Assembly: GCA_963733935.1 (NCBI GenBank)
Contig: CAVTEQ010000018.1
Coordinates: 52,942-116,941 of the forward strand
Reading direction: 5' to 3'
Length of the DNA: 64,000 nt
From: an uncultured Acidobacteriota bacterium
Lineage (GTDB): Bacteria; Acidobacteriota; Terriglobia; Terriglobales; Acidobacteriaceae
Shown here: piece after piece, positions 1-64,000 of the stretch
Layout of the letters: every line of letters begins with the position of its first letter
Numbering within the stretch: position 1 is the first letter of the stretch
Notes under the pieces: model-generated
What the model was told of the DNA's origin: nothing
Database searches by the model: none
Seen by the model: the letters and a program-made list of their open reading frames with translations, nothing else
Program-made: the position numbers and the translations under genes

Positions 1-1
1 G

Positions 2-151
2 AAGCTCGACCTGACGGAAGGTGTCGATCCGACAGCTCCCACGCATTTCCGCGAGCACGGCGGCGCGCTGTGGTTCAAAGGTAAGGGACCGGCGCGGCAT
101 GAGCTTGATCCGGCGCGACAAGCGGCGCGGCCCGCGGGAGGCGATGATTGA
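2..151 (+). CDS. 3' end of an upstream CDS entering from the window edge (function not assignable)
   Basis: Frame 2 is open from position 2 with GC-rich third positions. Its TGA stop at 149-151 overlaps the TTG start (148) of the next gene (TTGA coupling). Confidence 0.3.
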   Translation, partial: KLDLTEGVDPTAPTHFREHGGALWFKGKGPARHELDPARQAARPAGGDD

Positions 152-1151
152 GCTTGCCGGAGTTCAAACTGCTGCGTCCGCGCAGCCTCGCCGAGGCTGT
201 TAGTTTTCTTGGCATACATGCCGAGGCGCAGATTGTCGCCGGCGGCACCGATCTCGTTCCCTCACTCAAACAGCGCCTGTTCACGCCTGCCTATGTCATC
301 GACATCCGCCGCATCTCCGAGCTGCGCGGCATCCGCGCCATTCCGGGGCAGGGAACTGAAATCGGCGCGCTCACCACGCTGACCGAGATCGAGAAGTCCG
401 ACCACATTCGTCGCGACTATCCGGTGCTGCACGAAGCTGCGAAGACCGTGGCCTCGCCCATCCTGCGCAACATGGGCACGCTCGGCGGCAACATCTGCCT
501 GGACACCCGCTGCCTGTGGTACAACCAGTCGCTCACCTGGCGGACTTCCTGCGGCTTCTGCATTAAGAAAGATGGCGATCTCTGCCACGTTGCGCCCGGC
601 GGCTCGAAGTGCTGGGCGGTCTTTTCCGGCGATACGCCTCCGGCGCTGCTCTGCCTCGATGCCGAGCTTGAGATCATTGGCCCGTCGGGCACAAGGCGTG
701 CTCTGCTGCGCGACTTCTACACCAATGTCGGCGACGCGCGCATGAAGCTGGCGAAGAACGAAATCGTCACGCGGGTGCTCCTGCCGGAGCGCACTGCCGG
801 ATACCGCGGCGTCTATCGCAAGCTGCGCCTGCGCGGATCGATCGACTATCCGCTGGCAGGCGTGGCGGTCGCGCTGAAGCGCTCCAATGGACACGTGGAG
901 GATGCCCGTGTCGCCATCACCGCGGTCGAATCCCGCACCGCTTGCTGGTTCGTGGCGCTGACAAAGAACTGCTCGGGAAGGCCGTGACCGCAGAGAATGC
1001 GGCGGCGGTCGGTGACCTTGCCGCGCGTGCCGCGAAGCCATTGACCACGTCCTCGCTTACGCCTGAGTATCGTCGCGAGATGATTCGCGTCTTCGCCAAG
1101 CGGGCGGTGCTGGAAGCAGCACGAAAGTGGGAAGTGGAAAGTGGTAAGTGA
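148..1151 (+). CDS. FAD-binding medium subunit (CoxM/XdhB-like) of a molybdopterin-dependent dehydrogenase; frame broken near 940
   Basis: ORF 148-987 carries AGGTDLVPSLK and GTLGGNIC flavoprotein motifs. The C-terminal domain (ADKELLGKAVT...TPEYRREM) continues in ORF 942-1151, shifted by one missing base. Confidence 0.8.
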
Positions 1152-1228
1152 TAAGTTGATGCTGTACGCGCACAGCCGTCGTCTCACACCCATGACTACT
1201 TACCACTTATCACTTGTCACTGGCCACT
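1125..1228. repeat. Imperfect word-hairpin, word GTGGNAAG (family W1)
   Basis: Arm aagtgggaagtggaaagtggtaagtgataagt (1125-1156) opposes acttaccacttatcacttgtcactggccact (1198-1228). Confidence 0.8.
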
Positions 1229-1232
1229 GACT

Positions 1233-2075
1233 TTGATCACTGACTGCCACATCCACATTCAGCCCATGGAGATGTTCAATCCGGGCGCGCTGGCGGCGAT
1301 GAAGCGCCAACGGCCGAACTTCGACCAGATTGTGGAATTCTGCCGCTCCCCCAAAGCGTTTCTCAGGCACCTGGACGCCTGCGGCATCGATCGCGCTGTG
1401 CTTATCAATTATGTGGCGCCGGAAGTGATCGGCTTCACAGCGGGCGTAAACACGTTCGTTGCCGATTACGTCAAGGAAGATCCGCGCCGCCTGATCCCCT
1501 GCGGCAGCCTGCATCCGCGGCACAGCACGAACTTCATGGCCGACGTGGATCACCTGCTCCGTCTCGGCATTCGCATGATCAAGATCCATCCGCCGCACCA
1601 GTTGCTCTATCCCAACGACTACCTGCACGGCGTGAAAGAACTCGAGATTCTGTATCGAGCCGCCGAGGCCAACGGTGTGCCGGTGATGGTCCACACGGGG
1701 ACATCGATCTTTCCGGGCGCGCGCAACAAGTTCGGCGACCCGATGTACGTGGACGATGTGGCCGTGGATTTTCCCCGGCTGAAGATTCTGCTGGCGCACG
1801 GCGGGCGTCCGCTGTGGATGGATACGGCATTCTTTCTGGTGCGCCGCCATCCCAACGTCTATCTCGATGTAAGTGGCATCCCGCCCAAGACGCTGTTGAA
1901 ATATTTTCCGCGGTTAGAGGAGATTGCCGCCAAGACCGTGTTCGGCACCGATTGGCCGGGGCCGGGAGTGCCGGACATCAAGCGGAACCTGGATGATTTT
2001 CGTGCCTTGGCGATTTCCGAGGTGGCGAAAGAACAAATTCTCACGAAGACGGCATTGACGTTGTGGGCGGCGTGA
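1233..2075 (+). CDS. Amidohydrolase-family (TIM-barrel metal-dependent) hydrolase
   Basis: 280-aa ORF with an N-terminal DCHIHI His pair, KIHPPHQ and LLAHGGRP motifs typical of amidohydrolase_2 proteins. Confidence 0.8.
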   Translation: MITDCHIHIQPMEMFNPGALAAMKRQRPNFDQIVEFCRSPKAFLRHLDACGIDRAVLINYVAPEVIGFTAGVNTFVADYVKEDPRRLIPCGSLHPRHSTNFMADVDHLLRLGIRMIKIHPPHQLLYPNDYLHGVKELEILYRAAEANGVPVMVHTGTSIFPGARNKFGDPMYVDDVAVDFPRLKILLAHGGRPLWMDTAFFLVRRHPNVYLDVSGIPPKTLLKYFPRLEEIAAKTVFGTDWPGPGVPDIKRNLDDFRALAISEVAKEQILTKTALTLWAA

Positions 2076-2107
2076 GCTGCCGTCTCGGAACAAAACCGAT
2101 ATTCCTC

Positions 2108-2121
2108 GGGGCTGAAGCCCC
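2108..2121. repeat. GGGGC-tgaa-GCCCC mini-hairpin (family K component)
   Basis: The same GGGGCTNNAGCCCC unit occurs at 40353, 40377, 46710 and 62105. Confidence 0.6.
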
Positions 2122-2225
2122 TCAAGAAATAAAAGACTCCTGCGGCGCGGTTGGAAGCCGCCCCCCTTCAAAACGAATCACCCGATTCCCATTGCCTAAT
2201 AAAGATGGGGAGCCGGGCGCTCCCC

Positions 2226-2260
2226 AAACTTGAAACTCGAAACTTGAAACCTGAAACTGG
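2226..2260. repeat. Direct tandem repeat of the 7-nt word GAAACTN (about 5 copies)
   Basis: aaacttgaaactcgaaacttgaaacctgaaactgg, directly downstream of the stop at 2264. No inverted partner seen. Confidence 0.75.
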
Positions 2261-2263
2261 CTC

Positions 2264-2902
2264 TTACTCTCCCGCCACGCCCGCGCTGCTCATGATCACG
2301 GGGCGGTTGAGTTCCAAGGTGATCTCGGTTCCGGCCGGAAGTTCTGCCGAGTGCCTCTTGGTCAGCCAATAGGCGGCGACGGCTCCGAGCCCTATGCCTC
2401 CGCCCAGGAACAAGCCTTTGGCTCCGGCGGCGAGCACGCCGATCACAGCGCCGGTGCCGCCGCCGGCGGCGAGTTCAACGGTATCGCGACTGGTGCGCCC
2501 AGCGCCCTTAATTCGGCCTTCGTCGTCCACGGTAGTGCCCGACGATTTGGCTGTATCCACGATGGTCGCGGTGATGAGGAACTGGTTGCCGTTGGGCATG
2601 ACGATGCGGTCGGGCAGCACCGCGATGCTGGGTTTGCCGGCGATGCGCCGCGGTTCGCTCAATTTGGTCACACGCCCGGTGACGGAAGCTCCCGCCGGCA
2701 CCAGGGTCTGGCCGTTGACCACCACCGCCTGCGTGACTCGTCCCGTGAACACATCGCCTACTTTGCTTCGGTGAGTGGAAAGTGGTGTCTCCAGCTTCAA
2801 GCGCATACCGGTTCCCGCCGGCAGCGACGTGCCCTGTTGCGCCACAGCGGCAGCCGCCAGCAGCAGCATTGCCACCATCATGCCCAAGCTTCTCTTCATC
2901 AA
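2264..2902 (-). CDS. Secreted protein with a C-terminal glycine-zipper segment
   Basis: Signal peptide MMKRSLGMMVAMLLLAAAAVAQQ and a Gly-rich stretch AAGGGTGAVIGVLAAGAKGLFLGGGIGLGA. Same layout as the C-terminal half of 50103-51302. Confidence 0.7.
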   Translation of the reverse strand: MMKRSLGMMVAMLLLAAAAVAQQGTSLPAGTGMRLKLETPLSTHRSKVGDVFTGRVTQAVVVNGQTLVPAGASVTGRVTKLSEPRRIAGKPSIAVLPDRIVMPNGNQFLITATIVDTAKSSGTTVDDEGRIKGAGRTSRDTVELAAGGGTGAVIGVLAAGAKGLFLGGGIGLGAVAAYWLTKRHSAELPAGTEITLELNRPVIMSSAGVAGE

Positions 2903-2949
2903 TTCCTCCTAGGTGCCCAAAAACGGTTGATAGCCAATGACTCAATCAG

Positions 2950-3456
2950 TCAATGGCTCGGTCCCGCTGCTTCGTGGAACGCTCGCAGCATGCTGTTGAT
3001 CCCCGCCCGATCTTTCTGGTCGGAGCTGACGTATGCGAACCGCAAGGTGCCCTCGCGGTCGACGACGAAGGTGGCTGGCCGCGCGATGTTGATGGCATCC
3101 CGCCCCAGGCGGTGATAGATGCCATAAGCCTTGGTCACTGCCCGGTCCTCATCGAGCAGAAAGGGAAAGCTGATGGGATGTTCGGCGAGATACTTCTCCG
3201 GTTTGAACAGGCCGCCGCGTTTTTCAGCGGCGACGTACAACAGGCTGCCGGAACGTTCGATCTCATCTTTGTGCGGCTCCAACTGGGCCATGCGCTTGAC
3301 GCAGTTCGGTCACCAGGTCCCTCGCAGAAATTCCAGGATCACAGGACCGCGCGCCAGCACCTGGGGGAGGGAATAGGCATCGCTGCGATTGGCCGCCGCG
3401 AGCGTAAATTCCGGCGCCCGGTCGCCGATCCTCAGAGTTTGCGAGGAACCCGGCAT
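2950..3456 (-). CDS. Peroxiredoxin-like (AhpC/TSA, PRX_like2-type) thioredoxin-fold protein with in-frame TGA (3310-3312) at the WCxxC Cys position; candidate selenoprotein
   Basis: The ORF track shows only the part after the TGA (2950-3291). In the same frame upstream, from ATG 3456, the sequence reads MPGSSQTLRIGDRAPEFTLAAANRSDAYSLPQVLARGPVILEFLRGTW-TGA-PNCVKRMAQLEPHKDE. Total length is 507 nt, in frame. Confidence 0.6.
3274..3290 (-). promoter_or_regulatory. Candidate bacterial SECIS hairpin
   Basis: The RNA UGGCCCAGUUGGAGCCG lies 20-36 nt after the UGA. Stem GGC/GCC plus CC/GG with a bulged A, and an AGUU apical loop containing GU. Confidence 0.35.
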
Positions 3457-3553
3457 CCAGCCTGACTGTAAGTCAGAGCGAGACGCCGGACAACATGCGA
3501 AACCAAAATGGGAACCACCCTAGGCACGTGAACAGTCGGCTTCTCAAAGCTGA

Positions 3554-4957
<1,404 letters not shown>

Positions 4958-4982
4958 ACCACGAACCACCCAGGAGGACTTA

Positions 4983-5516
4983 GTGAGACGATGCGCAGCT
5001 TTGCCCGCTTTTGTCCTGATCTTCGCTTCTCTCGCATGCGGTCAAACCGCGCCGGCTGCGAGTTCAGCAGCCCGGCCCAAATCTGAAAAAATTGCCAAGA
5101 TTCGGGAGCTGCTGGTGTTGACTGACGCAGCGGGGATGGCGACTTCCGGCCTGAAGGCTCAAGCCGGCAGCATCAAGAAAATGTTGCCGCTTCCGCCGGC
5201 CGCGCAGGACGACTTCGAAAAGGAGCTGCTGGCCTCAGTGGACATCAACGAGTTGACCAATCTCTTGATCCCGATTTATGAGCGGCACGTCTCCGAGGGA
5301 GATCTGGATCGCCTGCTCGCTTTCTATCGCAGCCCCGCGGGGAAGCGCTTCATCAAGGCTCTGCCTTTGATCACCGCCGAATCCCGCGGGGCCGGCGAAA
5401 AATGGGGAGAAGGACTGGGCAGGAAGGTGGCCGAGAAGATCTCCGACAAGCTTGCCCACGGTGATTATGGTCCGTGGCCGCCCGACCACCAGGAGGAGCC
5501 GCCGGAGAAACATTGA
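4983..5516 (+). CDS. Secreted DUF2059-like protein
   Basis: Signal peptide (VRRCAALPAFVLIFASLACGQ) and a YERHVSEGDLDRLLAFYRSPAGKRFIKALP block typical of DUF2059. Confidence 0.75.
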   Translation: MRRCAALPAFVLIFASLACGQTAPAASSAARPKSEKIAKIRELLVLTDAAGMATSGLKAQAGSIKKMLPLPPAAQDDFEKELLASVDINELTNLLIPIYERHVSEGDLDRLLAFYRSPAGKRFIKALPLITAESRGAGEKWGEGLGRKVAEKISDKLAHGDYGPWPPDHQEEPPEKH

Positions 5517-5545
5517 GCGGTGGAGGATGCCATATAATTCCTGAG

Positions 5546-5734
5546 ATGAAACCGAGTGAGATCATTTTTTCAGTAGAAGAGAGCGCCGAAGGCGGCTTTG
5601 AAGCTCGGGCTTTGGGCTACTCCATCTTTACGGAAGCCGAGACATTCGACGACCTGCGCAAAATGGTGCGCGAGGCCGTGCAATGCCATTTTGAAGAACA
5701 TGAGCGGCCTGCTGTTATACGCCTGCATGTCTGA
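5546..5734 (+). CDS. Small HicB-like/UPF0150-type protein, no adjacent toxin
   Basis: 62 aa from ATG 5546: MKPSEIIFSVEESAEGGFEARALGYSIFTEAETFDDLRKMVREAVQCHFEE. The fold pattern resembles HicB N-terminal domains. Confidence 0.6.
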   Translation: MKPSEIIFSVEESAEGGFEARALGYSIFTEAETFDDLRKMVREAVQCHFEEHERPAVIRLHV

Positions 5735-5786
5735 TAGCGGTCCGGCCCGTTTTCTATCCTCCCTTGGCCGTCTACAATCTAGTGTC

Positions 5787-5813
5787 CTCCGTGTCTCTGT
5801 GTCTCCGTGGTGA
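5787..5813. repeat. Single arm of family W2 (TCTCCGTG word)
   Basis: cctccgtgtctctgtgtctccgtggtg. No complementary arm nearby. Confidence 0.7.
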
Positions 5814-5822
5814 ACCGAAATC

Positions 5823-7461
5823 ATGCCTAAACCCAAACCTCTCGTCCTCATCATTCTCGACGGCTGGGGATACGCACCGCCGTCGAAGGCCAATGCCATC
5901 TCGCTGGCGCGCAAACCCACCTACGACCAACTCTTGCGCGATTATCCCAACACGCTGATTCACACCAGCGGCCGCTACGTCGGGCTGCCCGAGGGGCAGA
6001 TGGGCAACAGCGAGGTGGGACATCTCAACATCGGCGCCGGCCGCGTCGTATATATGGACGTCACCCGCATCGACCTGATGATCGAGAACGGCGAGTTCTT
6101 CTCCAGCCCCGAGCTGCTGGCGGCCGTCAAGCACGCGCGCTCCGGCGGCCGGCGGCTGCACATCTTCGGGCTGCTCTCCGATGGAGGCGTGCACTCTTCC
6201 GAGCAGCACCTCTACGCGCTGTTGCGGATGGCCAAGCAGAACGGTGTGGAGCGCGTTTTCGTCCACTGCTTCATGGACGGGCGCGACACGATGCCCAACT
6301 CCGGCGCCGGCTACATCGAGCAGCTTCAGCAGAAGATGCGCGAGTACGGCGTGGGCAAGATCGCTTCGGTTGACGGCCGCTACTACGCCATGGACCGCGA
6401 TCGCCGCTGGGAGCGCGATAGAAAAGGCCTTCGCGGCGATGGTCGAGGGCAAAGGCGAAGGCGGCGCCTACGTCGATCCTGTGCAGGGCGTGAAAGAGTC
6501 CTACAACAAGGGCACGACCGATGAGTTCGTCTTGCCCTTCGTCTGCGTGGACAACCGCGGCGAGCCGCTCGCCCGCATCCGCGATGAGGATGCCTGCATC
6601 AACTTTAATTTCCGCGCCGACCGCGCCCGCCAGATCACCCGCGCGCTCGCCCGCAAGAGCCATCTTTCGGCCGAGGACGGACGCGAACTGCCGGGCGCTG
6701 AAGATCTCGACCGCACCATTCCCCGCGAGCGCGTCCCTGCGAATCTCCATTACTTGTGCATGACGCGCTACGACAAGCAGTTCACGCTCCCTTACGTCGT
6801 GGCACCGGAAGCGCTGTCCAACATTCTCGCCAACGTCATGGCAAACTTGCAGCTACGCAACCTGCGCGTGGCCGAGACCGAGAAGTACGCGCATGTGACC
6901 TACTTCTTCAATGGCGGCGTGGAGCAGCCGTTTCCCGGCGAGGATCGCGTGCTCGTGCCTTCGCCCAAGGTCGCCACCTATGACTTGAAGCCGGAAATGT
7001 CGGCCAGCGGCATCGCCGACGCGGTGGTCAAAGCGGTCAACGATACTGCCTTCGACGTGATCGTGGTGAACTTCGCCAACGCCGATATGGTCGGCCACTC
7101 CGGCAAGATTCCGCCAACTATCCAGGCGGTCGAAACCGTGGACGCTTGTCTCGGCCGCATCCTCACGGCGGTGCGCCAGAAAGGCGGCGCCATGTTGGTC
7201 ACCGCCGACCACGGCAACGCCGAGATGATGATCGATCCCGCGACCGGCGGCCCGCACACCGCCCACACCACGAATCCAGTGCCGTTCATCATCGTGAGCG
7301 ATCAGGACAAGAAGTTCACGCTTCGCCCCGATGGCGCGCTGCAGGATATCTCTCCAACCGTGCTGGGTATCCTCGGCATTCCGCAACCGAAAGAGATGAC
7401 AGGACATGATCTGCGAGTGTTCGGATCGGGTGATCGGGTGATCGGGTCATCGGGAGATTGA
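5823..7461 (+). CDS. gpmI: 2,3-bisphosphoglycerate-independent phosphoglycerate mutase; +1 frameshift near 6417
   Basis: The N-terminus (LIILDGWGY...[14 protein letters not shown]...[14 protein letters not shown]) is in ORF 5823-6524. It continues as [11 protein letters not shown]...ADHGNAE in ORF 6181-7461. 1639 nt = 546 codons + 1. Confidence 0.93.
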
Positions 7462-7572
7462 AGCCCCGGAGGGGCAAAATGAATTGGTTGCAATTTTCGC
7501 AGCCTCCCAGCGCATGTCTCGGTTTAATTCCTCCTAAATCACCCGATGACCCGATCACCCGATGACCCGATG
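7422..7572. repeat. Word-hairpin, word GATCGGGT (family W3), arms about 85 nt apart
   Basis: cggatcgggtgatcgggtgatcgggtcatcggg (7422-7454) opposes cacccgatgacccgatcacccgatgacccgatg (7540-7572). Confidence 0.85.
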
Positions 7573-8560
7573 AAATTACTCATTCTTATCCATCATCCCT
7601 TCGCTCTTTGGAGTGCGCCCGATTGGCTCGGCGAGCGCGTCCGCCGCGACTTCCCGCAGATCGAAGTGGACCAGCGCAACAGCTACAAGAACGTCGAGGA
7701 ACACATCCGCGACGCCGAGATTTTCTTCGGCTGGTCGCTGCGCGGAGAGCAGGTGGCGGTCGCGAAGAAGCTGCGCTGGATCCACTCCACCGCCGCCGCC
7801 GTACATCAGCTCATGTCGCCGGAGTTGCGCGCGAGCAACGTGATCGTCACCAACGCCCGCTTCGTCCACGGGCCGGTGGTCGCCGAGCATGCCGTCGCGC
7901 TCATGTTCGGTCTCGCCAAACGTCTGCACACCGCTGTGCGCTACCAGCAGCAACGAGTATGGGCGCAAGAGCAGATCGCCGGCGAGCATCCGCACCCAAG
8001 CGAACTCGCGGGTTCAACGCTGGGCCTTGTCGGCTACGGAGCTATTGGGAGTCCGATCGCCGACAGCGCCAAGGCGCTGGGGATGCGGGTGCTCGTCGTC
8101 CGTCAGCATCCGCAGAGGGAGCACGGTGCGAAAAACGGCATCGAGAGCTTCGGTCCCGACGGCCTCGATGAAGTGATCGCGCAATCCGACTTCGTGGTCC
8201 TCGCCGCTCCGCTCACCGAGAGGACGCGCCACCTCATCAATTCCGAGCGTCTTGAACGCATGAAGCCCGACGCCTACCTGGTGAACGTCTCCCGGGGAGC
8301 GTTGATCGACGAAGCCGCCCTGCTCGACACTCTGCGGAACCGCTGCATCGGCGGCGCGGCGCTCGAACGTCTTCGATCATGAGCCGCTGCCTGCCGACTC
8401 GCCGCTGTGGGAGCTGGACAACCTGCTGATCACGCCGCACACTGCCGCCACGTCGGACAAGATGTGGGAGCGCCACTACGCGCTCATCAAGGAGAACCTC
8501 CGGCGCTATCTTGCCGGCGAGCCGCTGCTGGGGCTGGTGGACAAGCAATCGGGATACTGA
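7570..8560 (+). CDS. D-isomer-specific 2-hydroxyacid dehydrogenase family protein; +1 frameshift near 8366
   Basis: Contains GLVGYGAIG (NAD site) and LVNVSRGALIDEAAL. After 8366 the expected DVFDHEPLPADSPLWELDNLLITPHTAA reads one base out of frame, with the stop at 8558-8560. Confidence 0.85.
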
Positions 8561-8576
8561 TTCTGATGAGGCTAAG

Positions 8577-9098
8577 ATGAAAGATACGACAAGTTCAATG
8601 CCGGCCCTCCTGATCCGCCTGTTGGTCGGGTGGGTGTTCCTGGTTGAAGGCTTTCTGAAATATCTGTGGCTGGACGATCTGGGAGTGGGCCGATTCGAGG
8701 CCATCGGCATCCCTGTGCCGCACTTCACCGCTCCCTTCGTCGGACTGGTCGAGATGGTCTGCGGGGCGCTGGTGATCATCGGGCTTTTCACTCGCCTGGC
8801 CGCGGTTCCGCTGCTGATCGATATCAGCGTGGCCATCCTGTCGACCAAGATTCCGATTCTGCTCGGCCACGGCTACTGGCGGTTCAGTCTGCCGAAGGTC
8901 AAGCATTACGGCCTGCTCAGCATGCTGCACGAAGCCCGTACCGATATTTCGATGGTGCTGGGGCTGATATTCATCTTGATCGTGGGAGCAGGGGCGGCGT
9001 CGGTGGATGCCGCGCGAAAGGGGCGGCGGCGGGAAGCTGGCGACCTTCCGTCTACCGGTGGGCCATCTATTCCCGATACTGAGCATCCGGGTCGATAG
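8577..9098 (+). CDS. DoxX-family membrane protein
   Basis: From ATG 8577: MKDTTSSMPALLIRLLVGWVFLVEGFLKYLW, with about four hydrophobic helices. Confidence 0.8.
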   Translation: MKDTTSSMPALLIRLLVGWVFLVEGFLKYLWLDDLGVGRFEAIGIPVPHFTAPFVGLVEMVCGALVIIGLFTRLAAVPLLIDISVAILSTKIPILLGHGYWRFSLPKVKHYGLLSMLHEARTDISMVLGLIFILIVGAGAASVDAARKGRRREAGDLPSTGGPSIPDTEHPGR

Positions 9099-9100
9099 CG

Positions 9101-9112
9101 GTTCGTGCGAAC
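9101..9112. promoter_or_regulatory. Palindrome GTTCG-TG-CGAAC sharing the core GTGCGAACA with 9470-9485
   Basis: Seen in sequence about 60 nt upstream of ORF 9173. Confidence 0.3.
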
Positions 9113-9172
9113 AAAAAGCGAATAATTGTGCTAAGATGCTGGCTGGAATTTTTCTGGCGCGGGAGCGAATAG

Positions 9173-9379
9173 ATGGTCCCGGGCAAGGTGCTGCGGTTTC
9201 CAATTCGCCAACCCGAGTTGTTCACGCCGGAAATCAATCGCGAGGCGCTGAACACGGGCGAACTTAATCGCGTTCTCTATGCTGCCATTCGGGCTCTGCC
9301 CTATGTGCAGGATCCGCGATGCCAGGAAGAACTGAAACGCGCCCTCTGCGAGTTGCTCCAGGACGGAGACGCAGCGTAA
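9173..9379 (+). CDS. Hypothetical 68-aa protein (low-GC islet)
   Basis: ORF only, with no recognisable motif. It lies in a compositionally atypical stretch. Confidence 0.4.
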   Translation: MVPGKVLRFPIRQPELFTPEINREALNTGELNRVLYAAIRALPYVQDPRCQEELKRALCELLQDGDAA

Positions 9380-9469
9380 GGCTTCGTACTCCGCACACAC
9401 CGCCCGCTAGTACCTCGTACGTTCGATACCGCCCGACTCTGGTTGGGCAATATTGTGCTCAAAGGATCA

Positions 9470-9485
9470 GTGCGAACATTCGCAC
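9470..9485. promoter_or_regulatory. Palindrome GTGCGAA-CA-TTCGCAC
   Basis: Seen in sequence 16 nt upstream of ATG 9501. Confidence 0.3.
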
Positions 9486-9500
9486 ATACGTGAGGTACAA

Positions 9501-9962
9501 ATGGCTCTCCGTTTGAGGCAGCTCGTCTGGGTAGTATCGTGCGTTCTAGTGGTTCTCGTCAGCAGAGGATCCTTTGCAGCACAACCCACTAGGCCTATGA
9601 TCTTCATCGAGGCGCAGAACGGTTTTGACACCTACCTGGCAGCCGCGATTGCCAAGAAGCAAGTTCCTGCAGACGTTGTGTCTGATGGGTCTAAAGCCGC
9701 CTACATTCTTAAGGCTTCCGAGGTAGAGGAAAAGAAAGAGTCGACAGGCAGTAAGGTGACCCGTTGTCTGTTTCTATACTGTGCTGGAATCGAGGATAAA
9801 GCAGATGTATCAGTGCAGCTCATAGACCCGGGATCGTCCAAAGTAGTCTGGGCCTATTCAGTAAACAAGCAACGTGGCCATAAGAACCAGCAGGCGATGG
9901 CGGAAGCCGTCGCGAAACACCTAAAAGAGTACCTTTCGAAGCCTCGGCCGGCCGGACAGTGA
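9501..9962 (+). CDS. Hypothetical secreted protein (low-GC islet)
   Basis: From ATG 9501: MALRLRQLVWVVSCVLVVLVSRGSFAAQP signal peptide. About 50% GC with no GC3 bias. Confidence 0.6.
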   Translation: MALRLRQLVWVVSCVLVVLVSRGSFAAQPTRPMIFIEAQNGFDTYLAAAIAKKQVPADVVSDGSKAAYILKASEVEEKKESTGSKVTRCLFLYCAGIEDKADVSVQLIDPGSSKVVWAYSVNKQRGHKNQQAMAEAVAKHLKEYLSKPRPAGQ

Positions 9963-10454
9963 AAACCGTTGCCTCGAGTCTCCGCGAAACCAAGTCCAAC
10001 GGATTCCTCGCCGTGGGATGTTTTCCTCGATACCGTTGAGTACGCGATATAGGGTGCTCCTGTGTTCTGGACCGAAGTCATCGAAGACAGTGGCCAAGCC
10101 ATGCGTGGTCCCGTATGCGTTTCGAGCGCCGGCCTTCTCTGCAAGGCGTTGAAGTTGATACTCGATACGGGTGCTGTCGATAGGACTGTCAAGCAGCTGT
10201 TCCCTTGTCCGCAAATCCGCCAGTTGCTTTCTCAATTGCCCAATTGCGCTCACCTGCATATTCCTCACATACTCGGGGTTTTGTGTTAGCGGCATGCTAC
10301 TGGGGTAGCCTTTTAGACTGCTGGGGTCCGTAGGGTTCCATCTTTCCAGTTGAAAAATCCTTAGTCGAATGCGATAGCACCGCTTGCAGAATCCCTTTGC
10401 ATGTAATGGTAGTCGTGACGTTCCGCAGTTAGCGCAGCACTTTCCCTCAACCAT
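9921..10454 (-). CDS. Hypothetical protein with an N-terminal CxxC...CxxC zinc ribbon (low-GC islet)
   Basis: MVEGKCCANCGTSRLPLHAKGFCKRCY, with GGAGGAG 8 nt upstream of the ATG. The remainder has no recognisable motif. Confidence 0.6.
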   Translation of the reverse strand: MVEGKCCANCGTSRLPLHAKGFCKRCYRIRLRIFQLERWNPTDPSSLKGYPSSMPLTQNPEYVRNMQVSAIGQLRKQLADLRTREQLLDSPIDSTRIEYQLQRLAEKAGARNAYGTTHGLATVFDDFGPEHRSTLYRVLNGIEENIPRRGIRWTWFRGDSRQRFSLSGRPRLRKVLF

Positions 10455-10499
10455 GTTAAAACTCCTCCGACGAGAGTGGTTCTAGCCAGGCCTCCCGCG

Positions 10500-11750
10500 C
10501 TACTCCGCCGTGAAGTAATCCACCGTGACCGGGCTTTCAAACAGGGAATAATCGCGGGTGACGACGGTGATGCCGGCGTCGGTGACGAAGTAGCGTTCCT
10601 TGTCGGCTTCGGGGTCGAAGCCGATGACGGTACCCTCGGGGATGTGCACGTCGCGGTCGATGATGGAGCGGCGGATGCGGCAGTGCCGTCCGACGTTGAC
10701 GTGCGAAAAGATGATCGACGATTCCACGTCGGAATAAGAGTTGATGCGCACGTCGGGGGAGACAATGCTGTTGCGTACCATGCCCCCGGAGATGATGCAG
10801 CCGGCCGAAACGATGGAGTCGACGGCCATGCCCATGCGTCCGGGCTCGCCGAAGACGAACTTGGCCGGCGGATACTGCCGCTGGTGGGTGCGGATGGGCC
10901 AGGCCTTGTCGTAGAGGTTGAACACCGGCGTCACCGACACCAGGTCCATGTTGGCCTCGTACAACGACTCCAGCGTGCCCACGTCGCGCCAATAGAGCGC
11001 CTCTTTCTTGTTTTCGTCCACAAAGTTGAAGGAGTAGACGTGGTACTCCTCTGCCATGCGCGGCAGGATGTCCTTGCCGAAATCGTGCGACGAGTTGGGG
11101 TCTTCGGCGTCCTTGAGCAGGACCGGGATGAGCACGTCGGTGTTGAACAGGTAGACGCCCATCGAAGCCGAGACCAGGCGCGGATTGTAGGGCGAGCGCG
11201 TGTCGGTGCGCTGAGGCTTCTCCTCAAAGCCCACGATGCGGCCGTCGCGGTCGACATCCACCACCCCGAAGCGGTAGGTTTCGCTGGGGTCGATGAGGAT
11301 CGTCGCCAGCGTGACGTCGGCGCTCGAGGCGCGATGCTGGTCGAGCATCAGCCCGTAGTTCATCTTGTAGATGTGATCGCCCGAGAGGATCAGCACGTGC
11401 TTGGGCTGCTCGGCGCCAATCGAGTAAATGTTCTGGTAGACGGCGTCGGCGGTGCCCAGGTACCAGTTCTCGCTCACCCGCTTCATGGGCGGCAGGATCT
11501 CGATGAACTCGCCCAGGTCGCGGGCCACGATGTTCCAGCCTTCGCGGATGTGGCGGTTGAGCGACAGCGCCTTGTACTGGGTAAGGATGTAAACGTGGCG
11601 CAGGTCGGAGTTGATGCAGTTGGAGAGCGTGATGTCGATGATGCGGTAGTTGCCGCCGAAAGTGACCGCCGGCTTGGCGCGGTCGCGGGTCAAGGGATAC
11701 AGGCGCTCCCCTGCTCCTCCGGCCAGCAGCACTCCCAGCGTGTCTTTCAT
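10500..11750 (-). CDS. glgC: Glucose-1-phosphate adenylyltransferase
   Basis: LLAGGAGERLYPLTRDRAKPAVTFGGNYRIIDITLSNCINS and downstream blocks are typical of GlgC. 416 aa. Confidence 0.95.
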   Translation of the reverse strand: MKDTLGVLLAGGAGERLYPLTRDRAKPAVTFGGNYRIIDITLSNCINSDLRHVYILTQYKALSLNRHIREGWNIVARDLGEFIEILPPMKRVSENWYLGTADAVYQNIYSIGAEQPKHVLILSGDHIYKMNYGLMLDQHRASSADVTLATILIDPSETYRFGVVDVDRDGRIVGFEEKPQRTDTRSPYNPRLVSASMGVYLFNTDVLIPVLLKDAEDPNSSHDFGKDILPRMAEEYHVYSFNFVDENKKEALYWRDVGTLESLYEANMDLVSVTPVFNLYDKAWPIRTHQRQYPPAKFVFGEPGRMGMAVDSIVSAGCIISGGMVRNSIVSPDVRINSYSDVESSIIFSHVNVGRHCRIRRSIIDRDVHIPEGTVIGFDPEADKERYFVTDAGITVVTRDYSLFESPVTVDYFTAE

Positions 11751-11805
11751 CGGCGTTTGTCGGCGTCGCCAGCGAGCGACGAATCAAAGATGGTAGCAGA
11801 AAAGA

Positions 11806-11927
11806 GAGTAGCGAGTACCGAGTCGCGAGTACCGAGTTACTCGCAAGAATGAGGCTCGTTGACCTCGATTTGTTGTGCTTCTACTCTTCCTGCAGAGAGA
11901 CCTACTCGGTACTCGCAACTCGCTACT
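11806..11927. repeat. Word-hairpin, word GAGTACC (family W4)
   Basis: gagtagcgagtaccgagtcgcgagtaccgagttactcgc opposes ctactcggtactcgcaactcgctact. Confidence 0.8.
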
Positions 11928-12210
11928 ATTTGTCGACGCTGATCTTGAGCGACTTCAGAAACTTCTGGTCGTTGGCGTTGATTGTGAACTCGGCTTCCCG
12001 CCGCGTGGCGGACCCACCCGTGCCGGGTTTGCTGGCGCTCTCCTCGTCGTCGTGGCGGTTGAAGCCGATCGTGGCTTCCAGTACCAGGAAGACGTCGTAG
12101 CCGCCGGCTTTGATTCTGGAGATAACTTCGGCGATGGGCTCGGATTCGGACAGGGACTCGTTGATAGCTTCGCCGAGTTCCTTCATAAGCTGCTTCAGTT
12201 TGTCGTCCAC
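11926..12210 (-). CDS. Hypothetical 94-aa protein
   Basis: GTG start at 12210 preceded by GGGGAGGG, GC3-rich. Sequence: VDDKLKQLMKELGEAINESLSESEPIAEVISRIKAGGYDVFLVLEATIGF. Confidence 0.55.
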   Translation of the reverse strand: MDDKLKQLMKELGEAINESLSESEPIAEVISRIKAGGYDVFLVLEATIGFNRHDDEESASKPGTGGSATRREAEFTINANDQKFLKSLKISVDK

Positions 12211-12347
12211 GTGCCCTCCCCTCGCCAGCGACCTCCAGCCGAGACTATCACTTTCGGCGGGCAGTTGTTTAGATGCAGGGAAGGGGCCCGAAGATAGGGA
12301 GAAACCCCGCAGCGGGGGCCGGTGGTGGGAGCTACAGAAGGGCTTGA

Positions 12348-12387
12348 ACTCCGGAGCGCGGGTCAAACTCGAACCTCACGCTCCGGA
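12348..12387 (-). terminator. 10-bp GC-rich hairpin downstream of the porin-like gene
   Basis: CTCCGGAGCG-N20-CGCTCCGGAG, 21 nt beyond the stop at 12408. No clear U tract. Confidence 0.35.
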
Positions 12388-12407
12388 GACGGTCTTGCCG
12401 CAATCGA

Positions 12408-13313
12408 TCAAAAAGCGTAGGACATCTGCACGCCGACCTGGTGCCGGGCCTGCAGATCGACGCCAGGCATGACCTTTCCGGCGATCTGGGCCAGGCCCAC
12501 GTCGAAGTTCACCTTGTACTTCGCCGGCGGGATGAAGCGCACGGCGTACGTGAGGGTGGTGGGAATATTCAGAGTGGGAAAGTCCAGTGGATGATGCGGC
12601 TGCTGCGCCACCTCGGAGGCAAGGATGAGCGTGCTGTGGTGCGGCGCCTTGAAAACGAAGGCGGCCGAGCCAAAAGCGCGCGCCTCCCAATCGGGCGCGT
12701 TCCCGCCCATGCCCCAAAGGACGGCGTCGGTGCCGCGGACCCCGCCACTGAGAATTACCGGAATCGGCTTCAGCGGAATGAACTTGGTGGCCACCACGTA
12801 GATGTCACCATCAGCCTTGCCGCTCACATGTGCGGGATCAACCGCAGACCCTTCTACCCAGTTGCCGACGTTGCGGACATTGGGCCGGAACACAAATCCT
12901 GTGGAGATCGCCGGAACCCACTTGTGGCTTCCATAGTTCTCGCGCACCACATTGACTTTGCCGTTGAAGATGTCGAAACCGTTCTGCCACAGCGGACTGA
13001 TGTCCGGGTTGCCGCCAAAGACATGAAATTCGTGCGTGTAGCCGAATTCCAGGCGCTTGCCCACGCCGACCTCGATCGAGGCCTCATGGAAATCACCGAT
13101 TACCGGACCGGCGTTCAGATAGTGATAAGCCACGACCGGGTGAATCTTCTGGCCTTCGGCGGACGCCGTGTAGGCCAGCGGAGTGACGAATATGCCGGTT
13201 TCACCTTCCCAGCCCAAGCCCTGTGCGTGCAGGCGCGGGCCCAGCACTAGCGCCAAGCCAACGACCATTGCAACGAAAGTAAGCCAACCTTTAAATCTCT
13301 TGAATGAATCCAT
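12408..13313 (-). CDS. Outer-membrane beta-barrel (porin-like) protein
   Basis: Signal peptide from ATG 13313 (MDSFKRFKGWLTFVAMVVGLALVLGPRLHAQG), alternating beta-strand pattern, C-terminal ...VQMSYAF. Confidence 0.75.
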   Translation of the reverse strand: MDSFKRFKGWLTFVAMVVGLALVLGPRLHAQGLGWEGETGIFVTPLAYTASAEGQKIHPVVAYHYLNAGPVIGDFHEASIEVGVGKRLEFGYTHEFHVFGGNPDISPLWQNGFDIFNGKVNVVRENYGSHKWVPAISTGFVFRPNVRNVGNWVEGSAVDPAHVSGKADGDIYVVATKFIPLKPIPVILSGGVRGTDAVLWGMGGNAPDWEARAFGSAAFVFKAPHHSTLILASEVAQQPHHPLDFPTLNIPTTLTYAVRFIPPAKYKVNFDVGLAQIAGKVMPGVDLQARHQVGVQMSYAF

Positions 13314-13558
13314 GTCGAATCCAGCTCCCATATTGAAAGTAACGTCCCAATGCGCCGTCATGGCGTTGGGCGTGTAAGGCGTTATCGGCACGGACATCGA
13401 TGATCTTCAACGTCGCCGCGGATAACTCAGGAGACCAAAAAGGGACTGCAAATTCCATTTACAAAGCGCGGGATGGTGAAAAGCGTGGAGGGTCTGGACC
13501 GCCGATCTTCACTGGGGCATGAGAAAGGGAGACTCTTCCCAGCCTGTATAATCGGCCT

Positions 13559-13906
13559 ATGGCGCAGCTTTCCACCTCGCGTCGACGCGGCTTTCGCTGG
13601 GGATGGTTGAGCGCGGCCGCAGCCCATGCCAGCGGCAACATGGTGCGGAAGAGCCGGACCGTGAATGCCCTCGGCTCGGCGGCCCGGGTCACACTGCGCT
13701 CCGTCACCAAAGTGGGTCATGTGCTCTGGCTGGAAGTAACCGGCTTGTTTTTTGTAGCTTTCGGGGTGATTGGAAGCCTGGCCGCCTGGCACGAATACTC
13801 GAAGCACCGGATTGTTTCCGCCCGCTTCGCCGCCGCAATATGTTTTATGGTTCTGTTTGCCTGGTTCGGCTTGAGTTCATTCTATCGGGCGCGACGGAAG
13901 GCGTGA
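13559..13906 (+). CDS. Small membrane protein
   Basis: 115 aa with two hydrophobic helices (LWLEVTGLFFVAFGVIGSLAAW, AAAICFMVLFAWFGLSSF). TATAAT sits 7 nt upstream of the ATG. Confidence 0.5.
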   Translation: MAQLSTSRRRGFRWGWLSAAAAHASGNMVRKSRTVNALGSAARVTLRSVTKVGHVLWLEVTGLFFVAFGVIGSLAAWHEYSKHRIVSARFAAAICFMVLFAWFGLSSFYRARRKA

Positions 13907-13932
13907 GCTGAGCCCGTCGGAAGGCAGCTCCC

Positions 13933-15552
<1,620 letters not shown>

Positions 15553-15620
15553 TAGTTTCTCGTTTCTAGTTTCTCGGAAGAAGCTTCTGCCGAGAAACGA
15601 GAAACAAGGAACTAGAAACT
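15553..15620. repeat. Word-hairpin, word TTTCTCG (family W5)
   Basis: tagtttctcgtttctagtttctcgg opposes ccgagaaacgagaaacaaggaactagaaact. Confidence 0.85.
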
Positions 15621-16172
15621 CGTCCGCATTATAGGCCTCGTTTTCGACCGCCTTGCCACCTCTTTGAATCCCGCCTTGCGAAATGCCGAGAAGAGGCCTG
15701 CATACACGAACGCATCGGCAGTCGTCTTCTTCGTCTCGTGCGGATAGCCCTCGACGATCTTTGCGCCGCGAGCGCGGGCGAAGGCAACAGCAGCCTTCAA
15801 CAGCTCGGTCGAAAGTCCCTGACGCCGAAATCCGCGGGCGATAAACAAGCAGCTCACCGACCACACTGGCTGGTCGTCCACCGGCTGGAGAATGCGGCTG
15901 CTGCTGAGCCTGGGATACTGCTCGCGCGGCGCCACGGCGCACCAGCCGACGGGTTCGCCATCGGCATAGGCCAGCACGCCCGGCTCGGCGCCGGCGCGGA
16001 CTATCTTGCGGAATGCCTTGCGATTGCCCTCGCCCTGGCCGCGATTCCAGTCTGCGCGGCTGAGCCGCCACCACATGCACCAGCATCCGGCGCACGCGCC
16101 GCGCGGCCCGAACAGGCGCTCGAGGTCGGGCCAGCGGTCGGGTGTGAGCGGATGAAAGGAGAGTCTGCTCAT
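15612..16172 (-). CDS. GNAT-family N-acetyltransferase
   Basis: From ATG 16172: MSRLSFHPLTPDRW...CLFIARGFRRQGLSTELLKAAVAFARARGAKIVEGYP (acetyl-CoA binding motif). The 390-aa ORF in the track is an upstream over-extension. Confidence 0.85.
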   Translation of the reverse strand: MSRLSFHPLTPDRWPDLERLFGPRGACAGCWCMWWRLSRADWNRGQGEGNRKAFRKIVRAGAEPGVLAYADGEPVGWCAVAPREQYPRLSSSRILQPVDDQPVWSVSCLFIARGFRRQGLSTELLKAAVAFARARGAKIVEGYPHETKKTTADAFVYAGLFSAFRKAGFKEVARRSKTRPIMRTSF

Positions 16173-16206
16173 GCGCGACAAGTCTATGGGCGCGCCAAAG
16201 CTTCTG

Positions 16207-16246
16207 TCGAGAAACAAGAAACGAGAAACCAGGAACTGATTTCTAG
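16207..16246. repeat. Single arm of family W5
   Basis: tcgagaaacaagaaacgagaaaccaggaactgatttctag. Confidence 0.7.
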
Positions 16247-16404
16247 CTTTGCGCCTGCAGGTCGCAGACCTCGCGGCACAGCAGGCAGTAATACTGGCCA
16301 TCCTCGCAGAGGCGGACTTGGTCCCAGCCCTGGCAGAGAATGCAGAAGTGTTCGCACTCGCACTGCTTCTCTTCCCGGTCGCATTGCGCGCAGAGGAAGG
16401 CCAT
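16243..16404 (-). CDS. Unlisted 53-aa Cys-rich (10 Cys, three CxxC) putative zinc-binding protein
   Basis: Hand translation: MAFLCAQCDREEKQCECEHFCILCQGWDQVRLCEDGQYYCLLCREVCDLQAQS*. Strong GC3 bias, and it is below the 60-aa ORF-track cutoff. Confidence 0.45.
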   Translation of the reverse strand: MAFLCAQCDREEKQCECEHFCILCQGWDQVRLCEDGQYYCLLCREVCDLQAQS

Positions 16405-16542
16405 GCGCCGAGAGTAGCGCGGTTGGCCGCCCGGCTCAAGTGACCACAGTCACGGCCCGGTGTGCAGCGTTGACCCCGCCCAAAGTCGATGGTAACTTGT
16501 TTCGTTCCGCCGACTTCGCTTGCTCGTAGAGGAAGGTCTTTC

Positions 16543-17685
16543 TTGTCGCCATTGGCTGAGGCTAGCCCGACCCTGCGAAAAACAGCGCTCAACCCAGTCC
16601 ATCGCCAGATGGGCGCGAGGATGGTTGATTTCGGCGGCTGGGACATGCCGGTGGAGTATCCCGCGACCGGCGGCGTGCTGGCCGAGCACCTGGCGGTGCG
16701 CACCGGCGTGGGCATCTTCGACGTCAGCCACATGGGCGACATCCGCTTCACCGGTACGCAGGCCCTGGATGCCGTGCAGCACATCTCGATGAACGATGCT
16801 TCGCGGCTCGTGCCCGGCCAGGCGCACTACTCGGCGATGCTTTATCCGGAGGGAACATTCGTGGACGACATCATCGTCCACAAGCTCGCCGACCAGCATT
16901 ATTTGTTCGTCATCAACGCCGGCACGCGCGAGAAGGATGTTGGCTGGGTGGAAGAGAATGTCCACGGGTTCCGCTGCAAGGCGGAGAACGCGAGCGACGA
17001 TTACACCCAGATCGCTATCCAGGGCCCGCAAGCACAGGCGTTGCTCCAGAAGCTGACCGACGCCGATCTGGCGCAGATCAAGAACTACTGGTTTATCTTC
17101 GGCACGGTCTGCGGGCTGAAGGACACCATGATCGCGCGCACAGGCTATACCGGCGAGGACGGCTTCGAAATCTACATCCCCGCCGATCCGCAGACTAGCG
17201 CGCGCGTGTGGCACGAGGTGCTGGGGGCGGGCAAAGAGTTCGGGGCGATCCCGTGCGGCCTGGGCGCGCGCAATACGCTGCGACTGGAAGCCAAGATGGC
17301 GCTGTATGGTCACGAAATCTCGGAGAAGATCAACGTCTTCGAAGCCGGCCTGGAGCGCTGGTGCAAGCTGGAGAAGCCGGAGTTCATCGGCAAGCCGGCG
17401 CTGGAGAAGATCAAGGAGCGCGGCGTCAAGCGCACGCTGGTAGGGCTGGAAATGATTGAACGCGGCATCGCGCGCGACGGCTATCCTATCGTGGAAGAGG
17501 ATGGCGCTGCGATTGGCTGCGTGACCAGCGGTTCGCTTGCGCCTTTCCTGAAGAAGAACATCGCGCTTGCCTATGTTCCGCCCGCGAAGGCGGAGATCGG
17601 AACGGTGTTGAACGTGGAAATCCGCGGGCAGAGGGTGAAAGCCAAGGTTGTGCCGACGCCGTTCTATAAACGGCCCAAAAAATAA
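16543..17685 (+). CDS. gcvT: Glycine cleavage system aminomethyltransferase T
   Basis: LRKTALNPVHRQMGARMVDFGGWDMPVEY...GIFDVSHMG. I chose the TTG 16543 start because of the GAGGAAGG SD; the track ORF begins at ATG 16489. Confidence 0.95.
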   Translation: MSPLAEASPTLRKTALNPVHRQMGARMVDFGGWDMPVEYPATGGVLAEHLAVRTGVGIFDVSHMGDIRFTGTQALDAVQHISMNDASRLVPGQAHYSAMLYPEGTFVDDIIVHKLADQHYLFVINAGTREKDVGWVEENVHGFRCKAENASDDYTQIAIQGPQAQALLQKLTDADLAQIKNYWFIFGTVCGLKDTMIARTGYTGEDGFEIYIPADPQTSARVWHEVLGAGKEFGAIPCGLGARNTLRLEAKMALYGHEISEKINVFEAGLERWCKLEKPEFIGKPALEKIKERGVKRTLVGLEMIERGIARDGYPIVEEDGAAIGCVTSGSLAPFLKKNIALAYVPPAKAEIGTVLNVEIRGQRVKAKVVPTPFYKRPKK

Positions 17686-17696
17686 GTAAGAGGCAC

Positions 17697-17736
17697 GGCG
17701 GCAAGATGCCGCCGCGACAGCCGGCGGGACGCCGGC
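17697..17736. repeat. Twin 6-bp GC hairpins in the gcvT-gcvH spacer
   Basis: GGCGGC-aagat-GCCGCC (17697-17713) and GCCGGC-gggac-GCCGGC (17720-17736). Confidence 0.6.
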
Positions 17737-17752
17737 GCTACGAGAGAGAAAG

Positions 17753-18136
17753 ATGAACTATCCCAGCGAGCTGAAGTACACCAAAGACGACGAATGGCTG
17801 AAGACCGACGGCGACACCGGCGCGATCGGCATCACCGACTACGCCCAGAATGCGCTCGGCGACATCGTGTTCGTCGAACTGCCCAAAGTCGGCGCCGAGG
17901 TCACAGCCGGCAAGCCCTTCGGCACGGTAGAGTCCGTAAAGGCGGTCTCCGAACTGTTTGCCCCCGTCAGCGGCACGGTTACCGCCATCAACGAAGAGCT
18001 GGCGACGGCGCCCGAGAAGGTCAACCAGGATCCCTATGGCGCCTGGATGGTCAAAGTCAAGCTGAAGGACCAGGGCGAGGCCGGCAAGCTGATGTCATCC
18101 GCGGACTATGAAAAATACGCTTCGGAGCGAGGCTAG
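17753..18136 (+). CDS. gcvH: Glycine cleavage system protein H
   Basis: YTKDDEWLK...GITDYAQNALGDIVFVELP...ESVKAVSELFAPVSG (lipoyl-Lys motif). Confidence 0.97.
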   Translation: MNYPSELKYTKDDEWLKTDGDTGAIGITDYAQNALGDIVFVELPKVGAEVTAGKPFGTVESVKAVSELFAPVSGTVTAINEELATAPEKVNQDPYGAWMVKVKLKDQGEAGKLMSSADYEKYASERG

Positions 18137-18142
18137 AGGATT

Positions 18143-18237
18143 TAGTAATTGTGTAATTTGGTAATTGGGTAATCGAACCGCCACCCGCGACGCATCGCCG
18201 GTTCTCAATTACCAATTACGAAATTACCAAATTACTC
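18143..18237. repeat. Word-hairpin, word GTAATTGG (family W6)
   Basis: tagtaattgtgtaatttggtaattgggtaat opposes caattaccaattacgaaattaccaaattactc. Confidence 0.85.
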
Positions 18238-18250
18238 AATCGGTGTACCC

Positions 18251-19577
18251 ATGCGCTATCTCCCCAAATCCGACGCTGAACGCGGGCTGATGCTGCGCGA
18301 GATCGGCGTCAGCAGCATTGACGACCTGTTCGCCCCCATTCCGGCTGACTTTCGCGTCAAGGGCGATCTCAACTTGCCGCGCGCTTTCGCCGAGTCGGAA
18401 ATCGTGGACTACTTCCGCCAGCGCTCGGCGGAAAACGCAGCCGGCTATGCATCGTTCTTGGGCGCGGGGGCGTATCACCATTACCGGCCGGTGGTGATCG
18501 ATTCGCTGATTTCGCGCGGCGAATTCTTTACCGCCTACACCCCTTACCAGCCGGAGCTGGCGCAGGGAACGCTGCAGGCCATCTTCGAATTTCAGACCAT
18601 GATCTGCGAACTCACCGGCATGGAGGTGGCGAATGCCTCCATGTACGACGGCTCGACCGCCACGCCCGAGACGGTGATGATGGCGGCGCGGGTGACAGGA
18701 CGGCGCAGTGCCGTGGTCGCGCGCAGCGTGCATCCAGAGTACCGCGAGGTGCTGGCGACGTACGCGCGCCATCAGGCGGTGCCGATCACCACCATCGGCT
18801 TCCTGGAAAACGGCCGCGTGGACGTGAAGGCGCTGGAGCAGGCGGTCACGGAAGAGACCGCCTGCGTCGTCATCCAGTCGCCGAATTTCTTCGGCACCAT
18901 CGAGGACATCGCCGCCGCAGCCGACATCGCGCACCGAAAAGGGCGCGCTGCTGGTGGTCATGATCTCCGAGGCGGTTTCCCTGGGAATCGTCAAGCCTCC
19001 GGTCGAGGCTGACATCGTGGGCATGGAAGCGCAATCGTTCGGCGTCCCAGTCGGATTTGGCGGGCCCTACGCGGGCGTGATCGCCACCAAAGAAAAATTC
19101 GTGCGCCAGATGCCGGGGCGACTGGTAGGCGAGACCCACGACAAAAACGGCAAGCGCGCGTTTTGCCTCACGCTTACCACGCGCGAGCAGCACATCCGCC
19201 GCGAGAAGGCGACCTCCAACATTTGCACCAACCAGGGGCTCGTAGCGCTAATGGCAACCATCTTTATGACCGTGTACGGGCGCGAAGGGATGAAGGAGCT
19301 GGCGAAGCACAACCTGTCGAAAGCCGCCTATGCCGCCGGCGAATTCGGCAAGAGAGCGAAAGTTCTCTTCGGCGGAGCCCCGCGGTTCAATGAGTTTGTG
19401 GTCGAGACCCACGAAGATCCCAAGGCCATCAACGACCGCCTGCTACAGAAGAAGATCGTAGGCGGGCTGCCGCTCAAGAAGTTCTATCCCGAGCTGGGAA
19501 ATGCGGCGCTCTGGTGCTGCACCGAGACGACAACGCGGGCTCAGATCGACGCCGCAGTCAAAGAGGTGGCGCAATGA
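18251..19577 (+). CDS. gcvPA: Glycine dehydrogenase (decarboxylating) subunit 1; +1 frameshift near 18942
   Basis: [20 protein letters not shown]...[25 protein letters not shown] is in ORF 18251-19012. It continues as [15 protein letters not shown]...[18 protein letters not shown] in ORF 18954-19577. 1327 nt = 442 codons + 1. Confidence 0.93.
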
Positions 19578-21077
19578 GCATCCGCAAAGCCACCACCCAC
19601 GTCAATCAGAACGAAGGCCTGATCTTCGAGAAGTCATCACCGGGCAAATATGCGTGGAAGCTGCCGGAGCTGGACGTGCCGGAAGCTGATCCCGAGAAAG
19701 TGCTGGGCGGCGCGGCGCGCAGCGATCTCGGCAACATGCCCGAGGTCAGCGAGATCGAGATCATCCGCCACTTCACGCGGCTCTCCACCTGGAACTACGG
19801 TGTGGATACGGGCCTCTATCCGCTGGGCTCGTGCACCATGAAGTACAACCCACGAGTGAACGAGGTGGCAGCGCGCGTGGAAGGTCTGGCGGGCGCGCAC
19901 CCGTATCAGCCGGAGAAGATCTCGCAGGGCGCGCTGCTGGTCATGAAGGTGCTCTCCAAGTGCCTGACCGAGATCACCGGCATGGACGCGATCACGCTGC
20001 AGCCGGCGGCGGGCGCGCACGGCGAGCTGACCGGCATCCTGCTGATCCGCGCCTATCTGGAATCGAAGGGGAACCCGCGCAAGAAGATTCTGATTCCCGG
20101 ATTCGGCGCACGGTACCAATCCCGCGACGGCGGCGATTGCGGGCTACGCGGTCGAGAACCTGAAGTCGAACGCCGCCGGCATGGTGGACATTCCGTCGCT
20201 GATCGCGCAGGCGAACGAAGACGTTGCCGCGCTGATGATCACCAATCCCAACACACTCGGCGTATTCGAGCAGAACATCGTGCAGATCGCCGAGATTCTG
20301 CACTCGAAGGGCGCGCTGCTCTACATGGACGGCGCCAACATGAATGCGCTGGTCGGCAAGGCGCGCCCCGGGGAGCGCGGCGTGGACGTCATGCACATGA
20401 ACCTGCATAAGACGTTCTCCACACCGCATGGCGGCGGCGGTCCCGGTTCGGGGCCGGTGGTGTGCAAGCAGATTCTGGAGCCGTTCCTGCCCCTGCCGGT
20501 AATCGCCGTCAAGCCAGACGGCGCGCTGGGCTTCGACTATGACCGCCCGCACTCGATCGGCCGCGTGCGCGCCTTCTACGGCAACTTCGGCATGCACGTG
20601 CGCGCGCTGGCCTACATCATGGCCAACGGGCCCGACGGGCTGCGCCAGACCACCGAAGATGCCGTGCTCAACGCCAATTACATCCGCAAGAAGCTGGAAG
20701 GCCTGTACGACCTGCCTTACTCGACGCCCAGCATGCACGAGGTAGTGTTCAGCGATCGCCTGCAGGGAAAGAACGGCATCAAGACCGGCGACATCGCCAA
20801 GCGGCTCATCGATTACGGCTTCCACCCGTACACGGTCTCGTTCCCGCTGATCGTGCACGGGGCGCTGATGATCGAGCCGACGGAGAGCGAGTCCAAGGAA
20901 GAGCTGGACCTCTTCATTGATGCCATGCGCTCGATCGCCGAGGAGTGCGAGCGGGATCCCAAGCTGGTGCTGGAGGCGCCGCATACCACACGAGTCTCGC
21001 GCCTGGACGAAGTCACGGCGGCGCGCAAGCCCATCCTGCGCTGGAAGCCGAAGCAACAGCCGGCCGCGGCGGACTAA
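19574..21077 (+). CDS. gcvPB: Glycine dehydrogenase (decarboxylating) subunit 2; +1 frameshift near 20099
   Basis: ATG 19574 overlaps the gcvPA stop (ATGA). ...[12 protein letters not shown]...KILIP, then [16 protein letters not shown]...[16 protein letters not shown] reads one base out of frame in ORF 20181-21077. Confidence 0.93.
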
Positions 21078-21086
21078 TAGAATCTC

Positions 21087-21143
21087 GCCACAGAGACACG
21101 GAGACACAGAGCGGAACTGGCGAACCCTCTGTGGCTCTGTGGC
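21087..21143. repeat. Word-hairpin, word CACGGAGA (family W2)
   Basis: gccacagagacacggagacacagag opposes ctctgtggctctgtggc. Confidence 0.85.
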
Positions 21144-21149
21144 AGCTTC

Positions 21150-21314
21150 TCAGCTCTTTTTCGAGGTCACGGCAAAGAACTCGGCCATCTCCTGCTCGAT
21201 GTTCTTGCTGCCGCACTTGGGGCAGATGATCTTGTCCGTGTCGTGTTCGTTCAGGGTTAGGACCAATTCGAAGCTCTTGTGGCAATCATTGCAGACGTAA
21301 TCGTAAACCGGCAT
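21150..21314 (-). CDS. FmdB-family zinc-ribbon protein
   Basis: From ATG 21314: MPVYDYVCNDCHKSFELVLTLNEHDTDKIICPKCGSKNIEQ, which shows the MPxYxYxCxxC...CPxCG pattern. Confidence 0.75.
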   Translation of the reverse strand: MPVYDYVCNDCHKSFELVLTLNEHDTDKIICPKCGSKNIEQEMAEFFAVTSKKS

Positions 21315-21381
21315 GCGAGCCTCCCGGCACGAGAGCTGTGAGGACAGGAGAAGTCTAGTCCTCGGGGCGGCGCCATTCAAC

Positions 21382-21621
21382 TCAGCGGTTTTCCAACCTT
21401 CTCCCGTGCCGCAGGCGGCGCACGTATCTGGTGGAATCGGAAGGGTCAGAGTGGTCCTTTCTTATGCCCGCCAGAGCCTGCATAGCCTCTGCGCTCCTCC
21501 AGGCTGCCGAAATAGCGCTCACTTGCCGGACCAGGTCGGAGACGGTAGTCCCCTCGTTGCGGGCACGTGCGCGCAGGGCATTCCACAAGTCGTCGTCCAG
21601 ATAAAGCTGCGTGCGTCGCAT
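21382..21621 (-). CDS. Ribbon-helix-helix (CopG/VapB-like) antitoxin-type protein, no adjacent toxin
   Basis: MRRTQLYLDDDLWNALRARARNEGTTVSDLVRQ is an N-terminal RHH pattern. No PIN or other toxin ORF lies downstream. Confidence 0.65.
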   Translation of the reverse strand: MRRTQLYLDDDLWNALRARARNEGTTVSDLVRQVSAISAAWRSAEAMQALAGIRKDHSDPSDSTRYVRRLRHGRRLENR

Positions 21622-21635
21622 GATCGCCTTTCAGG

Positions 21636-22178
21636 CTACTTCTGTTCCCGCACGCTCACCTCGGCGCGCGTGGTCTCCCAGTCCATCCGCAGAGTGCATG
21701 CCTCGGGCGAGGTGCGCTCGAAGGAGATGGTGAACTGCTCTACTGGGCTGGAGAGTTCCTCCGACCGCATCGGAACACGCGCCAGGTCTTCGCCTTTGCC
21801 GGGATAGGGGATGCCCCACTCGCCAGTTTTCTTGCTGACGATCAGCGTCCACTGCTTCTGCGAGGGCACGGTGAACAGCGTGTAGCTGCCCGCGGGAATC
21901 TTGCTTCCAGCTATGTCCACGGTCGTGTTGGGCACAAATGTAGTGGCCTCGTTCGCTCCGGTGCGCCACTCTTTGTCGTAGGGCACCAACGCGCCGAATA
22001 CCTTGCGGCCCTTCACGGAAGGGCGGCTGTAGTCAATGTGCACCGTCTTGCCGTCGACGAACTGGCACTCCGCCGATCCCGGCGGGCTGGGACGCTTGCT
22101 CTTGTCCTGCTGGGCGCAGGCAAGCGTGGAGCAAACAGCGATGGCAGCGAGAACCACACAACAGCGCAGTCGGATCAT
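21636..22178 (-). CDS. Secreted DUF2911-like protein
   Basis: Signal peptide MIRLRCCVVLAAIAVCSTLACAQ, plus DYSRPSVKGRKVFGALVPYDKEWRTGANEATTF, which is typical of DUF2911. Confidence 0.8.
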   Translation of the reverse strand: MIRLRCCVVLAAIAVCSTLACAQQDKSKRPSPPGSAECQFVDGKTVHIDYSRPSVKGRKVFGALVPYDKEWRTGANEATTFVPNTTVDIAGSKIPAGSYTLFTVPSQKQWTLIVSKKTGEWGIPYPGKGEDLARVPMRSEELSSPVEQFTISFERTSPEACTLRMDWETTRAEVSVREQK

Positions 22179-22250
22179 CGATTTCCCTCCCGGAGAGCGT
22201 GCTATTGTATCGCGCCGAGGCCTGTGCGGGCTCAGGGAGGCTGGAAGCGG

Positions 22251-22901
22251 ATGCGTAGCGGGACCCTTCGACGCAGTCTTGTGTTGGGATCACTCCTTGC
22301 CGCGCTGGCGACCACAGCCGAAGCCCAGAAGGCCGGCGCCGTGGACGCAGTGCGGCCGCAAGCCATCATTCAGCGCGGCACCGCCCAACTCTCGGCCGAG
22401 AAGGGAACCAGCGTGAGCTGGGATGATCTGCTGCACACCGACACCCAGGGCAGATTGCGCGTCCAGTTGCTGGACCAGTCATTAATCACGTTGGGCGCGG
22501 ATTCGCAGGTACGGGTGATTCGCCAGGCTCCATCTTCCGACCAGAGCTCGCTGGAGCTGGCCTACGGCAAGATCCGCATGCGTCTGGTGAAGCAACCGCA
22601 GCGATTCGAACTGCGCACGGCGACGGCGGTTGCGGGCGTGATCGGCACCGACTTCGGCGCTGACGCCTCCGTCCCCGGCACCACTCACTTCATCTGCCTG
22701 GAAGGGGAAGTGAGGATCTCAAGCTCCGATCCAGACATTCACGGGAGCGTGATCTGCAAAGGCGGCTACATGACCGACGTCAAGGCCGGCCAGCCGCCCG
22801 CAGAGCCCACTCCGGCCACCGCGGAACACATGGAGAACTGGCGGCGGAACAACGAACCGGAGAGCGAAAAGGAAGCCACGGATCACACGGATCACCACTG
22901 A
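22251..22901 (+). CDS. Secreted FecR-domain protein
   Basis: ATG 22251 with GGGAGG upstream, signal peptide MRSGTLRRSLVLGSLLAALATTAEAQ, and the LRVQLLDQSLITLGADSQVRV...TATAVAGVIGTDF pattern. Confidence 0.7.
   Translation: MRSGTLRRSLVLGSLLAALATTAEAQKAGAVDAVRPQAIIQRGTAQLSAEKGTSVSWDDLLHTDTQGRLRVQLLDQSLITLGADSQVRVIRQAPSSDQSSLELAYGKIRMRLVKQPQRFELRTATAVAGVIGTDFGADASVPGTTHFICLEGEVRISSSDPDIHGSVICKGGYMTDVKAGQPPAEPTPATAEHMENWRRNNEPESEKEATDHTDHH
22872..22901. repeat. Direct repeat copy 1 (W7 arm, CACGGATCA word) bounding the hicAB cassette
   Basis: gaagccacggatcacacggatcaccactga. 29/30 identical to 23375-23404. Confidence 0.85.
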
Positions 22902-22910
22902 TCTGGCGAG

Positions 22911-23138
22911 CTACAGGTATTTTCTAAAATCATCGATATCGACCTTAGCCAGTTTGAGAATACCCCTCAGTGTCCCGGGCGCTAGCTCCGCGTGCAGCGG
23001 AACGACACAGCCTACGTCGCCAGCAGGCGTGCGCTTCTTGAGAATTACGTGACTGCCTCGCTGCCTGACCTGAACGAACCCCAGCCGTTCGAGTGCGCGT
23101 ATTGCCGCCGCGCCGGATACGCGCGGCAGCCTAGGCAT
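22911..23138 (-). CDS. hicA: HicA-family toxin (mRNA interferase)
   Basis: MPRLPRVSGAAAIRALERLGFVQVRQRGSHVILKK is the YcfA/HicA signature. It overlaps hicB by 8 nt. Confidence 0.85.
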   Translation of the reverse strand: MPRLPRVSGAAAIRALERLGFVQVRQRGSHVILKKRTPAGDVGCVVPLHAELAPGTLRGILKLAKVDIDDFRKYL

Positions 23139-23340
23139 ACTTTGCCTCGAACGTGGTCATCATCGGATGTCCAACGTCGGGCAACGGGAATTCTTCGAGG
23201 TAGAGTTCAGTGGCTTCTTTCAGATTGGCAATTGCCTCTTCGACTGTCGGGCCTTGGCTTACGGTGCCAACTTCTGGGCACTCGGCTACATAGAGGCTGC
23301 CTTCTCTGTGCAAAACGGCAGTGAGGGTACGGACTGGCAT
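23131..23340 (-). CDS. hicB: HicB-family antitoxin
   Basis: MPVRTLTAVLHREGSLYVAECPEVGTVSQGPTVEEAIANLKEATELYLEE. The track ORF extends to 23382, inside a repeat. Confidence 0.8.
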   Translation of the reverse strand: MPVRTLTAVLHREGSLYVAECPEVGTVSQGPTVEEAIANLKEATELYLEEFPLPDVGHPMMTTFEAKYA

Positions 23341-23374
23341 ACGGCAGTATTCTAGCCACAACTTGACTCGAAGC

Positions 23375-23440
23375 GAAGCCACGGATCACACGGATCATCA
23401 CTGACCAAACAATCCGTGATTATCCGCGCCAATCCGTGGC
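23375..23440. repeat. Direct repeat copy 2 plus the complementary arm (complete W7 hairpin)
   Basis: gaagccacggatcacacggatcatcactga ... atccgtgattatccgcgccaatccgtggc. Confidence 0.85.
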
Positions 23441-23445
23441 GTTCT

Positions 23446-25242
23446 TCAGGACGTTGTGTACTTTCCCACCTCGATTACCCGCTGCGCGATCTGCTGGCGC
23501 AGCGCAATCGTATTGAAGGGCTCGTACTTGGAGAGGCGCTTCAGGATCGCCAGTTGCGTGCGCAGCATGTCACCGTCGGCGATGGCGGTGATCACCTTGC
23601 GCGCGGAGGTCTCGATCTTCTCCAGCGCGTGCTGCAAGTAGACGCGGGCCATCGCGACCGGCAGACTGGCGGCCGATTCGCCCTGGCGCTCGATCAGCTT
23701 CTGTGCGCGCAGCACGGCTGATTCCGCGGCGTAGCTTTCGATCACGATGTCGGCCAGCGCCCCCATGATCTCCTGCTGGTCGACGAGCTGCTGCATGTAC
23801 TTCTGCGAAGCTGCGCCGGAGGCGAACAGCGCGATCTTCTTGGCGTTCGCGACCATGGCGCGCTCGGCGGCCAGCGTGCCTTCCGGGCCTTCGCTCATCG
23901 ACGGACCGGAGAGCACTTCGTCCATCAGCTTCTTGATCGCCGGCAGCAACGGAATCTGCCCGCTCATCGCCCGCTTCAGCAGCCAGCCAGTGATGATCAG
24001 GCGGTTGATCTCGTTGGTGCCTTCGAAGATGCGGTTCACGCGGGCGTCGCGATAGGCGCGCTCGGCGGGATACTCCTCGACGAAGCCGTAGCCGCCGTAA
24101 ATCTGCACCGTCTCGTCCACCACCATGTCCACCATCTCCGAGCCCCAAACTTTCAGGATGGAGCACTCGACCGCGTATTCCTCGATGGACTTGCGGATCT
24201 CGGTGGCGGCGCTGGCGCTCGATTTATCGATCTCGGAGAGCGCCACGTCGATCATGCCGATGGTGCGGTACACCATGGCTTCGCCGGTGAACACGCCCAC
24301 CGCCATGTCGGCCAGCTTCTCGCGGACCAGGCCGAAATCGGCAATCACTTTGCCGAAAGCCTTGCGCTGCTTGGCGTATTCGATGGCCGCCTGCAGCGAA
24401 TTGCGCGCGCCTCCCACGCAACTGGCGCCTAGCTTGAAGCGGCCGACGTTGAGAATGTTGAAGGCGATGATGTGTCCTTTGCCGATCTCGCCCAGCAGGT
24501 TCTCCGCCGGCACCTTGCAGTCGGTGAAGATCAGCGGACAGGTGGACGATCCGCGGATGCCCATCTTGTGCTCTTCCGCGCCGATCGCAAATCCGGGGAA
24601 GTTTTTCTCGACCAAGAATGCCGTGAACTTCTCACCGTCGACTTTGGCGAAGACGGTGAACAGGTCGGCGAAGCCTGCGTTGGTGATCCACATCTTCTCG
24701 CCGTTCAGGATGTAGTGCCTGCCATCGGGTGAGAGCTGGGCGCGGGCGCGGCAGTTGAGCGCGTCCGAGCCGGAAGAGGATTCCGAAAGCGCGTAGGCGC
24801 CGACGATCTCGCCCGCCGCCAGCCGCGGCAGATACTTCTTCTTTTGTTCCGCCGTGCCGAAATAAACGATAGGCAGTGTGCCGATGCCGGTGTGCGCGCC
24901 CCAGGTGGTGGCGAAGCCGGCGTACTTCGAGATCTTGTCGGCGATGATGCAGGACGTGACCTTGTCCATGTCGGTGCCGCCGTAGGCCTCGGGGATGTCC
25001 ACGGAAGTCAGGCCCAGGTCGCTGGCCTTCTTGATCAGTTCGCGGGCGACCGGCCATTCCTTATGTTCGAGCTTGTCGGCGGCGGGCACGATCTCGTTGG
25101 TGGCAAACTCGTCCGCCGTCTTGGCGATCTGCAGGTGCTCTTCGCTGAAATCTTCGGGCGTGAAAACGTCGTTAGGAGTGCGTTCTTCCAGCAAGAAACT
25201 GCCGCCGGTGATTCGGATTTTGGGGACTGCTACTGTAGCCAT
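23446..25242 (-). CDS. Long acyl-CoA dehydrogenase
   Basis: Acyl-CoA dehydrogenase N, middle and C domains (ALSESSSGSDA..., QIYGGYGFVEEYPAERAYRDARVNRIFEGTNEI). I chose ATG 25242 (GAGGA SD) because 25269 lies inside a hairpin repeat. Confidence 0.93.
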   Translation of the reverse strand: MATVAVPKIRITGGSFLLEERTPNDVFTPEDFSEEHLQIAKTADEFATNEIVPAADKLEHKEWPVARELIKKASDLGLTSVDIPEAYGGTDMDKVTSCIIADKISKYAGFATTWGAHTGIGTLPIVYFGTAEQKKKYLPRLAAGEIVGAYALSESSSGSDALNCRARAQLSPDGRHYILNGEKMWITNAGFADLFTVFAKVDGEKFTAFLVEKNFPGFAIGAEEHKMGIRGSSTCPLIFTDCKVPAENLLGEIGKGHIIAFNILNVGRFKLGASCVGGARNSLQAAIEYAKQRKAFGKVIADFGLVREKLADMAVGVFTGEAMVYRTIGMIDVALSEIDKSSASAATEIRKSIEEYAVECSILKVWGSEMVDMVVDETVQIYGGYGFVEEYPAERAYRDARVNRIFEGTNEINRLIITGWLLKRAMSGQIPLLPAIKKLMDEVLSGPSMSEGPEGTLAAERAMVANAKKIALFASGAASQKYMQQLVDQQEIMGALADIVIESYAAESAVLRAQKLIERQGESAASLPVAMARVYLQHALEKIETSARKVITAIADGDMLRTQLAILKRLSKYEPFNTIALRQQIAQRVIEVGKYTTS

Positions 25243-25264
25243 AAGATCCTCGCTTAGGAAATCT

Positions 25265-25331
25265 GCCACGGAGACACTGAGGCACAGAGAATACTAAACA
25301 AAAATACTCCGTGTCTCGGTGCCTCGGTGGC
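25265..25331. repeat. Word-hairpin family W2
   Basis: gccacggagacactgaggcacagag opposes ctccgtgtctcggtgcctcggtggc, between the acyl-CoA dehydrogenase and thiolase genes. Confidence 0.85.
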
Positions 25332-25337
25332 GAAATC

Positions 25338-26516
<1,179 letters not shown>

Positions 26517-26536
26517 TCATTCCTTCCAATCGTTTT

Positions 26537-26619
26537 ACCGCCGAGACGCCGAGTGCGCCGAGAAAACAATTCCAAGAACGCAGTTCCAAGACCCTCGGCG
26601 ACCTCGGCGTCTCGGCGGT
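26537..26619. repeat. Word-hairpin, W2 variant word CGCCGAGA
   Basis: accgccgagacgccgagtgcgccgag opposes ctcggcgacctcggcgtctcggcggt, between the thiolase and fadB-like genes. Confidence 0.85.
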
Positions 26620-26623
26620 GAAA

Positions 26624-29029
26624 TCAATTCCTCAGCGGTTTTCCCGTCTTCAGCGTGTGTTGAATTCGTTCCTGTGTCTTGCGTTCGCCGGCGAGCGACT
26701 TAAACGCTTCGCGCTCCAAGTCCAATATGTATTGCTCGCTCACCGGCGTACCCGGCGAGACGCGGCCGCCGCAGAGCACTTCCGCGACTTTGGTGCCGAT
26801 CTTCACTTCGTGATCGCTGATGTAATCGCCCTGGCGCATTAGATGAATGCCCAGCTTGAGCGTCGCCAGGATGTTTTCTCCCGGTGCCGGAATCGTGCGC
26901 GGCACGGGCGGCTTGTATCCGGAGCGGACCATGTCCAGCGCGCGCGCCTTGGCGTCGGCCAGCACGCGCTCGCGGTTCATCACGATCTCATCGGGGTCCG
27001 AAAGGAAGCCTAGATGGCGCGCCTCGCTGGCTGAGGTCGAAACTTTGGCCATGCCGATGGTCTCGAAGGCGCGCTTCATGGCTTCCATCATCTCGACCGA
27101 TTCGCCGCGGCCGTCCGGCCGGATGGAACTGGCGGCGTCGACCGCGCGCAGCAGCATCTCTTTGCATCCGCCGCCGCCGGGCAGAAGTCCGACGCCAACT
27201 TCAACCAAGCCCATGTACAGCTCAGCGTGAGGGGTTCGCGCGGCTGCGTGCAAGGAAATCTCGCAGCCGCCGCCCAACGTCATGCCGAAGGGAGCCACCA
27301 CTACGGGCTTGGGCGAGAACTTGATGGACTGCGTCATCCCCTGAAATTGGCGGATGGCGAGATCCACCTCGTCCCATTCTTCCTCCTGCGCCCACATCAG
27401 AAGCATCATGATGTTGGCGCCGACGGAAAAGTTGGGGGCATCGTTGGTGATGACGAAAGCGTCGAACCCATCGCCCGGGCCGCCCGGCTTGAGCGTCTGC
27501 GAAATCAGTTGCACGATGTCGCCGCCAAGCGAGTTGGCCTTGGAATGGAACTCGATGCAGGCCACGCCGTCGCCCAGGTCCAGCAGGGAACATCCGGCAT
27601 TCTTCTTCACTATGCCATGGGCTTTCTTCGCGACCTCGACCGACCACACGCCGGCGGGCACCTGCACCGGGCGGTCGCTATCCGTGCAAAGGTCAAAATA
27701 AGCTCGGCCCGAGGGCGCGGACGGCGCGTCCTCATACCAGGTGTTTTCGCCCGACGCCAGCAGCTTTTCGACATTGGCCGCCACCGGACGCCCTTCTTTC
27801 TTCATGCGCGCGACCGTTGGCTCGACGCCGGCAGCATCCCACAGCTCGAACGGACCGAGCTCCCAGTTGAAGCCGAGGCGCATGGCGCGGTCGATTTCGA
27901 CAATCGAATCGGAAATCTCGGGAATGCGATTGGCAGAATAAGTCCACAGGTCGGCCAGAGCGGTCCAGAGGAAGGCCGCGGCTTTGTCTTTCTTGGGATC
28001 GCCGGCGAGCAGCATGCGCAGGCGCTCGCGCGTGTCGTCCACTTGCTTGGCCATTTCGAGGGCCGCGAACTTGGGCCGTTGTTGCGGGCGGTATTCCAGC
28101 GTCTTCCAATCGAGGCCGAGCCGTTCCTCTTTGCCGTCGTGTTTGGTCTTTTTGTAGAAGCCACCGCGGGTCTTGTCGCCGAGCCACTTGCGCTCGATCA
28201 TCTGGTGGACAAACGAAGGCGCTTCCAGATCCGAGCGTTCGTCGCGCACATTGCGCAGGAAATTCGACACTACGCTGGAGAGAATGTCGAGCCCGACGAG
28301 GTCGATGGTGCGGAAGGTCGCCGATCGCGGCCAACCCACGGCCGAACCGGTGAGCGCGTCCACCTCTTCAATTGAGAAATCGAACTCCTGCATCAGGCGC
28401 ATGGCGTTCAGTACAGAGAACGTGCCGATGCGGTTGGCGATGAAATTCGGCGTGTCCTTGGCATAGACCACACCTTTGCCCAGGCGAAGGTCGGCGAAGT
28501 GGGCAATGGCGTCGAGGGCGGCGCGGTCAGTTTCCGGCGTCGGGATGATCTCCAGCAGGCGCATGTAGCGCGGAGGATTGAAAAAGTGCGTTCCAAACCA
28601 GCAGCGGCGAAAATCTTCCGAGAATCCCTCGGCGATCTGCGCCACCGGCAAGCCGCTGGTGTTGGTGGTGATGATGGTTCCGGGCCGGCGCGCCGCTTCC
28701 ACCTTCCTCAGCAGTGAGCGCTTGATCTCCAGGTTTTCGGCGACGACCTCAATGATCCAGTCGGCTTCCCCGAGCCAGCCTAGGTTGTCCTCGAAGTTGC
28801 CGATGGTAACCAGCCCCGCTAGCGCCGGCTCAAAGAAGGCCGCCGGCTTTGACTTGATAGCGGCGTCCAGCCCGGCTTGGGCGATCTTGTTGCGGGCCGC
28901 GCCATCCGCATCCGGGGGAACGATGTCGAGCAGGTAGGACGGCACACGGGCGTTGGCCAAATGGGCAGCGATTCGCGACCCCATGGTTCCCGCGCCCAGG
29001 ACAGCAACCTTCTGAATGCCTTTGAGCAT
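26624..29029 (-). CDS. Bifunctional 3-hydroxyacyl-CoA dehydrogenase / enoyl-CoA hydratase (FadB/FadJ-like, dehydrogenase domain first)
   Basis: From ATG 29029: MLKGIQKVAVLGAGTMGSRIAAHLA (Rossmann fold). The C-terminal crotonase fold includes APFGMTLGGGCEISL. Confidence 0.93.
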   Translation of the reverse strand: MLKGIQKVAVLGAGTMGSRIAAHLANARVPSYLLDIVPPDADGAARNKIAQAGLDAAIKSKPAAFFEPALAGLVTIGNFEDNLGWLGEADWIIEVVAENLEIKRSLLRKVEAARRPGTIITTNTSGLPVAQIAEGFSEDFRRCWFGTHFFNPPRYMRLLEIIPTPETDRAALDAIAHFADLRLGKGVVYAKDTPNFIANRIGTFSVLNAMRLMQEFDFSIEEVDALTGSAVGWPRSATFRTIDLVGLDILSSVVSNFLRNVRDERSDLEAPSFVHQMIERKWLGDKTRGGFYKKTKHDGKEERLGLDWKTLEYRPQQRPKFAALEMAKQVDDTRERLRMLLAGDPKKDKAAAFLWTALADLWTYSANRIPEISDSIVEIDRAMRLGFNWELGPFELWDAAGVEPTVARMKKEGRPVAANVEKLLASGENTWYEDAPSAPSGRAYFDLCTDSDRPVQVPAGVWSVEVAKKAHGIVKKNAGCSLLDLGDGVACIEFHSKANSLGGDIVQLISQTLKPGGPGDGFDAFVITNDAPNFSVGANIMMLLMWAQEEEWDEVDLAIRQFQGMTQSIKFSPKPVVVAPFGMTLGGGCEISLHAAARTPHAELYMGLVEVGVGLLPGGGGCKEMLLRAVDAASSIRPDGRGESVEMMEAMKRAFETIGMAKVSTSASEARHLGFLSDPDEIVMNRERVLADAKARALDMVRSGYKPPVPRTIPAPGENILATLKLGIHLMRQGDYISDHEVKIGTKVAEVLCGGRVSPGTPVSEQYILDLEREAFKSLAGERKTQERIQHTLKTGKPLRN

Positions 29030-29272
29030 GAGGACACCATGATAACAACGGTTACGCCTCACGCGGGGAGTCTCGGACGGGATTCAGGCGCCGAGATTCC
29101 AGCGCCGAGGCCGAAGAAAAAACATCACAAAAAACGAACGCGCGTCGAAGTGGATGTGGGGGTGAGGATGGCAACGACGCGCGCCCTATTAAGTTGGACT
29201 GAGTGTAGGCTCAGGGGTCCAGCGCGTCAAGCAAAATCGTCACGTAAGTCATTTATTTGTAATAACATAACG

Positions 29273-29288
29273 TCACATCACGATGTGA
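29273..29288. promoter_or_regulatory. 7-bp inverted repeat TCACATC-AC-GATGTGA in the AT-rich region upstream of the beta-oxidation operon
   Basis: Seen in sequence. It is flanked by three CGTCAC copies at 29239, 29271 and 29293. Confidence 0.25.
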
Positions 29289-29318
29289 TCTACGTCACAG
29301 ACTTCACACCCAAACCTA

Positions 29319-29395
29319 CCACGGAGATACAGAGACACGGAGGATATGCGATTCGCCAAGGAATCGAATTTCTCCGTGACTCCGTGTCTCCGTGG
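29319..29395. repeat. Word-hairpin family W2
   Basis: ccacggagatacagagacacggag opposes ctccgtgactccgtgtctccgtgg. Confidence 0.85.
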
Positions 29396-29402
29396 CGGAT
29401 TT

Positions 29403-29873
29403 CTAGCTCTGCTCGATCTTTAGATCAGGATTGCGAGCAACGTACTCGAGCGCCTTGGCGGCCATTTCGCGCTCGCCCTTGTAGGCGAGGCGGCGGGGAG
29501 CGTCGTGCAAGGGAATCCATTCAGCGCGAGCGACCTCGACCCGCATCTCCGGCGTGATGTCGCCCAGCTTGCCGGACTGATAGCGCAGCAGGTAGAAGCT
29601 GACGACCTTGAAGACGCGCTCACCACCCGCCCAGCTTCGCGTGTAGACGTACTTGATGTCGCCGAGCTTTCCGATCAGTTCCGCCTCCACGCCAGTCTCT
29701 TCCCGTACTTCGCGAAGGGCAGTCTGCTCGGGGCGCTCACCCTCATCCACCAGGCCTTTGGGCAAAGCCAAGACAGCTTGTCGGCTGCGGCCTGCGGGTT
29801 CGATGGCGGCCAGCCACCAGCGGCCGCGCATCTGCCGCAACACCACGCCTCCGGCGGAAAATTCGCGGGTCAT
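29403..29873 (-). CDS. NUDIX hydrolase
   Basis: From ATG 29873: PKGLVDEGERPEQTALREVREETGVEA is the Nudix box GX5EX7REUXEEXGU. Confidence 0.85.
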   Translation of the reverse strand: MTREFSAGGVVLRQMRGRWWLAAIEPAGRSRQAVLALPKGLVDEGERPEQTALREVREETGVEAELIGKLGDIKYVYTRSWAGGERVFKVVSFYLLRYQSGKLGDITPEMRVEVARAEWIPLHDAPRRLAYKGEREMAAKALEYVARNPDLKIEQS

Positions 29874-30012
29874 GCGATTACCTTTGTAACGCGTTTTTCG
29901 CACGCAGGGAACCTTGCGTGACGCAGGGACTGGGGTATGCTGCATCATATCCGCAGCAGATTGCATCCTACTTTTCAGTCCGGAAATCCCCACCGGGCAG
30001 GGGTGACACAGC

Positions 30013-30930
30013 GTGGGGACATTATCGAAGCTGGCGCGTTCGCTGAGTGCCTTTCATCGTGAGCTGAGCAGGATTGCTCCTGCGGCGCCAGCCAACCCGC
30101 GTGTACCTGGCATTGGACTGGCGCTGGGCGGCGGTTTTGCCCGCGGCCTGTCGCACATCGGCGTGCTCAAGGTCCTCGAACAGGAAAAAATTCCCGTCAG
30201 CTTCATCGCCGGCACCAGCGTGGGAGCGCTGATTGGCGCGGTGTACGCGAGCGGCGTTTGCCCGAAAGAAATGGAAGAGATCGCGGGGCTGATACGCTTC
30301 CGCCACTTCGCCCGCTGGACCGTCTCGCGCCTGGGCTTCGCCAGCAATGACCGCATGACCACCATGCTGCAACGCTTCCTGAAAGTGAAGACCTTCGAAG
30401 AGCTGCGCATCCCGCTGGCAGTGATCGCGACTGACTTTGTCAGCGGTGAGCCCGTGGTTTTCCGCTCCGGCGAATTGATTGGGCCGGTGCGCGCCAGTTG
30501 CGCCTATCCCGGGATGTTCCTGCCGGTGACTTTGAACGGGCGCACCCTGGTGGACGGGATGCTCGCCTATTCGGTGCCCACCACACCGCTGCGCGAGATG
30601 GGCGCCGAGCGCGTGCTGGCTGTTTATCTGAAGGCGCACTGGGTGAACCCGGGTCCGCCGCGCAGCGTCTTCGACGTGATCGGGCAGTGCTTCTCCATCG
30701 CGCAGACCAAAATGTGCAGCCTCTGGCAAGCCGATGCCGACGTGATCATGGAACCGGAGGTCCAGGACTTCGGCTACGATTCGTTCGATCGCGCGCCTGC
30801 CCTGGTACGCGCCGGGGAAGAAGCGGCGCGCCGCGCGCTGCCGCGTATTCGTCAATTCCTCCAGCAACCGGCCCCCGCACCCGCGCCGGTGATGCCGCCT
30901 CAGCCCGCCGCGGTCAAAATCCTGGCCTAG
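30013..30930 (+). CDS. Patatin-like phospholipase
   Basis: GLALGGGFARGLSHIGVLKVLEQ (oxyanion GGGxRG), GTSVGALIG (GxSxG) and a DG catalytic Asp context. Confidence 0.88.
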   Translation: MGTLSKLARSLSAFHRELSRIAPAAPANPRVPGIGLALGGGFARGLSHIGVLKVLEQEKIPVSFIAGTSVGALIGAVYASGVCPKEMEEIAGLIRFRHFARWTVSRLGFASNDRMTTMLQRFLKVKTFEELRIPLAVIATDFVSGEPVVFRSGELIGPVRASCAYPGMFLPVTLNGRTLVDGMLAYSVPTTPLREMGAERVLAVYLKAHWVNPGPPRSVFDVIGQCFSIAQTKMCSLWQADADVIMEPEVQDFGYDSFDRAPALVRAGEEAARRALPRIRQFLQQPAPAPAPVMPPQPAAVKILA

Positions 30931-31913
30931 CCTGCGTAGAGCTTATTCAGCACCATACGCGTGCAATTGAGCACCTCCTGGGCGGTGCGGCGCAAGTCGG
31001 CCAGGTTGTGCATGGCCTTGTTGCCCGCGTCTTCGACTCTCTCGGCGCGATCGCGCTCGCGGGCTTCGAGCAACTGGGCGCGGTGGGCGCGGTCGATCAG
31101 CGCACGCAGCGCGGGACGCTCGCCGGACGGTATCGCCAGCCTGTCCTTGAGAGCATGCTCGACCAAGCCGCGGCACAGCGCGATGCAGGCGACGTCAAAG
31201 CCGTAAAGATAGACCTCGTGCGCCGCCTGGAAGAGCGCCTTCACCGAACTGCTGGTCACGTTCAACTGCACGGGATCCAGGGCGGAAGCGCGCTCCACCA
31301 CCTGTTCCAGCCGGCTCACCAGTTGGTAGGAGTAGTAGCGGTCGAGTTCTTCCGGCGTGTCCTGGTCCGCGGGTTCCTGCCCTGGTGGGGAAGTTCCTGG
31401 CGCTGCCCGGCGCCGTTCCTCTTCGATGTTCAGGGGCTCGGCGGTGGTGCGGCGTAGGGCGGTGGCTCTGGCTGACATCTCCGGCACGGCTGCGATGCGC
31501 CGCCATAGCGCCTGCGACTCGTCCAAACCATCGCGCTGCAACTCCGCCGCCAGTTTGTTGAGGGCTTCCATCCTGCTGCAGCCCAACTCGCGGCGCAGGT
31601 TGCGCAGAACGCGGATGTTTTCCCGGATGGCCTGTGCGATTTGCGAGCGCGCGGCAAGGATCTCCTCTGTCTTCTCCCTTACCGCGCTGGCTCTCCCCGG
31701 CGCCAGGCGGGCGCAGAACTCCGCCAGCGCCCTTTCGCTGGGCTGGCTTGCCGACTCCTCGGCCTCCGCCCATTCCAGCACGGCCTCCCGCAGCACCAGT
31801 CCGCCGTCGAGCTCAGGATGAGCTTCGACCAGCCAGTCGAGATAGAGCGATCCCTCCACGCTCTGATCCCAGGTCCGTAACACATTCCGCAGCAGTTGTG
31901 ATCGTGTACTCAT
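30927..31913 (-). CDS. Protein with a C-terminal DUF4145-like domain
   Basis: The C-terminus CIALCRGLVEHALKDRL...ALIDRAHRAQLL...AERVEDAGNKAMHNLADL...AQEVLNCTRMVLNKLY matches the DUF4145 pattern. I could not recognise anything in the first ~200 aa. Confidence 0.65.
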   Translation of the reverse strand: MSTRSQLLRNVLRTWDQSVEGSLYLDWLVEAHPELDGGLVLREAVLEWAEAEESASQPSERALAEFCARLAPGRASAVREKTEEILAARSQIAQAIRENIRVLRNLRRELGCSRMEALNKLAAELQRDGLDESQALWRRIAAVPEMSARATALRRTTAEPLNIEEERRRAAPGTSPPGQEPADQDTPEELDRYYSYQLVSRLEQVVERASALDPVQLNVTSSSVKALFQAAHEVYLYGFDVACIALCRGLVEHALKDRLAIPSGERPALRALIDRAHRAQLLEARERDRAERVEDAGNKAMHNLADLRRTAQEVLNCTRMVLNKLYAG

Positions 31914-32124
31914 GCCCAGCTCTTAAGTTTTGCGGCGCTCGCCCGCGGGTGCAAGCAGAACCCGTCATCGGGATGCGGCGAGCTAGTGCGGTTTCAAGTC
32001 GTGCCCTTTCCGAACCGCACGGCAAGCGCGGCGCCGCGGTTGGGATCGAAGCAAGCGTTGACCCTGCGGGGTGCGACGGTTAAACTAGCGAGTCCAACCA
32101 TCCCGAGCACGTCAGGAAACAGCC

Positions 32125-32640
32125 TTGAAAACCTATCTTTTGCCGAGAAAATTGATCGCCCAGATCAAGCAGCTGATCGCGACCTACAAGCCGTCCCCGC
32201 GTCCGCCTTCCGCGCTGGTGCGCGTCCTCAAGCTGCTGTGCGAGAGCCGGCATTATGAGCGCGCGGGCATTTTTCTGGCGGTGAAGGGGAGGGAAGTGCC
32301 GCGGGCCTTCGGCGGAAGCCAGGCGGACGCGGGCGAGCTCAGGCCGGAGTTGATCGTGCCCATCAAGATTTCGACCTATGCCATCGGCAGCCTGCGCGTA
32401 CAAGCTGCGCCCGGCCGCGCGTTCAGCTCCCAGGAGCGGATACTGCTGCGTCAGGTGGCGAAGATTCTGGCGCTTTATCTCAGCGGGAAGGGGAAGTACC
32501 AGGTGCGCAAGACGCGCGAGGCAGTGCGCGACGCCGCGGCGCCCGCCGCGGCCAGCGAGAAACGTAGCGCCCCGCCTGCCTTCGAAGAGAGCGACACCGA
32601 AGCCCTCTACGCGGCTGCTGGGGAAAAATCTCGCGGGTGA
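32125..32640 (+). CDS. Small GAF-like domain protein (tentative)
   Basis: TTG start, 171 aa. ...YERAGIFLAVKGREV...LIVPIKISTYAIGSLRVQA...FSSQERILLRQVAKILALYL resembles a GAF core. Confidence 0.55.
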   Translation: MKTYLLPRKLIAQIKQLIATYKPSPRPPSALVRVLKLLCESRHYERAGIFLAVKGREVPRAFGGSQADAGELRPELIVPIKISTYAIGSLRVQAAPGRAFSSQERILLRQVAKILALYLSGKGKYQVRKTREAVRDAAAPAAASEKRSAPPAFEESDTEALYAAAGEKSRG

Positions 32641-32720
32641 TTCATTGAGCAGCTTTTTTTCGGCTGCACGCTTCCGAAAAACCTGACTCGATTCGCCCCA
32701 ATCAACGCGGGCGCAACCTC

Positions 32721-33536
32721 TTACCTGCCGGCCGCCTGCCCCACGCCCGTGACTTCGGCCTGCGGCCTGCCGCGTTGAATCCACAGCAAGCCGCCGGCGA
32801 TCACCAGCCCGATGGCCAGCAGTTGCGTGCCGGTCATGAATCCGCCGAGCACGCTGCCGCGGTCGGGATCGTCGCGCAGGAACTCCAGAAAAAAACGAGC
32901 CAGACCGTACACGAACATGTAGGCGCCAATCACCTGTCCATCGAACCGCTTCCACCGCAGCAGCCAGGTAAGCAGGAAAAAATCCCCCAGTTCCACCACC
33001 ATCTCGTAAAGCTGCGTGGGATGGAGCCGCACACCGAGCGGCGTTCCGACAAGCAGGCCGGCCAGCGGATTGGTGAAAGTTACTCCCCAGGGCAGCGTGG
33101 TGGGCTTCCCCCAGCAGCAGCCGGCGGCGAAGCATCCCAGGCGGCCGATGGCGTGTCCAAGCGCCACGCCCGGCGCAAACACGTCGCAAGTCTTCAGCAC
33201 CGGGATGTGGTGGCGGCGAATGTACCACCATGACACCAGCACGGCGGCGACGAGTCCGCCGGACCACACTCCTCCGGCCTGCAATGTTGTGAGGCTGAAG
33301 ATGTCGCGCGGATGGGCCTTGTAATAGGCCCAATCGTTCACCAGCAACAGCAGCTTGGCGCCAACGATGCCGGCGAGAATGGCGAGAATGCCCAGGTTCC
33401 AAGTTTTGTCGGGATCGATGCCATGGTGGGTGGCATTGTGCACGCAGACGCCAAGTCCGACCAGCAGGCCCACGGCTGCCAGGAATCCGTAGGTCGGAAG
33501 CGAGAAACGGCCAAAGTGCAGCAGGATGGGGAGCAC
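32721..33536 (-). CDS. lgt: Prolipoprotein diacylglyceryl transferase
   Basis: ...GRLGCFAAGCCWGKPT...HPTQLYE motifs with 7 transmembrane segments. Confidence 0.93.
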   Translation of the reverse strand: MLPILLHFGRFSLPTYGFLAAVGLLVGLGVCVHNATHHGIDPDKTWNLGILAILAGIVGAKLLLLVNDWAYYKAHPRDIFSLTTLQAGGVWSGGLVAAVLVSWWYIRRHHIPVLKTCDVFAPGVALGHAIGRLGCFAAGCCWGKPTTLPWGVTFTNPLAGLLVGTPLGVRLHPTQLYEMVVELGDFFLLTWLLRWKRFDGQVIGAYMFVYGLARFFLEFLRDDPDRGSVLGGFMTGTQLLAIGLVIAGGLLWIQRGRPQAEVTGVGQAAGR

Positions 33537-33572
33537 GGGCCTATGTTAGCCGGGAGTACAGAAAAATCATAC

Positions 33573-33643
33573 GCCGCGGATTCACGCGGAAGAACGCGGA
33601 TTTCTAAGAAGTTGATCTGCGTTCATCCGCGTCAATCCGCGGT
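33573..33643. repeat. Word-hairpin, word GCGGATTCA (family W7)
   Basis: gccgcggattcacgcggaagaacgcggat opposes atctgcgttcatccgcgtcaatccgcggt. Confidence 0.8.
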
Positions 33644-33689
33644 AGGAATCTCGCAGACACACGAAAGCCGACCCGCTGGGCCGTGGGAA

Positions 33690-33865
33690 AGACCGTTTTA
33701 TGAACCCGTCCTAAGACGGTGGGAACTCCCCGAGGCCCTTTAGGCATTTCCGCTTGGCGGAACAGCTCACCGGACCAATATAACGAGTCGAGCTCCCATT
33801 TTGCGACTGTTGGTTCAAAAAAACGGCCTCCAGCCTCACCAACTTCGCAGGCCGGCGACGGGTTC
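33690..33865 (-). ncRNA. ssrS: Candidate 6S RNA (ends approximate)
   Basis: Immediately downstream of zapA with no convincing ORF. Closing stems GAACCCGUC/GACGGGUUC (33857-65 with 33702-10), GGUGAGG/CCCACC and GAGGCC/GGCCUC enclose a large bubble with a 3'-side hairpin UUCCGC-CAA-GCGGAA and an apical stem. Confidence 0.45.
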
Positions 33866-33866
33866 G

Positions 33867-33895
33867 ATGCTAGAGAAATCTGGAGCGGATGGCAA
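33867..33895 (-). promoter_or_regulatory. Sigma70-like promoter candidate for the structured RNA
   Basis: Minus strand reads TTGCCA-17 nt-TAGCAT, and the predicted start falls at the 5' closing stem. Confidence 0.3.
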
Positions 33896-33990
33896 GCCCG
33901 GCAATGTAAATAGTTGGCAAACAGGTTGCCTGCGTGGGAATGATAGCCAGTCGGAAGATCATGGACCTATGCCTGGTTGAAGACGCCCAG

Positions 33991-34311
33991 CTATCCCGCG
34001 CGGCGTTCTTCGTGCAAGGCCTGGTCGAGGGCGCCCGAGAGATCGAGAGCGCGGCGGTTGTACTCCGAAGCCACGCTGTCGTACTTGCGCTTCAGCAGGT
34101 GATACTCGTCGGCGATGTTGAGCGCGGCCAGCACCGCCAGGCGCAGGGAATCCACCGTGGTGGTTTGCTCGGCGACGGCGCGGATCTTGCCATCCACGTA
34201 TTCCGCGAGTTTCTCGATATAGTCGGGATCGGTGCCGCGCAGGCTGTAGGTCTGATCGAAGATCTCCACCCGTACGGATTTGCCGTTGGAGCTCGCCGCG
34301 GTCTCTGCCAT
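33991..34311 (-). CDS. zapA: Cell division protein ZapA
   Basis: VRVEIFDQTYSLRGTDPDYIEKLAEYVDGKIRAVAEQTTTVDSLRLAVLAALNIADEY is a typical ZapA pattern. Confidence 0.85.
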   Translation of the reverse strand: MAETAASSNGKSVRVEIFDQTYSLRGTDPDYIEKLAEYVDGKIRAVAEQTTTVDSLRLAVLAALNIADEYHLLKRKYDSVASEYNRRALDLSGALDQALHEERRAG

Positions 34312-34334
34312 GATGAGTCGTCTCCTTGCGACGA

Positions 34335-34631
34335 TTATCCTCCGCTTTCTTCCTGGGTCAATGCTTCAATGTGCTTGAGCATCTTTTCCACTCGGGTACG
34401 TACCTCTTCGCGCTCGCGGCGCAAAGTGACCACCTCGGCGCGCAGGGACTCGCTCTGGCCGTCGCGTCCCTCGAGCTGCTCGCGCAGGCGAGCGGCCGTG
34501 CGCTCGGCGGCGGCCTTGGCTTCGCGCGCTTCCTTTAATAGTTCGATGGTGCGATAGATTTTTTCTTCCAGCGCGTGAAAATCATCGGCGGGGAGGGTCG
34601 CCGGCATCTCTTCTACTGCCTTCACGGGCAT
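34335..34631 (-). CDS. Coiled-coil ZapB-like cell division protein
   Basis: 98-aa heptad-rich protein (LEEKIYRTIELLKEAREAKAAAERTAARLREQLE...) immediately upstream of zapA. Confidence 0.6.
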   Translation of the reverse strand: MPVKAVEEMPATLPADDFHALEEKIYRTIELLKEAREAKAAAERTAARLREQLEGRDGQSESLRAEVVTLRREREEVRTRVEKMLKHIEALTQEESGG

Positions 34632-34782
34632 ACTCAGAGAGTCCTCATTTCGTCAGATTCCAAAATGGAAGGGCGCAAGCGCAGTATAGCGCAGCCGCGC
34701 GGGAGAAAAATCCACATGTCCGCTCGGCAGCCTCCCGTGCTTTCAGCGCGGCATGAAGCTGTATAAATAATCGCCGCAAACA

Positions 34783-34858
34783 AAACACCCACCACAGAGT
34801 CACGGAGGGAAATGGGTTTAAGTTCCTCGGTGACTCCGTGTCTCCGTGGTGGGTGTTT
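34783..34858. repeat. Word-hairpin family W2
   Basis: aaacacccaccacagagtcacggag opposes ctcggtgactccgtgtctccgtggtgggtgttt. Confidence 0.85.
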
Positions 34859-34883
34859 GGTAAGCGCATCCAGGTTTTCGAAA

Positions 34884-36981
34884 TTAAGCCCGCTGAACTC
34901 CGCCCAGCTTTTTCAGCGCTTCAATGAGCTGGTTTGCCCAAAGCGCGACTTCGTCGTCACGCAGCGTGCGCTCCACCGATTGGAACTCAGCCCGCAGCAG
35001 CACCGAATACTGGTCTGTCGGGACCGCGCCGCCGCGGAAGATCTCGACCGGCTGGAACGCTCGCAGCTCGCCGATGCGGAGTGCTTCCACTGTCGGCTCG
35101 AATGCGCTCGAAAGTGATCGCATTGTCGAACAGGAACGAAAAATCGCGATCCACCGCCGGATAGCGCGAGATAGCCTGGTAGCGCACCGGGCGCAGGCCT
35201 TGGCGATAGAGCCGGTCGAGATAGATCTCCGCCAAATAAATGTCTTGGCGCAGCTTGCGCGCGCCGGCGACTTCCGGATGCAGTTGGCCAAGCCGCGCTA
35301 CCATGCCGCCATCGAGCACCGCCCGCGCGTAGCGATACGGATGGTAGTACGCGGGCCGGTTGTTGTCGTCGAAATAGAGCGACTGGTGCTGGAACTTGGA
35401 GAGCAGACTTTCGAGGTCTCCCTTCAGATCGAAAAACGAATATGCCCGTCCAGGCTGGTGAACGTCCGCGGCGACGGCTTGCCCCGTGGCGCCGATGGCG
35501 ATCTGTTTGCGCTCCTCGGTTTTCGTGCCGGCGAGCTCGTAAACATTGCCTGCCTCGAACAGGCGCACGTCGTTCACGCCGCGGTTCAGGTTGTACGCCA
35601 GCATGTTGACCATGCTGGGGACGAGGGAAGTCCGCATCACGGCAGCTTCTTCGCTGATCGGGTTTTCGAGCGCCACGGGCGCTGCAGTGGAGAACTGCTG
35701 CGCCTCCGCGGCCGAAATGAAGCTCAGCGAAACCGCCTGGTTGTAACCGAGCGCCAGCAGCGCCGAGCGCAACGACGCATCCTTCGGAGCGTCGGGAGTC
35801 TCCACGACCGCGCCGGCGAATGCGGGCAGCGTGTTGGGAAAACGGTTGTAGCCGTAGATGCGCGCGATTTCTTCGATCAGATCGATCTCACGCTCAACGT
35901 CGAGACGCCAGGTCGGGACCTGGACGCTGAAATCATCAAGCTCAGCGACATCGGGGTTGACGATACGGCCACGTCGGCCGAAAGGGCTAGGAGCTTTGGG
36001 CGCTCGCTCTACCGTTACCAAAAATCCAAGCCGCCGCAGGATACGCGATACTTCTTTCTCGCCGATTTCCTGCCCGAGAATTCGCCGCACTTCGGACGGC
36101 CGCAAGCGGATGCAAGGCCGCTCGATGCGCCGGCCGATGGCGTCGATCAGGTCGCCTTCGAGTTGGCCGCCGCCGGTTTCGAGGATCAGTTCCGCGACAC
36201 GGCGGCAGGCAAGCGTCGTAGCGCCCCAGTCGGCGCCGCGCTCGAAGCGATGCGAGGCGTCGGTGTGCATGCCGAGACGGCGCGCAGTCAGGCGGACGCT
36301 CACCGGATCGAACCACGCCGACTCGATCAGGATGTTGCGCGTGCGGTCGGTGATCATGGTGTCGTAGCCGCCCATGACGCCCGCGAGCGCGACCGCCTTT
36401 ACCGCGTCGGCGATGACCAGGTCGTCGGAATCGAGCTTGCGCTCGACTCCATCCAGAGTCTTCAGCTTTTCGCCGACGCGGGCGCGCCGCACGATGATCC
36501 TGCCGCCCTCCAGCGTATCCAGGTCGAAGGCGTGAGTCGGGTGGCCCATCTCGATGAGCGTGTAGTTGCTGGCATCGACGCCGTTGTTGATGGGGCGTGC
36601 GTCCATCATCTCCAGTCGGCGAGCGATGCGCGCGGGCGACGGCGCGAGCCTGATCCCGCGAACAATCTGCGCCGTGTATCGCGCGCAGCCTTGCGGGTCG
36701 GGCAGTTCGATCTCGAAGTTCGCCTTGCCTTTCGCGGCGGGCAGCTTGGGCTCAATGGGCTTGAGATCGAGATCGTAGATGGCCGAGCACTCGCGCGCCA
36801 CGCCATAGTGGTTCATGGCATCGACGCGGTTGGTGGTGATCTCCATGTCGAAGACGAGGCTGCCGCCCTCGCCGGAAGTCAGCTCGACGGCGAGACCGGC
36901 GGCAGTCAGGTCTTCGGCGAGCTGCTTCGCATCGACCTTGAAGTCAACGAACTCGCGCAGCCAGGTGGGAGATATCTTCAT
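34884..36981 (-). CDS. pheT: Phenylalanine--tRNA ligase beta subunit (short form lacking the OB-fold B2 domain); +1 frameshift near 35095
   Basis: MKISPTWLREFV..., B3/4 and B5 domains. The C-terminal FDX-ACB part (VEALRIGELRAFQPVEIFRGG...DDEVALW) lies in ORF 34884-35291, one base out of frame. 2098 nt = 699 codons + 1. Confidence 0.93.
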
Positions 36982-36994
36982 GTGTAGAGAATTA

Positions 36995-37062
36995 GCCACT
37001 GAGGCACAGAGACACGGAGGTAATCAGATCAGAAAATCTCTGTGTCTCCGTGTCTCCGTGGC
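36995..37062. repeat. Word-hairpin family W2 (pheS-pheT spacer)
   Basis: gccactgaggcacagagacacggag opposes ctctgtgtctccgtgtctccgtggc. Confidence 0.85.
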
Positions 37063-37079
37063 AGATGCGCACTCCTCCC

Positions 37080-38174
37080 TTACGCGAACTGCTCCAAGAA
37101 CCGCACATCACCCTGGAAAAACAACTGAATGTCGTCCACGCCATACTTCAGCAGCGCGATGCGATCGGCGCCCATGCCGAAGGCGAAGCCTGAGACCTTC
37201 GCCGGGTCGTAGCCGTTGTCGCGGACGAATTCAAACACATTCGGATCGACCATGCCGCAGCCCAGCAGCTCGATCCAGCCGCCTTGCTTGCAGGTGCGGC
37301 AGCCTTTACCGCCGCAGAAGATGCAACTGATCGCAACCTCGGCGCTCGGCTCGGTGAACGGGAAGAATGACGGCTGAAATCGCGTGCGGACGCTCGATCC
37401 GAACAGCGCCTTCATGGCGTGGTCGAGCGTGCCCTTCAGGTCGCAGAAGGTGATGTTGGTGTCCACGGCCAAGCCCTCGACCTGGTGAAACATGGGCGAG
37501 TGGCTGGCGTCGGGCGCGTCGTTGCGGTGCACCTTGCCCGGAATGACCACCCGAATCGGCGGCGCGAGCTTCTCCATGGTGCGGATCTGCACCGGCGAGG
37601 TGTGTGTGCGCAGCAGCAGGCGCTCGCGCAGCGGCTTTGATTGCTGTCCGGCGATGAACAGCGTGTCCTGGGTGTCGCGCGCGGGATGGTTGGGCGGAAA
37701 GTTCAGCGCCTCGAAGTTGTAGTAGTCGGTCTCGATCTCCGGGCCTTCGCTCACCGAGTAGCCCATCGCCTTGAAGACGGAGACGATCTCGCCCTGCGCC
37801 TTGATGACCGGATGTTCCGCCCCGATGGGCCGGCGGATGCCGGGGAGGGTGATGTCGAGGCGGTCGGATTCGAGCGGGCTCGCGGCCTGCAGGCGATCGC
37901 GGGCGGCGTCAATAATTTGTTCGACGCGGGATTTCAGTTCGTTGACGCGTTGGCCAACGTCGCGTTTTGCGGGAACAGGAGCGGATTTGAGCCACAGGTC
38001 GTTGATTTGAGTGAGGGCGCCGTTCTTGCGGGCCATCCAGCGGTCGCGAAAATTTTTCCAGTCGGATTCGTTGGTGATGGCCTTCGATTCGGATTCCAGC
38101 GCCGACAGCAATTCCCGCACAGCGGCATCCAGCGCCGCTGGTGAATAGTCCGCGAGTTTGGGAACGATGTACAT
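37080..38174 (-). CDS. pheS: Phenylalanine--tRNA ligase alpha subunit
   Basis: HPVIKAQGEIVSVFKAMGY...FPPNHPARDTQDT...LRTHTSPVQIR...FPFTEPSAE class II motifs. Confidence 0.96.
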   Translation of the reverse strand: MYIVPKLADYSPAALDAAVRELLSALESESKAITNESDWKNFRDRWMARKNGALTQINDLWLKSAPVPAKRDVGQRVNELKSRVEQIIDAARDRLQAASPLESDRLDITLPGIRRPIGAEHPVIKAQGEIVSVFKAMGYSVSEGPEIETDYYNFEALNFPPNHPARDTQDTLFIAGQQSKPLRERLLLRTHTSPVQIRTMEKLAPPIRVVIPGKVHRNDAPDASHSPMFHQVEGLAVDTNITFCDLKGTLDHAMKALFGSSVRTRFQPSFFPFTEPSAEVAISCIFCGGKGCRTCKQGGWIELLGCGMVDPNVFEFVRDNGYDPAKVSGFAFGMGADRIALLKYGVDDIQLFFQGDVRFLEQFA

Positions 38175-38183
38175 GGGAAAAAC

Positions 38184-38256
38184 GCCACGGATTGCACGGA
38201 TTCACGCGGATAAATCCCCGATTGAAAATCCGTGACAATCCGCGTGAATCCGCGGC
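38184..38256. repeat. Word-hairpin family W7
   Basis: gccacggattgcacggattcacgcggat opposes atccgtgacaatccgcgtgaatccgcggc. Confidence 0.85.
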
Positions 38257-38265
38257 TGAAAATTC

Positions 38266-38628
38266 TTACGCGGCGCCCAGTGCGCCCTTAGCCTGCTCGG
38301 CCAGACCCTTGAATGCTGCCGGGTCTTTCACTGCGAGGTCGGCCAGGATTTTGCGGTCCAGTTCCATGCCGCTCTTCTTCAGGCCGTTAATGAACTGGCT
38401 GTAGCTCAGGCCGTTGTCGCGGGCGGCGGCGCCGATGCGCACGATCCACAGCGAGCGGAACTGGCGCTTCTTCTGGCGGCGTCCGGAGTAGGCGAACTTC
38501 AGCGCCCGTTCCACCGATTCCTTGGCGGAGCGATAGAGCTTGGATTTGGTCAGGTAAAAACCGCTGGCGCGGTCGAGGATCTTCTTGCGCTTGGCGCGGC
38601 GCTTGGTGCCGCGCTTGACTCTGGGCAT
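38266..38628 (-). CDS. rplT: 50S ribosomal protein L20
   Basis: [18 protein letters not shown]...[20 protein letters not shown]. Confidence 0.97.
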
Positions 38629-38691
38629 GGCGTCTCCTTTTTAGTGACTCGTGTTAGCGGCTGGAGGCAGGATGTGCCTCTTCACACGCTG

Positions 38692-38762
38692 GTCGTCGGC
38701 CCTCGGCCTTCGGTCGCCGGCCATTAGCTGTTGCCGACGACCGATGACCAACGGCCGACGAC
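38692..38762. repeat. Word-hairpin, word GTCGTCGGCC (rpmI-rplT spacer)
   Basis: gtcgtcggccctcggccttcggtcgccggc opposes gccgacgaccgatgaccaacggccgacgac. Confidence 0.75.
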
Positions 38763-38766
38763 TGCT

Positions 38767-38961
38767 CTAATACGGAATCATCCTCTTCACCTTGGGCACG
38801 TCGGCTTTGTCGACCAGCGTGCCGGTATCGAGATGGCGCTTGCGCTTCGTGGGCTTGGAGGTCAGGATGTGGCGCACGAATGCGTGTCCGCGCTTGACCT
38901 TCCCAGTGGCCGTCTTCTTGAAGCGCTTGGCAGCGCCGGAATGTGTTTTCATTTTGGGCAT
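38767..38961 (-). CDS. rpmI: 50S ribosomal protein L35
   Basis: [34 protein letters not shown]. Confidence 0.96.
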
Positions 38962-38970
38962 GTTGTCTCT

Positions 38971-39489
38971 CTATCCCGCCTTCTTCGGAGCCAGAATCGC
39001 ATGCAGCGTATTGCCCTCCATGCGCGGCCTGAACTCGACGATGCCTTTGTCGGCGATGTCCTTGATCAGGCGGTCGAGAATCTGGCGGCCAAGGTTGGTG
39101 TGCGTCATCTCGCGGCCGCGAAAGAAAATCGTTGCCTTCACCTTGTCACCGTCTTCGAGGAAGCGCAGCACGTGGTTTTTCTTGAACTCGTAATCGTGCT
39201 CGTCCACGTTGATGCGGAACTTCACCTCCTTGACGGTGATGACTTTCTGGTGCTTCTTGGCGGCGCGTTCTTTCTTGTCCTGCTCGTAGAGGTACTTGCC
39301 GAAATCCATGATGCGGCAAACCGGCGGCTGTGCCGTCGGCGACACCTCTACCAGATCAAGGTTCTTCTCCCGGGCCATCTTGAGCGCTTCGAAAGGCTGC
39401 AGGATGCCGATCTGCTTGCCTTCATCGTCGATCACACGGACTTCGCGGGCGCGGATGCGATCATTCGTGCGGATAAATCTCTTGTCGAT
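38971..39489 (-). CDS. infC: Translation initiation factor IF-3, probable non-canonical ATC start
   Basis: IRTNDRIRAREVRVIDDEGKQIGIL...VEVSPTAQPPVCRIMDFGKYLYEQ. GGAGG-ctgtgt-ATC at 39489. There is no in-frame ATG/GTG at the conserved N-terminus, and the track ORF over-extends to 39567. Confidence 0.92.
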   Translation of the reverse strand: MDKRFIRTNDRIRAREVRVIDDEGKQIGILQPFEALKMAREKNLDLVEVSPTAQPPVCRIMDFGKYLYEQDKKERAAKKHQKVITVKEVKFRINVDEHDYEFKKNHVLRFLEDGDKVKATIFFRGREMTHTNLGRQILDRLIKDIADKGIVEFRPRMEGNTLHAILAPKKAG

Positions 39490-39583
39490 ACACAGCCTCC
39501 AGGAGAAAAAAGTACGGCAGAAACAAAAAATTATAGCATGGGAGAATCGGAGGATCGGCGTCACCACCGCGAACGGTTATGTC

Positions 39584-39826
39584 TTAGTTCGAATTCTGGT
39601 ACAAGTAGAGGCCGATGAAGAAAAGACCGCCGAGAAAATAGAGGACGACATCCCACCAAAAACGTTTAGGCTGTTCGGCGCGGTACACAATCCGACCGAA
39701 GCGCTCAAAGGTTTCCCCGCTGAGCGTGAAGACCGCCGTTGCGACCAACAAAAGGATCCCAATAAGCAGAAAGCGGTGCTGCCGATCAATCAGGTATGAA
39801 AAATGGTCCATAGCCCGCATTTTCAA
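39584..39826 (-). CDS. Small membrane protein
   Basis: 80 aa with two hydrophobic helices (FLLIGILLLVATAVFTL, VVLYFLGGLFFIGLYLY). Confidence 0.5.
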   Translation of the reverse strand: MKMRAMDHFSYLIDRQHRFLLIGILLLVATAVFTLSGETFERFGRIVYRAEQPKRFWWDVVLYFLGGLFFIGLYLYQNSN

Positions 39827-39849
39827 ACTGCGACACTACCCCATGAGTC

Positions 39850-40276
39850 TCAAGAGCTCTTCTCGCCGTCTGGACCGGCAACCCCCACCACGTAGCCATC
39901 GGGGTCGCGCAGCCATATTTCCCTGTGGCTGGGCCGCGGGTTGAAGTGGGGTTCTAATATCATCTGAGCGCGCAATGTGCGGGCCCGTTCGACGACTGCA
40001 TCAAAGTCGTCCACCTCGAACCAGAGTACGACGCCGTGCCCGACCGGCGCTGCGTCCGCGTTGACAAGGTTGGGGTGGTCGTCCTCGTCCCCAGGCATGG
40101 AGTTGAAGAACCAACTGGCCAGCGCAGAGCAAGCGGTCATAGAAGTCGCGATGGCTGTGCTCTGGCAGTGTATCGAGTCCGAGCAATTGTTGATACCACT
40201 GACTGCTTGCTCTTACATCGCGCACCGCAATCAGGGGCTGAGAATGGACAGTCGTTCGTCCCGGCATCGATTCCAT
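39850..40276 (-). CDS. Glyoxalase/bleomycin-resistance (VOC) family protein; +1 frameshift near 40090
   Basis: N-terminal part (IAVRDVRASSQWYQQLLGL...LVLQLHAW) in ORF 40001-40315, C-terminal part (DEDDHPN...GVVLWFEVDDFDAVVERA...REIWLRDPDGYVV) in ORF 39850-40140. 427 nt = 142 codons + 1. Confidence 0.75.
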
Positions 40277-40303
40277 GATTCGCTCCGAGAGTCCCGCATA
40301 CGG

Positions 40304-40438
40304 GTGAAGGGGCACGACCTCCGGTCGTGCCGCAGAGGAACCAATAATTCGTGGGGCTTTTAGCCCCTGGTTTTCAGGGGCTAAAGCCCGGATTTCTCAA
40401 CCACACTAATGGCACGACCGAAGGTCGTGCCCCTTCAC
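40304..40438. repeat. Composite nested-hairpin element (family K)
   Basis: gtgaaggggcacgacc-tcc-ggtcgtgcc ... ggggcttttagcccc ... ggggctaaagccc ... ggcacgacc-gaa-ggtcgtgccccttcac. The outer parts are mutually inverted. Confidence 0.8.
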
Positions 40439-40467
40439 CTGTGCTCTTACTGTACACATCGCCCCAA

Positions 40468-41814
40468 TCATTGTTGCATTCCAAGCAGTGTGTCGCCGGT
40501 TTGTCCTTCAACCCATGCATCCAGGATGTGATTTGCAGGATGCTCCCCACGCAGCCAAAGCTTCTGATAGTTTTCGGTCAGCGTTTCGGTGCGGCCATTC
40601 TCAACGACGCTCAGCGTGATGGTAGAGACTGTTTGTCCTACAAGCGATTGCATGAACGCAGTTTTCTTTTCCGCTGCCAGCTCGCGAAGCAGGCGGTTGC
40701 GCTCGCGCTTCACTTGCGCTGCGACTTGGTCCCGCATGCCGGCAGCCGGCGTTCCTGAGCGCGCCGAATACGTGAACACGTGCAGATAGGTGAAGGGCAG
40801 GGAAGCGATGAATCGGCGGTTTTCCTCGAAGTCGGCGTCCGTCTCGCCGGGGAAGCCGACCATCACGTCCGCGCCGATGGCGGCCATGGGCATGGTAGCC
40901 CGAATCCTGCGGATGCGATCGTCGTAATGCCAAGGCCGATATTTGCGGTGCATACGTCGCAGGATGCGGTCGCTGCCGCTCTGCAGCGGCACGTGCGCGT
41001 GCCTGGCGATGCGCGGCGAGCCGGCGACCAGCGCGATCAATTCGTCCGTCCAATCCATGGGCTCGATGGAACTCAGCCGCAGGCGCTCGATGCCGGTATG
41101 CTCGAGAATCGCTCGCACCAGGTCTTCAAAGCGGGTGGGCGGTTCGAGGTCGCGTCCCCAGCGTCCCAGGTTGATGCCGGAGATGACCACCTCGCGGAAG
41201 CCGGCGGCCACCAGCGCATCCATTTCGCGCAGCACGTCGTCGCGGCGCAGGGAGCGGCTCTGCCCGCGCACGAAAGGAATGATGCAGAACGAACAGCGAT
41301 TGTCGCAGCCGTCCTGGACCTTGAGGTTGGGGCGCGTCTTGTCGTAGCCGAGGCCGTCGAACACCGGCGCGGCCAGCAGCTCGGTGTGGGCGAAGATGTC
41401 GCCGACGTAAGCAAAAGCAGGTCCTTCGCTTCGCTCAGGATGACAATTCAGGGGTTTTGCGCTTCGCTCGGGATGACAATCGAGCTGGACGATTTCGCCG
41501 ATCTGATGCTTGTGCGAGTTCCCCACCACCCAGGAGACGCCGGGCAGGCCCTCCAGTTCCTGGGGAGCGCGCTGGGCGTAGCAGCCGGTGACCAGCACGC
41601 GGCACCCGGGATTTTCGCGATGCACCCGGCGAATGGCGGCGCGGGCGTCGCGGTCCGCCTCGGCGGTGACCGTACATGTATTCAGCACAAGCACTTCGGC
41701 ATCGCCGGCGCTCGAGGCCCGGCGAAGCCCGCGGTCCAACAAGTCGCGTTCCACTTGAGCGCCGTCAGCCTGAGTGGCGCGGCAGCCGAAGTTCTGTACG
41801 AAGAAGGTAGACAA
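40468..41814 (-). CDS. mtaB: MiaB-like tRNA methylthiotransferase (MtaB type) carrying an in-frame repeat insertion
   Basis: N-terminal FGCRATQAD...LNTCTVT, radical SAM VQDGCDNRCSFCIIPFVRG and a TRAM-like C-terminus. An extra CHPERSAKPLNCHPERSEGPAF segment sits between the domains. Confidence 0.88.
   Translation of the reverse strand: MSTFFVQNFGCRATQADGAQVERDLLDRGLRRASSAGDAEVLVLNTCTVTAEADRDARAAIRRVHRENPGCRVLVTGCYAQRAPQELEGLPGVSWVVGNSHKHQIGEIVQLDCHPERSAKPLNCHPERSEGPAFAYVGDIFAHTELLAAPVFDGLGYDKTRPNLKVQDGCDNRCSFCIIPFVRGQSRSLRRDDVLREMDALVAAGFREVVISGINLGRWGRDLEPPTRFEDLVRAILEHTGIERLRLSSIEPMDWTDELIALVAGSPRIARHAHVPLQSGSDRILRRMHRKYRPWHYDDRIRRIRATMPMAAIGADVMVGFPGETDADFEENRRFIASLPFTYLHVFTYSARSGTPAAGMRDQVAAQVKRERNRLLRELAAEKKTAFMQSLVGQTVSTITLSVVENGRTETLTENYQKLWLRGEHPANHILDAWVEGQTGDTLLGMQQ
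41420..41481. repeat. Two tandem copies of a CTTCGCTC(A/G)GGATGACAAT unit inside the mtaB coding sequence
   Basis: ggtccttcgcttcgctcaggatgacaatt and gcgcttcgctcgggatgacaatc. On the coding strand they translate as CHPERSAKPLNCHPERSEGP. Confidence 0.8.
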
Positions 41815-41906
41815 GCGGGTGTATTATAGCAACCGAGGCCGAGCGCTTTTCTGGGGGCAAGCGCAAACCAGAGCTGCTGCTCGTGGGCATTTCTTCTGGA
41901 GTCCCT

Positions 41907-42359
41907 ATGAAACGGCGAATCTTGCTGGTGGACGATGAACTAGCCATTCTGCTGACCCTGCGCGCGATCCTGGAGATGAACGGCTTCGAGGTGGAGACCG
42001 CCGGCAGCGGCCGCGAAGCGATCGCCAAACTACAAAACGGCAGCCAGTACCACATGGTGATTACCGATCTGAAGATGGAGAGCGAGACCGCTGGCTACGA
42101 TGTAATTCGCACCGTGAAACGGCTGGAGAACAGCCCGGCGGTGGCCATCCTGACGGCATTCCCCACCCTGGGTAGCGGCTGGAAGGGCGAAGGCGCGGAC
42201 TCGATGCTGGTCAAGCCCATGAATACCGAAGACCTGCTGCGGCAAATCGAGGTCATGCTGATTCAGCACGCGGACGAGAAGCAGAAGCTGCAAAGGGCAG
42301 CCTTGCGCGCCGCCAACGGCAACTCAAAGCAGAAGGGCGCTGCCAAGCGGGCGAGCTGA
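41907..42359 (+). CDS. Stand-alone response-regulator receiver domain protein
   Basis: MKRRILLVDDELAILLTL...MVITDLKM...LVKP is a CheY-like receiver with no output domain. Confidence 0.85.
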   Translation: MKRRILLVDDELAILLTLRAILEMNGFEVETAGSGREAIAKLQNGSQYHMVITDLKMESETAGYDVIRTVKRLENSPAVAILTAFPTLGSGWKGEGADSMLVKPMNTEDLLRQIEVMLIQHADEKQKLQRAALRAANGNSKQKGAAKRAS

Positions 42360-42393
42360 GCAGCAGTCAGCCAAACAATTCGTACAAGGTTCG

Positions 42394-42420
42394 AAGCGCC
42401 GGAGGCCGCTTCCGGCGCTT
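42394..42420. terminator. 10-bp GC hairpin between convergent genes
   Basis: AAGCGCCGGA-ggccgct-TCCGGCGCTT, 35 nt after the stop at 42359, followed by ACTGTTT. Confidence 0.45.
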
Positions 42421-42523
42421 ACTGTTTAAGAATACAACGGCACGCCCCAAACACACTACACGGCGAGCGTTCTGATAACGCCGGTCGCCAGCACGATGCA
42501 GCCCAGTTGAGCAACTAGGGTGA

Positions 42524-42835
42524 TCAGGCGCTGACGGCGACGGTACGGCGCTGCTGGAAACACTCCCGGCAGAAAACCGGCCTTCCCTGTGTGGGCTTGA
42601 AAGGCACTGTGGTTTCCTTGCCGCACTGTGAACAGATCGTGCGGGTTTCCACCTTCTGATACCCGTTCCCGATTGGAATGCTGCCCACGGCGGAAGCGCG
42701 CTTGGTTTTGCAAACCTTGCAGCGCTTGGGCTCGTTCTTGAACTGCTTATCGTGGAAGAACAGTTGTTCCCCGGCCGTGAAGATGAAATCCGTACCACAG
42801 TCGATGCACTTCAGCACCTTATCCTGGAATTCCAT
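42524..42835 (-). CDS. Zinc-ribbon protein (zf-trcl-like, two CxxC pairs repeated)
   Basis: From ATG 42835 (GGGGGAGGGAAGG SD): MEFQDKVLKCIDCGTDFIFTAGEQLFFHDKQFKNEPKRCKVCK...CSQCGKETTVPFKPTQGRPVFCRECF. Confidence 0.8.
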   Translation of the reverse strand: MEFQDKVLKCIDCGTDFIFTAGEQLFFHDKQFKNEPKRCKVCKTKRASAVGSIPIGNGYQKVETRTICSQCGKETTVPFKPTQGRPVFCRECFQQRRTVAVSA

Positions 42836-43032
42836 GAACCTTCCCTCCCCCACCCCCGTGATCCCACTCCATCCGACAGCCGGCGGCGTGGCGCGTCCGT
42901 CGGTGCCTCCGCGGATGGAGCAGGGTACATCCCCAGCAACTGGAATCGGCCCTCCGGGACGGCAGACGCCGCCCAGGGAACTGCACATCACAGATTTACG
43001 ACTGCGGAATACTCACGGGCTGAGTAGGGACA

Positions 43033-43056
43033 GGCCGCACCCTTGCAGGTGTGGCC
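43033..43056 (-). terminator. Hairpin 12 nt after the rpsU stop
   Basis: Minus strand GGCCACACC-UGCAA-GGGUGCGGCC. No U tract. Confidence 0.35.
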
Positions 43057-43067
43057 CGCAGGCTCTT

Positions 43068-43265
43068 TTAGTCTTGTTCTTTGCGTGCTTTTTTACGGTT
43101 TCGCTTGCGTGCCAGGGCTTCCTTGGCGCGGCGTTTCTCGCCTGGTTTCAGGTAGAAGGAGTGTCGCTTGACCTCCTTGATGATGTCTTCTTGCTGAACC
43201 TTGCGTTTGAATCGACGAAGCGCGTTTTCCAGGGACTCGCCCTCTTGGACCCGTACCTCTGCCAA
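43068..43265 (-). CDS. rpsU: 30S ribosomal protein S21
   Basis: TTG start at 43265 after GGGAGGTG. (M)AEVRVQEGESLENALRRFKRKVQQEDIIKEVKRHSFYLKPGEKRR. Confidence 0.93.
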   Translation of the reverse strand: MAEVRVQEGESLENALRRFKRKVQQEDIIKEVKRHSFYLKPGEKRRAKEALARKRNRKKARKEQD

Positions 43266-43370
43266 CCCGATACACCTCCCAACCGTCCTATTTTGGACCC
43301 GTAAGTTATTGCAGCGTTGCCGTAGCAAGTCAAGAGATATTCGCAATCACAATCAGGTTAGCTTGCGGGA

Positions 43371-46300
43371 CTAGAAACTAAGTTTAAGGGCGAGTTGCAC
43401 CTGCCGTGGTGCATAGGCGCTGGTCGGCACCAGGAAATTCGAGTTGCTGGTGTAGTAGCCGGGATAGGTAGTGCCGCCTATTCTTTTGTCTCCCAACACG
43501 AACGTTCCCGCGGACCCAATGAAGCCGTCGTCGGTGATGGTGACGCGCCTATTGTCGCGATTGAATAAGTTGAAGCTCTCGAGCATGAGCTCTAGCTTCC
43601 AGCGGTCGAAAAAGAAGATACGGCGTGAAAGCCGCAAGTCGGTGGTTGCATAGTTGGGGCCGGTGTAGGCGTTGCGGGGCACTCCGGGCAGGCGGTCGTT
43701 GGAGTCATTGCCGTCCTGATTGCCATCGCCAGCGACGGTGGCGTTCACCGGCCGGCCGGAGCCCACGCTCACGATTCCGGCCAGCTTCCAGTGATTGAAC
43801 AAGCGCCGCAAGGCCTCATGCGAGCGGTCAAACGGCTCCAACTCATAGGCCCAGGATGCCACCAGCCGGTGGCGCTGGTCGGTGACGCTGCGCCCCCAGT
43901 CTGCGTTTGGATTGTAGGAGTTTTGAACGGTGCCGGGAGAGCCTGCAATGAGCGCATCTTGTATGTCGTCGAAGGCCTCGGCCCAGGTGTAAGCGAGCCG
44001 TAAATACAGGCCGGAGCTCATGCGCCGGTGCAGGGAAAGGGTCAGCCCGTGATAGATGCTGGAAGCGGCGCTCTCGAATTCGTTGATGGCGCCCAGTCCC
44101 GGTATCGGTCGCTCGAGCGGATTCACGCACGGGGGAAACGGACAGTCGAGCGTGCGCGTGAACTGCCAGGTGGCAAATGACTGGACGGGGTCGTAAGTGC
44201 CGAGGAACTGCGTGCCGGTTGGGTCGAAGACGGGGTAATTCACCGTGGTCGGCGGGGGAAGATTCACGTCGCGTACGCGGATCAGGTGCTCGCCGTGAAC
44301 GTAGAGATACGATCCGCTGATGGCCAGCTTCTTCCCTACTTCGCGCTCCACGCTCAGGCTGCTTTGGATCACGTAGGGAGTTTGGAACGTGGGCGAGAAG
44401 GCCGACACGTCGCTGGTGAGAAAACCGGTGAGATTTGCCGGCGGAGTGCAAACGAGAGCCGAGGGAGGGCAATTGACCAGCGGATTGGGATACTGCGGAA
44501 ACACCTGGCGGTCGAGGGACTGGCTGTTGTTCAGGAAGAGATCGGTTTGCCGCAGCCCATTGTCGGTTTCGATGGCGGAGTTATAGATCTGCGGAATGCG
44601 CGTATAGAAGATGCCGAAGCCGCCGCGAACGACCAGCGGGTTGACGTCGCCGAGCGACCAGGCGAAGCCGGCGCGGGGAGCGAAGTTGTGCGTGTCGAAG
44701 GGAAGCTTGCCGGTGTCCGGCCACATCGGGTTCGTGACCAGGTTGGCGGTATTAAATGTCTGCAGATCATAGCGGACGCCCAGCACCAGCGCGAAATGGC
44801 CGGTGAGGCGGATGGTGTCTTGCACGAACCCGGCATACTCGGTGGTATCGGGGTGCGAGACCGCGTTGCCAAAGTTCTGGATGTAATACTTCGGCACGTC
44901 GTGGGCATAGGCGCGCAGCGGGGTGAGCGGCAGCCCGCCTTCCTGCGGGACGAAGGTGAACGGGTTCACCTTGACGTCGTCGAAGTAGTACTCTCCGCCG
45001 AACTGTGAAGGGAAGAAGTTGTAGATCCAGGTCTTAAGCATGTCGCCGCCGAACTTCCACTGGTGGCGCCGGCCTTCGCGGCTCAGGGTCTCGGCCAGGT
45101 GCAAGCGGTGCTCGCGCGTGGTGCGCGGCAGGATGTTGGAGCGTCCGAAGCCGTCGATGAGACCGTATATTTTCACCAGCGGGTCGCTGGAGTTGGCGAT
45201 GGAATTCTGCAGGTCGCGCGAAAACTGCAGCCGCATGTGGCTGGTGAGGCGCGGGGAGAGCGCGCTGGTCAGCGCGACAACCGCGCTCTCCGTGCTTACC
45301 TCTTCTTCACCGTTGTTGTTGATTCCGAAGTTCGTCACCGGGCTGGCGGGATCGAAGAAGACGTTGTTCTGTCCGGAATAACGCGAGGTGCTCAGGCGCG
45401 CGCTCAGGTGGTTGTGCGGCGAGAGCACAAAGTCCAGCTTGCCGAAGCCGGCGTTGCCGACCAGCGCCGTCCGGAATTGGCCGCCCAACTGTGATAATTG
45501 TGCCGCCTTGGCAAACACCAGCGATTGGTCGGAGGCCTCGTAGTCCGTCGGTTGCGGGACCACCGCGGTCGCGCCGTTAGCGAACTGCACCACCGTCGGA
45601 ATATGAAAGATGTGCTGGTCGAAGCCGGCAAAGAAGTGCACGCGGTTGCGCTTGATGGGACCGCCCAGGGTGAATCCGAATTGATCCTGACGGTTGGGCG
45701 GCTTGCCCTCGACATTCGGATAGCTCGCGCCCATCCGCCCATCGCGGTAGTAATCAAACAAAGTGCCGTGCCATTGGTTGCCGCCGGAGCGCGTAACCAC
45801 GTTGATGACGGCGCTGCCCGAGCGTCCCAGTTCCGCGCCGTAAGTATTCGAGGAGACGCGAAACTCCTGAATAACGTCATTCGAGAACTGGTAGGGCGCG
45901 CGATAGCGCCCGCGTTCCTGGCTGAAGAAGGCATTGTTGTCGTCCACGCCATCGACCAGGAAGCTGGTCTGGTATCCGCGAATGCCGCCGAAGGCTAGGT
46001 CACCGTTGGTGGCAGAGGTCAGACTCCGCGGGTCCTGGGTGACGCCGGGCGTAAGCAGCGCGAGGTCGCTGAAGCGCCGCCCGTTGAGCGGCAGATCGCT
46101 GATGGCGCGCTCGTCGATCACGGCTGAGACGGCCGAGGGAATGGTCTCGACTGCGGGCGAAGCGCCGGAAACGGTCACACTCTCGCGCGATCCCTGTATC
46201 TGGAACCGCAGGGGGAATTCGACGGCGCCGCCGACTGGCACCGCTATGCCGTAGCGTTTCAGGACGGCCATGGCCGGTGCGCTGACCTCCAGTCCGTATT

Positions 46301-46526
46301 CGCCCGGCGGCAGCATCTCAAAGGCAAAGAAACCTTCCCGCGTGGTGGCGGCGTTGCGCTCGACTCCGGTTTGTTGGTTGATGAGCCGCACCTCCGCCCC
46401 GGCGACCACCGCGCCGCTCGGATCGGTGACAATTCCGCGTACCGCGCCGGTGGAAGCGTCCTGCGCCTGGAGAGCAGCGGCTAGAGACAACACGAGAAGC
46501 AGGGGAACGAGGGCGCGGCATCGCAT
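43371..46526 (-). CDS. TonB-dependent receptor with an N-terminal carboxypeptidase-regulatory-like domain
   Basis: Signal peptide MRCRALVPLLLVLSLAAALQAQ, then GAVRGIVTDPSGAVVAGAEVRL (CarboxypepD_reg), a plug region, a long beta-barrel and a terminal LKLSF. Confidence 0.88.
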   Translation of the reverse strand: MRCRALVPLLLVLSLAAALQAQDASTGAVRGIVTDPSGAVVAGAEVRLINQQTGVERNAATTREGFFAFEMLPPGEYGLEVSAPAMAVLKRYGIAVPVGGAVEFPLRFQIQGSRESVTVSGASPAVETIPSAVSAVIDERAISDLPLNGRRFSDLALLTPGVTQDPRSLTSATNGDLAFGGIRGYQTSFLVDGVDDNNAFFSQERGRYRAPYQFSNDVIQEFRVSSNTYGAELGRSGSAVINVVTRSGGNQWHGTLFDYYRDGRMGASYPNVEGKPPNRQDQFGFTLGGPIKRNRVHFFAGFDQHIFHIPTVVQFANGATAVVPQPTDYEASDQSLVFAKAAQLSQLGGQFRTALVGNAGFGKLDFVLSPHNHLSARLSTSRYSGQNNVFFDPASPVTNFGINNNGEEEVSTESAVVALTSALSPRLTSHMRLQFSRDLQNSIANSSDPLVKIYGLIDGFGRSNILPRTTREHRLHLAETLSREGRRHQWKFGGDMLKTWIYNFFPSQFGGEYYFDDVKVNPFTFVPQEGGLPLTPLRAYAHDVPKYYIQNFGNAVSHPDTTEYAGFVQDTIRLTGHFALVLGVRYDLQTFNTANLVTNPMWPDTGKLPFDTHNFAPRAGFAWSLGDVNPLVVRGGFGIFYTRIPQIYNSAIETDNGLRQTDLFLNNSQSLDRQVFPQYPNPLVNCPPSALVCTPPANLTGFLTSDVSAFSPTFQTPYVIQSSLSVEREVGKKLAISGSYLYVHGEHLIRVRDVNLPPPTTVNYPVFDPTGTQFLGTYDPVQSFATWQFTRTLDCPFPPCVNPLERPIPGLGAINEFESAASSIYHGLTLSLHRRMSSGLYLRLAYTWAEAFDDIQDALIAGSPGTVQNSYNPNADWGRSVTDQRHRLVASWAYELEPFDRSHEALRRLFNHWKLAGIVSVGSGRPVNATVAGDGNQDGNDSNDRLPGVPRNAYTGPNYATTDLRLSRRIFFFDRWKLELMLESFNLFNRDNRRVTITDDGFIGSAGTFVLGDKRIGGTTYPGYYTSNSNFLVPTSAYAPRQVQLALKLSF

Positions 46527-46605
46527 GGGCGGCTCCTTAGCCAGCAATCAAGCACTCAGCCAAAGCAGCATCGCCGGTTTTCTACGCGGTTCGTATCCGC
46601 GAGCG

Positions 46606-46724
46606 GTTCGTGTCAGGGCACGACTTCACGGGCTGCTGAAAAACTTTGTCGTGAGCCGTTACGTGTCAGGGCACGACTTCAGTCGTGCCGCCAGTGCCCA
46701 AAAAACCGTGGGGCTTTAGCCCCT
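46606..46724. repeat. Family K composite element
   Basis: gtgtcagggcacgacttca occurs twice (46610, 46663), with the hairpin ggcacgacttcagtcgtgcc and ggggctttagcccc. Confidence 0.8.
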
Positions 46725-46915
46725 GCCGCTGAGTGCTCGCTTGCGCGCCCGTGATATGCCCATGCCAAGGAAACGTCTGTGAGTGAGGAATGTTTTTCGG
46801 AAAACGGAACACGCCGTCGCTATGGCTCAGATGGCGCGAGACTTGGGGGTGAGAATTTGCCGATGATTCCCGATTCTCTTGTTCTGAAATCGGAACAAGC
46901 GCGCTACTTAGCTCT

Positions 46916-47128
46916 TCATAACCAGTCCGCGAGAATGCGAAGGTCGCGCTTCGCAGTACGAAGATAGCCTTGTTGAAGCCGCTTCCTAAGATGCGCCGAG
47001 CCAGCTCTTCCGATGTAGCGAAGGACAGCTTCGTTGATCAGCTTGCCGCGGCCTCCGCGTCCGGAGACACGGTCCATCAGGCGAACGGTCTCTTCTGGAA
47101 GCGTCACACTTATACGACGATTACCCAT
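46916..47128 (-). CDS. Ribbon-helix-helix (CopG-type) antitoxin-like protein, toxin missing
   Basis: MGNRRISVTLPEETVRLMDRVSGRGGRGKLINEAVLRYI. Its stop overlaps an ATG (ATGA) that opens only a 3-codon ORF (MKS*). Confidence 0.6.
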   Translation of the reverse strand: MGNRRISVTLPEETVRLMDRVSGRGGRGKLINEAVLRYIGRAGSAHLRKRLQQGYLRTAKRDLRILADWL

Positions 47129-47161
47129 GCTGCAATATTGTACCGACATCAGGCCCACGGT

Positions 47162-48415
47162 CTATGGCAGCGTTTGCACCACCGCGTTAGTCAGAAACGG
47201 ATCGTCGAACTCGGTGCGCTCGCCCGGCTTTTTCCCGGCCACCGGCTGGAGACGCGCTGATAGCGGCTTCTTCCACTTGAAGGCCAGCGAGGCTACATCG
47301 CCCAGAATGCGCGCGAGTTGCTCTTCCGAGACATCTCCGGGCAAGGGAATGGTATCGAGCCCGGTGCCGCATACCGCCGAATATGCCAGCAGGGAATCGA
47401 TTGTGTAGGCGCCCTGGCTCCAGCGCTCGGCCAGGCGCTCGTCTTCCAGCACCGGCACCATCAAGCCGACGTACCCGATCTGCTTGACCGGCACTGCGCG
47501 GACGGCCTGGGTGATCACCGAGGCTGCGGTGAGGGTGCCGCTCGATCCGAAGCGGGCGCCGGTCAGCTTCTCGATCGCAGCGCCGATGGAAACCTTGCCC
47601 AGCGGCGCTGGTGTGGGATCGAGGCCGGCGTATGTCCAGCCGGTCTGATCGGCCACGCGCTTTGCGATGCGTTCACAATCGACTGCGTGCCGCGCCAGCT
47701 CTTCCGCGAGGCGCCGGCCTGCTTCGGCGTAGTTGCCGGCCGTGGCGGCGAAGACCGCGTCCACGACATTGGCCGATTCCAAACCAATCGAAAACTGATG
47801 CCCCGCTCCCAGGTGATAGGACCCGGGATAAAACGGACCGTAGGGCGCGAGCATTGCCGTGGCCGTAAAGTTGAAGTTTCCCTGGCTGTGGGGAGTGTGT
47901 TCCTCGAGGTGCTTAATCACGCGAGCGGCTGCGTGCACCGCCTTCCAATGGATTCCATCTTCTCGCGCCACGATGATGCTGCCTTCGAGGTTCTTGGTGC
48001 TGGAAAGAATGCGGGCGAGCAGTTCGGCAGCGTGTGGGTCGTCGGAATCGGTGAGCATGGCGGGGCCGATGTTGGCGTCGAACGATTCCTTCAGCGACAG
48101 CTCGTCATAGGAGCGGAACCAGGCGAGGGCCGCGTCGTCCGTCATCCCCTCGATGTATTGCGGAAAAGGCTGCGTGGTGATGCGCACCGATTCCACCTCG
48201 TATCCGGCGCGCTCATACTCGGCCTTGGCCGCGCGCAGCATCTTCAGCGTGTCCGCAACCTGCTGTTGATATCGCGCCGGCTCGACTCGGATGAACGCCG
48301 TGATGGCCCGAACCTTGGGTTTCGGACTCTGCGCCAGCGCTGGGCCGGCAAACCAGCACGCCACTAGCACAAACAAAAGAGCGCACAAGCTGGGTTTGCT
48401 ACGCGGCATTACCAC
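47162..48415 (-). CDS. DUF711/UPF0210-family protein with an N-terminal signal peptide
   Basis: PKVRAITAFIRV...CGTGLDTIPLPGD pattern of DUF711, preceded by MVMPRSKPSLCALLFVLVACWFAGPALAQ. Confidence 0.78.
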   Translation of the reverse strand: MVMPRSKPSLCALLFVLVACWFAGPALAQSPKPKVRAITAFIRVEPARYQQQVADTLKMLRAAKAEYERAGYEVESVRITTQPFPQYIEGMTDDAALAWFRSYDELSLKESFDANIGPAMLTDSDDPHAAELLARILSSTKNLEGSIIVAREDGIHWKAVHAAARVIKHLEEHTPHSQGNFNFTATAMLAPYGPFYPGSYHLGAGHQFSIGLESANVVDAVFAATAGNYAEAGRRLAEELARHAVDCERIAKRVADQTGWTYAGLDPTPAPLGKVSIGAAIEKLTGARFGSSGTLTAASVITQAVRAVPVKQIGYVGLMVPVLEDERLAERWSQGAYTIDSLLAYSAVCGTGLDTIPLPGDVSEEQLARILGDVASLAFKWKKPLSARLQPVAGKKPGERTEFDDPFLTNAVVQTLP

Positions 48416-48501
48416 CTCCGATTCGTCAGCATCTCAGGAATTGAGCGGGACAAATGTGAGCGCCGACGATGGCTCAGTCGGCCTCTTTTCTTGCCCTCAG
48501 G

Positions 48502-49326
48502 TCATGCTCCTGCCCCTGGCAGGAGCGGCTCGGATCGTTGGTCTTTATCCAAGCCCGGCAGAATCAGTTCGTCGAGCGCCAGGAACTGCTGCACAATCTC
48601 CTCCTGGTCGAGCTCCATGGCGGAGTAAGGTCCGAAGAAGATGGCGCGGCCTTCGTGCAGGAACATCACCCGGTCGGCGAGCTTCTTGGCCAGGCGCATA
48701 TCGTGGGTGACGACGATGCTGGTCAGCTTCAACTGATGCTTGAGCTTTTTGATCAGATCTCCAAGCAAATGCGCCATCAAGGGGTCGACCTGTGTGGTGG
48801 GCTCGTCGTAGAGAATGCACTCCGGCTGGGCCGCCAGGGCGCGCGCGATGGCAACCGAGCGCTTCATCCCGGTGGAAAGCTCGGAGGGAAACAGCTCGCG
48901 CATGGCACGCACCCCGACCATATCCAGCAGGCCGTCCACCACCTGATAAATCTGCACTTCGTCCAGGTCGCGGCGCTCGCGCAGCGGGAAGGCGACGTTC
49001 TCGCCCACGCTGAGCGAATCGAAGAGCGCCCCATTCTGAAAGACCATGGTGACTTTCTTGCGGATTCGTTCCAGCTCGCTCTCGGAGTAATCGGTGATGT
49101 CCTCGTAGGCGACGATGACCCGGCCCGAGTCCGGCTTGAGGAAACCCATGATGCTGTGCAGCGAGACCGATTTGCCGACGCCGCTGCGCCCGAGGATGCA
49201 CACGGTCTCCCCCGGCAACACGTCGAAGGTGACATGGTCGAGCACGCGGCGCTCGCCGAATGCCTTGGAGACGTCCCTGAATTCGATGTACGCCTTAGAG
49301 GGCTCGCCGAGAGGTGGGTTGGTCAT
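48502..49326 (-). CDS. ABC transporter ATP-binding protein (MlaF-like)
   Basis: Walker A GRSGVGKS, signature LSTGMKRSVAIARAL, Walker B ILYDEPT. Confidence 0.9.
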   Translation of the reverse strand: MTNPPLGEPSKAYIEFRDVSKAFGERRVLDHVTFDVLPGETVCILGRSGVGKSVSLHSIMGFLKPDSGRVIVAYEDITDYSESELERIRKKVTMVFQNGALFDSLSVGENVAFPLRERRDLDEVQIYQVVDGLLDMVGVRAMRELFPSELSTGMKRSVAIARALAAQPECILYDEPTTQVDPLMAHLLGDLIKKLKHQLKLTSIVVTHDMRLAKKLADRVMFLHEGRAIFFGPYSAMELDQEEIVQQFLALDELILPGLDKDQRSEPLLPGAGA

Positions 49327-49910
49327 GGTTTTTCTGGGATCACGCGCCGAAGATCTTCCGGACTATTGAGATTTTCAAACATCGCGGCGTGGAAGGCAAA
49401 CCGGTTCAGCTCGGATTCTTCCAGGACGCGCAGAGTGGTAGTTGGGAACAGGGCGTCGATCTTGTTGTTGCCGGATTCCAGCGCGGCCTGCGCCACGGGG
49501 GCGAAAGCACGGCGGTACACGGCGCACAGAGGTTGGTATCCGCCGGCGATGCGCGGAACCGTAACCGTGGCCGCGCACGAGCCGGCTTGCTCAATCAGGA
49601 ACCGCAGCAGAGCCTCCGTCACCAGCGGCAGATCGACCGCCAGGATGAGGTTCAACTCCGTCGTGGAAGCGGTCAAGGCGGCGTGGATGCCGGCCAGCGG
49701 CCCGCGACCAGGATAAACGTCCTCGATGACGGGTCCATACGCCGCGAACTTCTCCCCCGGGCCCACGATGCGTACCTCGGTGGTGAGAGCCCGCAGCAGA
49801 TCCAAAGACCGGGCCAGCAGGGTGCGGCCGCGGAACTCGAGGAAAGCCTTATCGGTCCCCATGCGGCGGCTGCGCCCGCCCGCCAGAACGAAGCCGCTCC
49901 AGTCCGCCAT
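49323..49910 (-). CDS. mobA: Molybdenum cofactor guanylyltransferase
   Basis: From ATG 49910: MADWSGFVLAGGRSRRMGTDKAFLEFRGRTLL. The stop overlaps the next gene's start. Confidence 0.85.
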   Translation of the reverse strand: MADWSGFVLAGGRSRRMGTDKAFLEFRGRTLLARSLDLLRALTTEVRIVGPGEKFAAYGPVIEDVYPGRGPLAGIHAALTASTTELNLILAVDLPLVTEALLRFLIEQAGSCAATVTVPRIAGGYQPLCAVYRRAFAPVAQAALESGNNKIDALFPTTTLRVLEESELNRFAFHAAMFENLNSPEDLRRVIPEKP

Positions 49911-50102
49911 GGGGAGAGTGTAACAACAGAACCAGCAAATAGTTACGAAGGTGCAAGCACCCGAGCCACAGCAACTAAGTAGAAGCACCGGGGTTTAATA
50001 GTCTTAGGCCCGAGGGGCTGAGAATTTTCGTGGGAAGCAGTCGCCAAGGGCAGCCAAGCATCTAAACTATTGTCATCCAGGATTCAAACTGAAGGAGCGG
50101 TT

Positions 50103-51302
50103 ATGAACGCGAGACGTTCGTGGTACGTGCTCACGCTGGCGGCGGCGCTGGCGCTAGGCGTGGCTTCAGGCTGCACGCGGGCGCGCAACGACGCGCAGAT
50201 TGCCAACGAGGTGCAGGGCAAGATCAGCAGCGATAGCGGCGTTCCCACCAAGCAGATCACGGTGACCTCCAGTGATGGCATCGTCACGCTGACCGGCAAT
50301 GTGGGCAGCGATGCGGAGCGGCAGGCCGCCGCCAACGACGCCGCTCACGTCGAGGGCGTGAAGACGGTGGTGAACAACCTGCAAGTAGCGCCGGCCACGG
50401 CCCAGGCTGAGCCCGAGCCGGAAGCGCAGCCGGAACCATCGCGAGAGCCCGCGCGCTCACGGCGCACCAGTCCCAAGGTCTACAGCAACCGTCCCTCGAG
50501 CCCCGCACCTAGCGCTCCCGCAATGACGCCGAGCGCGCCGGCCACGACGGCCGTGGCGCCGCCTCCGCCGCCACCCCCGCCCAAGCCGGTCACCATTCCA
50601 GACGGGACCGTGCTGCAGGTGCGCATGATCGATACCATCGATTCCGGACACAACCAGCCCGGCGACCGCTTCCGTGCAACGCTGGATGCGCCCGTCACCA
50701 TTGACGATCAGGTGATCATCCCCCACGGAGCGGACATTGAAGGCCGTGTGGCGGAGCTGAAGAGCGCCGGTCACTTCGCGGGGAAACCTGCCATCGCCCT
50801 GCAGTTGACGGCGCTTTCCGTCAACGGACGCCGCTATTCGCTGCACACCAATCAGTATGCGCGTGAGGGCACCTCGCGCGGTACCAACACGGCGGAGAAG
50901 GTCGGCGGCGGAGCGGCTGTCGGCACCATCATTGGCGCGATCGCCGGCGGCGGCAAAGGAGCTGCCATTGGCGGCATCATTGGCGCAGCCGGGGGTGGCG
51001 GCGTGCAGGCTGCCACTAAAGCGCCCACGATCCACGTGCCTTCGGAGGCCTTGGTGAGCTTTACGCTCGAGAGCCCGCTTACGGTTACACCCGTAGCCAA
51101 CCTCAAGCGTAGCCGCAGCAGCCGGAGCGCCGACTCTAGAGGCCCGCAAGACGACACCAGCATGGCCGATTACAGCGACGCGCAGGACCAGCCGCCGCCG
51201 CGCAATCGGTCGAGCCGCAACCCTGACTACAACGATTCGGACCAGCAACCGCAGCCGCCATCCGATGACGATCCCAATGCGCCGGTGCTGAAGAGGAGAT
51301 GA
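50103..51302 (+). CDS. Lipoprotein with a BON domain, Pro/Ala linker and glycine-zipper C-terminal module
   Basis: MNARRSWYVLTLAAALALGVASGC lipobox. BON domain: ITVTSSDGIVTLTGNVGSDAERQAAANDAAHVEGVKTVVNNLQV. C-terminus: GGGAAVGTIIGAIAGGGKGAAIGGIIGAAGGGG. Confidence 0.8.
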   Translation: MNARRSWYVLTLAAALALGVASGCTRARNDAQIANEVQGKISSDSGVPTKQITVTSSDGIVTLTGNVGSDAERQAAANDAAHVEGVKTVVNNLQVAPATAQAEPEPEAQPEPSREPARSRRTSPKVYSNRPSSPAPSAPAMTPSAPATTAVAPPPPPPPPKPVTIPDGTVLQVRMIDTIDSGHNQPGDRFRATLDAPVTIDDQVIIPHGADIEGRVAELKSAGHFAGKPAIALQLTALSVNGRRYSLHTNQYAREGTSRGTNTAEKVGGGAAVGTIIGAIAGGGKGAAIGGIIGAAGGGGVQAATKAPTIHVPSEALVSFTLESPLTVTPVANLKRSRSSRSADSRGPQDDTSMADYSDAQDQPPPRNRSSRNPDYNDSDQQPQPPSDDDPNAPVLKRR

Positions 51303-51306
51303 AAGC

Positions 51307-51396
51307 AGTGGTAAGTGGAAAGTGACAAGTGGTATGTGTCCCGCACCTGCCACTTGCTTTTCCACTTACCACTTACCACTTTTCACTCCTCACTTC
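51307..51396. repeat. Word-hairpin family W1
   Basis: agtggtaagtggaaagtgacaagtggta opposes gccacttgcttttccacttaccacttaccacttttcac. Confidence 0.85.
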
Positions 51397-51440
51397 CGTA
51401 ATCAGCCGCGCAGGTGTTAACCCACTTATAATCAGCATTC

Positions 51441-52373
51441 ATGTTCCTCGATCCCCTCTTCGCGGTGCCCTTTTTTCTGTACGGGCTAGCGCTGGGCAGC
51501 TTTCTGAACGTCTGCATTTACCGGCTGCCGCGCCAACTGTCGGTAGTACGGCCGGGCTCGGCGTGTCCCGCGTGCGGGGCTTCGATCGCCTGGTACGACA
51601 ACCTTCCCGTCGTGAGCTGGCTGATGCTGCGGGGCCGTTGCCGCGCCTGTCGCGGGCGGATCTCAGCGCGCTATCTGCTGGTGGAATTGCTGACCGGCGT
51701 GTTGTTCGTCGCCTGCTACGCCTCCTTCGGATGGTCGCTCTCGACGTTTAAGTTCTGCGCCTTCACATTTCTGCTGCTGGGCCTGATCTTCACCGACGCC
51801 GAGACCAAGCTGCTCCCCGACTCTCTCACGCTTTCGGGTCTCGCCCTCGGCCTGGGTTTCAGCTTGCTGGTTCCGGTGCAGGACCTGGGCAGCCGGCTGC
51901 TTGCTGTCTGGATAAGTTCGCCGGCGGCCTCGCACATATCCTGGCGCCTTCTGTCGCTGGTGGACTCCGGGCTGGGCGCGGCGGTTGGCGCTTCCTTCAT
52001 CTATGGCGCGAGGGAGATCTATCGGCGGGCGCGCGGCGTCGAGGGCATGGGATTCGGCGACGTCAAGCTGATGGCCCTGGTGGGAGCCTTCCTGGGGATG
52101 AAGCTGACCGTCTTTACCCTGTTCGCGGCCTCGTTGGTGGGCTCGGTCTTCGGACTGGCAGCGGTGCTGGCGGTGTGGTGGAAACGCACCCGCCGGCGTA
52201 TCCGCCGCTTGCATGAGCCTGCGGCTGCCGCACGCAGACGCGCCTGGAAGTCGGCGAGGCTGGTGTATCGCCACTATGAAATGCCCTTTGGAGTATTTCT
52301 GGGAAGCATGGCCCTGCTGGCCGCCTTCTTCGGCAATACGTTCCTGGCGTGGTATTGGGGGTTCTACCGATGA
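51441..52373 (+). CDS. pilD: Prepilin peptidase (A24 family)
   Basis: GSFLNVCIYRLP...CPACGASIAWYDNLPVVSWLMLRGRCRACR...GFGDVKLMALVGAFLG. Confidence 0.92.
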   Translation: MFLDPLFAVPFFLYGLALGSFLNVCIYRLPRQLSVVRPGSACPACGASIAWYDNLPVVSWLMLRGRCRACRGRISARYLLVELLTGVLFVACYASFGWSLSTFKFCAFTFLLLGLIFTDAETKLLPDSLTLSGLALGLGFSLLVPVQDLGSRLLAVWISSPAASHISWRLLSLVDSGLGAAVGASFIYGAREIYRRARGVEGMGFGDVKLMALVGAFLGMKLTVFTLFAASLVGSVFGLAAVLAVWWKRTRRRIRRLHEPAAAARRRAWKSARLVYRHYEMPFGVFLGSMALLAAFFGNTFLAWYWGFYR

Positions 52374-52489
52374 ATGCGCACGCACCTTTGATCAAAGAGA
52401 CCTTCATTGCCCTCGGCGTGGCGACCATCGTCATCCTGGCGGCTGCCACGCTGGCGGTGCGGTTCGTGCGCCGCAAACTGGTCGGCTAG
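52370..52489 (+). CDS. Unlisted 39-aa single-pass membrane peptide (tentative)
   Basis: The ATG overlaps the pilD stop (ATGA). MNAHAPLIKETFIALGVATIVILAAATLAVRFVRRKLVG*, GC3-rich. Confidence 0.35.
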   Translation: MNAHAPLIKETFIALGVATIVILAAATLAVRFVRRKLVG

Positions 52490-52627
52490 AGCGGCGGCGG
52501 TAAGTGTGTCCCGTATTGGCGGGTCCAGTGCGCTGCTGAACCAAGGTAACTTTGCCCTAACCTGGGCTCGGGATTATGCTTCGCAAAAGGAGAGGCGCGG
52601 CTTGTGCGTCTCCGGGAGTGATTTGCC

Positions 52628-53239
52628 ATGAAACGGATCAAGTTCATTCTGACCGTAGTCGCCCTGGTAGTAGCGGCAGCCATGGCAGCGGCCGCGCAAT
52701 CGGACTCCCTGGGCGACTATGCGCGCGCCGTCCGCAAGGAAAAGCATCCACCGGCCAAGAAGGTTTACACCAACGACAATCTGCCGTCCACGGCTTCGAT
52801 CAGCGTCGTCGGACCGCCTCCCGCCAGCACCGAAGAGAAGCCCGCCGGCAAGTCGCAGGACGATAAGCAGAAACCCGAGAAAGCCAAGGATCAAAAAGAC
52901 AGCAAGACTTCCGAAAACAACGCGTCGCAAGATGAGCAGAGTTGGCGCGATCGCTTGGCCGCCCAGAAAAAACAACTCGCCGATATGGAACACGAACTCG
53001 ACCTGCTGCAGCGTGAGTACAAGCTGCGCGTTGCCGACTACTACGCCGATGCCGGCACCCAGCTGCGCGACCAGAAGAAATGGGCGGATGACGACGCCAA
53101 GTACCGCGCCGACATTGCCGACAAGCAGAAGCAAGTAGAGGACGCCAAGGTCCAGCTCCAGGACCTGGAGGAACAGGCGCGCAAGGCCGGCGTCTCGACT
53201 GCCTCCTCGGAATCTTCCGCGACCCCCTCCCAACAGTAA
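52628..53239 (+). CDS. Secreted coiled-coil protein
   Basis: Signal peptide MKRIKFILTVVALVVAAAMAAAAQ, a charged low-complexity region, then heptad repeats. Confidence 0.65.
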   Translation: MKRIKFILTVVALVVAAAMAAAAQSDSLGDYARAVRKEKHPPAKKVYTNDNLPSTASISVVGPPPASTEEKPAGKSQDDKQKPEKAKDQKDSKTSENNASQDEQSWRDRLAAQKKQLADMEHELDLLQREYKLRVADYYADAGTQLRDQKKWADDDAKYRADIADKQKQVEDAKVQLQDLEEQARKAGVSTASSESSATPSQQ

Positions 53240-53280
53240 GCTGCGGCAATACTGCCCAGCCCAAGTTTCTAGTTCGCCGG

Positions 53281-53781
53281 CTAGTCCCATTGCATGCGAG
53301 CGATCTGCCTCATGTGGTGGCGCGTGTGGACCCAGTGAAACTTGCGCCACTGCTGGGCGCTCATCGGTCCCAGGACGAAGTGGTCTGCCAGCTTGTGATC
53401 GGCGCCGAAGCGGCGCTCGCATTCCGCCAGCACACGGTCCATCTTGGCAAGGTGAAGGGGGATCTGGCTGAGAATTTCCTCGGGCGGGAGGCCCTTGGGC
53501 ACGGCGTATGCGGGCGCTTTGCGTCCTGACGGCATATATCCCAGCCCCACAACCAGTCCCACAGCGAGGCGGTTCACCAGGCTGGCACGCCCGGCCGTGG
53601 GCTTGCCGGCATCCAGGCACTTCTGCAGATGCGGAATTGTCGTCTGATACGTTCGGTCCAAGTGCTCGAGGATGTCCGCCACCGACCATTTCCCTCCCCG
53701 GTGACGCGTCAACTGGGCGACATCGAGGCCGCGGGTGGCCGCGGTGATGGCTTCCTGGATGCGGTCGAGGTAGATGTTCAC
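53281..53781 (-). CDS. DinB-family protein
   Basis: WSVADILEHLDRTYQ...WRKFHWVHTRHHMRQI is a four-helix His-triad pattern. Confidence 0.8.
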   Translation of the reverse strand: MNIYLDRIQEAITAATRGLDVAQLTRHRGGKWSVADILEHLDRTYQTTIPHLQKCLDAGKPTAGRASLVNRLAVGLVVGLGYMPSGRKAPAYAVPKGLPPEEILSQIPLHLAKMDRVLAECERRFGADHKLADHFVLGPMSAQQWRKFHWVHTRHHMRQIARMQWD

Positions 53782-53877
53782 GTGATTGCTTCCTCCGCTT
53801 ACAATCGCTGGGGAGACGCGGCGGCGGCTTGTTCTCGGGAGCGCAGCAGATTATATTGCGCCGCCAGGGACAGAACC

Positions 53878-54504
53878 ATGAAACGATTCTTCTCCGCAAT
53901 CGCGATGGCTGCCGTATTGGCCGGTTGTTCCTCCAGTCCTCCCCCAGCTGAGAAAGCAGCGGAAGCCAAGCCGGAGCCGCCCAAAGTGGAGCTGCTGACC
54001 GGCCGGGTGGCCTTCCAGAAGCTTTTCGTGACCGCCCGCAGTTGGGCCCCGGACGCGAAGCCTTTTCGCCTGGAGTCGGAGGCAGTCAAGCAAGCGCCGG
54101 GCACTGACGGCAAGGCCGGCATCTGGCGCGGCTATTTCGCTTCTCCCGGCAAACGCGCGCTGAAGCCGTATATATGGTCCGGGCTTTCGGGCCCCGACGC
54201 GCCCGAGCGCGGCATCAATCCCGGAACCGAGGACACCTTCAACCCCGCCAACACCTCCACCCAGCCCTTCGACTTCGCGTTCCTCAAGAGCGACAGCGAC
54301 CAGGCGTTCGAAGTCGCGCAGGCGCACGGCGGCAAGAAGCTCGTGGACGCCGACCCGCAACAGCCCATCAAGTACATGCTGCTGTGGAACCCGAGCTCGA
54401 ACCAACTGATCTGGCACGTGCTCTACGGCTCGTCCGAGGCCGACGCCAAACTGCGCGTTGCCGTGGATGCATCTACTGGGACTTTCCTGAAGCTGGAGAA
54501 GTAG
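53878..54504 (+). CDS. Lipoprotein, unknown function
   Basis: From ATG 53878: MKRFFSAIAMAAVLAGCSS lipobox. Confidence 0.7.
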   Translation: MKRFFSAIAMAAVLAGCSSSPPPAEKAAEAKPEPPKVELLTGRVAFQKLFVTARSWAPDAKPFRLESEAVKQAPGTDGKAGIWRGYFASPGKRALKPYIWSGLSGPDAPERGINPGTEDTFNPANTSTQPFDFAFLKSDSDQAFEVAQAHGGKKLVDADPQQPIKYMLLWNPSSNQLIWHVLYGSSEADAKLRVAVDASTGTFLKLEK

Positions 54505-55123
54505 GATTCCGCGTCAGCACCGGGCGATTGGGATCGAACGGCTCGGCCTGCGTTCTGGCAGGCTTGCCCACCGGCTCGCATCCGTGTTGCGTTGCCAAAT
54601 GCGTGTCCGCGGGCTTCGCAACGGCTTGGATGCGATCCAGCGCCTTCTTGCACTGCCCAGCCGACGGGCCCTTGGGAAGAATTTTCAGATACTCCTGATA
54701 GTAGCGTCGAGCTCCGACGAGGTCGCCGGATTTGTCCAGCACTTCGGCGATCCGGAAAGTCGCCACCGCGTCACTTGGTTTATAGGTAAGCGCCTCGCAG
54801 TAACGGCTGAGCGCCGCGCGCAAGTTCTGGCGCTTGAAATAGTAGTCGCCGATTTCGACATCCTTCATCGCCCGGTGCGGGTCCCAGCGATGCAGCTCGG
54901 TCACGCTGTCATCGGGCTCGGGCTCCTCCGCCATGGGACCCGAAGTTGTATCTCGGCTGGAGCTGTCTTCCGGTCCGCGCGGCGCCGGCTCGGGCTCGGA
55001 ACGCGGCGGAGCCTGGTTGGAAGGCGGTGCTGCCGGCTGGCCTTGGTCCTGATCCTTTGCCGGCTCCGACTGGGCCATGGCGCAGGCAGCGAGGACAAGC
55101 AGCGGGAGAAAACGCCTCAACAT
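54473..55123 (-). CDS. Secreted TPR-like repeat protein
   Basis: Signal peptide MLRRFLPLLVLAACAMAQ and a TPR-like EIGDYYFKRQNLRAALSRYCEALTYKPSDAVATFRIAEVLDKSGDLVGARRYYQEYLKI. Confidence 0.7.
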   Translation of the reverse strand: MLRRFLPLLVLAACAMAQSEPAKDQDQGQPAAPPSNQAPPRSEPEPAPRGPEDSSSRDTTSGPMAEEPEPDDSVTELHRWDPHRAMKDVEIGDYYFKRQNLRAALSRYCEALTYKPSDAVATFRIAEVLDKSGDLVGARRYYQEYLKILPKGPSAGQCKKALDRIQAVAKPADTHLATQHGCEPVGKPARTQAEPFDPNRPVLTRNPTSPASGKSQ

Positions 55124-55183
55124 AAGCGCCTATTTTACGCCGCCGCGAAGTAAACCCGCAGCGCTCCCCGTTAAAATGATGAG

Positions 55184-56244
55184 GTGAAAAGTTGGGACGT
55201 GGTAATCGCTGGCGGCGGCATCGTGGGCGTGTCGCTGGCGCGGGAACTGCGCAAGCATGGCGCCAGCGTGCTGATCGTGGAGCGCGGCGAGCCAGGACGC
55301 GAAGCTTCCCACGCTGCCGCCGGCATGCTCGCCTAGTGCGATCCCATGCTGCCCGAGGCACTCTCCCAGCTCGCCCGGGCCAGCGCCGGCCTGTATCCGG
55401 AGTTCGTGCACGAAATTGAAGACGAGTCGGGGATGCGGGTGGACCTGCGGATCAGATGGCCATATCGTTTACTTCGAACACCCACCCGAAAAGGAACCAA
55501 CAGAATGTCGAAGGCTTGCGCCGGACGAGATCGCACGGTTGGAACCGCGACTCGAGTACTCCGGTGAGGTGGCATACTGGACGCCGGAAGGCAGCGTGGA
55601 CCCGCGCGCTCTCATCGCTGCGTCGGTGAAGGCGGCGAAGCATCGTGGGGTTGATATCGTCTCCGGCTCGGCGGTCACGGAAGTCGAAGTTGAGAATGGG
55701 CGCGCCGTCGCGCTGAAGACAGCGAAGACGCGCTACGCGGCGGGCGCGGTGGTGAACTGCTGTGGCGCATGGAGCGGGCAGGTCCCTCCATTGCAGTTTC
55801 CTACTCGGCCGGTCAAGGGACAGATGCTGTGCCTGGTGGCGGCACAGCACATACTGATCAAGCACGTGGTGCGCGCGCCTGAGGTTTATATAGTCCCACG
55901 CAGCGATGGACGGCTGCTCGTCGGCTCGACCCTGGAAGACGCCGGTTTCGACAAGCGCGTCGATCCCGATACCATCCAGCGCCTGCACCAGACCGCTACC
56001 ACGCTGGTGCCGGAGTTGGGCGAGGCGCGCATGCTGGAAACGTGGGCCGGGCTGCGTCCGGGTACGCCCGATGCTCTGCCGCTGCTGGGCGCAACCGGGG
56101 TTGAGAATTACTTCGTTGCTGCCGGCCACTATCGCGACGGCATCTTGCTGTCTCCGGTAACGGCCGTTGGTCATGTCCCAGGTCGTGCGCGGCATCAAGC
56201 CGGATTTTGACCTGAGCCCATTTTCGCCGGCGCGGTTTGCCTAG
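55184..56244 (+). pseudogene. FAD-dependent glycine/D-amino-acid oxidase (ThiO/DAO-like) with one in-frame TAG and two +1 frameshifts
   Basis: VKSWDVVIAGGGIVGVSLAREL...HAAAGMLA-TAG(55334)-CDP. The frame changes near 55451 and 56172. ...WAGLRPGTPDALPLLG...FVAAGHYRDGILLSP. 1061 nt = 353 codons + 2. Confidence 0.75.
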
Positions 56245-56264
56245 ACAGGTTCTGTGGCCTCATT

Positions 56265-56678
56265 TCAACGCGCTACTGCTTTAGCGTCCTCCTCTAGCAG
56301 GGATACCGCCTTGGCTGCGTCAGTGACACCGAAGACCACCAGCGCCATGTTCGATCCCGGCTCTGTTCCGCAATAGGCGTAGTTGATATTGATGCGAGCT
56401 TCGTCAAGGCGTGACGCTGCGCGGAATAGCCCACCCGAGCGATGGGGAAGCGCAACCTGGGCAACTTCGGTTTCGGTGTAGTAAATACGGTCGGCATCCA
56501 GCAGCTTCTTGGCAGTCGCGGGATCGTCTACGACCATGCGAATCAGGCTCTGTCCTTCCCGCTCGAACGCCTGAAAGGCGAGGATGTTCACGTCACGCTC
56601 AGCGAGCGGCCGGCAGCACTGCGCCAGTGTGCCAGGCTTATCTTCTATCCGGATCGTAAGTTCTTTCGCTATCGGCAT
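56265..56678 (-). CDS. Tandem ACT-domain protein
   Basis: ELTIRIEDKPGTLAQCCRPLAERDVNILAF... plus a second ACT-like half. Confidence 0.78.
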   Translation of the reverse strand: MPIAKELTIRIEDKPGTLAQCCRPLAERDVNILAFQAFEREGQSLIRMVVDDPATAKKLLDADRIYYTETEVAQVALPHRSGGLFRAASRLDEARININYAYCGTEPGSNMALVVFGVTDAAKAVSLLEEDAKAVAR

Positions 56679-56745
56679 AGTTCTTGCTCCTCTTCGCGGC
56701 GTGGGACTGACCTGGCATCCCAGTATAAAAATTATAGAAAGGAAT

Positions 56746-56781
56746 CCGGCAAAGTGCAGTGACCGGGCAAAGTGCAGTGAC
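56746..56781. repeat. Tandem direct repeat, 2 x 18 nt (CSGGCAAAGTGCAGTGAC)
   Basis: Seen in sequence, in the 327-nt divergent intergenic region between the ACT gene and lptFG. Confidence 0.7.
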
Positions 56782-57005
56782 GGGCCTCACATCACTGCGT
56801 GCAGCCTCGAAAGACGAGTCCTGGACTGTCGAAGCACGACTCACCGATAGATAGTTGTTGCAAAATCGCCTTTATCACTAACTACCCGCCAGAGTCCCCT
56901 ACGGCGTGTTCAAGGGCATAGTTGTCCCTCACCATGAACCTGATTCCTGCACCGTGTGCCCAGCGATCTCCCGCTGAGGGGCCATTATGCTAGGCTGGCG
57001 CTAGC

Positions 57006-59338
57006 GTGCGCATCCTCACCAAGTACATCCTGCGCGAAGTGCTGTGGCATGCCCTGATCGGTACCGGGTTGTTCACCTTCGTCATCTTCATGCGGGATGT
57101 GGGACGCATCCTCGAGCTGGTGGTGCGCCACAGCGCGCCCCTGCCCAGCGTGGCGGAGATCTTTCTGTTTACGGTGCCGCAGGCGCTCACGGTGACCGTG
57201 CCCATGGGAGTGCTGGTGGGCATCCTGATCGGGCTGAGTCGGCTGGCGGCGGACAGCGAGGTCACTGCCATGCGGGCCAGCGGGCTCGGCGCGCCCATGT
57301 TCCTGAAGGTGGTTGCCCTGTTCGCCCTCGCCGCCTGGCTGCTGGCCTCTGCCAATCAGCTCCTGGTCGCGCCCCGCGCCTCCGACTCTCTGGCCCACTT
57401 GCAGGACCGCATGAAGAGCGCGCAAGCCTCGTACGAGATCCAGCCGCGCGTCTTCTATGAAGACTTCAAGAATTACGTGCTCTATGTGCAGGACGTGAGC
57501 GCTGCCCCCAACGGCGCGCTGTGGAAGGGAATCTTCCTGGCGGACATCAGCACCCCGGGCGCGCCCAAGATCACGCTGGCGCAGCGCGGCCTGGCCAGCA
57601 ATCAGTCGCCCACCCTGCTGCGGCTGCACCTGATCCACGGCACCGAGCACGACGTCGACCCCAAGACCCCGCAGCAGTATCAGATATCGACCTTCGAAGA
57701 GAGCGACATTTCCATCCCTGTTCCCGAACCGGAGACGCCGCCCGTCGGGCCGATGCCGGCGGCGCAGCAGTGGTCGCATGTATCGGGAATCCCCACTCGG
57801 GCATTGTGGCGGCTTGGCGCACGCCGATGATCCCACCGCGCGCTGGTTCGATATCGAGCTGCACCGCCGCTTCGCCCTGCCCGCCGCCTGCCTGGTGCTG
57901 GCGCTGGTGGGCATCCCGCTCGGCCTTTCGGCGAAGAAGGGTGGCAAGTCCACGGGATTCATTCTCACCATCCTGCTGGTATTCCTCTACTACTTCGCCT
58001 CGCTGACGGGGGTGGCGCTGGCGCGGCAAGGGCGCGTCTCACCGCCGGTCGGGGTGTGGATGGCCAACGTCATCTTCCTGATCGCCGGGGCGTGGCTGCT
58101 GTGGCGGGTGGACCGAATGCCCATTGAGATCGCCTCGCTGCGCGGTGTTTGGGCGGCGCTCCAGGACCGTTTTCGCGGCCACAGTGGTTACTCATCGCGC
58201 CGCGCCTTCGAGCGCGCACTCTCGCGGCGCTTCCTTAATATCCGCTTCCCGCAAATCCTCGACGATTACATCCTGCGCGACTTCCTCACCTACACCGGGC
58301 TGGTGCTGGCCACCTTCCTGGTGCTCAGCCTGGTGTTCAATTTTTTCGAGCTGCTGGGCGACATTGTCCGCAACCGCGTGCCGCTAGTGACCGTGGGCGC
58401 CTACATGATCAACGTAGTCCCCGGCATGCTCTACCTGATGACGCCGCTCAGCGTGCTCATCGCCGTGCTGGTGACCTTCGGCCTGATGCAGAAGGCCAAC
58501 GAAATGACCGCCATGAAGGCCAGCGGCATCAGCATCTACCGCGCTGCCGTGCCCATCCTGCTGCTGGCGGCGGTGCTGCCCATCGGCCTGTTCTTGTCGG
58601 ACCAATACTGGCTGCCCCAGATCAACAAGCGCCAGGACCAGCTCTGGAACGCCATCAAGGGCAAGCCGGCGCAGACCTATCTGCGTCCCGACCGCAAGTG
58701 GATCTTCGGCCAGCACTCGACGATCTACTATTACGAGTTCTTCGATCCCGACCGCGACCAGTTCGCCAGCATCTCGGTCTTCGAGTTCGATCCTGCTACC
58801 TTCGAGTTCACGCGCCGGGTGTATGCCTCACGCGCGCGCTGGTCGCCTCATCTGGACAAGTGGACCTTCGAAGGCGGCTGGCAACGCGACTTCCAGGGCC
58901 CCGCCATTCGCCAGTTTCGGACGTTCGATGTGGCTACATTCCCCGAGCTGGCCGAAGTCGCCGCCGTACTTCAAGAAAGAAATCAAGCAGTCGTCGGAGA
59001 TGAGCTACGAGGAGCTGAGCCGCTACATCCGCGACCTGCAGCAGAGCGGCTTTGACGTGGTGCGCCTGCGGGTGCAACTGCAGAAGAAGTTCGCCTTCCC
59101 GCTGATCACGTTTGTGATGGCGGTGCTGGCCATTCCGTTTGCGCTCTCCACCGGCCGGCGGGGCGCGCTGGCGGGCGTGGCTACGGCCATCGGCATTGCC
59201 GTGATGTACTGGGTGACTTCGGGACTGTTCGAGGCCATGGGCAACGTCAGCCAGTTGCCGGCCGCGCTCGCCGCCTGGGCCCCGGACGTGATCTTCGGAT
59301 TTGCGGGCGGATACTTGATTCTGAAAGTGCCGACTTAG
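57006..59338 (+). CDS. LptF/LptG-family permease, two permease modules fused in one frame; +1 frameshifts near 57817 and 58957
   Basis: Module 1: MRILTKYILREVLWHAL... Module 2: FPQILDDYILRDFLTYTGLVLATFLV... No stop or start lies between them in ORF 57778-59055. 2333 nt = 777 codons + 2. Confidence 0.85.
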
Positions 59339-59513
59339 TACCGATTTCGAGTTGCGAGTACCGGGTGCCAGATCGAGTACTCAGTTCGTGTCATCTGAGG
59401 GCGGCGCGACTGAAGCGAAGCGCAAGGAGCGCAACCGAAGGACCTGCTTTTGCGCGGTGCTCGGTACTCGCAATCGACCCGATGACCCGACTCGACCCGA
59501 TGTACTCGGTACT
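59338..59513. repeat. Word-hairpin family W4, long loop; right arm also carries W3-type words
   Basis: agtaccgatttcgagttgcgagtaccgggtgccagatcgagtactc opposes gctcggtactcgcaatcgacccgatgacccgactcgacccgatgtactcggtact. Confidence 0.75.
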
Positions 59514-59556
59514 TCAATCCTGCGTCCGTCGCTGCTAGAATCTCATCCAAACACCA

Positions 59557-61353
59557 ATGACTTCGGCCACCGTTCCGCCCCAGATTTTGGCTCCTCCGCA
59601 AAAGCAAAGCGTGCGCAAGAATCTGCGCCCGCTCCTTCCCTATCTTGGGAGCCATTGGCGCGGGCTGGCCTTGGGCACTCTCACCGTGCTGCTGGACAAT
59701 GGCACCTGGATCCTCTTCCCCTTAGTGCTGGGTGGGGCAATCAACAGCCTCCACGAGGGCGTCACACAGCAAAAACTGGAAGCCTACGCGGCGCTGCTGG
59801 TCGGTCTCGCCGTGGTGAAGGGTATCTTCCGCTTCCTGACACGCTGGGTGGTAATCGGCATCTCGCGCGATATTGAGTTCGATCTGCGCAACGACCTGTT
59901 TCGCCATCTGGAGAGCCTCTCCTGGTCGTATTACCAGCGCACCCGCACCGGCGACATCATGGCCCGCTCCACCAACGATCTCAATGCGGTGCGCATGTTG
60001 CTGGGGCCGGCCATCATGTACAGCGCCAACACCCTGATCTACACCATCGGCGCGCTCTACTTCATGTTCCGCATCAGCCCCAGCCTGACGGCCTGGGCGT
60101 TTCTTCCGTTGCCGGTGGTGTCTGTAGTAGTGCAGTACTTCGGCAGCAGGATTCATGAGCGCTTCGAGCGCATCCAGGCCATGTTTTCCGATATCTCAGC
60201 GCGCGCGCAGGAGAACTTCTCGGGAGTGCGGGTGGTGCGCGCCTTCGTCCAGGAGGACGCCGAAATCGCGGCCTTCGAGAACGCGAACCGCGAGTACATC
60301 CGCCGCAGCCTGAAGCTGGTACGGCTGATGGGCATGCTGTGGCCCACGCTGGAGACACTGCTGGGCGTCTCGGTAATTCTGGTGCTCTGGCTGGGCGGCC
60401 GGCAGGTGCTGGCTCACAAGATAGACATCGGAAAGTTCGTCGCGTTCAACGCCTATCTCGTGCAGCTTACCTGGCCGATGATTTCCATCGGCTGGGTGCT
60501 GAACCTGTTCCAGCGCGGCAGCGCCTCCATGGGCAGGATCAACGAGATCTTTGCCGAGCAGCCGGAAATCCGCGACCGCGTGCCGCCTGGCGCTCCGCCG
60601 GCCGAGATTCGCGGCGAGATCGAGTTCCGCAACCTTAGCTTCGCGTACAACGGCGTGCCCGTGCTCACCGACATCAGCCTGAAGGTTCCTGCGGGTGCAA
60701 GCCTGGCCGTAGTGGGCGCAACCGGGTCGGGAAAATCCACGCTGGTGAGCCTGATCCCGCGTATCTATGACGCGCCCGAGGGAAGCGTCTTGATCGACGG
60801 CCGTCCCATCACTGACTATCCGCTGGAAACTCTTCGCCGCGCCATCGGCTTCGTGCCGCAGGAGACCTTCCTGTTCAGCGACACCGTGCGCGGGAATATC
60901 GCTCTCGGCACCGAAACCGCGGGCGACGAGGACGTTCGCCGCGCCGCCGAGGCCGCCAGCATCGCCGCCGAGATCGCCGATTTTCCCGAGCAATACCAGA
61001 CGATGGTGGGAGAGCGCGGCATTACGCTCTCCGGCGGGCAAAAGCAGCGGACGGCCATCGCCCGCGCCCTCATCCGCAATCCGCGCATCCTGGTGCTCGA
61101 TGACGCGCTCTCCAGCGTCGATACCTACACCGAGGAAAAGATTCTCAACCATCTGCGTGAGCTGATGCAGGGGCGCACGACCCTCTTCATTTCGCATCGC
61201 GTCTCCACCGTGCGCAACGCCGATCGCATCGCCGTGCTGCACGGCGGGCGCATCGTCGAGCTGGGCACGCACGACGAACTCATCGCCCGCAACGGGTACT
61301 ACACCGACCTCTACAATAAGCAACTGCTCGAGGAAGAGCTCGAGACGGTGTAG
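59557..61353 (+). CDS. ABC transporter permease/ATP-binding protein (MsbA/multidrug-exporter type)
   Basis: Six-helix TMD, then Walker A GATGSGKST, LSGGQKQR and ILVLDDALS. Confidence 0.93.
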   Translation: MTSATVPPQILAPPQKQSVRKNLRPLLPYLGSHWRGLALGTLTVLLDNGTWILFPLVLGGAINSLHEGVTQQKLEAYAALLVGLAVVKGIFRFLTRWVVIGISRDIEFDLRNDLFRHLESLSWSYYQRTRTGDIMARSTNDLNAVRMLLGPAIMYSANTLIYTIGALYFMFRISPSLTAWAFLPLPVVSVVVQYFGSRIHERFERIQAMFSDISARAQENFSGVRVVRAFVQEDAEIAAFENANREYIRRSLKLVRLMGMLWPTLETLLGVSVILVLWLGGRQVLAHKIDIGKFVAFNAYLVQLTWPMISIGWVLNLFQRGSASMGRINEIFAEQPEIRDRVPPGAPPAEIRGEIEFRNLSFAYNGVPVLTDISLKVPAGASLAVVGATGSGKSTLVSLIPRIYDAPEGSVLIDGRPITDYPLETLRRAIGFVPQETFLFSDTVRGNIALGTETAGDEDVRRAAEAASIAAEIADFPEQYQTMVGERGITLSGGQKQRTAIARALIRNPRILVLDDALSSVDTYTEEKILNHLRELMQGRTTLFISHRVSTVRNADRIAVLHGGRIVELGTHDELIARNGYYTDLYNKQLLEEELETV

Positions 61354-61354
61354 G

Positions 61355-61434
61355 AATCGGATCATCGGATGATCGGGTCATCGGGTGATCGCGACACCCC
61401 GTGTTCAATGACCCGATGACCCGATCTCCCGATG
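61355..61434. repeat. Word-hairpin family W3
   Basis: aatcggatcatcggatgatcgggtcatcgggtgatc opposes atgacccgatgacccgatctcccgatg. Confidence 0.85.
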
Positions 61435-62112
61435 AAGAGGACCGTTACTCCCGAGCTTTTCGACAGCGACCGCGGCTCTGCCGCCGAGATCGCCGGTTCG
61501 CTCGCCGATCTGCGCATGTTCAATCGCTGGTTCGGCGGGGTCGCGACCACGTGCCACCTCGTGCGCCAGATCGCTCGCCGCACGGGAGCAAAAGAACTCT
61601 CGCTCCTCGATGTGGGCGGAGCATCCGGGGACGTGCCCCAGCACGTCGCGCGACGGCTCGCGCGTGAGGGCGTGCACGTTGAGTTTGTGGTTATCGACCA
61701 CTCGCCGGCACACCTGAACGGTACAAGGCACGCGGTTGCCGGTGACGCGTTGGCGCTGCCCTTTCGTGACCACAGTTTTGACCTGGTGAGCTCGTCTCTT
61801 TTCGCGCACCATCTTGAACCCGGCGAACTGGTGCGCTTTGTCAATGAGTCGCTGCGCGTGGCGCGGGTGGCGGCGCTGGTCAACGATCTGCGGCGCAGCC
61901 CGGTTCACCTCGCGCTTACCTATGCGGGGTTCGCCTTGTACCGCAGCCGGCTGACACGGCACGATGCTCCCGCCTCGGTGCGGCGGGCTTACACGCCCAA
62001 AGAAATGCTCGAATGGATGCAGGCGACGAGCGCGGCCCTGGTCGAGATGTCCAACCATTACTTGTGCCGCATGGGAGCGATCGCGTGGAAAGCGCAATCC
62101 CTCAGGGGCTGA
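61432..62112 (+). CDS. Class I SAM-dependent methyltransferase
   Basis: LLDVGGASGD motif I, ...LALPFRDHSFDLVSSSLFAHHL. Confidence 0.8.
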   Translation: MKRTVTPELFDSDRGSAAEIAGSLADLRMFNRWFGGVATTCHLVRQIARRTGAKELSLLDVGGASGDVPQHVARRLAREGVHVEFVVIDHSPAHLNGTRHAVAGDALALPFRDHSFDLVSSSLFAHHLEPGELVRFVNESLRVARVAALVNDLRRSPVHLALTYAGFALYRSRLTRHDAPASVRRAYTPKEMLEWMQATSAALVEMSNHYLCRMGAIAWKAQSLRG

Positions 62113-62231
62113 AAGCCCAGAAAACATAGCCTGCTTTAATGCAGGCCTGAAGGCCTGCTCCACCATCAGTGGACAAATGCAGCTTCGGCGCAGCTGAGAC
62201 GTAGATCCAATCACCCGATGACCCGATCTCC
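62105..62231. repeat. Cluster of mini-hairpins (family K unit, GCCTGC hairpins) plus a single W3 arm
   Basis: ggggctgaaagccc (62105-62118), gcctgc-tttaat-gcaggc, gcaggcc-tgaa-ggcctgc, and atcacccgatgacccgatctcc (62210-62231). Confidence 0.7.
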
Positions 62232-62278
62232 ACGTTGACTCCGGCTCCCCCGCCGCCCTACTATTGCGCCCACACTCC

Positions 62279-64000
62279 ATGGGTGATGACTCCTTAATCG
62301 GACGCACGCTTTCCCACTATCGCATCCTCGGCAGGCTGGGCGGCGGAGGCATGGGCGTGGTGTACAAGGCCGAGGACACCAAGCTCGGCCGCATGGTGGC
62401 GCTCAAGTTTCTGCCTGAGGAAGTGGCCCGCGATCAGCAGGCGCTGGCCCGCTTCCAGCGCGAGGCGCGCGCTGCCTCGGCGCTCAACCATCCGCATATC
62501 TGCACTATCTACGAAGTCGGCGAGGACCAGGGCGAGAGCTTCATCGCCATGGAGTTCCTGGAAGGCGAAACCCTCAAGCACCGCATCGAGGGCAAGCCGC
62601 TCAAGCTGGAGGCGATCCTCGATCTCGGTATCCAGATCGCCGACGCGCTCGACGCGGCGCACTCCAAGGGCATCGTCCATCGCGACATCAAGCCCGCCAA
62701 CATCTTTGTGAACCCGCGCGGCCAGGCCAAGGTGCTGGATTTCGGGCTGGCCAAGCTGGTCTCCGAGCGCCAGCACCTGGCGGCGGGAGTCTCGGCTGCG
62801 CCCACCGCCTTCACCCAGAACCTCACCAGCCCGGGCTCCGCCGTGGGCACCATTGCCTACATGTCGCCAGAGCAAGCGCGCGGAGAAGAGCTGGACGCGC
62901 GCAGTGATCTGTTCTCTCTCGGCGTCGTGCTCTACGAGATGGCCACCGGCAAGCCGGCGTTCGCCGGGACCACCTCCGCCGTTATCTTCCACGCGATTCT
63001 GGAGAAGAATCCGCCCGCGATGCGCTCGCTCAATCCCAGCCTGCCGCCCAAGCTGGAAGAGATCGTCGGCAAGCTGCTCGATAAAGACCTGGAGATGCGT
63101 TACCAGACGGCCGCCGAGCTGCGCGCCGATCTGAAACGGCTGAAGCGGGAGAGCGACTCGTCGCGAACCGCGGCGGCTTCGGCGGTGGTCGCGGCTGAAT
63201 CCGGCAGCGTCGCAGCCCTGCCCGCGCCGGTTGTCCGGCCCAAGGCGGCCATTGGCCGTTGGGCGCTGGTGGCGGCCGCTGTGGTCGCGCTGGCGCTGGT
63301 TGCGGCCGCGTTCGTGTTGGGACGCCGCTCGGCGGAGACCACCCCACCGCTCTACCACCTGCTCACCTACCGGCGCGGCACCATCCGCATGGCGCGCTTC
63401 GCGCCCGACGGCCAGACCATCGTCTACAGCGCCGCCTGGGAAGGAAAGCCCACGGACGTCTTCACCACCCGCGTAGGCAGCCCGGAATCGCGCTCCCTGG
63501 GCGTGCCGAATGCGGAGATCCTGGCGGTCTCTTCGACCGGTGAGCTGGCCCTGGCGCTCGACAGCCGCCAGGTCAAGAACATGACCTTTGTCGGGACGCT
63601 GGCCCGCATGCCGCTGGTAGGCGGAGCCCCGCGCCAGGTGCTGGAAGGCGTGCACTGGGCCGACTGGTCGCCCGACGGCAGTCAGATCGCCGTGGTGCGC
63701 AACATCGGCGGCAAGGACCGGCTCGAGTTTCCCATCGGCAAGGTGCTCTACGAGACCAGCGGCTGGATCAGCCATCCGCGCATATCGCCCAAGGGCGATC
63801 TGATCGGCTTCATCGACCACGCGGTGCAGGGCGACAGCATCGGCTCGGTTGCGGTGGTCGATCTCAACGGAAACAAGAAGAACCTGACTGCGGAAGCTCC
63901 CGGCGGCGCCATGGGTCTGGCGTGGTCTCCCTCAGGCGACGAAGTCTGGTACACGGCAGCGACGGTGGGCATCGACCGCGCAATCTACGGCGTCACTACC
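62279..64000 (+). CDS. Ser/Thr protein kinase with a TM helix and TolB-like beta-propeller region (3' partial; absent from the ORF track because it has no stop in the window)
   Basis: Hand translation from ATG 62279: MGDDSLIGRTLSHYRILGRLGGGGMGVVYKAED...VALKFL...HRDIKPANIF...DFGLAK...GTIAYMSPEQ. TM helix WALVAAAVVALALVAAAFVL, then WSPDG repeats. Confidence 0.9.
   Translation, partial: MGDDSLIGRTLSHYRILGRLGGGGMGVVYKAEDTKLGRMVALKFLPEEVARDQQALARFQREARAASALNHPHICTIYEVGEDQGESFIAMEFLEGETLKHRIEGKPLKLEAILDLGIQIADALDAAHSKGIVHRDIKPANIFVNPRGQAKVLDFGLAKLVSERQHLAAGVSAAPTAFTQNLTSPGSAVGTIAYMSPEQARGEELDARSDLFSLGVVLYEMATGKPAFAGTTSAVIFHAILEKNPPAMRSLNPSLPPKLEEIVGKLLDKDLEMRYQTAAELRADLKRLKRESDSSRTAAASAVVAAESGSVAALPAPVVRPKAAIGRWALVAAAVVALALVAAAFVLGRRSAETTPPLYHLLTYRRGTIRMARFAPDGQTIVYSAAWEGKPTDVFTTRVGSPESRSLGVPNAEILAVSSTGELALALDSRQVKNMTFVGTLARMPLVGGAPRQVLEGVHWADWSPDGSQIAVVRNIGGKDRLEFPIGKVLYETSGWISHPRISPKGDLIGFIDHAVQGDSIGSVAVVDLNGNKKNLTAEAPGGAMGLAWSPSGDEVWYTAATVGIDRAIYGVTT

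Follow-up and report, generated by a model that had tools for sequence, protein, structure and literature searches.

Results

The window, by which we mean the whole 64-kb stretch of DNA analysed here, comes from a soil member of the Terriglobales (Acidobacteriota). An earlier note on this sequence had reported about 25 hairpins with arms made of tandem short words. Using TRF and an inverted-repeat scan, we recovered the arrays at the places reported and counted 18 complete hairpins, whose arms are built from tandem 7-10-nt words, and six half or direct word arrays (24 in total). The arms were 17-41 nt long and 73-94% complementary in the inverted-repeat scan, and about 10 word families coexist in this genome with one common architecture, as had been described. 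The word list given earlier was right but missed one family, CGCCGAGA, which occurs at 26533 and 29081. Furthermore, not all families are unrelated in sequence as had been stated, because the words CACGGAG, CACGGAT, CGCGGAT and CGCCGAG differ from each other by only one or two bases. A separate, conventional REP-like family (GGCACGAC..GTCGTGCC) is also present in the window.

The earlier note would have given up the hairpins if their arms paired no better than shuffled controls, or if the word structure disappeared against dinucleotide-shuffled sequence. A periodicity scan found 26 segments with a 6-10-nt period in the window, compared with 1.07 ± 1.19 (maximum 4) in 100 dinucleotide shuffles. 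All 18 hairpins folded better than their own dinucleotide shuffles (100 shuffles each) on both strands, with z-scores of -3.2 to -9.9 for every hairpin; therefore, neither of these outcomes was observed.

In the first part of the window, a GAAAGTG/GTGGTAA heptamer hairpin (1126-1228; arms of ~31 nt; z -4.1/-3.2) lies between the genes for an FAD-binding dehydrogenase subunit and an amidohydrolase, and a direct AAACTTG half-array of 4.7 copies without an inverted partner (2224-2260) lies in a convergent gap. A solo CAC-family array of the 3'-arm type (5786-5810; three copies of TCTCCGTG, ending in CTCCGTGGTGAA) is located 12 nt upstream of the iPGM start; upstream of it, a 62-aa ORF (5546-5734) was read by eye as HicB-like and had no Pfam match. 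Directly after iPGM lies a GATCGGGT hairpin (7425-7571) with 35-nt arms of 94% complementarity and a 77-nt loop (z -7.0). A GAGTACC/GAGTAGC heptamer hairpin (11803-11927; z -4.6/-5.8) is found just downstream of a 146-aa ORF (11926-12366, minus strand) and upstream of a glgC-like NTP-transferase gene (minus strand). The GTTTCTC heptamer hairpin at 15553-15620 begins right at the methylmalonyl-CoA mutase stop codon and is convergent with a GNAT gene, and a solo CGAGAAA array of the same family (16207-16237) falls upstream of the GNAT ORF or within its N-terminal part, which contains no domain. An octamer hairpin of GTAATTGG words (18139-18241; z -5.4/-6.5) occupies the gcvH-gcvP(A) spacer 2 nt past the stop codon, and a CAC-family hairpin (CACAGAGA/CACGGAGA; 21087-21143) follows gcvP(B), convergent with a Zn-ribbon gene.

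Further along, a CACGGAT-word hairpin (23378-23440; z -4.6/-7.4) starts 5 nt past the stop codon of an acyl-CoA dehydrogenase gene. A solo CACGGATCA array (22871-22895) contains 23 nt, GAAGCCACGGATCACACGGATCA, that recur as the 5' arm of that hairpin (about 23375-23397); between these two copies lies a ~480-nt cassette that was read as HicAB-like from its context in relatives and had no Pfam match in the window. CAC-family hairpins lie between the thiolase and acyl-CoA dehydrogenase genes (25265-25332; z -8.0) and 5 nt past the stop codon of a NUDIX gene, upstream of fadB (29319-29397; z -8.8). Between fadB and thiolase, an octamer hairpin of CGCCGAGA words starts at the stop codon (26533-26623; z -9.7), and a direct 14-nt half-array (GATTCAAGCGCCGA x2.1; 29081-29109) carries CGCCGAGA-type words. 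A CGCGGATTCA hairpin with 10-nt words (33574-33642; z -9.9) follows the 6S RNA gene (33666-33856, minus strand) on its 3' side at a distance of 23 nt. Four hairpins accompany the rpmI-rplT-pheS-pheT genes: downstream of pheT, a CAC-family hairpin whose base is extended (CACCCACCAC...GTGGTGGGTG; 34783-34858; z -7.0/-8.5), a CAC-family hairpin in the pheS-pheT spacer (36995-37062; z -8.3) whose 5' arm is a cyclic permutation of the three words of the 5' arm at 25265, a CACGGATT/CGCGGAT hairpin in the rplT (L20)-pheS spacer (38186-38254) that is followed by TTTTT on the sense strand, and a GTCGTCGGCC-type hairpin in the rpmI (L35)-rplT (L20) spacer (38691-38762; z -6.1/-9.5). Near the end of the window, a GTGGTAA/GTGGAAA heptamer hairpin (51298 to 51390 or 51403; z -7.0) overlaps a BON-domain gene at its stop codon and lies upstream of a prepilin peptidase gene. 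A composite hairpin with outer GAGTACC and inner ACCCGATG words (59337-59513; z -3.2) starts at the stop codon of an ORF of the LptF/G family (58823-59338), for which Pfam gives only PF03739 LptF_LptG and LptG was assigned by position. A second GATCGGGT hairpin (61362-61435; z -5.6/-6.9), with an 18-nt loop, starts 8 nt past the stop codon of an ABC-transporter gene, and a solo ACCCGATG array, the 3'-arm type of the GATCGGGT family, is found at 62205-62231.

The hairpins are tightly coupled to gene ends. Fourteen of the 18 overlap, or begin no more than about 25 nt from, the stop codon of the gene that runs into the hairpin. Among gaps of at least 60 nt, counted on approximate gene calls, a hairpin was present in 18 of the 26 that contain a gene 3' end and in none of the eight divergent gaps (Fisher p = 7e-4); therefore, the earlier statement that almost every gap above 60 nt holds such a structure applies only to gaps with a gene 3' end. 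Hairpins were also found inside essential operons, namely rpmI-rplT-pheS-pheT, gcv (gcvH/gcvP) and fadB-thiolase-ACAD, and because they sit between the genes of these operons, they cannot be efficient terminators. U tracts were mostly absent, as had been noted, except for T runs after the 38186 and 33574 hairpins. In addition, canonical terminator-like sites occurred at chance level in the 20-40 kb region (20 versus 18.7 ± 4.7 expected), in line with the earlier view that these are not classical terminators of the hairpin-plus-U type. Intrinsic (Rho-independent) terminators were rejected as a class, with stems here of 17-41 nt, mostly without a U tract, versus G+C-rich stems of about 5-14 bp and an immediately adjoining U tract. 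Integron attC sites were likewise rejected: inspection of the arms found no GTTRRRY-type core such as attC sites have in their conserved R''/L''...L'/R' boxes, and the neighbours are housekeeping genes and not a cassette array.

To gain insight into these elements, we compared them with related loci. In relatives, the words seen in the window hairpins also form arms around a loop of ~360-400 nt, and this loop codes for either of two proteins. The first is a four-helix bundle (TIGR02436/PF05635) and corresponds to the S23p/Avd-like ORF of 23S rRNA intervening sequences (IVSs); proteins of this family are distant relatives of the DGR protein Avd. All five four-helix-bundle ORFs at the related enolase loci were flanked by inverted word arrays (GATCGGGT, ATTTCAG, TTAGGGG and GACTCGG), with flank inverted-repeat scores of 19.5-31.5; a score of 19 was reached by 0.6% of 1495 random 360-nt segments. 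In minimum-free-energy folds, the ORF-bearing elements have a terminal stem closed by 35-50 pairs. In a DNA alignment (A2), window positions 7410-7585 align end to end with the L020 and L005 cassettes, minus an internal deletion of ~320 nt. Furthermore, the loop of 7425-7571 retains the last ~45 nt of the ORF (7478-7522, plus strand), for which tblastn matched 15 aa at 80-87% identity (E = 8e-5 in the loop set and 0.005 in the whole window). The hairpin at 7425-7571 is, to judge from the alignment, a deletion derivative of a four-helix-bundle cassette. The other 17 loops in the window are too short for an ORF, and tblastn found no ORF remnants in them; no intact four-helix-bundle or GxxExxY gene lies within the window.

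The same kind of element also occurs at other places in relatives. A four-helix-bundle ORF 85-87% identical to that of L005, with GATCGGGT arms, was found at a second locus, with an LTXXQ gene on one side and a response-regulator gene on the other, and both further ORF sets at that locus lie between word arrays. The L171 orthologue of the window ABC transporter contains an in-frame GATCGGGT hairpin within the gene, whereas the window orthologue does not. One cassette in relatives occupies a divergent gap.

The second loop protein is a GxxExxY protein (TIGR04256/PF13366) with a PD-(D/E)XK fold. A GxxExxY ORF lies between CAC-family arms in the thiolase-ACAD spacer of L091, L092, L122, L137, L144, L153, L191-L200 and L201-L210, and the hairpin at 25265-25332 is the ORF-less orthologue of the GxxExxY cassette that many Terriglobales carry in this spacer. 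The loops of orthologous ORF-less hairpins are 9 to 101 nt long and unrelated in sequence.

Similar arrangements were found on PLSDB plasmids. All six four-helix-bundle ORFs (Calothrix, Stanieria, Nostoc, Pseudanabaena, Azospirillum and Riemerella) had flanking tandem heptamers, which were inverted in five cases, and Nostoc and Calothrix dominated the plasmid four-helix-bundle matches. Four of the six GxxExxY ORFs (Bacteroides, Bernardetia, Gemmatirosa and Sphingomonas) were flanked by CACAGAGG, CACAGAGA, CGCAGAGG or CGCGAAGG words. The plasmid cases cover five phyla in all. Four-helix-bundle ORFs have tandem heptamers at their flanks in four phyla, and the GxxExxY ORFs flanked by CAC-type words come from Acidobacteriota, Bacteroidota, Gemmatimonadota and Alphaproteobacteria. 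The related loci comprise two gene neighbourhoods, to which a handful of plasmids is added.

The arms change by whole words: the number of words per arm was five versus four between contigs coding for an identical protein, and the L167 orthologue of hairpin 26533-26623 is one word shorter. This gain and loss supports the common generating process suggested in the earlier note. The anchors of alignment A1 were chosen by hand. In 16 orthologous hairpins, 90% of the cells in the outermost word pair were paired, compensatory changes were found in 8 of 11 pairs, and 26 double-change cells were counted versus 10.1 ± 2.3 expected, a number matched in none of 500 shuffles. Mismatches in the sense-strand stems showed no excess of G-U over A-C (11 versus 9; other types 25), and because both strands also fold equally well, these data do not demonstrate selection at the RNA level. 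Of 15 cases in the window, 14 have the G-rich array as their 5' arm, but this rule breaks down across related loci (34 versus 19). Only the GATCGGGT family has GGG tracts in its words, and its arrays fit a G3N5 G4 pattern. In relatives L168 and L169, direct arrays of TAACTGG/TAACTGA-like and AGCTAAG words stop just short of start codons.

Discussion

The observation made in the earlier note was confirmed and its interpretation is partly supported. The evidence does not support the contrast that the note drew between a common mechanism and a mobile sequence: in relatives and in other phyla this architecture forms the two ends of small-ORF cassettes, and the same ORF with the same arms at two unrelated loci and the in-frame solo hairpin of L171 also speak against that contrast.

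The 23S rRNA IVSs are among the closest known systems. The Coxiella IVS is an element of ~430 nt with an S23p ORF and a 28-bp terminal stem that is excised by RNase III (PMC4990558); its tandem GACAGAT heptamers vary from two to three copies among strains, and the 5' RNase III site lies at the first repeat (PMC4990558). Like the IVSs of Coxiella and Leptospira (PMC4990558), the ORF-bearing cassettes of relatives are elements of about 430 nt with a PF05635/TIGR02436 ORF in the loop, terminal inverted repeats and tandem heptamers of varying number, and the ORF decays while the RNA stem stays; in the window, the trace of such an ORF is the 45-nt remnant in hairpin 7425-7571. Terminal stems of about 25-30 bp or more and heptamers of varying copy number in the stem region were both found in the window. 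Unlike IVSs, the window elements follow protein-coding genes or 6S RNA or sit between operon genes, and not in 23S helix 25 or 45 (the window has no rRNA gene). Moreover, every window copy lacks the ORF, many word families occur in one genome, and a second ORF type, GxxExxY, shares the architecture.

In Xanthomonas, GGGAATC heptamers are intergenic and lie near the 3' end of the upstream ORF, at a mean distance of 28 nt (Rehm et al. 2015, PMC4692102). In each genome, 70-75 cases are inverted pairs of convergent arrays of which the G-rich one comes first, and repeat length varies between species; the repeats were read as G-quadruplex SSRs and reported not to be associated with mobile elements (PMC4692102). 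The window likewise has tandem 7-nt convergent arrays near upstream ORF 3' ends, as do these repeats and the cyanobacterial STRR/GGGGA(C/T)T repeats, but it has about 10 families instead of one word per genome, and most of its words have no G tracts. Because Nostoc and Calothrix dominate the plasmid matches and show heptamer flanks, we infer that heptamer repeats of that type may be linked to four-helix-bundle ORFs, a link not made in PMC4692102. The TAACTGA heptamers of Beggiatoaceae and cyanobacteria are intergenic direct repeats upstream of genes (MacGregor 2015, PMC4679880); tandem heptamers between genes, and the direct arrays of L168 and L169, resemble them, whereas the window elements are mostly inverted and downstream of genes. 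The in-frame hairpin of the L171 ABC transporter recalls another group. Rickettsia palindromic elements, reportedly of 100-150 nt with a single consensus, are said to sit in frame in protein-coding genes, but they are not known to have tandem-word arms or an ORF-bearing form, and the window itself shows no intragenic copy.

REPs are 20-40 nt long, have one consensus with a GTAG/CGTC tag and are mobilised by RAYT; mRNA stabilisation or attenuation has been proposed as a role of REP/BIME elements. As in enterobacteria and pseudomonads, the window has several families of multi-copy imperfect palindromes after genes or between operon genes, but the arms are variable-number tandem words without a common tag, and the ORFs found with them do not encode Y1 transposases, in agreement with the earlier view that these are not single-consensus REP/BIME elements. 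MITEs were considered and rejected: inverted arms are present without consistent flanking direct repeats, and the ORF-bearing relatives code for four-helix-bundle or GxxExxY proteins and not for a known transposase. To our knowledge, neither of these two protein families is a known transposase.

Taken together, the window hairpins are probably ORF-less copies, or "solo stems", of IVS-like hairpin-bounded small-gene cassettes. A complete cassette would consist of two inverted arrays, each of two to five tandem 7-10-nt words, around a ~360-400-nt loop with one ORF of the four-helix-bundle (TIGR02436/PF05635) or GxxExxY (TIGR04256/PF13366) type. The words shared with cassette arms in relatives and the direct homology of two window hairpins to ORF-bearing cassettes support this reading; that such homology covers only two of the 18 hairpins counts against it, as do the loops without ORF remnants and the lack of an intact cassette gene in the window. 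By word, the CAC-type and GATCGGGT families account for about 11 of the 18, and the remaining families may have the same origin. Also against it, inspection of the flanks revealed neither consistent target-site duplications nor defined element ends. The elements would be co-transcribed with host genes, and their 25-40-bp stems could be processed by RNase III, by analogy with S23p-bearing IVSs in 23S rRNA, for which experiments have shown this; alternatively, the stems may do no more than protect the 3' end upstream of them. In either case, the tolerance of hairpins inside operons would be explained. The word periodicity presumably arose by replication slippage and may have been retained for its effect on the stem, which it lengthens or maintains, or as a set of repeated binding sites for the cassette protein.

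The data allow equally that ORFs invaded pre-existing hairpin loops. It is nevertheless unlikely, though worth serious consideration, that the hairpins are made in situ as host-selected 3'-end or intercistronic stem-loops of the terminator, attenuator or mRNA-stabiliser type, growing by slippage with templated correction between arms, and that the small ORFs are secondary invaders using hairpin loops as safe sites. The coupling to stop codons and absence from divergent gaps, the hairpin after 6S RNA, the lack of enrichment of canonical terminators, the whole-word indels with arm covariation, the unrelated orthologous loops and the fact that most loops have no ORF remnant would all fit such an origin. 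Independent host-made hairpins, however, would not be expected to show a phylum-spanning association of CAC words with GxxExxY and of heptamers with four-helix bundles, or the same ORF and arms at unrelated loci; the hairpin within the L171 coding sequence and the cassette in a divergent gap also disagree, and the rpmI-rplT-pheS-pheT hairpins without U tracts argue against termination.

We give little credence to REP- or MITE-like non-autonomous elements that depend in trans on a transposase, Y1 (RAYT/TIRYT) or other, encoded elsewhere in the genome and carry the small ORFs as passengers. Y1 transposases associated with TIRs do form a distinct group in Acidobacteria (PMC3733652), several multi-copy palindromic families per genome occupy REP-like positions, and an intragenic in-frame copy exists in L171; but the 18 hairpins inspected have no GTAG/CGTC tag or single consensus, their arms vary in word number, Pfam found no transposase among 50 ORFs scanned in the 64-kb window, and target-site duplications were not found. 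The GGCACGAC..GTCGTGCC family fits this model better, and mobilisation in trans leaves the phylum-spanning association of ORFs and arms unexplained. It is more improbable still that the arrays act at the DNA level, as repeats to which a nucleoid or regulatory protein binds or as G-quadruplex- or cruciform-forming SSRs like the Xanthomonas GGGAATC arrays. The equal folding of the strands, without a G-U signature, the G4-type GATCGGGT arrays and the G-rich 5' arm, which matches the convergent Xanthomonas arrangement (PMC4692102), point that way, but the 5'-arm rule fails across related loci, most words (GTAATTGG, GTTTCTC, GAGTACC, CACGGAGA) have no G tracts, the unrelated words are too many for one binding protein, and word periods of 7-10 nt keep no constant helical phase.

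A general link of word hairpins with small-gene cassettes was not found in the literature that we searched. The solo-stem reading extends beyond this window, in that a cassette origin may explain why short tandem repeats of 7-8 bases are so common in bacterial genomes.

Word hairpins in the window are stable and lie at gene 3′ ends

Using TRF and an inverted-repeat scan, we found the arrays at the places where the earlier note had reported them. The window contains 18 complete word hairpins (inverted repeats whose arms are tandem words of 7-10 nt) and 6 half-arrays (one arm without its inverted partner). The periodic word structure that had been read from the sequence far exceeds chance: our periodicity scan returned 26 segments, and 100 dinucleotide-shuffled versions of the window averaged 1.07 ± 1.19. 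Furthermore, every hairpin folded better than its own shuffles on both strands (z = –3.2 to –9.9). The hairpins are placed at stop codons and within operons. Fourteen of the 18 overlap the stop codon of the gene that is read towards them, or begin no more than about 25 nt from it. With gene calls that are heuristic, approximate and GC3-based, a hairpin was found in 18 of 26 gaps of at least 60 nt that have a gene 3′ end and in none of the 8 divergent gaps (p = 7e-4). Word hairpins separate rpmI, rplT, pheS and pheT, as well as gcvH and gcvP, and fadB, thiolase and acyl-CoA dehydrogenase (ACAD). The 5′ arms of two hairpins of the CAC family (in which CACGGAT, CGCGGAT and CGCCGAG are counted as variants), at 36995-37019 and 25265-25289, are cyclic permutations of three shared words, CACGGAGA, CACTGAGG and CACAGAG, which points to copying between the two hairpins or to a common 24-nt superunit as their ancestor.

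The gene content around the hairpins is ordinary. Pfam scans of 50 ORFs recovered housekeeping genes, namely enolase and iPGM, the glycine-cleavage genes, methylmalonyl-CoA mutase, fadB-thiolase-ACAD and infC-rpmI-rplT-pheS-pheT; also present are LptF/G and an MsbA-like ABC transporter, and the gene order zapA, 6S RNA, lgt. The 6S RNA gene lies downstream of zapA at 33666-33856 on the minus strand (Rfam RF00013, 54.2 bits, above the gathering score), with a promoter-like site at 33895-33867 and a word hairpin 23 nt past its 3′ end. The G+C content is 59-65% in 4-kb windows, the enolase shares no more than 85% identity with enolases of Terriglobales/Acidobacteriota MAGs, and the thiolase is identical to a protein encoded on a 217-kb MAG contig. 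iPGM (5823-7461), gcvP (18251-21077) and LptF/LptG (57006-59338) are each split into overlapping ORFs in different frames; these frameshifts point to pseudogenes or, more probably, to indel errors of long-read MAG assembly. The related long-read contigs L084 and L085 are fragmented likewise.

Word hairpins are not classical terminators and are not REP-like in form

The earlier note had argued against classical intrinsic terminators, and the canonical terminator scan led us to reject that reading too: between 20 and 40 kb, hairpin-plus-T sites were at chance level (20 versus 18.7 ± 4.7 expected), and T runs follow only two of the hairpins. Because the hairpins separate rpmI/rplT/pheS/pheT, gcvH/gcvP and fadB/thiolase/ACAD, they cannot impose an efficient transcription stop. 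An Rfam scan of the window at E ≤ 1 gave the hairpins only sub-threshold, miRNA-like chance matches, and no known RNA family fits them. An RNA-specific selection signature was sought in the stem mismatches of the sense strand, which gave no support for it (G-T 11, A-C 9, other 25), and ΔG was similar on both strands. The rule that the 5′ arm is always G-rich was dropped, since it holds for 14 of 15 hairpins in the window but for 34 versus 19 across 2 Mb of related loci.

The hairpins are also unlike REP elements in form, as had been noticed before, for they have neither a shared tag nor a single consensus. Among the hairpins, a direct repeat that could be a target-site duplication (GATTTC) was found at 25265-25332 only. 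The Pfam scans of 50 ORFs in the window turned up no transposase. A second, conventional REP-like family is made up of small hairpins, GGCACGAC(N4-5)GTCGTGCC, plus GGGGCTTTAGCCCC / GGGGCTGAAGCCCC. Its members lie at 40300-40442, near 46630-46750 and near 2110-2125, and those at 40300-40442 give an inverted repeat of 32 nt (94%) that has two GGGGCT..AGCCCC hairpins inside it. Distinct from the word hairpins, this family makes a better candidate for Y1-transposase (RAYT/TIRYT) elements. A divergent intergenic gap carries an 18-nt tandem repeat at 56748-56785 (GGCAAAGTGCAGTGACCG x2.2, 95% matches), which is not a word hairpin and may be an operator.

Inverted word arrays enclose small ORFs in related loci

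We then considered inverted arrays lying far apart in about 2 Mb of related loci, a sample drawn from two gene neighbourhoods and a few plasmids. Several inverted array pairs were found 385-453 nt apart, and each loop contained an ORF of about 120 aa that was assigned to TIGR02436 / PF05635, the ‘four helix bundle protein’ of 23S-rRNA IVSs, and weakly matched Avd. All five four-helix-bundle ORFs of these loci lie between inverted word arrays, built from four words (GATCGGGT, ATTTCAG, TTAGGGG and GACTCGG), and their flank scores were 19.5-31.5; of random segments, 0.6% score as high. GxxExxY ORFs (TIGR04256, PF13366) immediately follow the thiolase stop codon, with a CAC-family arm or a complete CAC-family hairpin on either side, in L091, L092, L109, L112, L118, L122, L131, L137, L144, L153 and twenty further contigs. 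The terminal stem was closed in the MFE folds of the ORF-bearing elements. Single searches returned >7,600 close four-helix-bundle homologues and >7,800 GxxExxY homologues. In Terriglobales, two look-ups for GxxExxY at multiple loci returned the thiolase-ACAD locus only; those copies are therefore orthologues. Gene callers (in L201-L210, which carry GxxExxY at this spacer, and P0241-P0360) translate the 5′ word arm, yielding GxxExxY calls of 140-142 aa with repetitive N-termini that overlap the thiolase stop codon, while the conserved protein is about 120-124 aa.

Two hairpins of the window are directly homologous to such ORF-bearing cassettes. The segment 7410-7585 aligned end to end with the cassettes of L020 and L005 (alignment A2) except for an internal deletion of ~320 nt, and the 77-nt loop of its hairpin (7425-7571) keeps the last ~45 nt of the four-helix-bundle ORF (tblastn E = 8e-5 and 0.005). 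The second, at 25265-25332, is the ORF-less occupant of the thiolase-ACAD spacer, where many Terriglobales have a GxxExxY cassette. By word, about 11 of the window's 18 hairpins belong to the CAC-type (including CACGGAT, CGCGGAT and CGCCGAG) or the GATCGGGT family. From the shared architecture we infer that the GTGGTAA, GAGTACC, GTTTCTC, GTAATTGG and GTCGTCGGCC families may have a cassette origin as well. No intact cassette ORF was found in the window, and ORF remnants sought in its other loops gave nothing significant; three matches at 59440-59496 (E about 0.07-0.09) were taken as noise.

HicAB was considered as a third cassette type and is not general, as no arms flank the HicB that L201-L210 carry between fadB and thiolase. 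The HicB/HicAB-like ORFs of the window, at 5546-5734 and 22902-23370, were named only by eye and from the contexts of relatives and have no Pfam match. The former, of 62 aa, adjoins a solo array at 5786-5810. At 22871-23397, two direct copies of a 23-nt sequence (GAAGCCACGGATCACACGGATCA) bracket a minus-strand segment of ~480 nt with a putative HicB/HicA-like pair, in which ORF 22992-23324 is without a Pfam match. In L084/L085, this same cassette is found after thiolase, adjoining a half-arm of the CAC family.

The elements occur at several loci and change by whole words

Three observations speak for movement or insertion of the units. A four-helix-bundle ORF 85-87% identical to that of L005, with GATCGGGT arms, was found at another, unrelated locus, where its neighbours are a CpxP-like LTXXQ gene and a response-regulator gene. 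In addition, a GATCGGGT word hairpin lies in frame inside the L171 orthologue (480-596) of the window's ABC transporter, in the TMD-NBD linker, where it adds about 31-39 aa (IGSSGDRVIGPS...SPDEPITRSPD). This insertion, which the window gene (59557-61353) lacks, is reminiscent of Rickettsia palindromic elements. The ABC-transporter region of the window is not itself the L171 locus, as the neighbours differ (LptF/G in the window).

Third, turnover of orthologous spacers is rapid. Where thiolase identity is 95%, the spacer between fadB and thiolase has GATCGGG remnants in place of CGCCGAGA, and the thiolase-ACAD hairpin is down to about one word. The arms change by whole words: an identical four-helix-bundle protein on different contigs is flanked by arms of 5 or 4 GATCGGGT words, and in L167 (96% thiolase identity) the CGCCGAGA hairpin is one word shorter in its 3′ arm. 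The arms stay complementary through word changes, as in CACAGAGG/CCTCTGTG, CACGAAGG/CCTTCGTG, CACGGAAG/CTTCCGTG and CGCAGAGG/CCTCTGCG. Compensatory changes between arms, for which the earlier note had proposed a test, were seen in 16 orthologous hairpins aligned on anchors picked by hand: in their outermost pair of words, pairing holds in 90% of cells, compensatory change was observed in 8 of 11 pairs, and double-change cells numbered 26 versus 10.1 ± 2.3, a value reached by 0 of 500 shuffles.

Direct heptamer arrays ending right at the thiolase start codon were also seen in L168 (about 5950-6000), L169/L170 (about 5960-6000) and L082/L166 (about 9970-10000). They read GTCAACT GATAACT GGTAACT GACAACT... 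and AGCTAAA AGCCAAG AGCTAAG, and the former type resembles the TAACTGA repeats described from Beggiatoaceae and cyanobacteria, where they precede start codons.

Similar cassettes are present on plasmids of other phyla

The four-helix-bundle matches on PLSDB plasmids were mostly from Nostoc and Calothrix, and all six of the plasmid ORFs fetched have tandem heptamer flanks: GGGTGTA/TACACCC in Calothrix, AGAAGGC/CCTTCTG in Stanieria, GGGAGTA/TACTCCC in Nostoc, GACGGAG/CTCTGTC in Azospirillum, GGTTTAA/TTAAACC in Riemerella and, in Pseudanabaena galeata plasmid pPg_01 (L213, 45868-47030, between cas6 and cas4), 16 AAAGCTA upstream and about 13 AAAGCCA downstream. The pPg_01 arrays are direct, not inverted. 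Four of six plasmid GxxExxY ORFs have CAC-type word flanks, with TTCACCACAGAGGACGCAGAGGACACGGAGG...CTCTGTGACCTCTGTGTCCTCTGTGGTGAA, almost the window's own words, in Bacteroides finegoldii, CACAGAGA in Bernardetia, CGCAGAGG in Gemmatirosa and CGCGAAGG, between fabD and fabG, in Sphingomonas.

Relation to known elements and significance

The closest characterised element is the S23p-bearing intervening sequence (IVS) of 23S rRNA, which has the ORF family (PF05635), the terminal stem and the tandem heptamers in common with the cassettes. The Coxiella 23S IVS has a 28-bp terminal stem and tandem heptamers in variable number, with 2 or 3 GACAGAT units in different strains, and is excised by RNase III (PMC4990558). 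The closest described sequence pattern is the convergent GGGAATC heptamer pairs near gene 3′ ends in Xanthomonas, which were read as G-quadruplex repeats and linked to no ORF (PMC4692102). In the open-access literature we found no description of word hairpins in Acidobacteria and no general link of four-helix-bundle or GxxExxY ORFs to tandem-word arms.

The word hairpins are probably co-transcribed with their host genes, their 25-40-bp stems may serve RNase III processing or 3′-end protection, and slippage may produce the word periodicity.

We tentatively propose, as a possible though doubtful reading, that tandem-word hairpins are the cis-acting ends of widespread, hitherto unrecognised mobile small-gene cassettes whose cargo is an S23p/Avd-like four-helix-bundle or a GxxExxY PD-(D/E)XK protein. 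Each protein would recognise its own repeated words, with GxxExxY keeping CACAGAGG-type words across phyla, and ORF-less derivatives would make up much of the prokaryotic 7-nt SSR excess, including cyanobacterial STRR, Xanthomonas GGGAATC, the 23S IVS heptamers and the 3′-UTR structure of Terriglobales operons.

This proposal could be a single answer to three old puzzles, namely the role of S23p ORFs and rRNA IVS stems, heptanucleotide repeats as the commonest long bacterial SSRs, and the nature of STRR/GGGAATC-type repeats. Should word hairpins prove to be cassette ends, the four-helix-bundle and GxxExxY families, both very large and of unknown function, would gain a testable cis partner, and the elements would become recognisable in genome annotation, where arms are now translated into ORF N-termini. 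The window's hairpins that interrupt essential operons (rpmI-rplT-pheST, gcv, beta-oxidation) have to be either read through or processed, and they thus give access to RNA processing in a phylum for which transcript-level data are almost lacking. Much of the intergenic structure of soil Acidobacteriota would, if word hairpins are cassette ends, be parasitic or exapted rather than designed.

What the first reader, a model, noticed from the sequence alone, without database searches (positions are those of the whole stretch)
22872..23440. hicAB cassette bounded by a 30-bp direct duplication of a hairpin-repeat arm
GAAGCCACGGATCACACGGATCA(C/T)CACTGA occurs at 22872-22901 and again at 23375-23404, with 29/30 identity. 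The 473 bp between the two copies contains only hicA (22911-23138) and hicB (23131-23340). The second copy is followed by its complementary arm (23412-23440), so it forms a complete word-hairpin. The first copy supplies the last codons and the stop of the FecR-domain gene (..ATDHTDHH*). The simplest reading is that the toxin-antitoxin module was inserted into a pre-existing hairpin and one arm was duplicated. This would make the hairpin repeats integration or recombination hotspots for small cassettes. No integrase or transposase is adjacent.
Basis: seen in the sequence. Interest (0 to 1): 0.6.

Follow-up and report, generated by a model that had tools for sequence, protein, structure and literature searches.

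The report
hicBA inserted into a shared hairpin
A small toxin-antitoxin gene pair was inserted into the DNA hairpin shared by two converging genes of a soil Acidobacterium, copying one hairpin arm so that both neighbours stayed intact; relatives still carry the empty site, and the event fits a known kind, "insertion with long target duplication".

Summary
A 30-nt direct repeat (29/30 identical, found nowhere else in the genome) brackets 473 bp that hold only hicB and hicA.

Copy 1 is the native end of the FecR-domain gene (..ATDHTDHH*). Copy 2 is the left arm of the hairpin that starts 5 nt after the stop of the converging acyl-CoA dehydrogenase (ACAD) gene.

Five metagenomic relatives have FecR, a single hairpin and ACAD, with the FecR stop at the top of the left arm. 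One further contig (L085) has hicAB at the same place. One congener (G002) keeps only a deletion scar of it.

So hicBA was inserted into an existing hairpin and one whole arm was duplicated.

The junction is hypervariable: at least 8 different right-hand neighbours follow the FecR stop in close relatives, and FecR 3' remnants of 69 and 115 nt lie beside the hairpin in other genomes. In G003 the duplicated copies, and in L085 the copy-1 tail and the flanks, come from different allele lineages, so these junction variants move by recombination.

No recombinase gene, terminal inverted repeats or fixed duplication length were found.

The closest known kind is insertion with long target duplication, described for restriction-modification modules.

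The wider claim that hairpin repeats are cassette hotspots is not shown.

The parts
22251..22901 (+). FecR-domain gene with a signal-peptide-like N-terminus. Its last nine codons and the TGA stop are built from CACGGAT words.
   Evidence: PF04773, E=9e-16. The ATG at 22251 is inferred from orthologue starts. A homologous tail, A/P-T/P-D-H..H-H/Q-H*, is present in the orthologues examined (e.g. G001, G002, G006, G007; variant in G003), including those not next to a hairpin.
22872..22901 (+). Direct repeat copy 1. This is the native 3' end of FecR, which was the left hairpin arm of the ancestral empty site.
   Evidence: In empty sites such as L076 the same sequence is followed directly by the loop, the right arm and the ACAD stop.
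22902..23374 (-). Inserted segment of 473 bp. Its GC content is 56.7% against a genome mean of 61.4%. GC3 is 0.59-0.63 against 0.78-0.85 in the neighbouring genes.
   Evidence: Composition. The segment is absent from five empty-site contigs. It aligns over positions 9-473 to L085 (79% identity). It aligns over positions 5-463 to a second context in G007:C108 (82.5% identity).
22911..23138 (-). hicA toxin gene, 75 aa, with the RGSH motif present.
   Evidence: PF07927, E=1.5e-16. Orthologues: 85% identity in L085; about 86-88% over aligned segments in G007 and G008, where the match is split over two frames as by a frameshift.
23131..23340 (-). hicB-like antitoxin gene, 69 aa. It has the N-terminal domain only and overlaps hicA by 8 nt.
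   Evidence: Weak HicB_lk_antitox, UPF0150 and DUF7387 matches below cut-off. It is 91% identical in L085 and conserved in G007 and G008.
23349..23354 (-). TAGAAT, a possible -10 box 8 nt upstream of the hicB ATG, which would suggest a leaderless transcript. This is an inference only.
   Evidence: Read from the sequence. TAGAAT or TACAAT stands at the same place in G007, G008, L085 and G023. The consensus scan found no sigma-70 site.
23375..23404 (+). Direct repeat copy 2, which is the left arm of the hairpin. It consists of three words, CACGGAT-CA-CACGGAT-CAT-CACTGA, preceded by GAAGC.
23405..23411 (.). Hairpin loop (CCAAACA).
23412..23446 (+). Right arm of the hairpin (ATCCGTGATT ATCCGCGCCA ATCCGTGGC) plus an outer CTTC. 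It ends at the ACAD stop codon.
   Evidence: (inverted repeat I2). An orthologous hairpin follows ACAD in G003, G005, G006 and G007, with a shortened version in G002.
23446..25269 (-). Acyl-CoA dehydrogenase gene, the last gene of a fadB-thiolase-ACAD operon, converging on FecR.
   Evidence: PF00441, PF02771, PF02770 and PF21263.

Best explanation
Shown: in the ancestral arrangement the FecR-domain gene and the ACAD gene converged on one palindromic CACGGAT-word hairpin. The left arm encoded the last nine FecR codons, with the stop codon lying in the third word (CACTGAT). The right arm ended 4-5 nt from the ACAD stop.

Shown: a roughly 460-bp hicB-hicA addiction module was then inserted, and the whole left arm (30 nt, from stem base to loop) was duplicated. 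Copy 1 keeps the FecR C-terminus and stop. Copy 2 together with the right arm keeps the complete hairpin behind ACAD.

Shown: this matches the pattern called insertion with long target duplication. The insert carries no recombinase gene and no terminal inverted repeats. The repeat is single-copy in the empty site and unique in the genome.

Inferred: the first event was break repair or illegitimate joining at or near the palindrome. Candidate routes are a staggered break with fill-in, a template switch at the stalled hairpin, or one-sided homologous plus illegitimate recombination. Only products that preserved both overlapping functions, the FecR end and the ACAD hairpin, would have survived.

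Shown in part: afterwards the occupied allele, like the other alleles of this junction, moved between lineages by homologous recombination in the conserved flanks. It is also lost by deletion.
For: 1. Five empty-site contigs exist (L069, L076, L078, L086, L089). An example is L076..GCCACGGATCACACGGATCATCAC TGA CC GTGATGATCCGTGCCAATCCGCGGC TTTC TTA (ACAD stop). The single copy in L076 is 28/30 identical to copy 1 and 29/30 to copy 2.

2. L085 has the same occupied site, with hicA 85% and hicB 91% identical.

3. G002 keeps the last 11 hicA codons, the hicB upstream stretch and a shortened copy 2, which is a deletion scar of the same insertion.

4. The repeat runs from within 3 nt of the stem base to the top of the stem.

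5. The hairpin is orthologous behind ACAD in G003, G005, G006 and G007. In G003, G006 and G007 its left arm continues into 115 or 69 nt of FecR 3' pseudo-sequence, a fossil of the FecR-hairpin-ACAD arrangement.

6. The insert has lower GC and GC3 than its neighbours.

7. No mobility gene lies in or beside the insert.

8. Mosaicism supports spread by recombination. In the FecR tree built without the tail columns, the three hicAB-state rows fall in three separate clades. L085 groups with the empty sites L069 and L078 (support 100/100). The body of G003's FecR groups with empty-type alleles while its tail is amidohydrolase-type (with the tails).

9. The known precedent is restriction-modification modules inserted with 30-400-bp target duplications and no mobility genes, some overlapping gene 3' ends (PMC2853133).
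Against: The joining mechanism is not shown. The junction sequences are too diverged (79-82% identity to the other hicBA copies) to read microhomology reliably.

The two window copies are still 29/30 identical, although the same insertion in L085 and G002 has decayed copies. That requires gene conversion, selection on both copies, or a more recent arrival in this lineage.

The hicBA module also lies between the thiolase gene and another gene (here called p238) in G007 and G008. The order of events among insertion, loss of ACAD and the inversion relative to G001 is unresolved.

Empty sites could in principle arise by exact excision between the repeats, so an empty site is not proof of the ancestral state in every lineage.

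The hairpin has no U-tract, so its assumed terminator role is untested.
Confidence: 0.72

Rival explanations
1. Hairpin-directed cassette capture. On this view the CACGGAT-type word hairpins are recognised by a trans-acting enzyme, for example the small GxxExxY PD-(D/E)XK nuclease whose genes are bracketed by such arms. That enzyme would cut at the loop and at the stem base. Foreign DNA would then be joined in with a duplication exactly one arm long, making the hairpins true integration sites.
For: The repeat coincides with one arm to within 3 nt at each end. In this genome three GxxExxY genes (PF13366) and five 23S_rRNA_IVP genes (PF05635) each lie between inverted three-word arms. The junction has at least 8 different right-hand neighbours in close relatives. 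A RES/Xre toxin-antitoxin pair also lies next to a CACGGAT hairpin at C18:185026-187036.
Against: The other duplications at the same junction are 69 and 115 nt, not one arm. In G003 the duplicated copies, and in L085 the copy-1 tail and the flanks, come from different allele lineages. No other solo arm plus full hairpin pair was found among the CACGGAT arms or in a genome-wide search for local direct repeats. The other eight hicA loci have no strong hairpin within 3 kb. Selection to keep both the FecR end and the hairpin explains an arm-length minimum equally well.
Confidence: 0.12
2. Campbell-type integration. A circularised or linear fragment from a related lineage already carried the FecR tail joined to hicA-hicB. 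It recombined through the short arm homology, or through the FecR 3' end with an illegitimate join on the other side. The repeat would then be the homology segment, not a target duplication made on the spot.
For: G003 shows exactly this pattern with other cargo, an M19 dipeptidase gene plus an amidohydrolase gene. Its intact FecR has the amidohydrolase-type tail (CACATGGATCATCACCAATAA). The 115-nt remnant beside the hairpin is of the empty-site type, nearly identical to L086. In L085, copy 1 resembles the L076-type tail, while the hairpin and the FecR body are L069-like.
Against: This explains spread but not origin. Some first event must still have joined hicA to a FecR tail while a full hairpin was kept beside ACAD. 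In the window the two copies differ by only one base, so no donor and recipient can be told apart.
Confidence: 0.1
3. Two-step origin. Slippage between the tandem 9-10-nt words first made a tandem duplication of the arm. An unrelated insertion later landed between the two copies.
For: The arm is made of tandem words, which are prone to slippage. Lengths vary among relatives: there is a 12-nt deletion in G002 copy 2 and a deletion in L085 copy 1.
Against: None of the 40-plus related junctions examined shows a tandem arm duplication without an insert. The idea needs two events at exactly the same point.
Confidence: 0.04
4. There was no insertion: hicBA was always downstream of ACAD, and FecR was brought next to it by the inversion seen between genomes.
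For: hicBA also follows the beta-oxidation operon in G007 and G008. G000 and G001 differ by an inversion with one breakpoint at this junction.
Against: This cannot explain why the FecR tail is 29/30 identical to the hairpin arm. It also cannot explain the FecR remnants contiguous with the hairpin in G003, G006 and G007, or the empty sites in which the FecR tail is itself the arm.
Confidence: 0.02

Closest known systems
Insertion with long target duplication of addiction modules (Nobusato et al. 2000, cited from my own knowledge; Furuta, Abe and Kobayashi 2010, PMC2853133)
   Same: A small addiction module with no mobility gene is inserted between direct repeats of 30 bp or more. The repeats are single-copy in the empty genome and unique in the genome. 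The repeat can overlap the 3' end of a gene. The insert has deviant GC content. The duplication length varies between events at this junction (30, 69 and 115 nt).
   Different: The cargo is a type II toxin-antitoxin pair, not a restriction-modification system. The target is one arm of a palindromic repeat element shared by two converging genes. At 30 nt the repeat sits at the lower limit used in that paper.
REP/BIME elements as preferred targets of insertion sequences and as rearrangement join-points (Tobes and Pareja 2006, PMC1525189)
   Same: An intergenic palindromic repeat is the place where foreign DNA enters and where synteny breaks.
   Different: The inserted DNA is not an IS and carries no transposase. 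The three RAYT-like genes of this genome are flanked by a different REP (GGCACGAC..GTCGTGCC), not by CACGGAT words.
HicAB type II toxin-antitoxin modules
   Same: The HicA domain with its GSH motif is present. A small HicB-like gene overlaps it. The gene order is hicB then hicA. The distribution is patchy, with copies disrupted by a frameshift-like break or deleted in relatives.
   Different: The antitoxin is only 69 aa, has no recognisable DNA-binding domain and scores below the Pfam cut-offs. Its activity is untested.
Word-armed elements that enclose small genes (23S rRNA intervening-sequence protein PF05635; GxxExxY PF13366)
   Same: These use the same kind of three-word inverted arms in the same genome, enclosing one small gene.
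   Different: There the cargo lies between the two inverted arms. Here the cargo lies between two direct copies of one arm, with a complete hairpin kept at one end.

Membership tests
HicAB type II toxin-antitoxin | A HicA toxin domain (PF07927) above the curated cut-off | tested here: met
   E=1.5e-16, 60.7 bits against a cut-off of 27. The RGSH motif is present.
HicAB type II toxin-antitoxin | An adjacent HicB antitoxin (partial RNase H-like fold, usually with a DNA-binding domain) | tested here: inconclusive
   The 69-aa protein overlaps hicA by 8 nt. It has only sub-threshold matches to HicB_lk_antitox, UPF0150 and DUF7387 (E about 2-3e-3). No DNA-binding domain was detected.
HicAB type II toxin-antitoxin | Toxicity of HicA and its neutralisation by HicB | not testable with these tools
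   This needs expression in a laboratory strain.
Insertion with long target duplication | The insert is absent from a related genome whose flanks align on both sides | tested here: met
   Five contigs have FecR and ACAD separated by a single hairpin.
Insertion with long target duplication | Both repeat copies align to one single-copy sequence in the empty site | tested here: met
   The single copy of L076 is 28/30 and 29/30 identical to copies 1 and 2. The other empty sites are 25-27/30 identical.
Insertion with long target duplication | A repeat of 30 bp or more that is not a dispersed repeat | tested here: met
   The repeat is 30 nt, with no third copy at up to 6 mismatches. The arm matches only its own duplicate in BLAST. 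This is borderline on length.
Insertion with long target duplication | No transposase or integrase gene and no terminal inverted repeats in the insert | tested here: met
   Only hicA and hicB are present. Only a weak CGAG match appears at the two ends, read from the sequence.
REP/REPIN-RAYT system | RAYT (Y1 transposase) genes flanked by the same repeat | tested here: not met
   The three RAYT-like loci are flanked by GGCACGAC..GTCGTGCC hairpins. No CACGGAT or related words lie within 500 nt of them.
IS or transposon insertion | A transposase, terminal inverted repeats and a short target duplication of fixed length | tested here: not met
   There is no transposase. The duplication is 30 nt here, and 69 and 115 nt for other events at the same junction.
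Integron cassette | An attC site at the 3' end of the cassette and an IntI integrase with attI nearby | not tested
   No recombinase gene lies among the nine neighbouring genes. attC models and a genome-wide IntI search were not run.

The most novel reading that the evidence does not exclude
The tandem-word hairpins of this genome may be actively broken, for example by the GxxExxY nuclease whose genes they bracket. The break geometry (loop plus stem base) would then make them entry gates where addiction modules and other DNA are captured with a duplication one arm long. That would be a hairpin-guided, transposase-free route of gene gain, and it would explain why this junction has eight or more alternative neighbours.
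Probability: 0.12. Interest if true: 0.7.

Novelty: new member of a known kind. Interest (0 to 1): 0.4.

Why it matters
This is a clean natural example with the empty site, the occupied site and a deletion scar all available. It shows how a toxin-antitoxin module can enter a chromosome without any recombinase gene of its own.

It also shows what happens when two functions overlap on the same DNA, here a gene's last codons and a neighbour's 3' hairpin. Only insertions that duplicate the shared piece are kept, which produces a long target duplication.

It extends the pattern described for restriction-modification modules to a type II TA module and to Acidobacteriota. It identifies one palindromic repeat as a junction where gene order is reshuffled repeatedly among close relatives.

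Whether the hairpin causes the instability or merely marks a permissive site remains open, and it can be tested.

Tried and rejected
- **RAYT link rejected:** the Y1 transposase-like genes of G000 (C18:7543, C15:84581, C3:199945) are flanked by a different REP, so the CACGGAT hairpins are not their REPs.
- **Other cassettes with a duplicated arm:** BLAST of all 82 CACGGAT arm arrays against the genome gave only this pair as a nearby direct duplicate.
- **Genome-wide local repeats:** a 14-mer search for local direct repeats found near-identical whole hairpins or arms flanking single housekeeping genes (a fabI-like gene, glnB, rpsF-rpsR, htpX). It found no other solo arm plus cassette.
- **General hicA-hairpin association:** none of the other eight hicA loci has a strong hairpin within 3 kb. 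My ungapped hairpin finder also missed the bulged hairpin studied here, so this negative result is weak.
- **Promoter and terminator scan:** no sigma-70 consensus site and no canonical terminator was found at the hairpin.
- **Rfam:** no RNA family matched 22700-23600.
- **Microhomology at the junctions:** I tried to read it against the G007 and G008 copies of the module. Divergence is too high, and those copies may themselves derive from a window-like arrangement.
- **Order of events:** I did not resolve the full order of the inversion and of the ACAD loss among G001, G006, G007 and G008.

Full report
**Observation.** The 30-nt repeat is real. It lies at 22872-22901 and 23375-23404 and is 29/30 identical. 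The 4.67-Mb genome has no third copy at up to 6 mismatches. The window is C18:52942-116941 of an uncultured Acidobacteriota genome; named relatives include Terriglobales MAGs.

The genome contains about 40 hairpins whose arms are three tandem CACGGAT words. Many of these arms are 90% or more alike. This arm, however, is a divergent member that matches only its own duplicate. The pair is therefore a local duplication.

Between the copies lie hicA and hicB. hicA is at 22911-23138 on the minus strand (PF07927, E=1.5e-16). hicB is a 69-aa gene at 23131-23340 on the minus strand, with sub-threshold HicB-like matches, and overlaps hicA by 8 nt.

Copy 2, a 7-nt loop and 23412-23440 form a stem-loop. 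Its free energy is -43.4 kcal/mol on the minus strand (z=-4.5). It starts 5 nt after the stop of the acyl-CoA dehydrogenase (ACAD) gene. Copy 1 supplies the final codons ATDHTDHH and the stop of the FecR-domain gene.

**What the two copies are.** FecR orthologues in five congeneric genomes all end in a homologous tail (A/P-T/P-D-H..H-H/Q-H*). This holds even where no hairpin follows. Copy 1 is therefore native coding sequence.

The hairpin directly behind ACAD is also conserved in position in G003, G005, G006 and G007, and is shortened in G002. In G003 its left arm runs on upstream into about 115 nt of FecR 3' pseudo-sequence with an in-frame TGA. In G006 and G007 it runs into about 69 nt. These are fossils of an arrangement in which the FecR tail itself was the left arm.

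**The empty site exists.** A metagenome scan with FecR returned 39 loci. Five of them (L069, L076, L078, L086, L089) have FecR and ACAD separated by one hairpin only. An example is L076..GCCACGGATCACACGGATCATCAC TGA CC GTGATGATCCGTGCCAATCCGCGGC TTTC TTA.

The single copy in L076 is 28/30 identical to copy 1 and 29/30 to copy 2. The stop codon lies in the third word of the arm, where CACTGAT replaces CACGGAT.

L085 carries hicA (85% identical) and hicB (91%) at the same place, with the same right-hand junction (..GAAGCGAAGC-). Its copy 1 has decayed.

G002 retains the last 11 hicA codons, the stretch upstream of hicB and a copy 2 that lacks 12 nt. This is a scar left by an internal deletion of the same insertion.

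The insert is lower in GC than the genome (56.7% against 61.4%). Its GC3 is 0.59-0.63, against 0.78-0.85 in the flanking genes.

**The junction is hypervariable.** To the left of FecR, the DUF2911 gene is present in every contig that reaches that far. To the right of the FecR stop, relatives carry one of the following:
- ACAD directly (the empty site);
- hicAB followed by ACAD;
- the thiolase gene, with ACAD missing but the hairpin kept in some contigs (5 contigs);
- an amidohydrolase gene (6 contigs plus G003);
- a SpoIIAA-like gene (10 contigs plus G001, G006 and G007);
- a CDF transporter gene;
- a methyltransferase gene;
- other DNA (L058);
- a cluster of other REP-type repeats (L093).

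In G005, FecR is absent and the hairpin abuts the DUF2911 promoter.

G000 and G001 differ by an inversion. Its breakpoints are FecR|ACAD and the junction between the SpoIIAA-like gene and a gene I call p238. Those two genes are adjacent in G000 at C3:206319-207328. In G001 the FecR and ACAD loci lie about 107 kb apart.

The hicBA module is also found between the thiolase gene and p238 in G007 and G008. There the match covers insert positions 5-463 at 82.5% identity, and the hicA match is split over two frames, as by a frameshift.

**How the variants move.** I built a FecR tree with the tail columns left out. The three hicAB-state rows fall in three separate clades. L085 groups with the empty sites L069 and L078 (support 100/100). 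G003's FecR body groups with the empty-type alleles (100/99), although its tail is the amidohydrolase-type CACATGGATCATCACCAATAA.

The 115-nt remnant of G003 is nearly identical to the FecR end of L086. In G003 the two copies therefore come from different allele lineages. In L085 the copy-1 tail is L076-like, whereas the hairpin and the FecR body are L069-like. This is what recombination between arrangement variants produces: homologous on one side, illegitimate or short-homology on the other. It is not what a transposase-type target duplication produces.

**Mechanism.** What is shown:
- the hicBA module was inserted into an existing hairpin;
- the duplication is exactly one arm long, to within about 3 nt;
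- the insert has no recombinase gene and no terminal inverted repeats.

What is inferred:
- The first event was break repair or illegitimate joining at the palindrome. The possibilities are a staggered break with fill-in, a template switch at the hairpin, or one-sided homologous recombination.
- Only products that duplicated the arm could survive, because the FecR end and the ACAD hairpin overlap. This also accounts for the longer 69- and 115-nt duplications.

I could not decide among the joining routes.

**Comparison with known systems.** The pattern meets the criteria of insertion with long target duplication, described for restriction-modification addiction modules (PMC2853133). Those criteria are a repeat of 30 bp or more, single-copy in the empty genome, unique in the genome, and an insert with no mobility gene. 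That paper also reports repeats overlapping gene 3' ends.

REPs are known as IS targets and rearrangement points (PMC1525189). The hairpins here are not the REPs of this genome's RAYT-like genes.

In this genome, three GxxExxY genes and five 23S-IVS-protein genes each lie between inverted three-word arms. I followed this lead from earlier notes of the scan and confirmed it here. That architecture differs from the hicBA case, which has direct copies of one arm.

Tests of the wider hotspot idea were negative or weak. No second solo-arm cassette was found. No strong hairpin lies near the other eight hicA loci.

**Verdict.** The insertion reading is supported by the predicted empty site. The general hotspot claim is not established. 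This is a new member of a known kind and is of moderate interest.

Noticed in passing
window 25270-25337: The spacer between the thiolase and ACAD genes holds another word hairpin of the CAC(C/G)GAG type: GCCACCGAGGCACCGAGACACGGAG .. CTCTGTGCCTCAGTGTCTCCGTGGC. In relatives that have FecR next to the thiolase gene (L066, L072), and in G007 and G008, half of this hairpin remains where ACAD is missing. ACAD, which is bounded by two hairpins, has therefore been lost several times.
   Followed up: partly
window 21382-21621: A 79-aa RHH (CopG/VapB-like) gene lies between the DUF2911 and Zn-ribbon genes. In G005 those two genes are only about 80 nt apart with no RHH gene. This looks like a second small antitoxin-type insertion close by.
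   Followed up: partly
G000 C15:493717-494064, C3:274599-274946, C14:730945-731282; C5:295587-295904, C14:937754-938071, C6:317982-318296, C5:31518-31781, C6:386616-386807 (outside the window): Three GxxExxY (PF13366) genes and five 23S_rRNA_IVP (PF05635) genes are each bracketed by inverted arms of three tandem words. A different word family is used at each locus.
   Followed up: partly
G000 C14:312600-313560, C5:390300-390830, C6:227037-228110, C5:26885-28010 (outside the window): Near-identical whole word hairpins flank single housekeeping genes in direct orientation: a fabI-like gene, glnB, rpsF-rpsR and htpX. Neighbouring hairpins are more alike than distant family members, which suggests local copying or homogenisation.
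   Followed up: partly
G000 C18:185026-187036 (outside the window): A DUF2384/Xre-RES toxin-antitoxin pair lies between nfeD and its SPFH partner gene. Two similar CACGGAT hairpins frame the TA pair plus the SPFH gene. The 24 nt before each hairpin are also alike (19/24).
   Followed up: partly
L041 (G001:C2:464001-467906): The ACAD orthologue of G001 is split over three reading frames. This is either a pseudogene or indel errors of the assembly. No hairpin follows it.
   Followed up: no
L093 1950-2265: In one metagenomic relative the hairpin between FecR and ACAD is replaced by about 320 nt of other repeat elements, including the TCATCCCGAGCG-type inverted repeat. Only a short FecR fragment was detected on that contig.
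   Followed up: no
G000 C3:199600-200700 (outside the window): A RAYT-like gene sits inside a dense array of GGCACGAC..GTCGTGCC hairpins and about 49-nt tandem units. This looks like a classical REP/RAYT locus, separate from the word-hairpin families.
   Followed up: no
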